Below are positions 1 to 64,000 of a stretch of 64,000 nucleotides of DNA, one piece after another (the stretch's first letter is position 1; each line of letters begins with the position of its first letter). The translations under genes were made by a program, and so were the position numbers. The notes under the pieces are model-generated. The model was not told where the DNA came from, did no database searches, and saw only the letters and a list, made by a program, of their open reading frames with translations. The DNA is from Nemertoderma westbladi. Its lineage: Eukaryota; Animalia; Xenacoelomorpha. The DNA lies in assembly GCA_032718475.1 (NCBI GenBank), contig JAUCBJ010000519.1:32556-96555 (forward strand). The letters are read 5' to 3'.

Positions 1-885
1 TCGGAGGCTAATTGTGCAGCAGAAGGGGAGGTTGAACAGTTAAAAATATGGAGGCGGTCTTGGCAGCACTCGCCACAGAATATGCAAATACACTGCGGTG
101 ATAGGTCGTGGAATGAAGTTTTGTTCGTACATAGTTTATGGTGGAACCCATGACAGGTTGCTCGCGTAATTACGTGTCGGTTTCGCTGGCCCGGGGCTCT
201 CCAGCCCATTGATGTGAACGCCGGCCCTCTCCGATATCCCTCAGACTCGAATTTTGCAATCCTTTCCCTTCGAAAGGCAAAATATTGGTCAAGAACATCA
301 GGCTTGAAACTAGCTTTTGTGTTGTTTTTCAGTATGTCCTCTATCTGTGTTCCTTCTCCTATAATATTCAGTGCCAAGGTTGACGAAGCGGTTTTGTGAA
401 GGCCGAGTAAACGTTTTGCATATGTAGATTGGATTTTGTCCAACTCCTGTAAATTATGTAGTTTTAGAAATCTGCTATAGGTAGGAAATGTGTATAGTAC
501 CATAGGTGAGATTTTGCCATTGTATATTTTCATTGCTGTAGAAACTGAAAGTAATTGTAAATTCTTTAGGGATCCAATAATCTGGTAAGGATTTTGTTTT
601 TTGGATTTAATGTGGTTTGTAAAGCATAGGCTCGATTGTATTGTTAATCCAAGGTATTAATATTCGTTTGCTAACAACACTGGGTTTCCGTTATAAGTGA
701 ACTTGTCAGTTTCCGATAGCCGACCGCCCTTTCTAAATTTAACTATTTTTGTTTTTTTTTCAGGTTAAGCTGCATTCCATTTGTTTGGCACCATTCGTAT
801 ATAGCATCGAGAGATAGTTGAATTCCTTCTTTGCTCTTCGAATACACCACAAGGTCGTCAGCGAAAAAGATAAATTTAGTCATGT
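1..885 (-). mobile_element. Non-LTR retrotransposon fragment (C-terminal part of RT), degenerate
   Basis: FADDLVVY...LDAIYEWCQTNGMQLN RT motif, followed by a YLG-type motif and a Cys/His-rich tail with frameshifts. Confidence 0.8.
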
Positions 886-1172
886 TGTAGATACTCAGAT
901 AATTTCTATAATTTAATAAAAGTTTAAACAATTTTAATATATAATTTTATCTCACTAATATTTCAGCCGTGTGAAATAAAGTGATATAATTTTTCCAAAA
1001 ACCCATTCTATACGAACAAAGCAATATACTGAAAACTTTAAGAAATTTTTATTCAAAATTGCAATCCTGAATTTCGGGATCTCGAGAGTGAGAATCCCGG
1101 TCCCGGAAATCCCGAAAGGTCTGATCCCGTTTAAACACTATTATGTATGTCTATAAATAACTCATGACTCAC

Positions 1173-1311
1173 TGATTCCATATTTTGCCTTCTTGTAAGA
1201 ATCGTCTGGAATGTTTATGAGTTTCTGTAGATTATAAACGCGGAGGTCCGAGTCGTACTTGGAACCAACGACGACAGCGGAAAGGTCGGAGCAGGCGCCC
1301 AGGGAAGACAT
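1173..1311 (-). CDS. WD40-region exon (MSSLGACSDL...DLRVYNL...KYGI)
   Basis: ttttccccgtag acceptor, gtgagt donor, phase 0/1. Confidence 0.8.
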
Positions 1312-4300
1312 CTACGGGGAAAATAAACAGTGAGTTAAATAAAGATATCTGCAGGGAAAATAAACAGGGATTTAGGGAAAATATGTAATAAAAATAAACC
1401 TCCGTTCGCCAATGTTAATACAGTTTACATTTAAATGTTTTCCAATAAAGTTTGTTTTCTATTGTTTATATTTAATCGTTTCTTTAATCCCCTACTTTAT
1501 TTGTTTATATTAATTATTATTAAATTATTATCACGCCATTAGGTTGGAAAAAGTGGAAGTCAATGATAAAAATTTACTAATTCGCATAAAGATCAGGGGC
1601 TAAAATCAGAGTTAAAATTAGTTAAAATAAGTTAAAATTTCAAGTATCAGTTAAAGGTTAGCACAGTGGTGTAGAGGTCGAATTGTCACTTGGCATTGGA
1701 GTAGGTGGTTATAGCTTTGCGTTTATTGTTTATATTATTTGTATATATTGTTTACCTTTGAATGCTTCCCCCCATTGTTTACCAATGTTTACCTTTGAAT
1801 GTTTCCCCCCATTGTTTACCAATGTTTACCTTTGATTGTTTTCCCCTATTGTTTACCAATGTTTACCTTTAATTGTTTTCCCCTATTGTTTACCAATGTT
1901 TACCTTTGAATGTTCCCCCTATTGTTTACCAATGTTTACCTTTAATTGTTTTCCCCTATTGTTTACCAATGTTTACCTTTGAATGTTTCCCCCCTATTGT
2001 TTACCAATGTTTACCTTTGATTGTTTTCCCCTATTGTTTACCAATGTTTACCTTTGATTGTTTTCCCCTATTGGTTACCAATGTTTACCTTTGAATGTTT
2101 CCCCCCTATTGTTTACCAATGTTTACCTTTGATTGTTTTCCCCTATTGTTTACCAATGTTTACCTTTGAATGTTTCCCCCTATTGTTTACCAATGTTTAC
2201 CTTTGAATGTTTCCCCCTATTGTTTACCAATGTTTACCTTTGAATGTTCCCCCCCTATTATTTACCAATGTTTACCTTTAATTGTTCCCCCCCATTGTTT
2301 ACCAATGTTTACCTTTAATTGTTTTCCCCTATTGTTTACCAATGTTTACCTTTGAATGTTTCCCCCTATTGTTTACCAATGTTTACCTTTGATTGTTTTC
2401 CCCTTTTGTTTACAAATGTTTACCTTTGATTGTTTTCCCCTATTGTTTACCAATGTTTACCTTTGAATGTCCTCCCTATTGTTTACCAATGTTTACCTTT
2501 GATTGTTTCCCCCTATTGTTTACCAATGTTTACCTTTGAATGTTTTCCCCTATTGTTTACCAATGTTTACCTTTGATTGTTTTCCCCTATTGTTTACAAA
2601 TGTTTACCTTTGATTGTTTCCCCCTATTGTTTACCAATGTTTACCTTTGAATGTTTTCCCCTATTGTTTACCAATGTTTACCTTTGATTGTTTTCCCCTA
2701 TTGTTTACAAATGTTTACCTTTGAATGTTTCCCCCTATTGTTTACCAATGTTTACCTTTGAATGTTTCCCCCTATTGTTTACCAATGTTTACCTTTGATT
2801 GTTTTCCCCTATTGTTTACCAATGTTTACCTATGAATGTTTTCCCCTATTGTTTACCAATGTTTACCTTTGAATGTATCCTCCCCCCCCCCCCCCCCTAT
2901 TGTTTACCAATGTTTACCTTTGAATGTTTCCCCTATTGTTTACCAATGTTTACCTTTGATTGTTTTCCCCTATTGTTTACCAATGTTTACCTTTGAATGT
3001 TTTCCCCTATTGTTTACCAATGTTTACCTTTGAATGTTTCCCGTATTGTTTACCAATGTCTACCTTTGAATGTTTCCCCTCTATTGTTTACCAATGTTTA
3101 CCTTTGAATGTTTCCCCTCTATTGTTTACCAATGTTGACCTCTAATTGTTTTCCCCTATTGTTTATCAATGTTTACCTTTGAATGTTTCCCCTATTGTTT
3201 ACCAATGTTTACCTTTGAATGTTTCCCCATATGTTTATGATCTTCTGTCTCTAGATTCCACACCGATATTTCGGTGGTGTGACTGACGGATGAGGCTGAC
3301 AGACACATGGCATGGGTACCGGCTCGATTGATGTAAAGTTCAGATAGTAAATCGAAACCACAACCTGGAAAATAATTAGTTTGTAAGATCTTAAAGTTAT
3401 TCATATTTAAGTGATCTATGATCACTAAAATTCATGATAATGTGACGTGCTGTGGCATCTGATGTGGCACTAAATGATCTACGATCACTAACCTTTTAGC
3501 TAATCGACGATCACTGACGTTTTGGCTAATCTACGAGTACTGATATTTTAGCTGATCTACGATCACTGACCTTTCAGCTAATCTACGATCACTGACATTT
3601 TAGCTAATCTACGATCACGTCCCTTTTAGCTAATCTTCGATCACTGACATTTTAGCTGATCTACGATCACTGACCTTTTAGCTAATCTACGATCACTGAC
3701 GTTTTGGCTAATCTACCATTACTGACCTTTTAGCTAATCTACGATCACTGACCTTTTAGCTGATCTACGATCACTGACGTTTTGGTTAATCTGCGATTAC
3801 TGACCTTTAGCTGATCTACAATCACTGACCTATTAGCTGATCTACGATCACTGACCTTTTAGCTAATCTACGATCACTGACATTTTGGCTAATCTACGAT
3901 TACTGATATTTTAGCTGATCTACGATCACTGACCTTTTAGCTAATCTACGATCACTGACGTTTTGGCTAATCTACGATTTCTGATATTTTAGCTGATCTA
4001 CGATCACTGACCTTTCAGCTAATCTACGATCACTGACATTTTAGCTAATCTACGATCACGTCCCTTTTAGCTAATCTTCGATCACTGACATTTTAGCTGA
4101 TCTACGATCACTGACCTTTCAGCTAATCTACGATCACTGACATTTTAGCTAATCTACTATCACGTCCCTTTTAGCTAATCTTCGATCACTGACATTTTAG
4201 CTAATCTACGATCACTGACCTTTTAGCTGATCTACGATCACTGACGTTTTGGCTAATCTGCGATTACTGACCTTTTAGCTGATCTACGATCATGGACCTT

Positions 4301-7300
4301 TTAGCTAATCTTCGATCACTGACCTTTTAGCTGATCTACGATCACTGACCTTTTAGCTAATCTACGATCACTGCCGTTTTGGCTAATCTACCATTACTGA
4401 CCTTTTAGCTAATCTACGATCACTGACCTTTTAGCTGATCTACGATCACTGACGTTTTGGCTAATCTACGATTACTGACCTTTTAGCTGATCTACGATCA
4501 CGGACCTTTTAGATAATCTACGATCACTGACCTTTTAGCTGATCTACGATCACTGACCTTTTAGCTAATCTACGATCACTGACCTTTTAGCTAATCTACG
4601 ATCACTGACGATTTGGCTAATCTACCATTACTGACCTTTTAGCTGATCTACGATCACTGACATTTTAGCTAATCTACGATCACGGACCCTTTAGATAATA
4701 TACGATCACTGACGTTTTGGCTAATCTAAGATTACTGACCTTTTAGCTGATCTACGATCACGGACCTTTTAGATAATCTACGATCACTGACCTTTTAGCT
4801 GATCTACGATCACTGACCTTTTAGCTAATCTACGATCACTGACCTTTTAGCTAATCTACGATCACTGACGATTTGGCTAATCTACCATTACTGACCTTTT
4901 AGCTGATCTACGATCACTGACCTTTTAGCTAATCTACGATCACGGACCCTTTAGATAATCTACGATCACTGACGATTTGGCTAATCTACCATTACTGACA
5001 TTTTAGCTGATCTACGATCACTGACCTTTTAGCCAATCTACGATCACTGACCTTTTAGCTGATCTACGATCACTGACCTTTTAGCTAATCTACGATCACG
5101 GACCCTTTAGATAATCTACAATCACTGACGTTTTGGCTAATCTACGATTACTGACCTCTTAGCTGATCTACGATCACGGACCTTATAGCTAATCGACGAT
5201 CACTGACCTTTTAGCTGATCTACGATCACTGACCTTTTAGCTAATCTACGATCACGGACTCTTTAGATAATCTACGATCACTGACGTTTTGGCTAATCTA
5301 CGATCACGGACCTTCAGCTGATCTACTGACCTTTAGCAGTTCGCAGATGTTTCCCGTTTGTGTTACTAAATATATCGAGGGCAAATATTTCATTGAATCT
5401 CAACAACTGGAACCGACAACCGACAACGTAGTAGTCCCTGGAAACACCGACAGACGAAATGCAGGTTCCCGGTTCCGGACATCTGAGGTCGAACACGAGG
5501 TTCCCTGTCCGGACGTTCCGGACATGGGCGGTGTCCGAACCTCGGAATGCGTGGATTACCTAAAATGTAAGTTAGAATTTCTATGAGTTCTAGCCAAGAA
5601 GGTCACCATGTCCAATATATTTACTCCCAAAGACTGGCGACTTATTTCCAGTGCGGTCCCCCCAGAATCATACTCCCCAGAGGAAACTCCAATAATTCCA
5701 GGAAACTCCACTCATTTAGTTAATTGTGTAAGGCAGATATGCCTTGCACAATGCCTTGGCTAGTCCCTTCAAAGCATTCTTGGCCAGACGGAAACTACCC
5801 CGCCCCCCATGCGGGGACCGAACCCACGACCTCTGGAATGTGAATTTAAGTCAACGGATTTAACCACTACGCCAAGTTGGCACACACCACTGTTCTACGT
5901 TGCACAATTTACCGCGTTCTATAATGTTGTGTCTTTACATTGATACTATTAGGCCTGCCTCTCCCGATTGGCTATAAACTTAGTAATAATTTAGTATTAA
6001 TTATTCTGCACGTATTACATTTCATTTATAATAAACTCATTGTATTTTATTCCCACCTGTTCGTTGTTAGTTGTTGTAGAAACAGCTAAGGAATTATTTC
6101 TGTTAAAACTGCCATATAAGGAGTTAATCTCCGTTATAATTCGTTCACCAATCCACTAAGGTTTCCAGAGCAGCAGAAATACAAGTTTATTGGTTAGTGG
6201 TAAATAAAACGCAATTGAGATGGAAGTTTAAACTATAAATTATTCGATTATGGAGAAACTGCCCAGACATGGTTAGTGACTCAGAATCTAAAGAAGTCTT
6301 AGTCAAATATAATAAACTAACTAAGAGTATATAATATATTTCAAAGTCTGTTGTAAAAAATATAGTTAAAGGAAATAAAATAATGCAAAAAAACTGTCTA
6401 TAATAGGTTTCCTGCATTCAGATTGATATGTCGGCTTATCGACAAAATCGAAACAACTCCCTATCCCCAATAACTTTCGCGAGATCATCTGCATCTTCGA
6501 GGCCAATGTCCTTTAAGAGGCGTCTCAAGAAAGTCATGGGCTGTCCACCATGCAAAACACAACGTAAACCGATTGAGTTTATAATTTAATAGAAATTGAG
6601 ATGCAATGGAAATTAGTAACAAATTATAAACTAAAAACAATAAAAGGTAGTTAACAATAATTAACATTAACTTGACGCGAACGAAACAACAACGCCGAGT
6701 AACTCCCGAAACTCCCGACCTACCAGATCTCCGTGGGACCGGAGACCAGCGATAGTGGCCCGATCCCGATGTAGATTCGGTTTAGTTTTATCCTCCGCCG
6801 ATATCAGCTGAGTCTCCCGGCATTCTGCGAATCCGTTCCCGGCGTTCCACGTCTTCATGACATTGGTTCCATCGAAAAAAGAAACCACATATTGATCTGA
6901 ACGGGAAATCGTTTTAAAAATATAATTCGCTTACATTCAAAGCAGAAAACCCATAAGTAATTTAAGTAAATTTTTTAGATTTTAATGTTTTCAATATTTC
7001 GTGTAATTCGACGGTTTCTTCAGCTGGCAGAAACTTTAGGTTTTCAACCAGAAATTTTTGAATTTTAGGCAAAAAACGAATGTTAAAACCAGAAACTTCA
7101 TTATTTGTGATTATAGTATATCTATGGGATCTATGGGCGAAAACCTACCGACACCACCAAGATCCAGACCCTCCTGACTATATAGACTAACCCTCTGCCC
7201 CGGCGACAACTACAGTGGGTAGATCTATAAAATCGTAAACAACAAAGACCGGAGTGCCGCTGGTGAGATCGTAACCGGTTATGCTGGTCTGCTCGGCCAG

Positions 7301-10300
7301 TATGGCGTACTGGTTGTGGTAGGCGAGTCGTACCATACACGTTGCGGAAGAGATGTCTGTGAGTGTCTGAATGCAGACCCCAGTGCGGATGTTCCAAATC
7401 TAATAGGGGCGAAATTAAAGAGGAATTACTCTAAATCCATGAGTTTGTGTTACAATAAACATAATAATTAGAAAATTCTAAGATTCTTTAGAAGTTCATT
7501 TAATTAAATATATTGAATTTAGTTTTAATTCAGCGTGAAATAACAATGATGGGCCAAGGTGTGCTATATATCACGGCATGAAATAAAGTAACAATATTCT
7601 TTCAGTATTTCACTATCACGCTGAGGTAGGCCCAACGCCAACAGTAAGTGATTCATCACAGATGCTGACAGCACAAGCTACAAAGGTCGTTATCGGTACC
7701 GTGTAGTGAGGGGTAACCGGTATCATTCATTATGTCGCTGCCTACTGAATGAATGAACTGCCTGCAGCCTTTAGTCTGCAGACAGCCCCGGTACCGTACA
7801 ACCTAGTGTACTGTTCTGGTTCCTGTATAATATGTTAATACTGGCTGGCTGGTGTGCAACAACTTATATTTGGCGATTATTTAATTTAGCAATCAATATA
7901 AAATTAAACTCTTTGTTCTATAGAGTAACGTTTATTTGTAAACCATAAACTGATAAAATTTAGATGTATTGTTTATTCTGTATCGGTTACCTTTAACATT
8001 CTGTCTCTAGATGTAGAAGCAACTAATGTCCCATCGGTGCTGACTGTAACGGAAGTTAGGCAGTCTTTGTGGCCAATGAGCGGCTCGTACGTAGCAGAAC
8101 CGGGCTGAGTAAGACAGACATTGGAGGGAATAAGGCATGGCATTGGTGGTTTCATTGCGTCAGCGAATACCTTCGCCAGGATTGGATACTTCTTAGGATC
8201 GCCTAAACCAATAATGTTTCAGTATTACTTCAGTACTTCCACTAAAGTTCGACTATAACCTCTGCAAAAGGCTCGCCCTTTACAAAATCATACTGCTGTA
8301 GGTGTACCGGTATGTGTTTCAATCTATAATCAGCATGTTGCATTACAACTGCATTAAGAATGCTTTCATTGTAGATACTATTTGAGGCAGATTCATCTAC
8401 CCGATACATCGATTTGTCGACAAAATTGCGCCGCCACAACTCCCTATCCCCCATGACTTTCCGAGATTATCCGCACCTTCAAGGTCAGTCTCCTTTAAGA
8501 GGCTTCTCAAGAAAGCCAGATTCGTCAACCTTGCGAATTTGCTGCAAAAACACAAGATTGCGCACAGGCTGGTTCTCATTTCGAAGTCCTGCGAAGCGGA
8601 GGCGGATTTGTTCAAGTCTCAGACTTGGCGGGACTAATGGGACGCCTCCAATATTATATTGTGTTTGGTTGGAGATGTTTTCATTGCACTGCACACAATG
8701 AATCGTTAAGTCCTTAGTAACGAACCAACCTGGGGCGACTGGTACATCCTTAGTAACGAGTCCGTGCAGACGACCCACCAGTTGCGATGGGAACTGCGAG
8801 GGGTCCCCCACCAGAACCGACCGACTCAGTTTCAGCACCTCGTCGAGCAGCTTCAGTTCGGTGTCGGACGAGTCGATATCCAAGGCAGTCTGGAACTCAT
8901 CCAGACAGGACAGGTACCCGAAGGCCAACATCTTAGCCAACACGAAACCGAAGTTAAATAGACAATCCTTCCTGTAACAAGGTAATGATATAAATAAATT
9001 TAGTAATTAAAATATAATAGGAAGTGTAATAAAGTGTCACTTTATTGCACCGCAGCAAAAGTGAGTTTTTCAGGGGGTAGAAGACTAGAAATAGTTGTGC
9101 AGATATAGAGGGAATTCGTGGTGAAAAAATATTAATAAGGAAACCAAGAATTAAATTAATATGTGGGACGAGCCACTAAGTAAGAGAGCTTAGCATACGG
9201 GTAGCGCTGTGGGGCGAGCCACGAAGTAAGGGAGCTTAGTTCCAGCGTCGTTCCAACTGTTATATGTCTGTTGTCTATTGTTTACCACTAGTAACGCAGT
9301 CGGTCTTTGATGAAATTAAACCCAACCTGGTGCACAATGTATACTTTGAAAAGTATGTAACTGAAATTGAGTGTGGAGACTCAGCAGTTCTTCAGTCTGC
9401 CACTAGAGCTCTACATGACCTGGAAACGGTAGAAATAGTTGTAGCCGTGTGCTAAGCTTGCGTACTTGGTACAGCGTGAAGGCCGCGCGAATGAGTTTTA
9501 AACTTTTTCGATTTCGAGTAAAACTCTTTCTCAGATCAAGGAAATATTTTACGTCACGATAATTTCATCCTCTAAGTCAATATTCAATAATATATTAATA
9601 GGAAATAACTAAATCAACAAAATTATTTTCCATCTTTTCAAAATGAAAAGGCCTATGAAATATATTTTTATAAATTTAAATTATGGTTTTAACACCCAGA
9701 CAAACCGGAGTTACATTTTAAGTTGTTACTAAAATTACACTGAAATTAATGAAACAGGATATAATAAAAAACAGACGACAATTAATATGAAACAGAATGA
9801 ATCAGCTGGCTGCTGTCAGCTGATCACTGATTGCATGCAACGTCTAGGTTCTGTTGCTTTTTAGTTTTTTACATACTTTGGTATTAACACACCTACCGGT
9901 AAGGTTTTTTACATAACGTGCTTGATAAATAAATATATATAATTATTAATTACAATTTATTGGGGATAATTAATTAACCCTCCTGGGGGTGAGTGCGTCC
10001 ATAGCAACCCACCTTAGTGCGTCCATAGCAACCCACCTTAGTGCGTCCATAGCGACCCACCTGAGTGCGTCCATAGCGACCCACCTGAGTGCGTCCATAG
10101 CGACCCACCTGAGTGCGTCCATAGCAACCCACCTGAGTGCGTCCATAGCGACCCACCTGAGTGCGTCCATAGCAACCCACCTGAGTGCGTCCATAGCGAC
10201 CCACCTGAGTGCGTCCATAGCGACCCACCTGAGTGCGTCCATAGCAACCCACCTGAGTGCGTCCATAGCGACCCACCTGAGTGCGTCCATAGCGACACAC

Positions 10301-13300
10301 CTGAGTGCGTCCATAGCAACCCACCTTAGTGCGTCCATAGCGACCCACCTGAGTGCGTCCATAGCAACCCACCTGAGTGCGTCCATAGCAACCCACCTTA
10401 GTGCGTCCATAGCGACCCACCTGAGTGCGTCCATAGCGACCCACCTGAGTGCGTCCATAGCGACCCACCTGAGTGCGTCCATAGCGACCCACCTGAGTGC
10501 GTCCATAGCAACCCACCTGAGTGCGTCCATAGCAACCCACCTGAGTGCGTCCATAGCGACCCACCTGACTGCGTCCATAGCAACCCACCTGAGTGCGTCC
10601 ATAGCGACCCACCTGAGTGCGTCCATAGCGACCCACCTGAGTGCGTCCATAGCGACCCACCTGAGTGCGTCCATAGCGACCCACCTGAGTGCGTCCATAG
10701 CGACCCACCTGAGTGCGTCCATAGCGACCCACCTGAGTGCGTCCATAGCGACCCACCTGAGTGCGTCCATAGCGACCCACCTGAGTGCGTCCATAGCAAC
10801 CCACCTTAGTGCGTCCATAGCGACCCACCTGAGTGCGTCCATAGCGACCCACCTGAGTGCGTCCATAGCGACCCACCTGAGTGCGTCCATAGCGACCCAC
10901 CTGATGGCGTCCATGGCGACCCACCTGAGTGCGTCCATAGCAACCCACCTGAGTGCGTCCATAACGACCCACCTGAGTGCGTCCATAGCGACCCACCTGA
11001 GTGCGTCTATAGCGACCCACCTGAGTGCGTCCATGGCGACCCACCTGAGTGCGTCCATAGCAACCCACCTGAGTGCGTCCATAGCGACCCACCTGAGTGC
11101 GTCCATAGCGACCCACCTGAGTGCGTCCATAGCGACCCACCTGAGTGCGTCCATAGCGACCCACCTGAGTGCGTCCATAGCGACCCACCTGAGTGCGTCC
11201 ATAGCAACCCACCTTAGTGCGTCCATAGCGACCCACCTGAGTGCGTCCATAGCGACCCACCTGTGTGCGTCCATAGCGACCCACCTGAGTGCGTCCATAG
11301 CAACCCACCTTAGTGCGTCCATAGCGACCCACCTGAGTGCGTCCATAGCGACCCACCTGAGTGCGTCCATAGCGACCCACCTGAGTGCGTCCATAGCGAC
11401 CCACCTGAGTGCGTCCATAGCGACCCACCTGAGTGCGTCCATAGCGACCCACCTGAGTGCGTCCATAGCGACCCACCTGAGTGCGTCCATAGCAACCCAC
11501 CTTAGTGCGTCCATAGCGACCCACCTGAGTGCGTCCATAGCGACCCACCTGAGTGCGTCCATAGCGACCCACCTGAGTGCGTCCATAGCGACCCACCTGA
11601 TGGCGTCCATGGCGACCCACCTGAGTGCGTCCATAGCAACCCACCTGAGTGCGTCCATAACGACCCACCTGAGTGCGTCCATAGCGACCCACCTGAGTGC
11701 GTCTATAGCGACCCACCTGAGTGCGTCCATGGCGACCCACCTGAGTGCGTCCATAGCAACCCACCTGAGTGCGTCCATAGCGACCCACCTGAGTGCGTCC
11801 ATAGCGACCCACCTGAGTGCGTCCATAGCGACCCACCTGAGTGCGTCCATAGCGACCCACCTGAGTGCGTCCATAGCGACCCACCTGAGTGCGTCCATAG
11901 CAACCCACCTTAGTGCGTCCATAGCGACCCACCTGAGTGCGTCCATAGCGACCCACCTGTGTGCGTCCATAGCGACCCACCTGAGTGCGTCCATAGCAAC
12001 CCACCTTAGTGCGTCCATAGCGACCCACCTGAGTGCGTCCATAGCGACCCACCTGAGTGCGTCCATAGCGACCCACCTGAGTGCGTCCATAGCGACCCAC
12101 CTGAGTGCGTCCATAGCAACCCACCTGAGTGCGTCCATAGCGACCCACCTGAGTGCGTCCATAGCAACCCACCTGAGTGCGTCCATAGCGACCCACCTGA
12201 GTGCGTCCATAGCAACCCACTTTAGTGGTCCATAGCAACCCACCTGAGTGCGTCCATAGCAACCCACCTTAGTGCGTCCATAGCAACCCACCTTAGTGCG
12301 TCCATAGCGACCCACCTGAGTGCGTCCATAGCATTAGCGTTAATTAAATGGTGCGACATTTCCTGTAGTTTACGAAGATTCAGACGACCCCCGTCTATGT
12401 AGGTCGGTTGCTTAGTAACCAAGGCGAATCTAGGTTCGGGGACATCTTCTCCGGACCCCCCGGGGGTGTTCGTGAGTTTCCGACCCAGGAAATATTCCGA
12501 GACTATTGTGTGGTAACTGGGGGCCTTGTCCCGGTTCTCTAAGTATCTGTGAGATAGTGAAAAACCGGGTTACAGACGAGCTGAATCTAACCAAAACAAT
12601 AAACGGCTGTCAACTAAGCGCTCGAAACAATAAAATCAAGATAATAATTACACATTAACTTAAAATAAAATGACTAATTACTGTCTACCAAATAGTGACA
12701 ACGTGTTAATCTTTACATGGGAAAAAAAGGCCAACATACTGAAGTACTGAGGCAGAAATGATTGTTGTGAAAAAATTGTATTGAATCTTGGGTTTATAAC
12801 TCGTTACTCTTGGATAGTAAAATTCCAAAAATTTTTATAATTAAAATTATTGAATTAAAATAACTAAATAAATAACTGATTAGGTTGAGGGTATAAATTG
12901 TATTACATTACGTACAATACAAACGATATACTGTAGCTGCTACAGAGGAAGAAACTAACCTATCAGAAGCGGCTTCTCGAACTGTCCTGTTGTTCCATTG
13001 GATAGTGTAACCGTCACCCACGCGGTAGTCCAATATATAGGGCTCAAGTTGAACCCTCAACCTCAACCAATTAGCTACGGGGAACCTCGAAACCCTACCC
13101 ACGCTAGAACCAATAGCAACCTCGTCCATACAGGCCTTGTCCATCGTGAGTAAGTCTACAAGTTCTGGGGTTGATACTCCGGCCTGATTGGCTGATATGT
13201 AACCTAGAGTCCGTCTCACTGTGGCCTCGCCGAATTCCATTTCTAACCGCTGGAATACGGATTGGATCATCTTGTTACCGTTAGATGGCGCTAGGTTCCC

Positions 13301-16300
13301 TTTAGGTGGTGTTGTACTCGGTTTCCATAGTAAACTCTCGTTCAGCGAGGCTTTCAGATAGAGTAAGCTGCTTGTCTTTTTGTAACCTTTTGTAACGAAT
13401 AAGTTAAGAGAAGTTATATTGAAATGGGTCAAATAATAAATGGCTCAAAAATCGTCGAAGGGACACATTTTTTGTGAAATTTTGAAGAAATAAAAAAATA
13501 AATCCCAATTATACGACAGAGTATCGCGGTTCAGCTACTATCCGTGAATCTCTTCGACTACATCCCTCCAACTCCTTACCGCTAGATAGGCCTACTATCC
13601 CAATACAGTAGCACTCGAATTAATTCACTCAGAACTCCCCCAAGTTAACTGTAAAATATATATTTACGTTATTATTCGAATTTTCTCATTTATTGTTCTC
13701 CTTCAGTTGTGGTATATATTAACATTAAATATTATTTTAATGTTCAAGAATATTTTGCTATTATAATAAATAAGGTAAAAATGAATAAAAAAAATTTAAA
13801 AATTAAATAAAATTATTTAATTGGAAAGCTATTTTTAACCTTGATCCAACTGTTAGGAGTGTGAAAATTTCACATCATTTTGTTAAAAACTACCTGGTCG
13901 CAAAATATGGAAGAATAGGAATGAAATTCAGATAATCTTGGATATTATTACCAGTATATATCACTATATATACTACCACTATAATATTTATGTGTTCTAT
14001 ATGTTTGGTAATTTCATTCCTAAAAAATCGAGCTCAATTATTCCAAAATTAAATATCTTTTAACTTGAACTTGAAAGCCCAGCATTAAACACTTTGTCCA
14101 CGCATGCAAAGCCCAGATATTATTATTACCAGTAGGTAAGTAAGCAATATTAAATATACGTACAACATCTCCATTAATGCAACAATCATTTTTAACAAGT
14201 CTCTCAGATTCGGAATCTGCAGAATATGATATCTATTTTATATTCAAAGACGAAAAATAAAGCCAACAGAGATGGTTAAATATTGCCAAATAGACGATTT
14301 TTAACGGCTTGTTGTATCGAAATATCGCAGAAATTAAAAAATCCTGCTCAGCCAGCAGTAAGAAAAATTGTCGAACTATCATCATACCAAATTTCGTAAA
14401 AATTAGGTCTCTGCGGGTCGCTCCGACTTGATAAAAATGGTTGAATAGTAAAGAGAGATGGCGGAATGTTTAAAAGGGTAAAATGTACAAAATTCCACAA
14501 CACATTCAGAAATACACAAGTTGACTATAACAAGAAAATTAAACACACCAAAATTTAACTATACTAAAATACATATAGCGGAGGGGGGTGAAACCAGTCG
14601 ACGGGGTACAAGAGTCCGGCGTAACCTCATTATTCCAAAACAATTTTATGCTAAAAGTCGTGATAATTCAAAATTTTTGAAAATATTTTTTTATTTAGTG
14701 AAATATCCTATTGTACAATAACAACTCAATATATTGTGTTAGCGGACATGAGGATTTCATTTCCTCTTAGGGGCTCCGTACATTTGTGACTCAAGATAAC
14801 TAAACTATGAGCGACTCCCTACGGTATATATAACACCCAGACCAAAGGGAAGTATGGTCCCTACCCCCTAGACTACTTACATTATTGCTTCTGTACTGCT
14901 GTTAGTTAAATTACCTTGATTCAATGATGCTTTCTGCTCAGTTGTCAAGGTAACCCCTCGCGACAATAAGAAGTTGTCTATGATCTTATCGACATCGCTG
15001 TTTTCCAAATCGGGAATTTCAATAAAGAAATTTTCTTTTTTTGGATAAAGAGTCTAAAAAATTAATTATTTTAAAACTATATGGTATTAAGAGGCTTTTC
15101 TGAGATTTTGTAAGTAACATATCGGTTTTAATGGTCATTCTATTTCTATACTATTTAACTGTAATTTTAAACGGAACTTAAGCATCTTATGTACATAAAA
15201 ATAAATAAAATGTAAAACTTTAATAACCTGTAGTCGATTCAATATATTCCCTTTGTTTAGACAGCTGACTATTAGTTTAACGCAGGGTGCCAGTTTCCTT
15301 GGTAACCAGTTGAGCTTATGACAATCGTCTATGTCTAGAAGGTCGTCTAGGCCATCGATAAATATAACGAGAGGATAATCCTTGGTAACTAACTAGAACA
15401 GAAATAACGGGATGAGTTACCTTGGTAGCCAACTAGAACAGAAATAACGGGATGAGTTACCTTGGTAACTAACTATAACATAAATAACGGGATGAGTTAG
15501 TTACCTTGGTAACTAACTATAACATAAATAACGGGATGAGTTAGTTACCTTGGTAACCAACTAGAACAGAAATAACGGGATGAGTTAGTTACCTTGGTAA
15601 CTAACTATAACATAAATAACGGGATGAGTTAGTTACCTTGGTAACCAACTAGAACATAAATAACGGGATGAGTTACCTTGGTAACCAACTAGAACATAAA
15701 TAACGGGATGAGTTAGTTACCTTGGTAACCAACTAGAACAGAAATAACGGGATGAGTTACCTTGGTAACCAACTAGAACAGAAATAACGGGATGAGTTAG
15801 TTTAGTGACCTTGGTAACCAACTAGAACAGAAATAACGGGATGAGTTACCTGGGTAACTAACTATAACATAAATAACATGAAGTGTTACTTGGATTTTTC
15901 TGTTACTAAGACCTCCTACCTGCAGTAAATCACTAAGTCTGTTACTAAGACCGCTTGTCTGCTGTAGAGGATGGGGAAGTGTCTGGCTGTAAGCTAAACT
16001 AATTTGATCAGTTATAGTTGCTAGGAGACTGCGAATGCTGACTGACGCGTGAGTCACTCCAACCAACCGAACAATAGTAACACAATTTCGAAAACTGTAA
16101 TAAAATGTAAGAAATACATAGATTGAGATTCATTTATTTCCCTCAGTGTTTGGAATTGTATTACGAAGTCTACATTATATATTTAATTAACCGTCACTCA
16201 CCCCACAACAATTCATTTATTATTGTATTACGAAGGCTCCTCCCTACTGAAGGCAACCCGAAGGCTCATCTCTAACCGGTGCAACCCGAAGGCTCCTCTC

Positions 16301-19300
16301 TACCAGAGGCAACCCGAAGGCTCTCCTCTCTACCAGAGGCAACCCGATGGCTCCTCTCTACAAGAGGCAACCCGAAGGCTCCTCTCTACCGGAGGCAACC
16401 CGAAGGCTCCTCTCTACCGGAGGCAACCCGAAGGCTCCTCTCTACTGAAGGCAACCCGAAGGCTCATCTCTAACCGGTGCAACCCGAAGGCTCCTCTCTA
16501 CCAGAGGCAACCCGAAGGCTCTCCTCTCTACCAGAGGCAACACGATGGCTCCTCTCTACAAGAGGCAACCCGAAGGCTCCTCTCTACCGGAGGCAACCCG
16601 AAGGCTCCTCTCTACCGGAGGCAACCCGAAGGGTCCTCTCTACCGGAGGCAACCCGAAGGCTCCTCTCTACTGAAGGCAACCCGAAGGCTCCTCTCTACA
16701 TTAGGCAACCCGAATGCTCCCCTTCACCAGAGGCAACCCGAAGGCTCCTCTCTACCGGAGGCAACCCGAAGGCCCCTCTCTACCGGAGGAAACCCGAAGG
16801 CTCCCCTTTACCGGAGACAACCCAAAGGCTCCTCTCTACCGGAGACAACCCAAAATTTGACATTAAAACACATTATTAAATCATTACAAATATGGCAACT
16901 CCTATAAATGGTCGAGAAACAATAAACGTGTTGCTAGGTAACCAACCTCTGCATCCACTTTACGGACTCCCGTGCTAAGCGACACATAAATGCCTTACCG
17001 CCGCAGCCCTGGTTGCCATGGAGAACTAGCGGGTAATGTGCTGATTGGTCCCAGAGGTATCGTTTCACTTGGTACTGGATATTCTTCCTCCCGTAATGAT
17101 TCGGAGTTCTAGAAAAAAATATAACATAGTTACTCAATAATTAAATACAGTGCACTAATTGTAATGCACACATCTCCAACCAGACAATATATAAAATTGG
17201 AGGTGTCTCATTGACAATCTGAACAAAGCCGCCCGTTGTGTGAACTGTAGCACTTTTAAGCGTTATGACCCGAGTTTATTTACCGAGCGAGTTATTTACA
17301 TAACTATACATACCATACTGTACATGCCGACATACCCCATACGTAAAAGTTAGAATCTGCGAATTGTTTTTAAAAATTTTCGAAATATTTTTAAGAAATA
17401 ATTTTGTATTGCACTAATTACCCTATACCGCTACCAAGGCTCACCCAAACTTAGTGGCTCGCCCCACACATAAATAACAATAAATATTAATTAATAAATT
17501 TATTTCATAGAGTCGAAGTTGTAATGAGGAAATAATTTAGCAACAAACCAACCAATTAGTTTATGGAAGTTGCAGTTTGCACCACACAGTGATTGATGAG
17601 TCCCATATCCATATAAAATGGCTCGCCCCTAGATAAACCAACGCTAAAAACATTTCCTCAGAGGATATTGATTTATCCAATTAACAGATGGTTTATACAT
17701 ACCATAGCAACGCCGCTGGCAGTAAGAAACAGCACTGCGCGCGTTAACCAATAACAATCAACCCAAGTTAACGGTCAATTAAATACTAAGATATCAAACC
17801 AAGGCGATAAATATATAGTATATTCTTTTATAAAGAATTGATTCCCCACAAATACAAATTATTGTCAAAAGGCTACTTATTTCAGATCTATTGCACTTAT
17901 TCTAAATTTTTTCATAAATATAATATAGAAATAGAAAATATTATCAATATTTATTTAAATATTATATATATAGATCAATATTATTTTAACATAAATTTCA
18001 TTACCAAAAATAATAACATGTAATGATGCAAATTAACTTCTAATTAGGTATGTAGGTTACAAAATATAGCATGTGTATGAAATAATTAGAAAGCAAAAAT
18101 TGTATATACAATGTAAAGTAAACTAAGAATGTATAATGGTTGGATTAATATACGCCTACCGCCTACTTATGAACATAATGTCCCAGAATATAGTGTCGTA
18201 ATTCAGTGACACCCCCCCCCCTAATTTTTCTACAAATCGTAATGAGATTGCATGAAATTTGAAACAGAGATAGTTTCACCTCCCGACCACTGACTTGGTG
18301 AGCCAGAATTTTTATTTTTGCTTTCAATCTTTAGCTACAAGCGTTTAAAAAAAGTGTCTCCAGCGATATTACACCAGTTACACCGCAGATATTCTTCTAC
18401 CTTATAGCAGTTTGTTGGTGGTACCAATGGTAAGCTGACCGTACAAGGATTCCAAATATGTAACACAATTTGAATTTCGTTGAAAAATAGCGAAGATATG
18501 GGCGTTCAAATTTTGCATTGTTTTGCACCTGCGCGGGGCTATTTTATTCTTTTATTTATTTTTTTTTATTCTTTCATTTTATTGGTATATAGAGTTTTTA
18601 ATTCAAAACGCCATCTAGTGGCATTGTAAGGAACATACTAATATTGTGAAGTGGTACATTAGGAAGATGGAAAACAGCGAAATAATATTAAATAAAAAAA
18701 ATATTATAATATTAAATAAAAAAATATTATAATATTAAATAAAAAAATATTATAATATTAAATAAAAAAAATATTATAATATTAAATAAAAAAAATATTA
18801 TAATATTAAATAAAAAAGTATTATAATATTAAATAAAAAAAATATTATAATATTAAATAAAAAAAATATTATAATATTAAATAAAAAAAATATTATAATA
18901 TTAAATAAAAAAAATATTATAATATTAAATAAAAAAAATATTATAATATTAAATAAAAAAAAATATTATAATATTATATAAAAATATTATTTAAGTTTCG
19001 TAGTGCAAACGTTCCAATACAATACCTACTTTGCCAGCTTCAGTAGGTTAAATAACTGCAGCATTGTTTATAATTACATACCGAAATAGACATAGAATTC
19101 TAAATCAACTGTGACAGCAATAAAACAATTTGTGTAACTTTGTAAAACTTGTTAAAACTTTATAAAACAAGATTTTTTTGCTGTTTCCATGGACTACTGT
19201 ACGTTTTCCTTAGTATCAACACTTCCTACAGTAAAATAATGTTTTTTTTCCAATTTCGGAATGCCACATACTGTATGTTGGTACAATTTAAAATAATTTT

Positions 19301-22300
19301 TATGTTTACATAAAATAAAATAAATTTATATTTTAAATGGAGAATATTGGCTACCTCTAACAGCTAAATAAAATAGGATTAAATTATCACTGTGGATTTG
19401 TAAACTTTTCCCATTTTTGTTGTCACGGTAACCAGTATAAATAAACAACATTTTAATGTGCTTTCGTCTGGCACACCGCCAATCGGCATACGGTGGCTAC
19501 CCATTGGCTGAGATCAAGTCGTACAGCCAATACGAGTTAGCGAGTCGACCCAAATGGGACCAAGCTCGTCACCCATTGGCTGATTACTGCGCCAATGGGA
19601 GCGATCGGTCTCCGTGTCGGGTGGAGGAGGGCTGGTGTCGGCGGCACGATAAACGGGCGATTAGAAAACCAACATCGGTGATTCGTAAGAAAGTTAAACT
19701 GCGAGAAATCGTAAATGAGGAGCCGGTACTGAACGGGGGGATATTCGATGAGCCAGTTACCGGTTACAGACAGGAGACTGATGGACTGCAATGTGAACCA
19801 ATTACTGGGGTTACCTATATGGAAGAATTCATTATCCAATCAGATACCCCCAATGGATTATTGCGCTGCTCACCGCCGCCAATAGAAAATTCGCGTAAAA
19901 AAGAAAATGTTAAAGTTTTAGAAGAAAATCAGAACATTGATATTCTAGAACCGTTGTTTGCGGCAACTAATATATATAAACCTATAGAAAATTCGCGTAA
20001 AAAAGAAAATGTTAAAGTTTTAGAAGAAAATCAGAACATTTATATTCTAGAACCGTTGTTTGCGGCAACTAATATATATAAACCTATAGAAAATTTGCGA
20101 TTAAGTAATGGTGAATGTATGAAAAATACAGATACCGTTAGTGATGTGTATCAGAACGTCACTGATACACAAAGGAACGCTACTGATACACAAAGGAACG
20201 CCTCTGATACACAAAGGAACGGTAGTGATACACAAAGGAACGCTACTGATACACAAAGGAACGCTACTGATACACCAAGGAACGCCACTGATACACAAAG
20301 GAACGCCACTGATACACAAAGGAACGCCTCTGATACACCAAGGAACGCCACTGATACAAGAAGGAACGGTAGTGATACACAATGGAACGGTACTGGTACA
20401 CAATGGAACGGTACTAGTACACAAAGGAACGCTACTGGCACACAAAGGAATTTTACTGGTACACAAATGAAGGGTACTGGTACACAATGGAACGGTAGTG
20501 GCACACAATGGAACGGTACTGGTGCACAAAGGAACGGTACTGATGTGTATCAGAATGTTAATGATACCTGGCGGAATGGAATTATTTGTTTCATATTACA
20601 TATGTAGTTGTAGTGCTGCTTCAAACATTGATGTATTTGAATTTTTGTAGATAGGCCTACTGTAGTTTTTTACATGACCCTTCTTACCTTATCTGTAGTA
20701 CTACTGTAGCAATTGTATATATCTTCATAGTATATATATTTTATTGTTATGCTAATGTTGAAATTTCTTTTGTACGGTTATATTTCATTCGCATTAAAAA
20801 AAATAAAAAAGTTTAGAAGAAGAAAATAGCATCTTAGAATGTTAGCAAAAAAGCTGACAGAAATAGTTGAAATCTAGAGAATAACTAGTACCCGGTAATA
20901 TAATAGGTCACGTGTTACTAACTTGATCTTATGATACTACTACTACTACTACAACAATCGGCATGCTGCAATGCAGCAGCATTATATATATTACATATAT
21001 ATTAAGAATGCTGTGACGCGGCTGGTCGACAAAATTGCACCGCCACAACTCCCTATCACCCATGACATTTGCTAGATCTTTCGCATCTTCAAGGCCAGTG
21101 TTCTTTAAGATGCGTCTCAAGAAAGTCATGGGCTGTCCACCATGCTGAACACCTACTGTCCCCCTTTCTTTGATTGATTCGCGGTGTGGTTAAATTTATC
21201 AAATACTGATTTTGTGATACAGTCGCTCAATTTTAATTTGTATCTCATAACTGGGCCTCGTGTTGCGCGAAGGTCCCACGAACGTGTTTTTACCGTAATC
21301 ATCTTAATTAAATAATTAACTGCTCTTATCTTATCAACTTGGAACTTGGAAAATTTATAAACTTTTGCCAAACAACATGTGTACCAAGTTTGGATAGATT
21401 TCATCGAGGATTGGCTGAGTTATTAACGTTTAAAATTGAACACTGCAAAAAAAGCGACAGAACGACAGGTTGATTAATGGTACCCCTACGCTAAGGCTCA
21501 CTCACTTCGTGGCTCGCCCCACAGAACGACAGGTTGATTAATGGTACCCCTACGCTAAGGCTCACTCACTTCGTGGGCGCCCCACATAACGACAGGATGA
21601 TTAATGGTACCCCAACGCTAAGGCTCACTCACTTCGTGGCTCGCCCCACAGAACGACAGGTTGATTAATGGTACCCCTACGCTAAGGCTCACTCACTTCG
21701 TGGGCGCCCCACAGAACGACAGGTTGATTAATGGTACCCCTACGCTAAGGCTCACTCACTTCGTGGCTCGTCCCACAGAACGACAGGTTGATTAATGGTC
21801 CCCCTACGCTAAGGCTCACTCACTTCGTGGCTCGCCCCACAGAAAGACAGGTTGATTAATGATACCCCTACGCTAAGGGTCACTCACTTCGTGGCTCGCC
21901 CCACAGAACGACAGGTTGATTAATGGTACCCCTACGCTAAGGCTCACTCACTTCGTGGCTCGCCCCACAGAACGACAGGTTGATTAATGGTACCCCTACG
22001 CTAAGGTTCACTCACTTCGTGGCTCGCCCCACAGAACGACAGGTTGATTAATGGTACCCCTACGCTAAGGCTCACTCACTTCGTGGCTCGCCCCACAGAA
22101 CGACAGGTTGATTAATGGTACCCCTACGCTAAGGCTCACTCACTTCGTGGCTCGCCCCACAGAACGACAGGTTGATTAATGGTACCCCTACGCTAAGGCT
22201 CACTCACTTCGTGGCTCGCCCCACAGAACGACAGGTTGATTAATGGTACCCCTACGCTAAGGCTCACTAAATTCGTGGCTCGTCCCACAGAACGACAGGT

Positions 22301-25300
22301 TGATTAATGGTACCCCTACGCTAAGGCTCACTCACTTCGTGGCTCGCCCCACAGAACGACAGGTTGATTAATGGTACCTCTACGCTAAGGCTCACTCACT
22401 TCGTGGCTCGCCCCACAGAACGACAGGTTGATTAATGGTACCCCTACGCTAAGGCTCACTCACTTCGTGGCTCGCCCCACAGAACGACAGGTTGATTAAT
22501 GGTACCTCTACGCTAAGGCTCACTCACTTCGTGGCTCGCCCCACATCTATAGGACATAGGCAGGCAGGCACTACTACTACAGTGTAAAGTGACTAATAAG
22601 CCAGCTTGCTTATTATTTATCTCGCAAAATGATTACCTGGAGTATTTAATCATATTCTTTAGAATCATTAGCTAAATAATTTATTTGAGGTGTTGACCTT
22701 ATAAATTAATATTTCAGTATCAATACTATCGGCATAAGGTAAGTTTTAATAATTTTAACAAATTTGGTTGCATTCACATTAAGAGGGCGGTTGAAGCGAG
22801 GGAGGGAACTTTCCTCTCTTCTGTGATTTATTCTTATTGGCGGTTTGGTTAAATTTCTTATTTATTTATTTAAATTTTTTAAGTACCGATTTTGAGATAG
22901 AATTGCTCAATTTTAATCTGTATCTGATAACTGAGCCTCGTTCTGCGCGAAGGGGCTGTGGGGGGGGGGGGGGGGGGGGGATGTGAAGGGACAATGGGCA
23001 GGATACTACTGTTACAATATATACTCCATTTTTTTTTATAATTGTAACCCTATTTTGGAATTCTTGTACGGTAATGGCAATTACCTGATGGAAAAAAAGA
23101 TAAATAAAAAAAACAACACGGAGGGAAACTGCAAGGAAAGCCTCTGTGGATGGAACCTCCCTCCTCCGCTGTGCAATACGCTCTGGACAACCCATTCAAG
23201 TGACCGACCACGAACAGCATCTACGGGAGGGAATCAAGGATCAATCCACGGTGCAGGCTGCCAAATACACAGGAGGCAGCAGTCTCAGCGCTCTCGCCAG
23301 CCCGCAAACAAACTGTCCAGCGTGCTGTATGATGATTCTAATGAATTTCGGGAAAGACTGGCCCTGAGGTATGGTCTCACACCGCCGGGTCTTCCAGCGA
23401 AGTGCGAAGGTTGTGGAGATGCATTTTCCACCTCACATGCTCTAAGCTGCAAGTCTGACGGGTTGATTATTATGCGCCATGATGAGGTGCGGGAGGTCTT
23501 TGGGGACCTCATCGCCGAGGTGGCCGGCAGCTCCAGCGTGGAGCGCGAGGTGACCCTCTCCCGAGGGCACCAGGGCCAGGGGGAGTGCGGGCAGACCTGG
23601 TTGCACGGGGGGTCTGGTGGGTGAACCAACGAGTCGCGTCGTTTGACATAGCCGTTATTAATGCGGACGCAACTTCATACACTCAAACCAACCGTTCGAC
23701 GGAGTCCCTTCCTTGACGCGCGCTGTCGCCTCAAGAAGATCCACTACAGGTATGTCTGTGAGGAGCGGAGGATCAAATTTACACCATTAGTGGGCACCAC
23801 CGATGGCATCTGGTGCACCGAGACCCAGATTCTAATCCGCCATCTCGCAGAAACGCTTGTCACTAAGCGGGATGGCATGAGTGACAGGGGTCTCGCGTAT
23901 TGGGGGTCATTCGGCCTTCGCTCCAGCTCCCTCTGCCTGCGAGGGGGTCGACGACCTTGGCGTGGCCTAGGGTTTGGTGATGGTGCAGGGTTACGGAGCT
24001 ACAATCTGGCCGGGCAATTCTAATGACGTAGTAGATGGCGCCATAACAATGGACGACGAACTCAAATCTAGAGATGCATGACTTCCTGTTATAGATGATA
24101 CTTCCGGCTGAACTCGTACACTAACTATAAATTTAACTGGTTGAATTATTAATGTGCTATTTAATTAAGCAAAGTGTAGTATTTTTTTAATACCATTAAC
24201 AATGCAATGTCGTTGGATTAATAAAAATAATAAAAAAGATAAATTGGAATTTGAAATGAAAATGTGTGGCGTCACATAGAAAGGGTTCAAATACCAAAAA
24301 AATCGATTTTCACTTTTTTAACGATTCTGGTACGAAATTTAACGGAGAATCTGAAACGGAAAACCGCAACTCGACATCTTTTGTCGTTTTCGAAATATTG
24401 GCAAAATAAATACAACTAGTACTTTTCGTCTGAGAAAACCAAAAATGTGTTTAAATTTTAAATTTTTTAAAACGGCTAGTTTGATAGCGCTTTTTTGTGT
24501 ATGTGGGTTTTCGAAGCCGCTGAATCCGATGGTAATATTTTTGAACTGATGCAACCAATGCCTGACTTGTTTTTTTCACTACTAGCACTTTTCATCAAAG
24601 AACCAAATTTTTAAATTTTCTAAAACGGCTAGTTTGATAGCGATTTTTTGTGTATGTGGTTTTTCGAAGCCACTGAATCCAATGGTGACATTTTTGAACA
24701 GATGCAACTATTCCATGGCTTGTTTTTTTTTTCACTACCAGGATGTTTCATATTTTTCAAAATAAAGTAAAATAAACACTAAAACCAGGATACAATATAA
24801 AATTCCATGTTCAAATCAATTCAATGTTAGTAATCAATAACATACCGCAGGGAGACAGGTAGAGAAGCAATAATGTTATGTCGATGTGAACACAGAGTAA
24901 TCCTATGAATTTTAGGCCCTTTGATTGGTTGATTACTACTACTAGTATCGGCATGCTGCCTTGCAGCTGCATTTTTAAGAATGCTGTGCAGGCTTGTCGA
25001 CAAAATTGCGCCGCCACAACTACCTATCACCCATGACATTTGCTAGATCATCCGCATCTTCCAGACCAGTGTCCTTTAAGATGCGTCTCAAGAAAGTCAT
25101 GGGCTGTCCACCATGCTTATTCACTCCATGAGGCTGCCAAAGTACAAGATTATGCACTGGCTGGTCCTCACGGCGAAAGCAATGTCCTGCAAAGCGGAGG
25201 CGATTTTGTTCTAGTGTCAAGCTTGGGGAACCAATGGGACACCTCCAATGTTATATAGTGTCTGGTAGGAGATGTGTGCATTGTACTTGACTCAATGAAC

Positions 25301-28300
25301 CCGGCGTAGCATTCTTGTGAATGTGCCATCCAGAGATTTGGTGTCCTCAGCAGTTAGAGCCCAGCATGGACTCCCATAGAGGAGTACTGGAACTACTGCT
25401 GCTCTAAATAATCGGACCTTAAGTTTCTGATTAATTCTCGGTGACTTCCACCGGGTTGATTACATAAGAATAAGGAAGGCTGTAAGTATTGATTGGCTGT
25501 ATTGTTTAGAAAGGAGCCTGTAAGGGATTTCTATATCATACAAATATTGTATAAAGTACAGTAATGGTACTAGGCAGGAGAAGATATACCCCATGCGGCA
25601 TTGGAGGGTATTTGAACTGATTAAAATCATTTACATGGGATCCTCTTGGTGGTGCTTGAGAGAAGTAGAAGTAGAAAAGAAGTAGTGACGCTGTGATGGG
25701 TTACATGTCACATAATATTGCATGGTAGTTTTATACTTATAATTATTTTATAAATGAAACTTCAATTTTGCATTAATATTGCTCGTCCTGATTAACACGT
25801 GCTGTTTTGATATGTCGTTTTTTGAATTCATCTCAAAAAGTAGAACATTTTTAAAAAAAAATTTTAATTTCGACATCTTTTAAGTGTATTTTTCTGAAAA
25901 AAGGAATTTTCGAAAAAAAAAATTTTGAAACACGTTTTCTGCAAAATCACTTTTCTGAGGATTGAGCCCTTTCTATGTGACGCCACACATATTCAATGTG
26001 ACTTTTGTTACATGATGTCAATTTAAGGGGGGTATCAACCCAGGCGACTGTAAGATTTTCCAATTTTCTGAAAACTTTTGAAATTTTTTTTTTCTTCTAC
26101 TTTTGTGGTTTCATAGAAGGGCTTTTTCATGTGGTGACATCGGTTTCTACCATTGAATAATTTTCCACCACAAAACAGAACTTTTCAACAACATAATTTA
26201 TTGATTATATTCATGACTCTCTTTATAAAACAACCTTTTTCTCAGTTTGCCGATTTTGACTTTTTTCATCACTAAATTCCCTACTACTTTTTTATTTTTC
26301 ATTCAATTTTTATCAAACATATACCAAAATGTTCAGCATCTATAGGGCTACAATCGTGAGTATTGGTTTTGTAAAAAAATGTCCATTTTAATGTTCTATG
26401 ATCCATTATGTAACTGCTTCTCTTTGTCTATCTCAAAATATATGATGCCCGATCGGCCTCACAGGCGTCAGTTATCTCCTGTCTGTCCGGCTGCCTGTCT
26501 CACCCCCTACTGGAGAGAGAGCAGCCAACAATTCTTTGAGTCCCTTTCCTAGTGACCTTTCTGGCCCAAACCCTGGGTCACCAGGGAGGCCAGATTGTGA
26601 GAGGGAGAGGGATTCTGGAGTTGGAGGCTACTCTCATGTTCCACCCCGACCAACAAAGCCATTGGTGATTCTAAGGCAACCAACTGCACATGCAGCATTG
26701 GACAAAATAGACCAAATCTCTAACCGCATCATCCGTTGTCACTTCTCATGTTCTGGAAGACGGGCTAAGAAGTTTCATAAGGTGGTTCTGATTGTGTGCT
26801 ACTGATATTGTGTGCGATTGAGGTGGAAAATTTCTACCATAATCTACAAGCAGCCACTGATGGAGTGGATCAGCATGCATTCTAAACATTCCTGGGAGAC
26901 TTTAATGAAAGTCTGCATCAATCACCTACATCGGCCTGGGTCTATAGCAATAGTGTTGACCGAAATTCCGTCCATCTTCAGGATTTTATCTCTGGAAATG
27001 GATTGTTTTCGGCTGGAACCCAGTTCAAGAAGCGAACTGGAAAGCTATGGACTCATAGTGGACCCAGTGGTCACAAACAATAGACCATATTCTGTTTCGT
27101 AGGAAATACAGGAGCTCTATACAAGACTGTAATGCATTTACACTTCGACCCTTCTCCAGTGATCACCGCGTTACCTTAGACAACTATTTGTTTCAAGGAT
27201 TGAAACTTGCTACACCTCAACTGATGTGCTACATCACATTAGAACCGCGTTTAATGTCACAGTAGAGAAATGCGAACAGATAGCAACTCGGTTTAATTCG
27301 TACAACTCATTCGTTGTAACTTGTCGACAGGAAGCGTCAGATAAGCTACTGAGTGACACAAATCTCCACCTCTGGCCAGAAGGCGTCATTGCTCATTACT
27401 GGTCAGGTCCAAGAAATCCGCGATTTCCTACTGATACATCTATTGGAAAAAAACAACAATCCTGCGTATATTCCTTCTTCGAATATCTCTACAAGTACTA
27501 CTACAAAAGATACCGGTACTGGCGCTCAACTGGGTAGTAATAACCACGACAGATTGGGTTTGGAAGAGGGAACATCCACCTTCTACAGCCTCAGCTGAGA
27601 AGGTTGTATTAGTCACGGATGATGACATCGTCCAAGTGAGCGATCCTCCGCCTGTTAGCCTCAGTTCCAACATCTACAATCATCTTTCTTCGGAATAGTC
27701 TGCGCCGTCTCTAGTAACAATAATCAACATTATGAACACAACGGTAGAAATCGCATCATATAATACAAATTCCATTCGAACAGCTTCTAGTAGATACACC
27801 ATACAAAATTTGCTATCTACGTGTGATGTTCTGTTTCTACAAGAACACATGCTGCCATAACAAGATATTGCATATCTACACTCTATAGACTCAGATTTTT
27901 CAGCTTCTGGAAGCTCTCCAGTGGATCTTAGTAACGGTATTCTACGTGGGCGACCTTTTGGAGGCCTAGCTGTGTTGTGGAGAAAAACTTTAAAAGAGTC
28001 CTTCAGTATACTAGATAAGTCTGACCCCAGGCTAATGATAGCTGAGCTGAAGCTTAACTCGGGGGAATCAGTTATACTGGTAAATGTATATCTGCCGTTT
28101 GAATGCTCTGACAACGCAGATCTTTACATGGAATACTTTGGTAAAATACAATCAATTTCACGTGCGCGAGGTTCGAATCATTTATTATTTCTTGGAGACT
28201 TCAATGCCGATATCTACCGCACCTTCTACTGCCATCTACTGGAGCTATGTCAGGAGGAAGGGCTCTTGATTGTGGTCACTGAGCGTCTGACTAAATCTAC

Positions 28301-31300
28301 ATTTACTTATGTAAACCAAATATCAATCCACATCGTGGTTAGATCACTGCCTTGTTTCGGAGGGGCTGAACCAACACATATCGAAGATAGACGTTCGCTA
28401 TGACCTCGCTATAAACGACCATATTCCCCTTGTTGTAACTGTGGATAATCCTCCATTCACCAGACCTGATGTTGATCCAACTACATTAAATTTTCAAACA
28501 TCGAAAGTCGTTGGCGGCGCTAAAACCAACTGGTTGGCTTCTTCGGAGGGACAAAAGGTTTTGTACTCAAACAAATGCGAAGAACTGCTGTCGAAAATTG
28601 AAGTTCCTTGGTCTGCAATATACTGCACAAATACTACATGTTTAGCTCATAGAGAGGATATTACGAGGTTCAACGACGATATAATTTCGGCTCTAAAGGA
28701 GGCAGAAACCCTATCTTTTCCCTCTTCCAAAACTCATTCGGCGGCATCCGCTCAGTACAACCATATCCCCGGTTGGAACGAAATTGTGAAAGAGAAGTAC
28801 CTCCATTCGAAAGAGCTCTTCTTAATCTGGCGTGAGATGAACAGCCCTCGGGGGGGTCCATTACACGCTCAACTACTTAAGGCGAAAGCCCAGTTTAAGC
28901 GCGCGTATCGAGGTGCCAAACGGGATGCCGATCAACTTCGATCAGACCGTTTGGCCAACTCGCTTGCTGGCAAAAATCCTCGTGATTTTTGGAAACACGT
29001 AAAAAGTAATACTACCTTTCGCACCACGCCTCCCCAAAACGGTGGGTGACGCTAGTGGTGGACCTGCAATTTGCAATCTGTGGGCCGATAATTATAAATT
29101 ACTATTTAATTCCAATAACTCTCCTATTGGTAGTGTGTCAGGAAAGGTCAAGTTTACTACTTTGCAGCGTTGCGGTCTATAGGACGGAACGCTACAAAGT
29201 AATCAATGACATGGAAACTAATTCAATTACCGTATTCTAGAATGTATTATTTCCATTTATGTTAATGATTGCTGCTTTATTATCCAGTTTGCAGTGACGG
29301 GACTAGCTACTGTATGTAAATAATTGTTTAACGTGTACTGTAATACATTATGGCGAAACGTCCAATAGAAGACAATTTAGAGAAAATGACCAAAGAAAAT
29401 GGCGACAGTTTTCAGTAAAACTGAACGGACGAACTAACTTTCTGACAATAGGTCACGGGTTACTAACTTGTTCTGACAATAGGTCACGTGTTCACTTATT
29501 TCGTCGTATAAGGCTTTCTCCCTGGTGGTTTCGGGTCTGTTTTTAAAGGGTAAGGATATCAGGTCAGTTAATCTGTTGGATAATTTATCTAAATAGACTT
29601 TGTGTGCCCGGTTGCTAGGGGTGATACCATCCGGAGACCAGTTGACGATGGAGTTGAACACTTTGTCACGCGGAACCTGAAACAAATGGAGAGGATCTAA
29701 CATCACATATTACAATAATATTCATGCAGTGGTATAATGTGACGGTGTAAATAATGTACCACTTTATATGATAGCAGGGTTGATTATGAAGACGAGTACG
29801 GTAATAAGATTAAGTAATTTCTACACAATTACTTTATTTATCATAAATGTTTTAATATTATTATCATAAATGTGTATAGTCGAATTTTTATTGTAATTAG
29901 TAAACTGGAACTTTAAATTTTAAAATTAACTTGCAACATTTTTTCAACCAAAATAACCAAATAAATTAAAGAAGTAAATACAATGTTGTTTCCTTTGAAA
30001 TCTACGCATTTCTTCACAGAGAGATTTCGTTTCTAAATTGTACACATAGCTCAATGACTACCAGATACCAAAGAATGTGAAATGTATGTATATTATGGCA
30101 ATAATTAGTATCATTCACTAACTATGGTCTATTCTGGGTAGCTAAGGGCCCGTTCATAGATTTGTCACGATTTTCATCGAAATTTGACCCACTCCCTCTT
30201 ATGTCACAGTTTGTCACAAAATTATAAACCCCCCTCCGCCCTGCAACAGATTGTCATGAAAATAATGAATAGGTTTTGAATTAAATAATATTCTTGTATT
30301 AAAAGTCGAAGGTCATGCTTGAGTCGGAGACTTTTAGTAACTTATTTTATTTCCCAGTGACTGAAATAAAATGTGATAAAATATATGGGGGGGGGGGGTT
30401 ATACAACTGCATATGTAAAGACTATATTACACCATGGCCCGTAATATAGTGTCATTTTCTGATGACACGGACCGCCCCCCCCCCCCCAAATTTTTCTACA
30501 AATCTTTATCATATTGTTTGAAATTTGAAACACAACTTGTTCAACTCACCGTGGTTGTTACCATGAAGACGGAATTTTCGATTTCGCACTTCAATTTTTT
30601 TTATAGGTGTTTTAAAAAAGTGTCTTTTGCGAAATTACACCATCATCCGTATCATAGACACAAGGATTCCCAATATGTAACAATATCTGAATTACGTTAA
30701 GAAACAGCTGCGATATAGGCGTTCAAAGATTGCAATAATTATTGTTCGCTGAAGGCCATTTATTCTATTAAATAAATACACGATGTTCTGGAACAATTTG
30801 TTTATGTATGATTAGCTACGCAATATAGATATTGTATAGCATACCGCTGTTACCTACCAACTCAGAAAATAAATAACACGTTCTAGAATTTTGTGCATTT
30901 TTTAAATAGAATAAATGGACTGCAGTGAACAGTAATTCTTGCAATCTTTGAACGCCTTTTTCTCAGCTGTTTCTCAACGAAATTCAGATATTGTTACATA
31001 TTTGGGATCCTTGTAACACAAGCTTTCTATTGATATGAAAAAATTACGACTAAAGTGAAGAATGGCAATGATACGGAGGGTGCGATTTCGCAAAAGACAC
31101 TTTTTTAAAACGCTTATAAAAAAAATTTAAAGGCGAAATCGAAAATTCCGGCTTCATGGTAACAACCACGGTGAGTTGAACTAGTTGTGTTTCAAAGTTC
31201 AAGCAATATGATAAAGATTTGTAGAAAAATCTGGTGGGAGGGTGTCTGTGTCATCTGAAAATGACACTATATTACGGGTCATGGTGTATATTGATTTGAT

Positions 31301-34300
31301 ACCACGCGGTACTAGAAAATAGTCCCAACCCATAAGTCAAACTGAGTCATTTATTTATATTATACAGTAAGTGACATGTACATGGTGATTCTCATCAAAT
31401 CTGTACTGCGTTGCGGACGGGATATTTGATCATTAATACAGAATTGATGAGAATCACCCACATATGGGGCGAGCCATGAGATAATAAGAGTCCATATCTC
31501 TACATTCACTTCTGGACAAACTTAGTTTTCTTAGCGCTTTGAGGTATAAGGGACTTTCCTTTACCAGGGGTTAATAACAAAGCTATTTCCAGTGCGCTCC
31601 CACCAGATTTATACACCCCAGAGGAAACTGATACTCATTTAGCTACCATTTTAGGTTACAAGTGAGAGATGTGTCCAGGAACACAATGCAATAAAAAACA
31701 ATTATATGTAATATAAAAAAATTACATATAAGAATAACCATATAAGAAAGCCATGTAAAGCATTTTTCTAAACTAAAGGCGCACCTTCATATACTGTGTC
31801 GTCACATATGTACGTATCTACCAAGCCAAGTCCCTTCCCCTCCTCAATCTCACAGATTTATCACAAATACTCAAATCTAATACAATTTATAATTTCTAAT
31901 TAGAAAAAATTCAAAAGTTTATTTCAATAACAAACATTCACATTAATAAAGGCATGTAGTCGTTTGTTTAATAACGAACCTTCGCATTAGTAAAGGCATG
32001 TAGTTGTTTGTTTAATAACGAACATTCGCATTAGTAAAGGCATGTAGTTGATTGTTTAATAACGAACCTTTGCATTAATAAAGGAATGTAGTTATTTGTT
32101 TAATAACGAACCTTCGCATTAGTAAAGGCATGTAGTTGTTTGTTTAATAACGAACCTTCGATTAGTAAAGGCATGTAGTTGTTTGTTTAATAACGAACCT
32201 TCGCATTAGTAAAGACATGTTGTTGTTTGTTTAATAACGAACCTTCGCATTAATAAAAGCATGTAGTTGTTTGTTTTAATAACGAACCTTTGCATTAATA
32301 AAGGCATGTAGTTGTTTGTTTTAATAACGAACCTTCGCATTAGTAAAGACATGTTGTTGTTTGTTTAATAACGAACCTTCGCATTAATAAAAGCATGTAG
32401 TTGTTTGTTTTAATAACGAACCTTTGCATTAATAAAGGCATGTAGTTGTTTGTTTAATAACGAACCTTCGCATTAGTAAAGGCATGTAGTTGTTTGTTTA
32501 ATAACGAACCTTCGATTAGTAAAGGCATGTAGTTGTTTGTTTAATAACGAACCTTCGCATTAATAAAGGCATGTATAGTTGTTTGTTTAATTACGAACCT
32601 TCGCATTAATAAAGGCATGTAGTTGTTTGTTTAATAACGAACCTTCGCATTAGTAAAGACATGTTGTTGTTTGTTTAATAACGAACCTTCGCATTAATAA
32701 AAGCATGTAGTTGTTTGTTTTAATAACGAACCTTTGCATTAATAAAGGCATGTAGTTGTTTGTTTAATAACGAACCTTCGCATTAGTAAAGGCATGTAGT
32801 TGTTTGTTTAATAACGAACCTTCGCATTAATAAAGGCATGTAGTTGTTTGTTTAATGACGAACCTTCGCATTAATAAAGGCATGTAGTTGTTTGTTTAAT
32901 AATGAACCTTCGCATTAATAAAGGCATGTAGTTGTTTGTTTAATAACGAACCTTCGCATTAATAAAGGCATGTAGTTGTTTGTTTAATAACGATCCTTCG
33001 CATTAATAAAGACATGTTGTTGTTTGTTTAATAACAAACCTTCGCATTAATAAAGGCATGTATAGTTGTTTGTTTAATGATGAACCTTCGCATTAATAAA
33101 GGCATGTATAGTTGTTTGTTTAATGACGAACCTTCGCATTAATAAAGGCATGTATAGTTGTTTGTTTAATGACGAACCTTCGCATTAATAAAGGCATGTA
33201 GTTGTTTGTTTAATAACGAACCTTCGCATTAATAAAGGCATGTATAGTTGTTTGTTTAATGACGTACCTTCACATTAATAAAGGCATGTAGTTGTTTGTT
33301 TAATAACGAACCTTCGATTAGTAAAGGCATGTAGTTGTTTGTTTAATAACGAACCTTCACATTAATAAAGGCATGTATAGTTGTTTGTTTAATGACGAAC
33401 CTTCGCATTAATAAAGGCATGTAGTTGTTTGTTTAATAACGAACCTTCGCATTAATAAAGGCATGTAGTTGTTTGTTTAATAACGAACCTTCGCATTAAT
33501 AAAGGCATGTAGTTGTTTGTTTAATAACGAACCTTCGCATTAGTAAAGGCATGTAGTTGTTTGTTTAATAACGAACCTTCGCATTAATAAAGACATGTAT
33601 AGTTGTTTGTTTAATGACTAACCTTCGCATTAATAAAGGCATGTAGTTGTTTGTTTAATAACGATCCTTCGCATTAATAAAGGAATGTAGTTATTTGTTT
33701 AATAACGAACCTTCGCATTAGTAAAGGCATGTAGTTGTTTGTTTAATAACGAACCTTCGCATTAGTAAAGGCATGTAGTTGTTTGTTTAATAACGAACCT
33801 TCGCATTAATAAAGGCATGTATAGTTGTTTGTTTAATGACGAACCTTCGCATTAATAAAGGCATGTAGTTGTTTGTTTAATAACGAACCTTCGCATTAAT
33901 AAAGGCATGTAGTTGTTTGTTTAATAACGAACCTTCGCATTAATAAAGACATGTTGTTGTTTGTTTAATAACGAACCTTCGCATTAATAAAGGCATGTAT
34001 AGTTGTTTGTTTAATGACGAACCTTCGCATTAATAAAGGCATGTATAGTTGTTTGTTTAATGACGAACCTTCGCATTAATAAAGGCATGTATAGTTGTTT
34101 GTTTAATGACGAACCTTCGCATTAATAAAGGCATGTATAGTTGTTTGTTTAATGACGAACCTTCGCATTAATAAAGGCATGTAGTTGTTTGTTTAATAAC
34201 GAACCTTCGCATTAATAAAGACATGTTGTTGTTTGTTTAATAACGAACCTTCGCATTAATAAAGGCATGTATAGTTGTTTGTTTAATGACGAACCTTCGC

Positions 34301-37300
34301 ATTAATAAAGGCATGTAGTTGTTTGTTTAATAACGAACCTTCGCATTAATAAAGGCATGTAGTTGTTTGTTTAATAACGAACCTTCGCATTAATAAAGAC
34401 ATGTTGTTGTTTGTTTAATAACGAACCTTCGCATTAATAAAGGCATGTATAGTTGTTTGTTTAATGACGAACCTTCGCATTAATAAAGGCATGTAGTTGT
34501 TTGTTTAATAACAAACCTTCGCATTAATAAAGACATGTTGTTGTTTGTTTAATAACGAACCTTCGCATTAATAAAGGCATGTATAGTTGTTTGTTTAATG
34601 ACGAACCTTCGCATTAATAAAAGCATGTAGTTGTTTGTTTAATAACGAACCTTCTCATTAATAAAGGCATGTATAGTTGTTTGTTTAATGACGAACCTTC
34701 GCATTAATAAAGGCATGTAGTTGTTTGTTTAATAACGAACCTTCGCATTAATAAAGACATGTTGTTGTTTGTTTAATAACGAACCTTCGCATTAATAAAG
34801 GCATGTATAGTTGTTTGTTTAATGACGAACCTTCGCATTAATAAAAGCATGTAGTTGTTTGTTTAATAACGAACCTTCTCATTAATAAAGGCATGTATAG
34901 TTGTTTGTTTAATGACGAACCTTCTCATTAATAAAGGCATGTATAGTTGTTTGTTTAATGACGAACCTTCGCATTAATAAAGGCATGTATAGTTGTTTGT
35001 TTAATGACGAACCTTCGCAATAATAAAGGCATGTAGTTGTTTGTTTAATAACGAACCTTTGCATTAATAAAGGCATGTAGTTGTTTGTTTAATAACGAAC
35101 CTTCGCATTAGTAAAGGCATGTAGTTGTTTGTTTAATAACGAACCTTCGCATTAATAAAGGCATGTATAGTTGTTTGTTTAATGACGTACCTTCGCACTA
35201 ATAAAGGCATGTAGTTGTTTGTTTAATAACGATGCTTCGCATTAGTAAAGGCATGTAGTTGTTTGTTTAATGACGAACCTTCGCATTAATAAAGGCATGT
35301 AGTTGTTTGTTTAATAACGAACCTTCGCATTAGTAAAGGCATGTAGTTGTTTGTTTAATGACGAACCTTCGCATTAATAAAGGCATGAAGTTGTTTGTTT
35401 AATAACGAACCTTCTCATTAATAAATGCATGTAGTTGTTTGTTTTAATAACGAACCTTTGCATTAATAAAGGCATGTAGTTGTTTGTTTAATAACGAACC
35501 TTCGCATTAATAAAGGCATGTAGTTGTTTGTTTAATAACGATCCTTCGCATTAATAAAGGCATGTATAGTTGTTTGTTTAATGACGAACCTTCGCATTAA
35601 TAAAGGCATGTAGTTGTTTGTTTAATAACGAACCTTCGCATTAATAAAGGCATGTAGTTGTTTGTTTAATAACGAACCTTCGCATTAATAAAGACATGTT
35701 GTTGTTTGTTTAATAACGAACCTTCGCATTAATAAAGGCATGTATAGTTGTTTGTTTAATGACGAACCTTCGCATTAATAAAGGCATGTAGTTGTTTGTT
35801 TAATAACGAACCTTCGCATTAATAAAGACATGTTGTTGTTTGTTTAATAACGAACCTTCGCATTAATAAAGGCATGTAGTTGTTTGTTTTAATAACGAAC
35901 CTTCTCATTAATAAAGGCATGTAGTTGTTTGTTTTAATAACGAACCTTCTCATTAATAAAGGCATGTAGTTGTTTGTTTAATAACGAACCTTCGCATTAA
36001 TAAAGGCATGTATAGTTGTTTGTTTAATGACGAACCTTCGCATTAATAAAGACATGTTGTTGTTTGTTTAATAACGAACCTTCGCATTAATAAAGGCATG
36101 TATAGTTGTTTGTTTAATGACGAACCTTCGCATTAATAAAGGCATGTAGTTGTTTGTTTAATAACGAACCTTCGCATTAATAAAGACATGTAGTTGTTTG
36201 TTTAATAACGAACCTTCGCATTAATAAAGGCATGTAGTTGTTTGTTTAATAACGAACCTTCGCATTAATAAAGACATGTTGTTGTTTGTTTAATAACGAA
36301 CCTTCGCATTAATAAAGGCATGTAGTTGTTTGTTTTAATAACGAACCTTCTCATTAATAAAGGCATGTAGTTGTTTGTTTTAATAACGAACCTTCTCATT
36401 AATAAAGGCATGTAGTTGTTTGTTTAATAACGAACTTTCGCATTAATAAAGGCATGTATAGTTGTTTGTTTAATAACGAACCTTCGCATTAGTAAAGGCA
36501 TGTAGTTGTTTGTTTAATAACGAACCTTCGCATTAGTAAAGGCATGTAGTTGTTTGTTTTAATAACGAACCTTCGCATTAATAAAGGCATGTAGTTGTTT
36601 GTTTTAATAACGAACCTTCGCATTAATAAAGGCATGTAGTTTTTTGTTTTAATAACGAACCTTCGCATTAATAAAGGCATGTAGTTGTTTGTTTAATAAC
36701 GAACCTTCGCATTAATAAAGGCATGTAGTTGTTTATTTTTTTCAACAAATTGAGAATCTTCAATAAAAGATTTGTTGGGAATTTCGATACAATCTAGAAA
36801 GTTGTCCACTGATGAGTCCTTCAAGTTGTCTCTGATATCGATAATGTTCCGAGTGCAAACCACCATCTTAGATAAGGGCATCGACCTGGAATACATTGGG
36901 AGAGAGTTATAGACTACTTAACTTAGATAGTAGAGTTAAGCAGCTACGCCTTAACCATGTGCATAAAGTGTATAATGGTAAATGTCCCAATTACCTAAAA
37001 CAAAAATTCAACAGAGTACGTGATACACACTCTTATAGTACCAGAGCTAGTGCTTCAAACTTCTACCTCCCGAATTGTAAATCCTTCGATTCTGATACTT
37101 TCTTTTTTAACGGCATTAAAAATTGGAACGCTCTGCCTAATGAAAATAAAAACCTAGATAATCAACATTCTTTTAAATCTGCAGTTAAATCTCACCTCCG
37201 TGTGCAATGTAAAAATAAATACAATAGTAACTAGAGGCTTACAGTATGTAATTAGGTTATAATAATATATTGATTTAATGTGTTAGGTTTTACAATAATT

Positions 37301-40300
37301 GTACTGTGCATATAGGGACATCTTTATTGTTGAGTTGGTGTACTGCCGCGCTCACGGTAAAGTTGTACAGAGTGTAATTACGTTTCATATTAGTCAATAT
37401 ATCATCTTCACATTTTCTCTCACATGTCACTAGAATAGCAAATAGTTGGTTCGAATTTAAAATGAACGCAGAAGTCATGTAAATAATTCATTGATAAAGT
37501 ACAGCAGTCGATAGAGATGGCTAGCCAGTTCTAGAATATTAATATATATTTAATCTAATATATATCTAGAACACCATGGTTCAACCAAAATATAAAATAA
37601 GAATAATTAGTTAGTTCCATTGTTTACAGTGAGTGGCACAACTAGCTCCATTTGGTTTACTGTTACATTACATTATACTTGGATTAACTATTTTCTAGAA
37701 TACCATTATTAAATTTTATGTACCAGCATATTGAAGTAGGGCCCTCTTTTGGCTCAGTGGCGCAAAGGTAGCGCATCTGACTCCAGATCAGAAGGCTGCG
37801 AGTTCGAATCCCGTCTGGTTCATTTGTTATTTTTCATTAAAAAAAACCAGGTCACAAATATTATTACTATTTGTAACGATTCATTAATAATATTAATGCA
37901 TGCGGTTTGTACGAAATACAACGCTGATAGTGTGAGATGTGCGTAATCCATACTTTACTTTTACTTTATTGCATTGAATGATTGTAACTTTTAGGATAAA
38001 GCCAATATATTTACGCAATATGGCAGGTTGTACAAAATGTTACAGCTATATAGTATAAAATCAAATGATGGATTTGTGAATATGAATTATTATAATTCTA
38101 TCAGAGAAATTAACAAATTTAACAATTAATTACATGGAAATAAAATATAACTTAATATCCCGCTAACGGCTAACATCGAGCGAAAGTTGAAATTCAAAAG
38201 GTTAATTATTACGAAAGTGACAAAATAGACAAAAATAATTATTATTATTTATTGTAGAATCAAGAAGTTTGTTTTCATATCATTTTATTCCTAAAGATAG
38301 ACTTTATGCCAGGCAGTGAGCCTGGCATAAAGTCTATCTTTAGGAATAAAAGCAAATATAATTACAGTATATATTATATTGGAACTAAATTAACATAAAT
38401 ATTAGAGCCATTTGGTTGAAAATACAGATAGTTCAATACATTGAGTTTGGAAGAGTGTGAAACGATTCTAAGGAATAAAAGATATTACTAAAATAATAGC
38501 CTACTAACTCAATACTGCATTGTTTATGATAAATAGATAAACTAACTTTATTTCCTTCTCCAGATCAGATATGAAGTATTTTTCGGCTTCGGATTGGCTC
38601 AATGAACTCCTGCTGTACTTAACGATCGCCTTACTGAGCGGCTGATATACCCGGGTCACCCACTCCCATTGGGCGCGTCTACGTCGGTCGGTCTTCCCGC
38701 TGTCGTAATCCGCGAAGTGGCTTCCTATTGGCTGCAAATAGTAACCCTTGGCAACCCGTGACTCATCCAACGAATACCACGTTTTCAGCAGTCGAACGGC
38801 GTTCTCGCAGGCTGTGAGCTCGGTCACCGTGTCTCGCTTTACGAGGTTCATTGTCTGGATGACCTCGGCGAAACTCTGGCCCAATTTACCGTAATCCTAA
38901 ACGAAATCGGGGTGGTTGTTGTTATTGACAGTAATCCTATCCAAATCGGGGTTGTTGTTGTTATTGAAAGTAATCCTAACCAAATCGGGGTTGTTGTTAT
39001 TATTGACAGTAATCATAAACTAAATCGGGGTGGTTGTTGTTTATTGACAGTAATCCTAAACGAAATCGGGGTGGTTGTTGTTATTGGAAGTAATCCTAAC
39101 CAAATCGGGGTGGTTGTTGTTTATTGACAGTAATCCTAACCAAATCGGGGTGGTTGTTGTTTATTGACAGGTAATCCTAAACGAAATCAGGGTGGTTGTT
39201 GTTATTGACAGTAATCCTAACCAAATCGGGGTGGTTATTGACAGTAATCCTAACCAAATCGTGGTGGTTGTTGTTATTGACAGTAATCCTAACCAAATCG
39301 GGGTGGTTGTTGTTATTGACAGTAATCCTAAACCACATTCGGTTCCTTCACTAACTAACTAACTGACTGCTTACCGAAAGTCTGATAACTCCAATTTAGT
39401 ATTATAAATAATTTTAAATTGAGTATATATTAAAAAATTTAATTGTAGGATGAAAAAAACCCATCACGAAATTAACCAAAGCACCATCTGATAGAACCGG
39501 ACTCTTACCGGACTCAGCGGCACTAGTGCGGCAGTAGTAGTGCGGCACTAGTAGTGCGGCACTCTTAAAAATAAATAAACTTACATCGTAGTCGTCGTAA
39601 TAATCATCTTCATATGTTTTTGTCTTCGCAAGATCCGGGCTAAAAAGTAATAATAAAGTAATGAATGGGGCTAAAAAGTAATAATAAAGTAATGGAGGAA
39701 GAATATTTCATAATGAGAAAAAGCTGATTTTAGAAATAATAATTTTTCAATTTACTTACGTAGGTAGATAGAGAGAGTAGACTTGTTCTGATGGAGTTCG
39801 AAATAGGCGGAAATAATACAAGTAGAAAAAAAAACTATACGCCAATGACAACCACACTGAACCAATCATTATAAATTGGCGAACAGTTCAAAATAAATAT
39901 CACACTCCTCCCACATTCCCAATATCTCTAAGACTAACTCTATGGAGCCGTCAGGTTTGAGACCACGAAGACCGCCAGTCTGAAACTTTGCTTTCAGTTT
40001 CGTGGCCCCGCCTACTTTTATGTTTTTCGCTTGTTTTCGTGTTTCTTTCTTCTTTTTCTGACCATCTGGTTTCTAGAATAAAGAAAAATTAACATTTATT
40101 AACATTAAGGAGGAACATTTGACAGGAAACTGTATGATAAACCGCTGGATAAATGTAAAAATTCTTAAAACAAATTTGTTGCAAAATATCAACCAACCCT
40201 ATTGGGTACCGGGTTCGAGCCCCAATAGGGTCGGTTGATATTTTTCGCTATGGAGAGCATTATCATATTGTCCTATTTACACTATATAATTATTGTACAT

Positions 40301-43300
40301 GTGTACGGGTACACCGTAGACAGGCTTTTAGATGAGCTAGAATGTTAAGGTCTATGTACCCATTTTACCCATTTTGGTCGCCATTTTTTTATTTTGTTCT
40401 TTTTTAGGACCATAAAATAGGGTTGGATTAATTGATTTTATACTTATACTATGTTAATTTTCTATATTACTTAAACTCCCTGTTGTGTTATATTAATTAT
40501 CTACTTTGCTACTTCGGGCTGCCCCGTGTTTCACACACCAGGAGCTCCTTAAGGAGTATGATCGGACGCTCCGTGGAGCGCTCCAGGAGATCACCAACTG
40601 TGACATGGGGGGTAAATCGTGGGACCAGGCCTGTCTCCCAGTTCGGATGGGTGGCCTGGGGATCAGTTCAGCATGCGTGCTCGCTCCTTCCGCTTTCATT
40701 GCCTCAGCGGCTGCATGCTCCGATCTCTCAGGCCGCCTATTTAGAACGGACGGGAGCCACCCCGATCCTGCAATTGCCCTCGCTACCAACGCGCGGGACG
40801 CACAACTTCCAACTTTTACAGACACTCACGTTCCCACTGCCACCGCACCTACACCATCACTCACTTCTCCCACTGACACCACATCCACAGTTACTTCCCA
40901 CACTGGCACCACACCACCTGCCACTTCCTCCACTGACGCCATACAACGTGTCCTGATACAGCCGGTCCACGAGGCGTCCCTTGCTTCCATCCGCGAGGGG
41001 GCACTGCCACTCGATACTGCGCGCCTAAATTGTATCGAGAACGATGTGTCGGGTTGCTGGCTTGAGGCCATTCCGGTCAGCTCGCTGGGCCTGAAACTTA
41101 CAGGCGCGCAGTTGCAAGTAGCAGTCGCAATACGCCTTGGTAGCCCGGTCACCGAGCCTCACAAATGCGCCCGCTGTGACGACCCAGTCGCACCCAACGG
41201 TCTCCATGGCCTCTCCTGTAAGATGAGCGCTGGGCGACACGCACGCCACGCCATGGTCAATGACCTGGTTAAGCGTGCGTTGACCAGCTGCAGGATCCCA
41301 GCTATGCTGGAACCTCCAGGCCTCTGCAGGAGTGGTGGGAAGCGAGTCGACGGAGTAACCATGGTTCCATGGAAACATGGTAAATCCGTCACTTGGGATG
41401 CGACTGTGGTAGATCCCCTTTGTCCCAGCCACATACACCTAGCCCTGACTGCTGGGGGTCGCGTTGCGGAGGTGGCTGAGGAGAAGAAAACAGCCAAATA
41501 CCGGGAGCTAGTCGACCGGGGCTACATCTTCTCCCCGGTTGCCTTTGAGACCTACGGCTGTCCGGGTTCTTCCACTCGCAGTTTCCTGAAGGAGATCGGC
41601 GACCGTATACGTAGTGTCACCAACGAGCCGCGGTCGCACCGATTCCTCCTACAGAGGCTCCTCATTGCCATTCAGATCGGCAATGCCGCTTCGATCTTAG
41701 GATCGATTAGGTCCACGGGCGAGGGTCTGTTGGATCTCGTCTCCTAGGCTCCTCCACTTGCGTTCCCCGCTCCCTCTATCCCATCTCCCCTCCCCCTTAT
41801 AACTCTTATTCCCCCGCCCCCTTTGTAATTTGTCTCTATTCTGAGATGCTTTTTATAATTTGTGCTTCATTATTGTAGTATTTCTATTTGTTTGTAATAT
41901 TTCTTTAATAGTTTTAGTTTTAAATCGAATAATAATTTGTACCTTTGCTAATTAACTATATATATTTTTCATGGCTTTGGCCTACCATACCATAGGGGGG
42001 CTTGTACTAATCATAATTCATCCCTTTCCTGGGGAAAATAGACGTAAAACAGCTGATTACTCTAAATAGGCCTAACCAGGAGTTCGTATATTAAGCAACT
42101 AGCATTATTGATGCTATAAGTTGATCGTAAACATAAAACAAACAATTAAATTCAGCTCCAGTGCCAAAAAAATGAAAATAAAAAATAAAACTGTTTTATT
42201 GAACAGGGGGGAGGGGGGGGGGGGGGGGGTCGAGCTTGCGTGACATTTTGTGGTACTTATGAAGCTCGTGGCCATTTTGAAGATTCCCCAATTTTTTTAC
42301 AATAGCTATTTTTTCTAGTGTTTAATAATTTAATTATAAAAATAATATAAATAAATAATTTATTTATTGTATAATGGAAGGAACAATTAAGATAAATAAT
42401 TTAAATTTAAATAAAAATTACTAGCTAGTAAAATTATTTCCAAGCTACCTTAAAAAACACCACATTATTGATAAAATATTTTTTTATCTGCCCCCCCCCC
42501 CCCCCCCCCCCCCAACCCTGCCCTACTCGCACCAACCCCTTCGGTAATGTTCCCCTGTATGGATTTCTCGACTTTCTTCTCTCTCTCGCTCAGCTCGTCG
42601 TACTTCTTTTTGACCCGTATTTGGTCGACCTCGGCCGCGTTTACTATCTTTACGTAATGATCCGTCGATATGAACCCGGGTAGATGGATGTCGCCGTATT
42701 TCTGTCCCAGTAGAACCTGCAACAAATAATAACAACCAAGGGGCGAGGGTCGACCAGTACAGTTCGTCTCTGGCAGTCAGTCGCCTTGACGCATTGATCG
42801 GAGTCGCGGTTCAAATCCGATTAAAGGCTGTCCATGAAAAGTATTCCAGACTATCTGCTGTATGATTTCACTTTGCAGTTTATACCCTCATGCGAAGGGC
42901 TGAATCTAACCAAAACAATAAACTAATTACATCTCTACAGGTTATAAGATAAACACTATAAAACACTTTATAAGGAGAAATAAAAAAAAATACAATTTAT
43001 TTTATATATAAAAATAATTAAATTACTATATTTCGTCTCGGATATTTCGTCCAGGACTTCCTACTTGTGACTAACACTAACCAGATACAAGGAAGTCCCA
43101 GATAGCGCCATACAGCGGGTTATAGAGGAACTCCCGAGCTGAGAGTAACCCGGGTAACCGACGGTATCGGCCTGGGAATTCTTCAGGTCATAAACCTGCA
43201 GGTCGTAACCACGACAACGGAATGTTTCGATTAGATTTGGGAGGGTCTTTTCGTACAAAATCGTCCGCTCACATTGCATGTCTGTAAAGAAACAAATAAG

Positions 43301-46300
43301 AATTTATATCTATAAATTTTTAAAGATTAATTAATTGATTGTTTTATTACAGCCTATCTATGACATACTTATAGCCATTAACAAAAAATTTGACGCCCAG
43401 GCGGGATCGAACTCATTACCTACACGTTGGGCCATCCAAACAAACACTCTTTGCCTATCAGCTGTTAACAGAAAAATATTATCGAACTCAATAAAATAAC
43501 AGTAGGACAGACAACAAACAGTAGTGTTTGAATAAAAACAAAGGAACACAACTTACCACTGAGAGCCGAACAGACATAAAGACTGACAATGTTTGTGTCC
43601 CGATGGCAGACAATGTCAATCTGACCTCTCAGTACCAGCGATTCGACTTCCGATCTCGACTCCAAACAATGCCACGACGTCTGAGAAAAATAATTTAATT
43701 AAACTTATTGATAGAAAATATAGTATTAGTAATGAGTAGCCCGTACCTCCACGACCCTCTTGTCTATTCGGCCCTAGATATTCGGCCCTATGCCAAAAAA
43801 AACCAAAAAAAAAAGGATTAAAATAATGAAATAAAATTATACGGTGTTTTTCTTTTCAATGTTTCGAGCTGATTATTGTTGGAGATAGGGTGTTTAACCA
43901 ATGGTCTTCTGTTTCATGGACTGTAAAGTATAAAACCGTGATATTTTTTGTTCTGCCAGTATTATTAGTTAGAGCTTGCTACAGTAGTTATGGTGTATTG
44001 CCAAGTCAATAGGAAGTCTAAACGATGATTGGTGTCTAAATTAATTCCTTCCCCAAATAAAAAACAAAACGTAAGGTATTTCACTTAATGTTGGCTAACA
44101 GCTATAATATAATATCATTAAAAACAAATTTTTATTTATTTTTTGTTTTATTATTTCGGAACGGTTGTGTGGCCCGTCCAGCCTATAATTAATTATTAAT
44201 GTTATATCATATTTATATAATAGAAAAACCTAATATTATACCGGTATATAACACAAAAATGGGAAAACACTATAGGTAAACTAAGTAAAGTAAAGTAAAC
44301 TAAGTAAAGTAAAGTAAACTAAGTAAAGTAAAGTAAAGTAAACTAAGTCTCTTGTTTTTGGATGGTGTACTATTGAGACAGACAAGTGAACTTATAGATT
44401 GTCCCAGTAGTACAAATTGGAGATGGTTGTGGAAAAAAGGGCCCATTCTGATATAAGCCTGAAAAATTAGACGGTGAAATACTCAGCACGCGAGAAAAAC
44501 GCTACGCCCCACAACAGTACAGTTTCACACAGGACCCCCCCCCCCCCCCCCCCCCAATCGGCACGCGTACACACATACACCAACATACCCCCCCCCCCCC
44601 ACACATATAATAAAATATTATATTAAAATAAAAAGAAATGCTTTGTAAATTGAATTAATGGACCCAGTCTTATTTATTTAGCCACTAGCAGATTGGAGTG
44701 AAATTATAAATTTCTTTAGATTCCTATTGTACAAATGTTTAGAACCATGGAAATGTTTGACATTGTCAGGTAGTTCATTCCAGAGGGACATGCACTGATA
44801 GAGAGAAGATGATTTTGCAATGTTACTTCTATATAATGGCAAATGATAATCATTTTTTGATCTAGTGTTTCGACTGTGAATTTGTTTGTTCAAAATTAGT
44901 TTACAAGTAAGCGTGGTCGGTAAGCGAGAATAACCCATTCTATATTTATATAAAAATTGAATGGATTTAAAACGGAATAGGAATTTTAATTTTAAAATGT
45001 TCAACTTGAAAAATAGATCGGCAGTATGATATTTGTATGGTTTTAAAAGTATAATACGTACAATTTTTTTCTGCAATTTTATAAGTGGATTCAGAATACT
45101 GTCATAAGATACATCACTACAGTTTCCCCACAATTCAAGGCCGTAAGAAAGATAAGAAGATATTAATGTGTGGTACAGAGTAATTCGGACCGGTTCAGGG
45201 ACGAAATGTTTGATTTTGTTAATTATGCCAACGTTTTTTGGAACCTTTATAGTCTTACGTAGTCAATATGAGGTTTCCAAGAGAGTGAGTTGGAAATAAT
45301 TAGGCCTAAGAATTTTATATTATCAACTTCTTTTATTGCAGACTCTCCAATGTTTAGTACTAGATCAGCATGGCGCGATTTAATTGGCCGTGAAGTAAAA
45401 ATAACAAATTTTGTTTTTGAGATATTGATTGATAATTTATTCAATGCGAGCCAATCAGATACTTTAGATAATTCATGGTTAAGAATGTCGAACATGTTAT
45501 TAATATTTTTCCCAGAGATAAAAATGTATCATCCGCAAAAAGTAGTAATTTAATTAAATTGGAGACATGAGATATATCATTGATGTAGATGAGAAATAAA
45601 AGGGGCCCAAGGATAGATCCTTGAGGCACCCCCAATAACATTAAAGATACTTCCGATAATGTACCATGGAAGTCTACGTATTGTTGTCGACAAGATAAGT
45701 AACTTTTGAACCACGTAAGTGGGATTCCACGAACTCCAAATTGTTCGAGTTTAGTAATCAGTATATCGTGGTCGACCGTATCGAAGGCTTTTGCGAGGTC
45801 TAGAACTCCTATAGTTGTATCTCTATTTTCAAATGCTTCTGTTAAATTGCTATGTAAGAGAATTAAGGCTGTTGTAGTTGATATTTTCTTTTGAAAACCA
45901 AATTGATTTTCATGAATTCCATCCGTTTCATTTAAAAAATCAAGAACTTGCAGAAACACTGCCTTTTCTAGAATTTTGGATAGAAAAGGCAAAATACTTA
46001 CAGGGCGGTAGTTGGAAAATTTAAAAGGTTCGTTAGCCTTAAAAATTGGGACCACTCTTGCTAATTTCCATTTGTCAGGGAAGATACCAAGGGATAGAGA
46101 TTGGTTAATTATATGTGTAATTGGTTCACTAATGAGAGTAAAACAATTACGGGCAACGCTTGGATCTATAAGATCTGAACTAACCGCTATAGATTTACTC
46201 AAACTTATTACAATTCCTTCTACCTCAGATTTATTTAGTGGTGAAAAAAATATTGACCTTTGCTGATGTGTACCTAAAGTATCTGTAAAGGATCCCGCCG

Positions 46301-46922
46301 GTTTTGGGATTGTCTCAGCAAGATTAGTTGCGACAGTACTAAAATAGTCATTAAATCCATTTGCAATTTTACTTTTGTTATCAGTTATGGAACCATCAAT
46401 AAAAAATTTTGTGGAAAGAGAGTTTGTTTTTTTATTTATTACTTCCTTGATTACTGACCATGTTTTGCTAATATTGAACTTATATTTATCGAAAAGCTTA
46501 GAGAAATATTGTTGTTTGGCGATTCGGATAGTCTTAGTTAGTATGTTTTTATAAACTATGTACTCGTGTTTCTTTTTATCAGTGCGATTTTTTAAATAAT
46601 TTGAATAAAGTTTATGCTTCATCCGAATGGACTGATACATATTTTCAGAAATCCAGGGCTTTTCATTATTAATTATCTTAATCTTTTTCAATGGGAAGCT
46701 GTCATTATATAAACTCTGGTAAATTCCCATAAATGTAACCAATGATTCATTTGGATCATTTTTTGAAGTTACTTGATCCCAGCATTGGGTTTTCTGCAAT
46801 TTATCCCAAAAAACTGCTTTATTTTTGTTTGACTTATCACGGCTTGTGGGGCGAGCCACGAAGTTGGCGGAGCCTTAGCGAATTGACACTGTTAGGGGGT
46901 GGGTCAATTTATGCAAATAGTT

Positions 46923-46973
<51 letters not shown>

Positions 46974-49900
46974 GTCGTCGTCGTTACGATTTTGACATGC
47001 TAATAACTTTGTCGGATTTAAAGCTGCCAAGTTGAAAATTTGTAGGTATCAATATGAGCAAAAGTTGAGATTTTTGAGAGACTTTCAGACACCATCAGTG
47101 CAATGGTCTCCCGCTAGAGGGCCACATGTCGAAACATTAAATGCCCTCCCATTTCTTTGCTTTTAATCCGTTTAAGCTGAAACTTGGCAGATATGTATTA
47201 GACCATTAGCTGTGACTTTCAAAGGAGGCGAATCCATCTGCAGTTCTCCAGTCTGCCGCTAGAGGGCCAAAGGTCTGAAAGTGAAATCGTTGTCGTCGTT
47301 ACGATTTTGACATGCTAATAACTTTGTCGGATTTAAAGCTGCCAAGTTGAAAATTTGTAGGTATCAATATGAGCTAAAGTTGAGATTTTTGAGAGACTTT
47401 CAGACACCATCAGTGCAATGGTCTCCCGCTAGAGGGCCACATGTCTAAACATTAAATGCCCTCCCATTTCTTTGCTTTTAATCCGTTTAAGCTGAAACTT
47501 GGCAGATATGTATTAGACCATTAGCTGTGACTTTCAAAGGAGGCGAATCCATCTGCAGTTCTCCAGTCTGCCGCTAGAGGGCCAAAGGTCTGAAAGTGAA
47601 ATCGTTGTCGTCGTTACGATTTTGACATGCTAATAACTTTGTCGGATTTAAAGCTGCCAAGTTGAAAATTTGTAGGTATCAATATGAGCTAAAGTTGAGA
47701 TTTTTGAGAGACTTTCAGACACCATCAGTGCAATGGTCTCCCGCTAGAGGGCCACATGTCTAAACATTAAATGCCCTCCCATTTCTTTGCTTTTAATCCG
47801 TTTAAGCTGAAACTTGGCAGATATGTATTAGACCATTAGCTGTGACTTTCAAAGGAGGCGAATCCATCTGCAGTTCTCCAGTCTGCCGCTAGAGGGCCAA
47901 ATGTCTGAAAGTGAAATCGTTGTCGTCGTTATGATATTGACATGCTTATAACTTTGTCGAATTTAAAGCTGCCAAGTTGAAAATTTGTTTTGTTGAAAAT
48001 CAGTTCAACAGTCACCCGCTATAGGACTACTTTATGCCTGAAAGTGAATAGATTCTCCCGTCTCATTGATTTTAATCAGTTTAAGATGAATCTTGCCATA
48101 TATTCTGGACCACATGCTGCGTCTTTGTGGGGGGGGGGGGGGGGGGGGGGGGAGATTTAATCGGTCTGCCGCTATACGACGAAATTTCTGAAAGTGAGAT
48201 CCGTCTCTCATTTCGTTATCCGTTATTCAAGATGAAACTTGGCCGATGTACGTATGTACTATTCATCCATAGGCTGTGTCTTTGTGGGGCTGGAGACCCT
48301 AATCCATCTTCAGTTCTCACTATACCGCTAGAGTCAGAAATGTCTGAATAGAAATGAAAGAGGTAAAAAGTGATTAGGCGAAATCTGCTTAAAATTTGCT
48401 AATACAGTAATACTTTCGAATTAGTACTTAAATTAAATTTAAGTCACGTGCTGCGCGAAGGCCCCACTTCGTGTAATAAATGTGTGTTGAATAAAATTAC
48501 TTTTATTGAAATGCAATTTTGTATGAGCAAAAACTGGTAAGTGGTCCGATATATTTGCAACAATAATGCCAGCACTTTTAGTTAAGCTGAGATCATTTGT
48601 GAGTATATTATCAATGCACGTAGCTGTGGTATCAGTAACACGAGTAGGTTTATCGATCAGAGGAAAGAAAAAATTTTGTGTTAAAATATCTAGGAATTCT
48701 AGAATTTTGGGGTTGGTGTTAATTTTTATTAAGTCTAAATTAAAATCGCCAAGGAGATAGCATGTCTTGCCCTCTTTATTTATTTGACTAAATGAAAATT
48801 TAAGACGATCAAAGAATTCTGAAACGTCTGTTTTTGGGGGGTGGTAAATGCAACCGACAATAACATTTCTTTCTGCTTTACGTTTGTATTCAACAAATAC
48901 TGCCTCAAAGGCAGTTGTAGGATTCTTAACTTGCTCAAGGTCCTTCCGCCGAGAATAAGTAATATTTTCATTTATGACTAGACTGCATCCACCATAACCA
49001 TCATGTCCTGGAGATCTCAGGCTATTCTCTACTTCGTAATTTTTAACCGAAAAGTTATCTTTGTTAATTCTGGATAGCCACGTTTCTGTTAAACCAATAA
49101 TTCCAAAAGGGTTGTTAATTATGTTTAATAAATTTTCCAAAGAGTCAAAATTTTTTTCAACACTGCGAATATTTTCATGTAGAAGGATAAGGCTGTTATT
49201 TTTGTCATATTCAAAAGTAGATGCCAACTCTGAAAGATCAGCCCAGTATGAACACTGGATTTGGGATAATATTGAATTAAAAAAATTTTTATCTGGGTCA
49301 GAATCGGCATCATGTTCAAAATTGTTATCTGGAAATTTATCAGAGTTGTTAAGTAAACTCACTGCCTGTGAGGATAATACATCAATATTTAAGATAGCGG
49401 GTAATCTAAAATCATTTAGTGTTAATAAAAATTCACAATCACACACAATATTATTAAACGGAAAGATTTCAGAAACACATTCAGGACAAAACTAATCAGT
49501 ATTCTTTTTTATGGCAACAAATTCTTTATGGGACAATTTATTGACACAACGATAGTGAACAAAGCGTTTACATACACAACAACTCAGCACTGAAGTATTA
49601 CTAGGCCTAACATTCTTAGCACATACCGAGCACATTCCACCACTACCAAAATTAGGCATTTATTAGAAGGCAAACCGTATCCAAATACGGGCGTACAAGA
49701 GACAAACTATCAGAAATGTACTAGGTTTAGTTAGATACGCTGATGTTACAGGTGCGCAAACTGTGCACCTGTAACAACTATGAGAGAGCGGGACCCTACT
49801 AGATCAGGCTGCAGAGATACAACTAGACTACACTACTACGAATTGCTGCAGAGGTACTTATCGCTAGACTAGATTGACGATTGCTAACTACAGATATAGT

Positions 49901-52900
49901 TCACGTATGGGTAAAACAAGACAACTACCAAATATTTACTACACAGATGTACTTACTTAGCTAACACGCTACTGAAAGAGACAATAGACAGCAAACACGC
50001 AACACCTGTAAAAACAAGCACTAGAGTATAGACTACTGATAGAGGTATGCCAAAAACAGCTAAACATTGCCGACAAGTAAGAGCTGCATTCAATAAAATA
50101 TAAGAGGTCATTTTACTAAAAAAAAGTTTATTGAAAAACGTTTATTAAAGATTAATAGAGATTAATACAAAGAGATAAAATATATCTAATCGGTGAATCA
50201 TCTGTAAATCTCCAATGTTTCTCCCAAAATATCCATTTAGCAAAAATCAAATCCCGTTTATAAACTGTATGGCGGGGCTGATGGTGTGCTATGTAAAGGA
50301 GGACGCGGGAAGAGAGAGTGGGTGTGGGTGCCCATTGCAGCAGCGTAGTTCCCAGGATAGGATCCGGGAGCAACACCAGTAGGGGCGACATGGATAGGAG
50401 AGGGCGCGGTCAGACTCACTCTCGATTGTTGCAGGGCACTGGCCGAGTGAACTACCGGTCGCCGTATATTACGTTCACGAAAGTGCGCAGCCTTCTGCGC
50501 ACTATTCATTGGTTTAACCTTCTCAAGCGGGGTGTTGTCTACCATAGCAATGGGGGTACCGTTCATGCCGATAGCGAACAGATTTCCGTTGCGAGACCAA
50601 CCAATTCCTCTAGCCTTTATCTTTGAAAGTCGGGAGTAGCGTTCCTTGGTGAGAGACTCGCTAATAAACGTTGAGCTTCCTCGTAAACGAAAAGCATTGC
50701 TAATAACTTATGTGCGCGTATAATAACGAACAAACTTTACTATGACGGGGGACACCGAACCTTTAGCGACGGAGTGAGCCGAATCAATATCGTGTCCCGG
50801 TAAGGGTTTAGATAACCGGTGACAACGATCGATCTCAATTTCCGATATGTTCAAACCCAATACGTCACGGAAGAAATTAAGTACTACCAAAGTAGTATCA
50901 ATTTCATTTCGCTCGTTTCCCAGTCGTAGGCCATTAAATTAAGCAATTTCGACGTGAATACTGCTCTAAATTATCTTGCCTCGTGGCAAGAATTTTTAGA
51001 GAGTGTTTGATGTTAAGAATAGAGTCAGCGATCACTGACAGATCGTGCGAAAGTTTCTCTAGTTCGAAGTTGACCAATTCTTTAATGTTCTTTGATAAGT
51101 TGTGCCGATCCTTGCTCGAAAGCAAAGGTCGAACTGTAACATCCGGAGAGTGTGCTAGTGCTACCGGTATTGATTCTGTTGGAAACCCCAGAAACACCTC
51201 CGTATTGTTCGAATTCGATACACCTGACGATACACTTTCTAACTCTTTCGGATCATTCTCCATCGTATTCGTATCGGAATTGAGTACGGCAGAATCGGCA
51301 AGCAAGGAATTGGTGCTGGTGGATTCGGGAGGCAGAACATCTGCCTGGGCCTGGGCGTTCAATCCATTACCATCCAAATACTTCGAGATTTCGTTATCAA
51401 TCGTTTTATCGAGATTCGATTTGAGATGTTCCACTGAGGACTGGAAGGAAGAAATTCGATTGGTTTGTTCCGAAATGTGTTCTTCCAGGACAGCGAAAGA
51501 GTTAGCCGAAGGGGAACTGGTATCGGAATTTGACATATACGGGGAGTTATTAAAGGACGAAGGGTTCGGTAATTTCCCATTCCTTTTGTTTCGGTTTCTT
51601 CCCATTGTTATTCGCGAGATTTGGTCGTTTACGGGAGAAAGACAAGGGTTCTTGTCGCGACACGGAGAAAATTACATATACATATATAAAGTTGCTGTAG
51701 CTAGGCCTACTATTCTACCATAAGTCCAAACTCTACTGACATTCAGACATTGCTAGGCGTACCCGGTACCCAGCCACTAGGCAAGTCTAGGCAATTATTA
51801 AACCATTAAACCAAATTAAAATTAACTTTTAATTTACATTTAAACCATCAGCGTTCAATAACGCCAAACAACGAGTTACTTCGAAAGCTTCCTAACTAAA
51901 CTATAGTTAAATGATTGGTTTACATGTACAATCAAAGCTACGCGTTCCAGAACGCTAAATCGGTTTTTATGGATTATTGGTCCTAGAAATAGTATTAGTT
52001 CTTGAATTCTCTCTATTGGAACTCCATTTGGTCGCCCAATCGGTGCCGGCATCCCACTACACCGACCCAAGCCCAGATCCAACTACGACTCAACCGTCCC
52101 AGTTCCGATTTCACAGTCCGTTGGAATAACGAATCCAAAAAACGTATCTTGATATCTTCAACGGAGTCAAACACGATATGTGCTTTTAGTGGGTTTGAAA
52201 AATTATTTTAATTTAAAACTTTAAGGGAAAGGAGCAGGTTACAGTAGCGGTGTTTTCTAACCTAAGCAATAAACGAGGTTTATTTCACTTTATTTCACTA
52301 TCTGCTCTGCTTCATCGTAATTGTACAAATTCATATCGCATTTCCCCTTAAAACTTACGATACGTTTAGTTGTTGTAAATAGTAAATAAATATCCGTACA
52401 AAAATCAATACAACTAAATAATAATTAGTGCCACGTAAAAAGAAAATATCTAAAAAGAATTTCCCGCCAGACAGAGTTACCTTTAGTGTAAATTATTCAA
52501 TGACAAAAGAGATTATTTCTTCTGATTGGTCAATTCCTTAAATAATTGTTTGGCTAAAAAGAAATGCACAAGGCAAAAAAACCCTCTGAGTAAACAAGGC
52601 TAAGCACCCTATATGGTCGAATGTCGAATTGAAATATGGAGTGTTTTCCCTCACAGCAGTTGATTTGAGATTCTGCCTTAGGGTGTTTTAAGACTGAAAC
52701 AACTGCAGCACGGTTGGTGGTATAAAATACAATTCTCACTCAGTAAACGTTGCAATTACAATCTTGTTAGTCAAAGTTATCAGAACACAACATATATGAA
52801 TGTATACGAATGAATATTAATTACCATGAACCAACCTTAGTAACAGATCCGGGGACCGGTGTCACTGATCTCTCAGCCAGCGGAGTCTCGACTCTTCCCA

Positions 52901-53075
52901 ACGGCTTCAACACATCGTCGTTATCGGAATCTCCTTCACTCTCATCGGGGAACTCAATTTCCGGCAGCACATCGCTAGGTTCGGCAGCACCGGGGTCCGA
53001 GAGGTTGGGGACGTAGTTCTTGTGAAGAGGTTCGAAGTCATCGTTGTAGAAGGAGTAGATGTTAGCGGGAGCGGT
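1173..53075 (-). CDS. NACHT and WD40 repeat protein (NWD1/NWD2-like), multi-exon, partial at both ends; 22 exons in window
   Basis: Manual splicing gives one open frame with matching phases. It contains a DUF4062-like region (LYVCSALSDMQCER...VLLGQKYG), NACHT motifs (LVLHGNQGCGGKAFMCRLA; LVIFIDGLD), post-NACHT motifs (NLRKLQEMSHHL; CLFNFGFVLAKM) and WD40 repeats (GHKDCLTSVTVSTDGTLVASTSRDRMLKIWN). Exons: 52836-53075, 43557-43680, 43082-43281, 42533-42716, 39760-39787, 39585-39639, 38547-38896, 36705-36885, 29468-29676, 16947-17108, 15920-16094, 15228-15392, 14915-15053, 12960-13386, 12316-12546, 8730-8971, 7991-8202, 7192-7399, 6724-6896, 5331-5559, 3213-3364, 1173-1311. Confidence 0.88.
1745..3230. 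repeat. ~38-bp minisatellite (~39 copies) containing the donor of exon 3213-3364
   Basis: Minus-strand unit GGGGAAACATTCAAAG|gtaaacattggtaaacaata. Confidence 0.97.
3213..3364 (-). CDS. WD40-region exon (GCGFDLL...VWNLETEDHKHMGKHSK)
   Basis: ttttccag acceptor, gtaaac donor, phase 1/0. Confidence 0.87.
3410..5337. repeat. 26-bp minisatellite (~70 copies) containing the donor of exon 5331-5559
   Basis: Minus-strand unit agctaaaag|gtcagtgatcgtagat(c/t). Confidence 0.97.
5331..5559 (-). CDS. WD40-region exon (VIHAFRGS...GKHLRTAK)
   Basis: cattttag acceptor, gtcagt donor, phase 0/1. Confidence 0.85.
5600..5890 (-). mobile_element. tRNA-derived SINE-like element
   Basis: A box TGGCGTAGTGG and B box GGTTCGGTCC on the minus strand. 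The body (tttccagtgcg...ccccagaggaaact) recurs at about 31585-31630. Confidence 0.6.
6480..6570 (-). mobile_element. RTE-like LINE 3' fragment
   Basis: Homologous to 8330-8700, 20950-21150 and 24940-25460. Confidence 0.7.
6724..6896 (-). CDS. WD40-region exon (DQYVVSFFDG...HGDL)
   Basis: cccgttcag acceptor, gtaggt donor, phase 1/0. Confidence 0.8.
7192..7399 (-). CDS. WD40 exon (IWNIRTGVCIQTL...AGAE)
   Basis: cctattag acceptor, gttagt donor, phase 0/1. Confidence 0.87.
7991..8202 (-). CDS. NWD-like exon, first WD40 repeat (GDPKKYP...GHKDC...DRMLK)
   Basis: ggtttag acceptor, gtaacc donor, phase 1/0. Confidence 0.9.
8330..8700 (-). mobile_element. RTE-like LINE 3' fragment
   Basis: RLRFAG...QPVRNLV...MGDRELWR motif. 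Confidence 0.8.
8730..8971 (-). CDS. NWD-like exon (KDCLFNFGFVLAKM...SQLVGRL...VAP)
   Basis: gttacag acceptor, gttggt donor, phase 2/1. Confidence 0.9.
9162..9500 (+). mobile_element. Short non-autonomous Helentron/HINE-like element with duplicated 5' terminus
   Basis: Two tgtggggcgagccac(g/t)aag-like termini and a gcgtgaaggcc 3' motif shared with 46845-48474. Confidence 0.5.
9990..12332. repeat. 24-bp minisatellite (~97 copies) containing the donor of exon 12316-12546
   Basis: Minus-strand unit GCTATGGACGCACTCAG|gtgggt(c/t). Confidence 0.98.
12316..12546 (-). CDS. NWD-like exon (YLENRDK...NLRKLQEMSHHLINANAMDALR)
   Basis: ctcacag acceptor, gtgggt donor, phase 2/2. Confidence 0.9.
12960..13386 (-). 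CDS. NWD-like exon (GYKKTSSLLYLK...FQRLEMEFG...REAASDR)
   Basis: Acceptor at 13387-13388, gttagt donor; LE..FG, GVS..EL.DLL and RFP...W.RL motifs. Confidence 0.9.
14915..15053 (-). CDS. NWD-like exon (TLYPKKENFFIEIPDL...SLNQ)
   Basis: tttttag acceptor, gtaatt donor, phase 0/1. Confidence 0.87.
15228..15392 (-). CDS. NACHT Walker B exon (LVTKDYPLVIFIDGLD...NRLQ)
   Basis: tttctgttctag acceptor, gttatt donor; hhhhDGLD and WLP motifs. Confidence 0.9.
15381..15880. repeat. 40-44-bp minisatellite (~12 copies) containing the acceptor of exon 15228-15392
   Basis: Minus-strand unit gtaactcatcccgttatttctgttctag|TTGGTTACCAAG. Confidence 0.96.
15920..16094 (-). CDS. NACHT exon (FRNCVTIVRLVGVT...DLLQ)
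   Basis: ttattacag acceptor, gtagga donor, phase 2/0. Confidence 0.9.
16231..16852. repeat. 28-bp GC-rich intronic minisatellite (~22 copies), not junction-derived
   Basis: Unit cgaaggctcctctctaccggaggcaacc. Confidence 0.95.
16947..17108 (-). CDS. NACHT Walker A exon (HYGRKN...GNQGCGGKAFMCRLA)
   Basis: ttttctag acceptor, gttggt donor, phase 2/2. Confidence 0.9.
18172..18530. mobile_element. Partial copy of the MITE family at 30430-31286
   Basis: Shares aatatagtgtc...ttttctacaaatc...caaggattcc.aatatgtaaca. Confidence 0.6.
18681..18990. repeat. ~24-bp pure-AT tandem repeat
   Basis: (aatattaaataaaaaaaatattat)n. Confidence 0.9.
19456..20607 (+). CDS. Hypothetical intronless ORF (383 aa), antisense inside an intron, with a 34-aa duplication and ~18 heptad repeats (DTQRNAT)
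   Basis: Long open frame with in-frame 102-bp and 21-bp repeats. No recognised domain; may belong to a mobile element. Confidence 0.4.
   Translation: MCFRLAHRQSAYGGYPLAEIKSYSQYELASRPKWDQARHPLADYCANGSDRSPCRVEEGWCRRHDKRAIRKPTSVIRKKVKLREIVNEEPVLNGGIFDEPVTGYRQETDGLQCEPITGVTYMEEFIIQSDTPNGLLRCSPPPIENSRKKENVKVLEENQNIDILEPLFAATNIYKPIENSRKKENVKVLEENQNIYILEPLFAATNIYKPIENLRLSNGECMKNTDTVSDVYQNVTDTQRNATDTQRNASDTQRNGSDTQRNATDTQRNATDTPRNATDTQRNATDTQRNASDTPRNATDTRRNGSDTQWNGTGTQWNGTSTQRNATGTQRNFTGTQMKGTGTQWNGSGTQWNGTGAQRNGTDVYQNVNDTWRNGIICFILHM
20935..21150 (-). mobile_element. RTE-like LINE 3' end with (agt)n tail
   Basis: MTFLRRILKNTGLEDAKDLANVMGDRELWR followed by a (tac)n run on the plus strand. Confidence 0.8.
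21460..22547. repeat. 64-bp tandem repeat (~17 copies) of a HINE-like element terminus
   Basis: Unit contains cttcgtggctcgccccaca, the reverse complement of the terminus at 46845. Confidence 0.93.
23100..24030 (+). mobile_element. CRE/HERO-like non-LTR retrotransposon 3' fragment (CCHC plus restriction-like endonuclease), frameshifted
   Basis: FRERLALRYG...CEGCG...HALSC...RHDEVR; RADL...FD; FTPLV.TTDG motifs. Confidence 0.8.
24940..25460 (-). mobile_element. RTE-like LINE 3' fragment
   Basis: RLRFAGHCFRREDQPVHNLVLWQPHG motif, upstream LLYGSPCW motif, short (agt)n tail. Confidence 0.85.
27150..29110 (+). mobile_element. L2/CR1-group LINE fragment: end of ORF1 plus APE endonuclease, truncated before RT, degenerate
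   Basis: ORF1 YNSFVV...LWPEGV; EN motifs FLQEH, GRPFGGLAVLWR, NVYLP, LGDFNAD; PGWNE...FWK linker. Confidence 0.85.
29468..29676 (-). CDS. NWD-like exon (VPRDKVF...LYDEISEHVTYCQNK)
   Basis: ttgtttcag acceptor, gttagt donor; LYDEI..H...C motif preceding the NACHT domain. Confidence 0.9.
30430..31286. mobile_element. Fold-back MITE (Tc1/mariner-like, TA flanks)
   Basis: TA|CACCATGGCCCGTAATATAGTGTCATTTTC...GAAAATGACACTATATTACGGGTCATGGTG|TA, with long imperfect inverted arms. Confidence 0.88.
31930..36740. repeat. 44-46-bp minisatellite (~108 copies) containing the donor of exon 36705-36885
   Basis: Minus-strand unit AAACAAACAACTACATGCCTTTATTAATGCGAAG|gttcgttatt. Confidence 0.98.
36705..36885 (-). 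CDS. NWD-like exon (SMPLSKMVVCTRNI...HAFINAK)
   Basis: tattccag acceptor, gttcgt donor, phase 2/0. Confidence 0.85.
36896..37260 (+). mobile_element. LINE (CR1/L2 group) 3' fragment
   Basis: RVKQLRLNHVHKVYNGKCPNYL...HSYSTR...GIKNWNALP...FKSAVK C-terminal motif. Confidence 0.85.
37751..37822 (+). tRNA. tRNA-Trp(CCA), possibly a pseudogene
   Basis: Cloverleaf with D arm gcgc/gcgc, anticodon stem tctga/tcaga with loop CTCCAGA, T loop TTCGAAT and a downstream T run. One mismatch each in the acceptor and T stems. Confidence 0.75.
38283..38351. repeat. Perfect 32-bp inverted repeat with 5-nt loop
   Basis: ttttattcctaaagatagactttatgccaggc-agtga-gcctggcataaagtctatctttaggaataaaa. Confidence 0.95.
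38547..38896 (-). CDS. NWD-like exon (DYGKLGQ...LLKTWYSLDE...YYLQPI...LEKEIK)
   Basis: ttcgtttag acceptor, gttagt donor; WY.LDE and YYLQPI family motifs. Confidence 0.9.
38891..39335. repeat. 39-41-bp minisatellite (~11 copies) containing the acceptor of exon 38547-38896
   Basis: Minus-strand unit tgtcaataacaacaaccaccccgatttggttag|GATTAC. Confidence 0.95.
39585..39639 (-). CDS. 55-nt exon (PDLAKTKTYEDDYYDDYD)
   Basis: actttttag acceptor, gtaagt donor, phase 2/0. Confidence 0.72.
39760..39787 (-). CDS. 28-nt microexon (EQVYSLYLPT)
   Basis: ctccatcag acceptor, gtaagt donor; needed to bridge phase 1 to phase 2. Confidence 0.65.
40506..41950 (+). mobile_element. CRE-clade non-LTR retrotransposon, 5'-truncated (RT thumb, CCHC, restriction-like endonuclease)
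   Basis: QACLPVRMGGLG; CARC...HGLSC...RHAMVND; RVDG...WDATVVD...KKTAKY...PVAFETYG. Confidence 0.9.
42533..42716 (-). CDS. NWD-like exon (VLLGQKYG...NITEGV)
   Basis: ttgttgcag acceptor. The donor is gtgcga, or the same-phase gtaggg 6 nt further on. LLGQKYG motif is typical of the family. Confidence 0.82.
42770..42925 (+). mobile_element. tRNA-derived SINE-like remnant
   Basis: B-box-like GGTTCAAATCC. The 3' end gctgaatctaaccaaaacaataaa recurs at about 12580. Confidence 0.45.
43082..43281 (-). CDS. NWD-like exon, DUF4062-like (DMQCERTILYEKTLP...SLYL)
   Basis: tttacag acceptor, gttagt donor, phase 1/0. Confidence 0.88.
43557..43680 (-). CDS. NWD-like exon (TSWHCLES...LYVCSALS)
   Basis: tttttctcag acceptor, gtaagt donor, phase 0/1. 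Confidence 0.85.
44275..51665 (-). mobile_element. Near-full-length CR1-like LINE (ORF1; ORF2 with PHD finger, APE endonuclease and RT), inactivated
   Basis: ORF1 runs from 51605 to about 50260 (LEQYSRRNCL, IDRCHRL, PVIVKF; frameshifted). ORF2 starts at 49659 with a C4HC3 PHD finger containing a TAG, then EN (GLTETWL, LGDFNLD, CIDNI, SDHLPV) and RT (DLAKAFD, GVPQGSILGP, FADD). A (tactt)n run at 44275-44347 is the likely tail. Confidence 0.93.
46845..48474 (+). mobile_element. Non-autonomous Helentron/HINE (DINE-1-like) element inserted in LINE ORF2
   Basis: 5' tgtggggcgagccacgaag, (gtc)n microsatellite, over three 315-bp central repeats, and 3' gccccacttcgtg complementary to the 5' motifs. 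Removing it restores the LINE frame (FIT-SRDK). Confidence 0.75.
52836..53075 (-). CDS. NWD-like exon (TAPANIYSFY...PGSVTK), acidic N-terminal region
   Basis: ctttctaccccacag acceptor, gttggt donor, 240 nt open, phase 0/0 matching the next exon. Confidence 0.75.
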
Positions 53076-56000
53076 CTGTGGGGTAGAAAGAGTAAATATC
53101 AGTGGGAGTGATGTTAGTTGTGATGTTAGTGGGAGCGGTCTGTGGGTAGAAAGAGTAGATGTTAGTGGGAGCGGTCTGTGGTAGAAAGAGTAGATGTTAG
53201 TGGGTGCGGTCTGTGGTAGAAAGAGTAGATGTTAGTGGGAGCGGTCTGTGGGTAGAAAGAGTAGATGTTAGTGGGTGTGGTCTGTGGTAGAAAGAGTAGA
53301 TGTTAGTGGGAGCGGTCTGTGGTAGAAAGAGTAGATGTTAGTGGGAGCGGTCTGTGGTAGAAAGAGTAGATGTTAGTGGGAGCGGTCTGTGGGTAGAAAG
53401 AGTAGATGTTAGTGGGTGTGGTCTGTGGTAGAAAGAGTAGATGTTAGTGGGAGCGGTCTGTGGTAGAAAGAGTAGATGTTAGTGGGAGCGGTCTGTGGGT
53501 AGAAAGAGTAGATGTTAGTGGGTGTGGTCTGTGGTAGAAAGAGTAGATGTTAGTGGGAGCGGTCTGTGGTAGAAAGAGTAGATGTTAGTGGGTGTGGTCT
53601 GTGGTAGAAAGAGTAGATGTTAGTGGGAGCGGTCTGTGGTAGAAAGAGTAGATGTTAGTGGGAGCGGTCTGTGGGTAGAAAGAGTAGATGTTAGTGGGTG
53701 TGGTCTGTGGTAGAAAGAGTAGATGTTAGTGGGAGCGGTCTGTGGCAGAAAGAGTAGATGTTAGTGGGAGCGGTCTGTGGATAGAACAAGTAGATATTAG
53801 TGGGTAGAAAGAGTAGATGTTACCGGAAGCGGTCTGTGGGTAGAAAGAGTAGATGTTAGGGGGAGCGGTCTGTGGGTAGAAAGAGTAGATATCAGTGGGA
53901 ACAGTCTGTGGGTAGAAATAGTAGATGTTAGTGGGATTGGTCTGTGGGTAGAAAGAGTAGATCTTAATGGGAGCGGTCCGTGGGGTAGAAAGAGTAGATG
54001 TTAGCGGGAGCGGTCTGTGGGTAGAAAGAGTAGATGTTAGTGGATGCGGTCTGTGGGTAGAAAGAGTAGATGTTAATGGGAGCGGTCTGTGGGTAGAAAG
54101 AGTAGATATCAGTGCGAGCAGTCTGTGGGTAGAAAGAGTAGATGTTAGCAGGTAGAAAGAGTAGATTTTTAGTGGGTAGAAAGAGCAGATGTTAGTGGGT
54201 AGAAAGAGTAGATGTTAGCGGGAGCGGTCTGTGTGGTACATAGAGTAGATAAGTTAGCGGAGCGGTCTGTGTGGTAGAAAGAGTAGATGTTAGCGGGAGC
54301 GGTCTGTGTGGTAGAAAGAGCAGATGTTAGCGGGTAGAAAGAGTAGATGTTACCGGGAGCGGTCTGTGGGTAGAAAGAGTAGATGTTAGTGGGAGCGGTC
54401 TGTGGGGTAGAAAGAGTAGATGTTAGTGGGAGCGGTCTGTGGGTAGAAAGAGTAGATGTTAGCAGGTAGAAAGAGTAGATTTTTAGTGGGTAGAAAGAGC
54501 AGATGTTAGTGGGTAGAAAGAGTAGATGTTAGCGGGAGCGGTCTGTGTGGTACATAGAGTAGATAAGTTAGCGGAGCGGTCTGTGTGGTAGAAAGAGTAG
54601 ATGTTAGCGGGAGCGGTCTGTGGGGTAGAAAGAGTAGATATCAGTGGGAGCGGTCTGTGGGTAGAAAGAGTAGATGTTAGTGGGAGCGGTCTGTGTGGTA
54701 GAAAGAGTAGATGTTAGCGGGAGCGGTCTGTGGGGTAGAAAGAGTAGATATCAGTGGGAGCGGTCTGTGGGGTAGAAAGAGTAGATGTAGCGGGAGCGGT
54801 CTGTGGGGTAGAAAGAGTAGATGTTAGCGGGAGCGGTCTGTGGGTAGAAATAGTAGATGTAGCGGGAGCGGTCTATGGGTAGAAAGAGTAGATGTAGCGG
54901 GAGCGGTCTGTGGGGTAGAAAGAGTAGATGTTAGCGGGAGCGGTCTGTGGGTAGAAATAGTAGATGTAGCGGGAGCGGTCTATGGGTAGAAAGAGTAGAT
55001 GTTAGCGGGAGCGGTCTGTGGGTAGAAAGAGTAGATGTTACCGGGAGCGGTCTGTGGGGTAGAAAGAGTAGATGTTAGCGGGAGCGGTCTGTGGGTAGAA
55101 ATAGTAGATGTTAGCGGGAGCGGTCTGTGGGTAGAAAGAGTAGATGTTAGTGGGTGCGGTCTGTGGGTAGAAATAGTAGATGTAGCGGGAGCGGTCCGTG
55201 GGTAGAAAGAGTAGATGTAGCGGAAGCGGTCTGTGGGTAGAAAGAGTAGATGTTACCGGGAGCGGTCTGTGGGGTAGAAAGAGTAGATGTAGCGGGAGCG
55301 GTCTATGGGTAGAAAGAGTAGATGTTAGCGGGAGCGGTCTGTGGGTAGAAAGAGTAGATGTTAGTGGGTGCGGTCTGTGGGTAGAAATAGTAGATGTTAG
55401 CGGGAGCGGTCTGTGGGTAGAAATAGTAGATGTAGCGGGAGCGGTCTATGGGTAGAAAGAGTAGATGTTAGCGGGAGCGGTCTGTGGGTAGAAAGAGTAG
55501 ATGTTAGTGGGAGCGGTCTGTGGGTAGAAAGAGTAGATGTTAGTGGGTGCGGTCTGTGGGTAGAAATAGTAGATGTAGCGGGAGCGGTCCGTGGGTAGAA
55601 AGAGTAGATGTTAGTGGGTGCGGTCTGTGGGTAGAAATAGTAGATGTAGCGGGAGCGGTCCGTGGGTAGAAAGAGTAGATGTAGCGGAAGCGGTCTGTGG
55701 GTAGACAGAGTAGATGTAGCAGGAGCGGTCTGTGGGTAGAAATAGTAGATGTAGCGGGAGCGGTCTATGGGTAGAAAGAGTAGATGTTAGCGGGAGCGGT
55801 CTGTGGGTAGAAAGAGTAGATGTTAGTGGGTGCGGTCTGTGGGTAGAAATAGTAGATGTAGCGGGAGCGGTCCGTGGGTAGAAAGAGTAGATGTAGCAGG
55901 AGCGGTCTGTGGGTAGAAAGAGTAGATGTTAGTGGGTGCGGTCTGTGGGTAGAAAGAGTAGATGTTAGTGGGTGCGGTCTGTGGGTAGAAATAGTAGATG

Positions 56001-59000
56001 TTAGCGGGAGCGGTCTGTGGGTAGAAATAGTAGATGTAGCGGGAGCGGTCTATGGGTAGAAAGAGTAGATGTTAGCGGGAGCGGTCTGTGGGTAGAAAGA
56101 GTAGATGTTAGTGGGTGCGGTCTGTGGGTAGAAATAGTAGATGTAGCGGGAGCGGTCCGTGGGTAGAAAGAGTAGATGTAGCGGAAGCGGTCTGTGGGTA
56201 GACAGAGTAGATGTAGCAGGAGCGGTCTGTGGGTAGAAATAGTAGATGTAGCGGGAGCGGTCTATGGGTAGAAAGAGTAGATGTTAGCGGGAGCGGTCTG
56301 TGGGTAGAAAGAGTAGATGTTAGTGGGTGCGGTCTGTGGGTAGAAATAGTAGATGTAGCGGGAGCGGTCCGTGGGTAGAAAGAGTAGATGTAGCAGGAGC
56401 GGTCTGTGGGTAGAAAGAGTAGATGTTACCGGGAGCGGTCTGTGGGGTAGAAAGAGTAGATGTTAGCGGGAGCGGTCTGTGGGTAGAAATAGTAGATGTA
56501 GCGGGAGCGGTCTATGGGTAGAAAGAGTAGATGTTAGCGGGAGCGGTCTGTGGGTAGAAAGAGTAGATGTTAGTGGGTGCGGTCTGTGGGTAGAAATAGT
56601 AGATGTAGCGGGAGCGGTCCGTGGGTAGAAAGAGTAGATGTAGCGGAAGCGGTCTGTGGGTAGACAGAGTAGATGTAGCAGGAGCGGTCTGTGGGTAGAA
56701 AGAGTAGATGTTAGTGGGAGCGGTCTGTGGGTAGAAATAGTAGATGTAGCGGGAGCGGTCTATGGGTAGAAAGAGTAGATGTTAGCGGGAGCGGTCTGTG
56801 GGTAGAAAGAGTAGATGTTAGTGGGTGCGGTCTGTGGGGTAGAAAGAGTAGATGTTAGCGGGAGCGGTCTGTGGGTAGAAATAGTAGATGTTAGCGGGAG
56901 CGGTCTGTGGGGTAGAAAGAGTAGATGTTAGTGGGTGCGGTCTGTGGGTAGAAATAGTAGATGTAGCGGGAGCGGTCCGTGGGTAGAAAGAGTAGATGTA
57001 GCGGAAGCGGTCTGTGGGTAGAAAGAGTAGATGTTAGCGGGAGCGGTCTGTGGGTAGAAAGAGTAGATGTTACCGGGAGCGGTCTGTGGGGTAGAAAGAG
57101 TAGATGTAGCGGGAGCGGTCTATGGGTAGAAAGAGTAGATGTTAGCGGGAGCGGTCTGTGGGTAGAAAGAGTAGATGTTAGTGGGTGCGGTCTGTGGGTA
57201 GAAATAGTAGATGTTAGCGGGAGCGGTCTGTGGGTAGAAAGAGTAGATGTTACCGGGAGCGGTCTGTGGGGTAGAAAGAGTAGATGTTAGTGGGAGCGGT
57301 CTATGGGTAGAAAGAGTAGATGTTAGCGGGAGCGGTCTGTGGGTAGAAAGAGTAGATGTTAGTGGGTGCGGTCTGTGGGTAGAAATAGTAGATGTAGCGG
57401 GAGCGGTCCGTGGGTAGAAAGAGTAGATGTAGCGGAAGCGGTCTGTGGGTAGACAGAGTAGATGTAGCAGGAGCGGTCTGTGGGTAGAAATAGTAGATGT
57501 AGCGGGAGCGGTCTATGGGTAGAAAGAGTAGATGTTAGCGGGAGCGGTCTGTGGGTAGAAAGAGTAGATGTTAGTGGGTGCGGTCTGTGGGTAGAAATAG
57601 TAGATGTAGCGGGAGCGGTCCGTGGGTAGAAAGAGTAGATGTAGCAGGAGCGGTCTGTGGGTAGAAAGAGTAGATGTTAGTGGGTGCGGTCTGTGGGTAG
57701 AAAGAGTAGATGTTAGTGGGTGCGGTCTGTGGGTAGAAATAGTAGATGTTAGCGGGAGCGGTCTGTGGGTAGAAATAGTAGATGTAGCGGGAGCGGTCTA
57801 TGGGTAGAAAGAGTAGATGTTAGCGGGAGCGGTCTGTGGGTAGAAAGAGTAGATGTTAGTGGGTGCGGTCTGTGGGTAGAAATAGTAGATGTAGCGGGAG
57901 CGGTCCGTGGGTAGAAAGAGTAGATGTAGCGGAAGCGGTCTGTGGGTAGACAGAGTAGATGTAGCAGGAGCGGTCTGTGGGTAGAAATAGTAGATGTAGC
58001 GGGAGCGGTCTATGGGTAGAAAGAGTAGATGTTAGCGGGAGCGGTCTGTGGGTAGAAAGAGTAGATGTTAGTGGGTGCGGTCTGTGGGTAGAAATAGTAG
58101 ATGTAGCGGGAGCGGTCCGTGGGTAGAAAGAGTAGATGTAGCAGGAGCGGTCTGTGGGTAGAAAGAGTAGATGTTACCGGGAGCGGTCTGTGGGGTAGAA
58201 AGAGTAGATGTTAGCGGGAGCGGTCTGTGGGTAGAAATAGTAGATGTAGCGGGAGCGGTCTATGGGTAGAAAGAGTAGATGTTAGCGGGAGCGGTCTGTG
58301 GGTAGAAAGAGTAGATGTTAGTGGGTGCGGTCTGTGGGTAGAAATAGTAGATGTAGCGGGAGCGGTCCGTGGGTAGAAAGAGTAGATGTAGCGGAAGCGG
58401 TCTGTGGGTAGACAGAGTAGATGTAGCAGGAGCGGTCTGTGGGTAGAAAGAGTAGATGTTAGTGGGAGCGGTCTGTGGGTAGAAATAGTAGATGTAGCGG
58501 GAGCGGTCTATGGGTAGAAAGAGTAGATGTTAGCGGGAGCGGTCTGTGGGTAGAAAGAGTAGATGTTAGTGGGTGCGGTCTGTGGGTAGAAATAGTAGAT
58601 GTAGCGGGAGCGGTCCGTGGGTAGAAAGAGTAGATGTAGCGGAAGCGGTCTGTGGGTAGACAGAGTAGATGTAGCAGGAGCGGTCTGTGGGTAGAAAGAG
58701 TAGATGTTACCGGGAGCGGTCTGTGGGGTAGAACGAATGGATGTTAGTGGGAGCGGTCTGTGGGTAGAAAGAGTAGATGTTAGCGGGAGCGGTCTGTGGG
58801 TAGAAAGAGTAGATGTTAGTGGGTGCGGTCTGTGGGGTAGAAAGAGTAGATGTAGCGGAAGCGGTCTGTGGGTAGAAAGAGTAGATGTTAGTGGGTGCGG
58901 TCTGTGGGGTAGAACGAATGGATGTTAGTGGGAGCGGTCTGTGGGTAGAAAGAGTAGATGTTAGCGGGAGCGGTCTGTGGGTAGAAAGAGTAGATGTTAG

Positions 59001-62000
59001 TGGGTGCGGTCTGTGGGGTAGAACGAATGGATGTTAGTGGGAGCGGTCTGTGGGTAGAAAGAGTAGATGTTACCGGGAGCGGTCTGTGGGGTAGAAAGAG
59101 TAGATGTTAGCGGGAGCGGTCTGTAGGTAGAAAGAGTAGATATGTTAGCGGGAGCGGTCTGTGGGTAGAAAGAGTAGATGTTAGTGGGTAGAAAGAGTAG
59201 ATGTTAGTGGGAGCGGTTTGTGGGTAGAAAGAGTAGATGTTAGTGGGTGCGGTCTGTGGGTAGAAATAGTAGATGTAGCGGGAGCGGTCCGTGGGTAGAA
59301 AGAGTAGATGTAGCGGAAGCGGTCTGTGGGTAGACAGAGTAGATGTAGCAGGAGCGGTCTGTGGGTAGAAAGAGTAGATGTTAGCGGGAGCGGTCTGTGG
59401 GTAGAAAGAGTAGATGTTAGTGGGAGCGGTCTGTAGGTAGAAAGAGTAGATGTAGCGGGAGCGGTCTGTGGGTAGAAAGAGTAGATGTTAGTGGGTGCGG
59501 TCTGTGGGTAGAAAGAGTAGATGTTAGCGGGAGCGGTCTGTGGGTAGAAAGAGTAGATGTTAGTGGGTGCGGTCTGTGGGTAGAAAGAGTAGATGTTAGC
59601 GGGAGCGGTCTGTGGGTAGAAAGAGTAGATGTTAGTGGGAGCGGTCTGTAGGTAGAAAGAGTAGATGTAGCGGGAGCGGTCTGTGGGTAGAAAGAGTAGA
59701 TATCAGTGGGAGCGGTCTGTGGGTAGAAAGAGTAGATATCAGTGGGAGCGGTCTGTGGGGTAGAACGAATGGATGTTAGTGGGAGCGGTCTGTGGGTAGA
59801 AAGAGTAGATGTTAGCGGGAGCGGTCTGTGGGGTAGAACGAATGGATGTTACCGGGAGCGGTCTGTGGGTAGAAAGAGTAGATGTTAGCGGGAGCGGTCT
59901 GTGGGTAGAAAGAGTAGATGTTAGTGGGAGCGGTCTGTGGGGTAGAAAGAGTAGATGTAGCGGGAGCGGTCTATGGGTAGAAAGAGTAGATGTTACCGGG
60001 AGCGGTCTGTGGGGTAGAAAGAGTAGATGTTACTGGGAGCGGTCTGTGGGGTAGAACGAATGGATGTTACCGGGAGCGGTATGTGGGTACAAAGAGTAGA
60101 TGTTAGCAGGTAGAAAGAGTAGATGTTAGTGGGAGCGGTCTGTGGGGTAGAACGAATGGATGTTACCGGGAGCGGTCTGTGGGTAGAAAGAGTAGATGTT
60201 AGTGGGAGCGGTCTGTGGGGTAGAACGAATGGATGTTACCGGGAGCGGTCTGTGGGGTAGAACGAATGGATGTTACCGGGAGCGGTCTATGGGTAGAAAG
60301 AGTAGATGTTACCGGGAGCGGTCTGTGGGGTAGAACGAATGGATGTTACCGGGAGCGGTCTATGGGTAGAAAGAGTAGATGTTAGCGGGAGCGGTCTGTG
60401 GGTAGAAAGAGTAGATGTTAGTGGGAGCGGTCTGTGGGGTAGAAAGAGTAGATGTTACCGGGAGCGGTCTGTGGGGTAGAACGAATGGATGTTACCGGGA
60501 GCGGTATGTGGGTAGAAAGAGTAGATGTTAGCGGGAGCGGTCTGTGGGGTAGAACGAATGGATGTTACCGGGAGCGGTCTATGGGTAGAAAGAGTAGATG
60601 TTAGCGGGAGCGGTCTGTGGGTAGAAAGAGTAGATGTTAGTGGGAGCGGTCTGTGGGGTAGAACGAATGGATGTTACCGGGAGCGGTCTATGGGTAGAAA
60701 GAGTAGATGTTAGCGGGAGCGGTCTGTGGGTAGAAAGAGTAGATGTTAGTGGGAGCGGTCTGTGGGGTAGAAAGAGTAGATGTTACCGGGAGCGGTCTGT
60801 GGGGTAGAAAGAGTAGATGTTAGCGGGAGCGGTCTATGGGTAGAAAGAGTAGATGTTACCGGGAGCGGTCTGTGGGTAGAAAGAGTAGATGTTAGCGGGA
60901 GCGGTCTGTGGGTAGAAAGAGTAGATGTTACCGGGAGCGGTCTGTGGGGTAGAAAGAGTAGATGTTAGCGGGAGCGGTCTATGGGTAGAAAGAGTAGATG
61001 TTACCGGGAGCGGTCTGTGGGTAGAAAGAGTAGATGTTAGCGGGAGCGGTCTGTGGGTAGAAAGAGTAGATGTTAGTGGGAGCGGTCTGTGGGGTAGAAA
61101 GAGTAGATGTTACCGGGAGCGGTCTGTGGGTAGAAAGAGTAGATGTTAGCAGGTAGAAAGAGTAGATGTTAGTGGGAGCGGTCTGTAGGTAGAAAGAGTA
61201 GATGTTACCGGGAGCGGTCTGTGGGGTAGAAAGAGTAGATGTTAGTGGGAGCGGTCTGTGGGGTAGAAAGAGTAGATGTTACCGGGAGCGGTCTGTGGGG
61301 TAGAACGAATGGATGTTACCGGGAGCGGTCTGTGGGTAGAAAGAGTAGATGTTAGTGGGAGCGGTCTGTGGGGTAGAAAGAGTAGATGTTACCGGGAGCG
61401 GTCTGTGGGGTAGAAAGAGTAGATGTTAGCGGGAGCGGTCTATGGGTAGAAAGAGTAGATGTTACCGGGAGCGGTCTGTGGGGTAGAAAGAGTAGATGTT
61501 AGTGGGAGCGGTCTGTGGGGTAGAACGAATGGATGTTACCGGGAGCGGTCTGTGGGGTAGAAAGAGTAGATGTTACCGGGAGCGGTCTGTGGGGTAGAAA
61601 GAGTAGATGTTAGCGGGAGCGGTCTATGGGTAGAAAGAGTAGATGTTACCGGGAGCGGTCTGTGGGGTAGAAAGAGTAGATGTTAGTGGGAGCGGTCTGT
61701 GGGGTAGAACGAATGGATGTTACCGGGAGCGGTCTGTGGGTAGAAAGAGTAGATGTTAGTGGGAGCGGTCTGTGGGGTAGAAAGAGTAGATGTTACCGGG
61801 AGCGGTCTGTGGGGTAGAAAGAGTAGATGTTAGCGGGAGCGGTCTATGGGTAGAAAGAGTAGATGTTACCGGGAGCGGTCTGTGGGGTAGAAAGAGTAGA
61901 TGTTAGTGGGAGCGGTCTGTGGGTAGAAAGAGTAGATGTTAGCGGGAGCGGTCTGTGGGTAGAAAGAGTAGATGTTAGCGGGAGCGGTCTGTGGGGTAGA

Positions 62001-64000
62001 ACGAATGGATGTTACCGGGAGCGGTATGTGGGTACAAAGAGTAGATGTTAGTGGGAGCGGTCTGTGGGGTAGAACGAATGGATGTTACCGGGAGCGGTAT
62101 GTGGGTACAAAGAGTAGATGTTAGCAGGTAGAAAGAGTAGATGTTAGTGGGTGCGGTCTGTGGGTAGAAATAGTAGATGTAGCGGGAGCGGTCTGTGGGT
62201 AGAAAGAGTAGATGTTAGCGGGAGCGGTCTGTGGGTAGAAAGAGTAGATGTTACCGGGAGCGGTCTGTGGGGTAGAACGAATGGATGTTACCGGGAGCGG
62301 TCCGTGGGTAGAAAGAGTAGATGTAGCGGAAGCGGTCTGTGGGTAGAAAGAGTAGATGTTAGTGGGAGCGGTCTGTGGGGTAGAAAGAGTAGATGTTACC
62401 GGGAGCGGTCTGTGGGGTAGAAAGAGTAGATGTTAGTGGGAGCGGTCTGTGGGGTAGAAAGAGTAGATGTAGCGGGAGCGGTCTATGGGTAGAAAGAGTA
62501 GATGTTAGCGGGAGCGGTCTGTGGGTAGAAAGAGTAGATGTTAGTGGGTGCGGTCTGTGGGTAGAAAGAGTAGATGTTACCGGGAGCGGTCTGTGGGGTA
62601 GAAAGAGTAGATGTTAGTGGGAGCGGTCTGTGGGTAGAAAGAGTAGATGTTAGTGGGAGCGGTCTGTGGGGTAGAAAGAGTAGATGTTACCGGGAGCGGT
62701 CTGTGGGGTAGAAAGAGTAGATGTTAGTGGGAGCGGTCTGTGGGGTAGAAAGAGTAGATGTAGCGGGAGCGGTCTATGGGTAGAAAGAGTAGATGTTAGC
62801 GGGAGCGGTCTGTGGGTAGAAAGAGTAGATGTTAGTGGGTGCGGTCTGTGGGTAGAAAGAGTAGATGTTACCGGGAGCGGTCTGTGGGGTAGAAAGAGTA
62901 GATGTTAGCGGGAGCGGTCTATGGGTAGAAAGAGTAGATGTTACCGGGAGCGGTCTGTGGGGTAGAAAGAGTAGATGTTAGCGGGAGCGGTCTATGGGTA
63001 GAAAGAGTAGATGTTAGTGGGAGCGGTCTGTGGGTAGAAAGAGTAGATGTTAGCGGGAGCGGTCTGTGGGTAGAAAGAGTAGATGTTAGTGGGAGCGGTC
63101 TGTGGGTAGAAAGAGTAGATGTTAGCGGGAGCGGTCTGTGGGTAGAAAGAGTAGATGTTAGTGGGAGCGGTCTGTGGGGTAGAAAGAGTAGATGTAGCGG
63201 GAGCGGTCTATGGGTAGAAAGAGTAGATGTTAGCGGGAGCGGTCTGTGGGTAGAAAGAGTAGATGTTAGTGGGTGCGGTCTGTGGGTAGAAAGAGTAGAT
63301 GTTACCGGGAGCGGTCTGTGGGGTAGAAAGAGTAGATGTTAGCGGGAGCGGTCTATGGGTAGAAAGAGTAGATGTTACCGGGAGCGGTCTGTGGGGTAGA
63401 AAGAGTAGATGTTAGCGGGAGCGGTCTATGGGTAGAAAGAGTAGATGTTACCGGGAGCGGTCTGTGGGGTAGAAAGAGTAGATGTTAGCGGGAGCGGTCT
63501 ATGGGTAGAAAGAGTAGATGTTAGCGGGAGCGGTCTATGGGTAGAAAGAGTAGATGTTAGCGGGAGCGGTCTGTGGGTAGAAAGAGTAGATGTTAGTGGG
63601 TGCGGTCTGTGGGTAGAAATAGTAGATGTAGCGGGAGCGGTCCGTGGGTAGAAAGAGTAGATGTAGCGGAAGCGGTCTGTGGGTAGACAGAGTAGATGTA
63701 GCAGGAGCGGTCTGTGGGTAGAAAGAGTAGATGTTAGTGGGTGCGGTCTGTGGGGTAGAACGAATGGATGTTAGTGGGAGCGGTCTGTGGGTAGAAAGAG
63801 TAGATGTTAGCGGGAGCGGTCTGTGGGTAGAAAGAGTAGATGTTAGTGGGTGCGGTCTGTGGGGTAGAAAGAGTAGATGTAGCGGAAGCGGTCTGTGGGT
63901 AGAAAGAGTAGATGTTAGTGGGTGCGGTCTGTGGGGTAGAACGAATGGATGTTAGTGGGAGCGGTCTGTGGGTAGAAAGAGTAGATGTTAGCGGGAGCGG
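53046..64000. repeat. 35-37-bp minisatellite (about 300 copies in window, runs off the end) containing the acceptor of exon 52836-53075
   Basis: Minus-strand unit ctttctacccacag|ACCGCTCCCGCTAACATCTACT. Confidence 0.98.

Follow-up and report, generated by a model that had tools for sequence, protein, structure and literature searches.

Mirage minisatellites at ten modelled splice junctions of an NWD1/2-like gene in Nemertoderma westbladi

Introduction

Mirages were reportedly named by Canestro et al. in 2002, and most Adh minisatellites are said to have been found to belong to them. In lancelets they are known from Adh3, the globin genes BflGb6 and BflGb9, troponin C and PGBD5, with units of 10–72 bp (Adh3) and up to 160 bp; according to the accessible portions of these reports, units evolve in concert within a cluster, border units excepted, cluster length varies between haplotypes, and mRNA splicing is undisturbed (PMC3087553, PMC3902484). 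The available part of the lancelet globin paper terms their origin ‘unclear’ (PMC3087553). Donor-spanning VNTRs of human genes, as far as the excerpted report goes, are described in F7 intron 7 (37 bp), CBS intron 13, IFI6 (6-16), LMNB2 and PDGF; F7 splicing takes only the donor furthest upstream, and the nearest pseudo-sites are also used in CBS and 6-16 (PMC1557585). Intron gain through tandem duplication is represented by the Rogers model (cited in PMC3087553) and by a potato RdRp case (PMC4974935), both from partial texts. The literature searched, mostly outside subscription papers, contained no genome-wide enrichment test for junction-spanning repeats.

The stretch of DNA analysed here, referred to as the window, comprises 64,000 nucleotides of the N. 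westbladi genome. Its splice-junction arrays are a new case of mirage minisatellites, a kind already known. The first-pass annotation knew of no description of it as a gene-wide pattern, but such repeats have been reported from lancelets as mirages (PMC3087553, PMC3902484), and human genes have donor versions of them (PMC1557585).

The host gene and its splice junctions

The model of the host gene is a single open frame of 1,437 aa, with exons of 55–427 nt summing to 4,311 nt, AG at 22/22 acceptors, and 21 GT donors and one GC donor. In blastp searches the protein matched (E=0) proteins of Lingula, Owenia, Capitella and Lottia at ~31% identity across ~1,430 aa. Exon 14 encodes an NWD1-type winged helix (HTH_NWD1, PF25469; 33.8 bits, cut-off 27, E=3.6e-8). 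NACHT (13.3, cut-off 26.7, E=0.074) and WD40 (24.3, cut-off 27, E=4.5e-5) fell below cut-off in single-exon Pfam searches, and the NACHT-then-WD40 layout is favoured by full-length blastp matches to named NWD-like proteins. Word-based protein searches returned no match. A HMMER search of 1.84 billion proteins returned 59 relatives, the best at 59% over 81 aa and none reaching E 1e-30. Two loci in a metagenome scan (L001, L002) gave 34-residue, 53% matches and were not counted as orthologs. Two frames lie within intron 1, one for a reverse transcriptase (45444–46874; RVT_1, E=3e-26) and one for an endonuclease (48442–49491; E=7.5e-11).

The seven junctions with large arrays are confirmed as those of the predicted gene model. 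Homolog HSPs with a gap of at least 4 residues numbered 0/16, 0/19, 0/47, 0/24 and 0/22 over introns 8, 11, 15, 20 and 21, respectively, and five of the seven array junctions are therefore well supported. Junction 38896 lies in a variable region, in which 4/10 spanning homolog HSPs are gapped, and its placement rests on frame. Junction 53075 is without a homology anchor, its upstream exon lying beyond the window. At junction 29468, which carries a dimer, 1/17 homolog HSPs is gapped.

Organization of the junction arrays

Ten junctions, five donors and five acceptors, are affected, with periods of 24–44 bp and from 2 to ~300 copies per junction (Table 1); together the arrays cover 35% of the window. 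The seven arrays on which the first-pass annotation was built lie where it had placed them, each overlapping a junction of the independently built 22-exon model, and their units are mutually unrelated in sequence, as it had noted. Of its unit sizes, the one at 3213 needs correction, the period there being 37 and not 38 (28/39 spacings). It had overlooked three junction dimers, at 1311, 29468 and 39639. The 39639 dimer, marginal as a boundary-spanning repeat with an exon part of just 3 nt, is found in the X1 contigs and in contigs of sample S2 (X2, X3), where the exon’s first base differs; both covering samples have two copies (short-read contigs). X4 yielded no contig over 39575–39995, which does not prove absence.

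Table 1 Host gene and junction repeats, in window coordinates; the sixth column gives the units that keep the splice-site dinucleotide.
Feature	Junction	Position	Strand	Units	GT or AG kept	Remarks
NWD1/2-like NACHT-WD40 gene, 22 modelled exons		1189..53075	-			Incomplete at both ends; identified by open frame, Pfam and blastp
36-bp acceptor array before exon 1	53075	53046..64000	-	~300	AG, 271/305	Period 35/36; runs past window edge; least secure junction
31-bp acceptor dimer at exon 6	39639	39637..39694	-	2		24 intron nt and 3 exon nt repeated exactly
39–41-bp acceptor array before exon 7	38896	38884..39342	-	~11	AG, 10/11	Each unit holds 13 exon nt
44-bp donor array after exon 8	36705	31917..36738	-	~108	GT, 103/107	30–34 exon nt per unit
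31-bp donor dimer after exon 9	29468	29433..29502	-	2		25 exon nt and 6 intron nt
40/44-bp acceptor array before exon 12	15392	15380..15893	-	~12	AG, 12/12	Occupies nearly the whole 527-nt intron
24-bp donor array after exon 15	12316	9990..12332	-	~97	GT, 97/97	17 exon nt and 7 intron nt
26-bp donor array after exon 20	5331	3477..5337	-	~71	GT, 65/72	~7 exon nt; ~116 intron nt unfilled
37-bp donor array after exon 21	3213	1749..3237	-	~40	GT, 39/39	20–25 exon nt
37-bp acceptor dimer at exon 22, decayed	1311	1305..1374	-	2		26 intron nt and 7 exon nt

Each donor unit holds at least 6 intron nt, and the acceptor units hold ~18–30, so that the exon-proximal site remains whole. The five long arrays contain 13–61 unit types, with a mean divergence from consensus of mostly 2–13%, and in the 24-bp array units separated by a lag of 29 are of the same type in 63% of cases vs 32% expected. 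The end units are the most divergent at 15392, 5331 and 53075, and the profile is flat at 36705 and 3213. At 36705, the 9-nt donor is identical to the real site in 93 of the 107 extra copies. The GC content of four of the seven unit consensuses (0.32–0.36) is similar to that of intron DNA (0.37). Haplotypes differ at 6 of 421 letters between 39575 and 39995, the sole place compared, and the introns are therefore not strongly heterologous there. Intron 11 is almost entirely junction-derived. The 36-bp array was also considered as a long coding repeat and rejected, its longest stop-free run being 173 codons, with 82–101 stops per frame.

Excess of duplications at junctions

Within the window, 7 of the 12 large arrays lie on junctions, as the first-pass annotation had counted, compared with 0.72 expected (P=3.2e-7; the count omitted 43 short or low-complexity repeat loci, of which 2 touch a junction). 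Leaving out 53075 gives 6/11 (P=4.7e-6). The five longest arrays are among the seven, again as claimed, which by itself, given 7/12, has P=0.027. When complex arrays are counted by event, 8/14 are on junctions vs 0.87 expected (P=1e-7), and when events are counted only within 100 nt beside each junction, 8/9 vs 2.1 (P=6e-5). A gapped self-match score of at least 32 was reached at 10/44 junctions vs 16/1,500 random intron positions and 6/751 decoy GT/AG sites, a contrast that is inflated by controls leaving out array interiors. Inside exons, no duplication scoring at least 24 was seen at any of 600 positions.

Unexpanded dimers occur at 3/37 array-free junctions vs 1/237 positions 40–200 nt into those introns; against positions in two loci (19/2,451), p=0.004. 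In this one gene, itself selected for showing junction arrays, the proposal that duplication targets junctions is supported in part: duplications, dimers included, are far commoner on its junctions than in nearby intron DNA.

Proposed origin

The reading we favour, with a confidence somewhat above even, is that these mirage minisatellites reflect an excess of duplications at junction edges, survival through a whole exon-proximal site and ordinary minisatellite expansion. In a seeding step, short local head-to-tail duplications would have formed in excess at exon edges. We put it a little short of an even chance that the cause was recombinational or end-joining repair starting in, or anchored by, the exon; in humans, meiotic break repair yields side-by-side duplications with 1–10 bp of microhomology, according to the available part of the report (PMC7615360). 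At 36705 and 3213 the single-copy state, as reconstructed, is bordered by direct repeats of 6–9 nt (read from the unit ends, with a 1-nt gap each). Against the repair cause, an ungapped test found no clean microhomology, with an overlap of 0 or below at 8/10 loci, the remaining two being truncated or past the window edge; the lack of duplications inside exons and the small haplotype difference also weigh against it. Selection would purge wholly exonic duplications and leave those straddling the edge.

Copies would then be kept because the splice site beside the exon stays complete, as the anatomy of the units suggests, and unequal exchange or slippage probably multiplied them into arrays with common variants and block duplications. 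At splicing, the exon-proximal site is predicted to be chosen, as in human F7, and most wrong picks would meet a stop or frameshift. The first-pass annotation had likewise assigned the exon-proximal copy to each array, and this is the sole frame-keeping site for 5/7 arrays: no other copy maintains frame at 38896, 36705, 15392 and 3213; at 5331, where the chain of copies extended to only 2, the sequence shows an in-frame stop after the real donor. The assignment is weaker at 12316, where extra copies 1–3 would also preserve the frame. Judged by reading frame and homology, the cell likely uses only the exon-proximal copy. In human CBS and 6-16, however, the nearest pseudo-sites are used too (PMC1557585), so exclusive use of a single site cannot be taken for granted, and at 12316 less than anywhere.

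Alternative explanations

Of the alternatives, the one that survives best, unlikely as we consider it, dispenses with targeting: repeats would arise at random in a repeat-prone genome, in introns that were very short at seeding or were later overwritten, and the gene would have been picked as an extreme draw. With introns of 60 nt, 6.1 of 9 junction matches are expected (P=0.16), and two array-bearing introns do collapse to 26 and 116 nt. Among intron-length nulls, however, only lengths of 60–80 nt at seeding (P=0.16 and 0.036) would absorb the excess; null introns of 100–200 nt give P=0.01 to 1e-4, array-free introns still measure 174–10,351 nt after repeat collapse while the arrays are young, and the dimers display the same junction excess as the arrays.

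Rather improbable is a lesion coupled to splicing, in which germline polymerase pausing or spliceosome assembly exposes or breaks DNA and leaves 24–44-nt duplications on the splice site. The tightness of the dimer signal, which is far weaker 40–200 nt from the junction, agrees with it, as do the equal numbers of donors and acceptors and the finding that neither exon GC nor exon length predicts the duplicated junctions. Units also stop 3–18 nt beyond the junction in 10/10 cases (assessed by eye and post hoc; 53075 also parses with 30 exon nt). Against this, no G-rich RNA strand is common to the units, the skew ranging from -0.68 (largest array) to +0.39, and intron-heavy acceptor units are explicable by selection alone. 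Two causes raised in the first-pass annotation gained no support: the RNA-strand GC skew that would favour R-loops is not shared across units, and a GC step at exon edges does not separate duplicated from other junctions (0.46 vs 0.44, p=0.73). The broader proposition is similarly doubtful, namely that junctions are germline tandem-duplication hotspots at ~10–20 times the intron rate, through a splicing-tied lesion, and that the copies expand, replace the intron and supply micro-exons and introns genome-wide.

Selection of the arrays as splicing regulators, whether as decoy sinks, as sources of in-frame 8-aa extensions (12316) or 12-nt micro-exons (15392), or for stepwise splicing, is very unlikely. 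GT or AG is retained in 89–100% of units, the frame-preserving copies 1–3 of the 24-bp array would suit such a role, and in ten units at 15392 a donor-like site stands 12 nt past the AG; upstream copies there carry a synonymous variant of the first codon of exon 12. Yet the GT/AG columns are conserved no better than other columns of the unit, the unit sequences are unrelated, copy number ranges from 2 to ~300, and homologs lack an insertion at 12316 (0/47) and 15392 (0/19).

It is more improbable still that the arrays created the introns, by exonic duplication with a proto-splice site, or that LINE reverse transcriptase copied units from RNA, as the first-pass annotation had suggested. The frames in intron 1 would provide the enzymes, and intron gain via junction-crossing duplication is described in the accessible parts of the literature (PMC4974935; model in PMC3087553). 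Every array, however, touches a single junction, and over nine loci the intron part of the unit shares between 1/8 and 8/24 of its letters with the exon at the other end of the intron, 7/14 being the best match. With this mismatch at 9/9 loci, an array-born intron of the Rogers type, with a wholly exonic unit and an intron running from the first copy into the last, was rejected. RNA templating fails likewise, 0/9 units matching the neighbouring exon. A retro-derived or transposon-borne repeat was also set aside, as the window holds no exon-exon sequence and no dispersed copies, the seven units sharing no 16-mer with its DNA outside their own array.

An assembly or sequencing artefact is barely credible: the seven large arrays are taken from the assembly, but their copies have recurring variants and block structure, array ends are decayed, and contigs of two samples contain the 39639 dimer.

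Comparison with known systems

At present this is one selected gene in which a known repeat class is densely represented. Its repeats form a close-set series that runs from dimers, some decayed and some perfect, up to a 300-copy array, and the local excess has been measured; with the genome and RNA, whether junctions are duplication hotspots or merely survivable places would therefore become a testable question. It would also be a strong natural test of acceptor choice among up to ~270 near-identical AG sites, the human work covering donors only in its accessible portion (PMC1557585).

The host gene resembles NWD1/NWD2-like NACHT-WD40 proteins over its full length, including so-named proteins of Capitella, Plakobranchus and Haliotis, although it is only ~31% identical to its best full-length match. 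Like the described cases of intron gain, as far as their partial texts go, its arrays represent local duplication with splice signals, and the 15392 unit holds the parts for the model of new introns derived from mirages; they differ in sitting inside existing introns, at one junction each.

With human VNTRs, as excerpted, the arrays share a first unit that spans the boundary, identical pseudo-donors after it and a similar range of unit sizes. The human cases are single loci with 5–25 copies, at donors only, and site use was tested there, whereas here it is predicted from sequence. The closest likeness is to lancelet mirages, whose units also span the exon–intron boundary at both 5' and 3' ends, duplicate AG/GT and are of similar sizes, and which, in the portions available, also occur more than once in a gene (PGBD5 has two). 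No measurement of an excess over random placement appears in those portions (PMC3087553, PMC3902484), whereas it is measured here, and their globin and PGBD5 cases have 2–7 copies, compared with ten junctions and up to ~300 copies in the N. westbladi gene.

Host gene and placement of its junctions

The window carries an animal gene on the minus strand, for which 22 exons were modelled between positions 53075 and 1189 from six-frame translation and direct reading of the sequence. Joined, these exons form one open frame of 1437 amino acids, the other two frames holding 80 and 77 stops, and their borders show AG at all 22 acceptors, GT at 21 donors and GC at the remaining donor. Among the 12 exon pieces scanned against Pfam, exon 14 matched HTH_NWD1 above the cut-off, and the single-exon WD40 and NACHT matches fell under theirs. 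Used as the query of a full HMMER search, exon 16 retrieved 59 relatives; the best full-length ones are 30–32% identical across about 1430 residues, and 3 of the 8 named by source (Ridgeia, Lingula, Owenia, Capitella, Rhinoraja, Lottia, Plakobranchus and Haliotis) are annotated as NWD1/2-like. The protein library searched contains nothing closely related to the organism, which would speak against a lancelet. Donor usage between 1189 and 53075 is odd, with GTTAGT occurring six times, GTTGGT four times and GTAAGT only twice (n = 22).

All seven junctions at which the first-pass annotation placed arrays coincide with predicted junctions of this model. Homologue alignments spanning the junctions were scored for gaps of at least 4 residues nearby. 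None was gapped at introns 8 (junction 36705, 0/16), 11 (15392, 0/19), 15 (12316, 0/47), 20 (5331, 0/24) and 21 (3213, 0/22), so these junctions appear well placed. The corresponding counts are 1/17 at intron 9 (junction 29468) and 4/10 at each of introns 5 and 6. Predicted junction 38896 rests on frame. For predicted junction 53075, whose upstream exon lies beyond the window, the grounds are a CAG preceded by a pyrimidine tract, a missing start codon and sequence of coding-like character. The first 60 nt after 53075 have a GC3 of 0.70.

Junction-spanning arrays and dimers

The unit of each of the seven arrays is indeed made of an exon end, its splice signal and the adjoining intron, as first proposed, and together the arrays occupy 22,277 intronic bases, or 35% of the window. 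The real 9-nt donor recurs exactly in 36/39, 82/96 and 93/107 units of three donor arrays. Scanning all 44 junctions revealed three further, unexpanded duplications, bringing the junction-spanning repeats to ten, a somewhat larger set than the original seven.

Features of the window, by position
Feature	Position	Strand	Location	Remarks
Acceptor array	53075		exon 1	AG intact in 271/305 units
Acceptor array	38896		exon 7	AG intact in 10/11 units
Donor array	36705		exon 8	GT intact in 103/107 units
Acceptor array	15392		exon 12	AG intact in 12/12 units
Donor array	12316		exon 15	GT intact in 97/97 units
Donor array	5331		exon 20	GT intact in 65/72 units
Donor array	3213		exon 21	GT intact in 39/39 units
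Perfect 27-nt acceptor copy	39639	minus	exon 6	junction scan
31-bp donor dimer	29468	minus	exon 9	junction scan
Decayed 37-bp acceptor dimer	1311	minus	exon 22	junction scan
Off-junction arrays	16231–16851, 18682–18991, 19882–20544, 21457–22545, 40840–40941, 46923–47988			
LINE-like element pieces	44681–51723	gene strand	intron 1	broken by 315-bp array
RT frame of LINE-like element	45444–46874	gene strand	intron 1	
Endonuclease frame of LINE-like element	48442–49491	gene strand	intron 1	
tRNA-Trp(CCA) gene	37750–37823	plus	within intron 7	

In short-read contigs of data set X1, possibly the source, the 39639 dimer is identical to the window; contigs of sample S2 carry 3 (data set X2) and 5 (X3) other letters, with one 1-base gap, and no 31-base deletion. 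Data set X4 yielded no contig over this stretch. The first base of exon 6 differs between S2 and the window, the intronic copy being the same in both; the base may have been substituted later, or the two copies may have undergone conversion in the window haplotype.

At 15899–15952, 15 nt from the exon 11 end reappear 6 nt inside intron 11, resembling the remnant of a donor duplication. Masking leaves 26 nt of this intron, which, with the 15392 array, is junction-derived over nearly its whole length. In ten units of that array (15380–15893), an AG and a donor-like site lie 12 nt apart, making these units potential in-frame 4-residue micro-exons that match the start of exon 12; the units share the anatomy of the published intron-gain model for mirages, minisatellites whose unit spans an exon–intron boundary. 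Repeats of 10 bp that cross the acceptor of exon 14 (13378–13396) and that of exon 11 (16090–16114) were left uncounted as too short to distinguish from chance. The 24-bp donor array at 12316 ends, on its distal side (9975–9990), within the exon-derived portion of a unit, beside a TTAA-CCCT motif that may resemble a piggyBac-type end.

Among the off-junction arrays, the 64-bp unit shares 16-mers with 9207–9227 and 46845–46864 and therefore derives from a dispersed repeat; the 21-bp and 102-bp repeats sit inside a frame of 388 codons that matches nothing in Pfam.

Excess of repeats at junctions

Self-match scores of at least 32 were reached at 10/44 junctions, 16/1500 random intron positions and 6/751 decoy GT/AG sites, position controls that omit array interiors and leave the event count as the fairer test. 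For the latter, 14 of 57 repeat loci were kept (period at least 20, score at least 90, entropy at least 1.7), and 8 of these complex loci span junctions, where 0.87 would be expected (P = 1e-7). The count is 8/16 with two AT-rich arrays included (P = 2e-7), 7/12 for large arrays only (0.72 expected; P = 3e-7) and 6/11 for large arrays minus 53075 (P = 5e-6). Only complex units show the excess, since just 2 of the 43 excluded loci touch a junction. When counting was limited to 100 nt from a junction, cancelling the effect of transposon-inflated introns, 8 of 9 loci spanned the junction (2.1 expected; P = 6e-5). Dimers alone occur at 3/37 array-free junctions, compared with 19/2451 scanned positions, which fall in two loci (p = 0.004), and 1/237 positions 40–200 nt inside the same introns.

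The local excess, measured over one gene chosen for showing the pattern, withstands most controls. One null absorbs it, that of very short introns at the time of seeding (P = 0.16 for 60 nt, 0.036 for 80 nt and 0.01 for 100 nt); the shortest array-free intron at present is 174 nt.

Decoy copies

The splice dinucleotide columns are kept no better than other columns of the units, and the decoy sites therefore look neutral. A frame check of array copies found no frame-keeping alternative at 38896, 36705, 15392 or 3213; at 5331 an in-frame stop follows the real donor, and at 12316 the first three extra copies would add 8, 16 or 24 residues in frame. In F7, splicing takes the donor lying furthest upstream (PMC1557585), although in CBS and 6-16 the nearest pseudo-sites serve too.

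Origin of the repeats

The seven units share no 16-mers with window DNA outside their arrays and are thus local in origin; sequence comparison indicates that they were not copied from the other flanking exon, and their variant and block structure is that of ordinary minisatellites. A junction-crossing duplication would be survivable if the exon-proximal copy retained the full signal, a requirement that the intron part of the units fits (at least 6 nt for donors, 18–30 nt for acceptors). Survival alone yields no excess over intron DNA, so either seeding was biased or introns were once tiny.

We favour seeding by break repair begun in, or anchored by, exons, whereby exon-internal duplications would be purged and junction-spanning ones would remain. 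The indications are indirect: an analogy to human meiotic break repair, for which PMC7615360 describes side-by-side duplications with 1–10 bp microhomology, and 6–9-nt direct repeats at the inferred ends of two arrays. An ungapped test found no clean microhomology overlap at 8 of the 10 loci. A splicing-coupled lesion without G-skew is an unlikely cause of the duplications; splicing-coupled hotspots at junctions genome-wide are likewise improbable, though if real they would considerably raise the interest of the finding. The other candidates originally put forward do worse than exon-anchored repair: RNA-strand GC skew spans −0.68 to +0.39, so the arrays have no R-loop-favouring skew in common; exon-edge GC hardly differs between junctions with and without duplications (0.46 versus 0.44; p = 0.73); and the repeats bear no mark of reverse transcription, though a LINE-like RT sits in intron 1.

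Relation to known mirages

The class is already known, with lancelet and human examples in print, and structural features place the arrays in the mirage class. The study that named mirages reportedly described a gene-wide pattern already. PMC3087553 describes tandem duplications in lancelet globins that affect 5′ as well as 3′ boundaries, with normal splicing and differing lengths, cites mirage units of 10–72 bp in lancelet Adh3, and calls the mechanism unclear. PGBD5 (two such repeats) and troponin C also carry mirages (PMC3902484), and PMC1557585 lists human donor-side cases in F7, CBS, 6-16, LMNB2 and PDGF. No published enrichment test of junction-spanning repeats was found in the literature searched, which was mostly without subscription papers. 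Relative to known mirages, the present gene adds their density, their copy number and a local excess at junctions.
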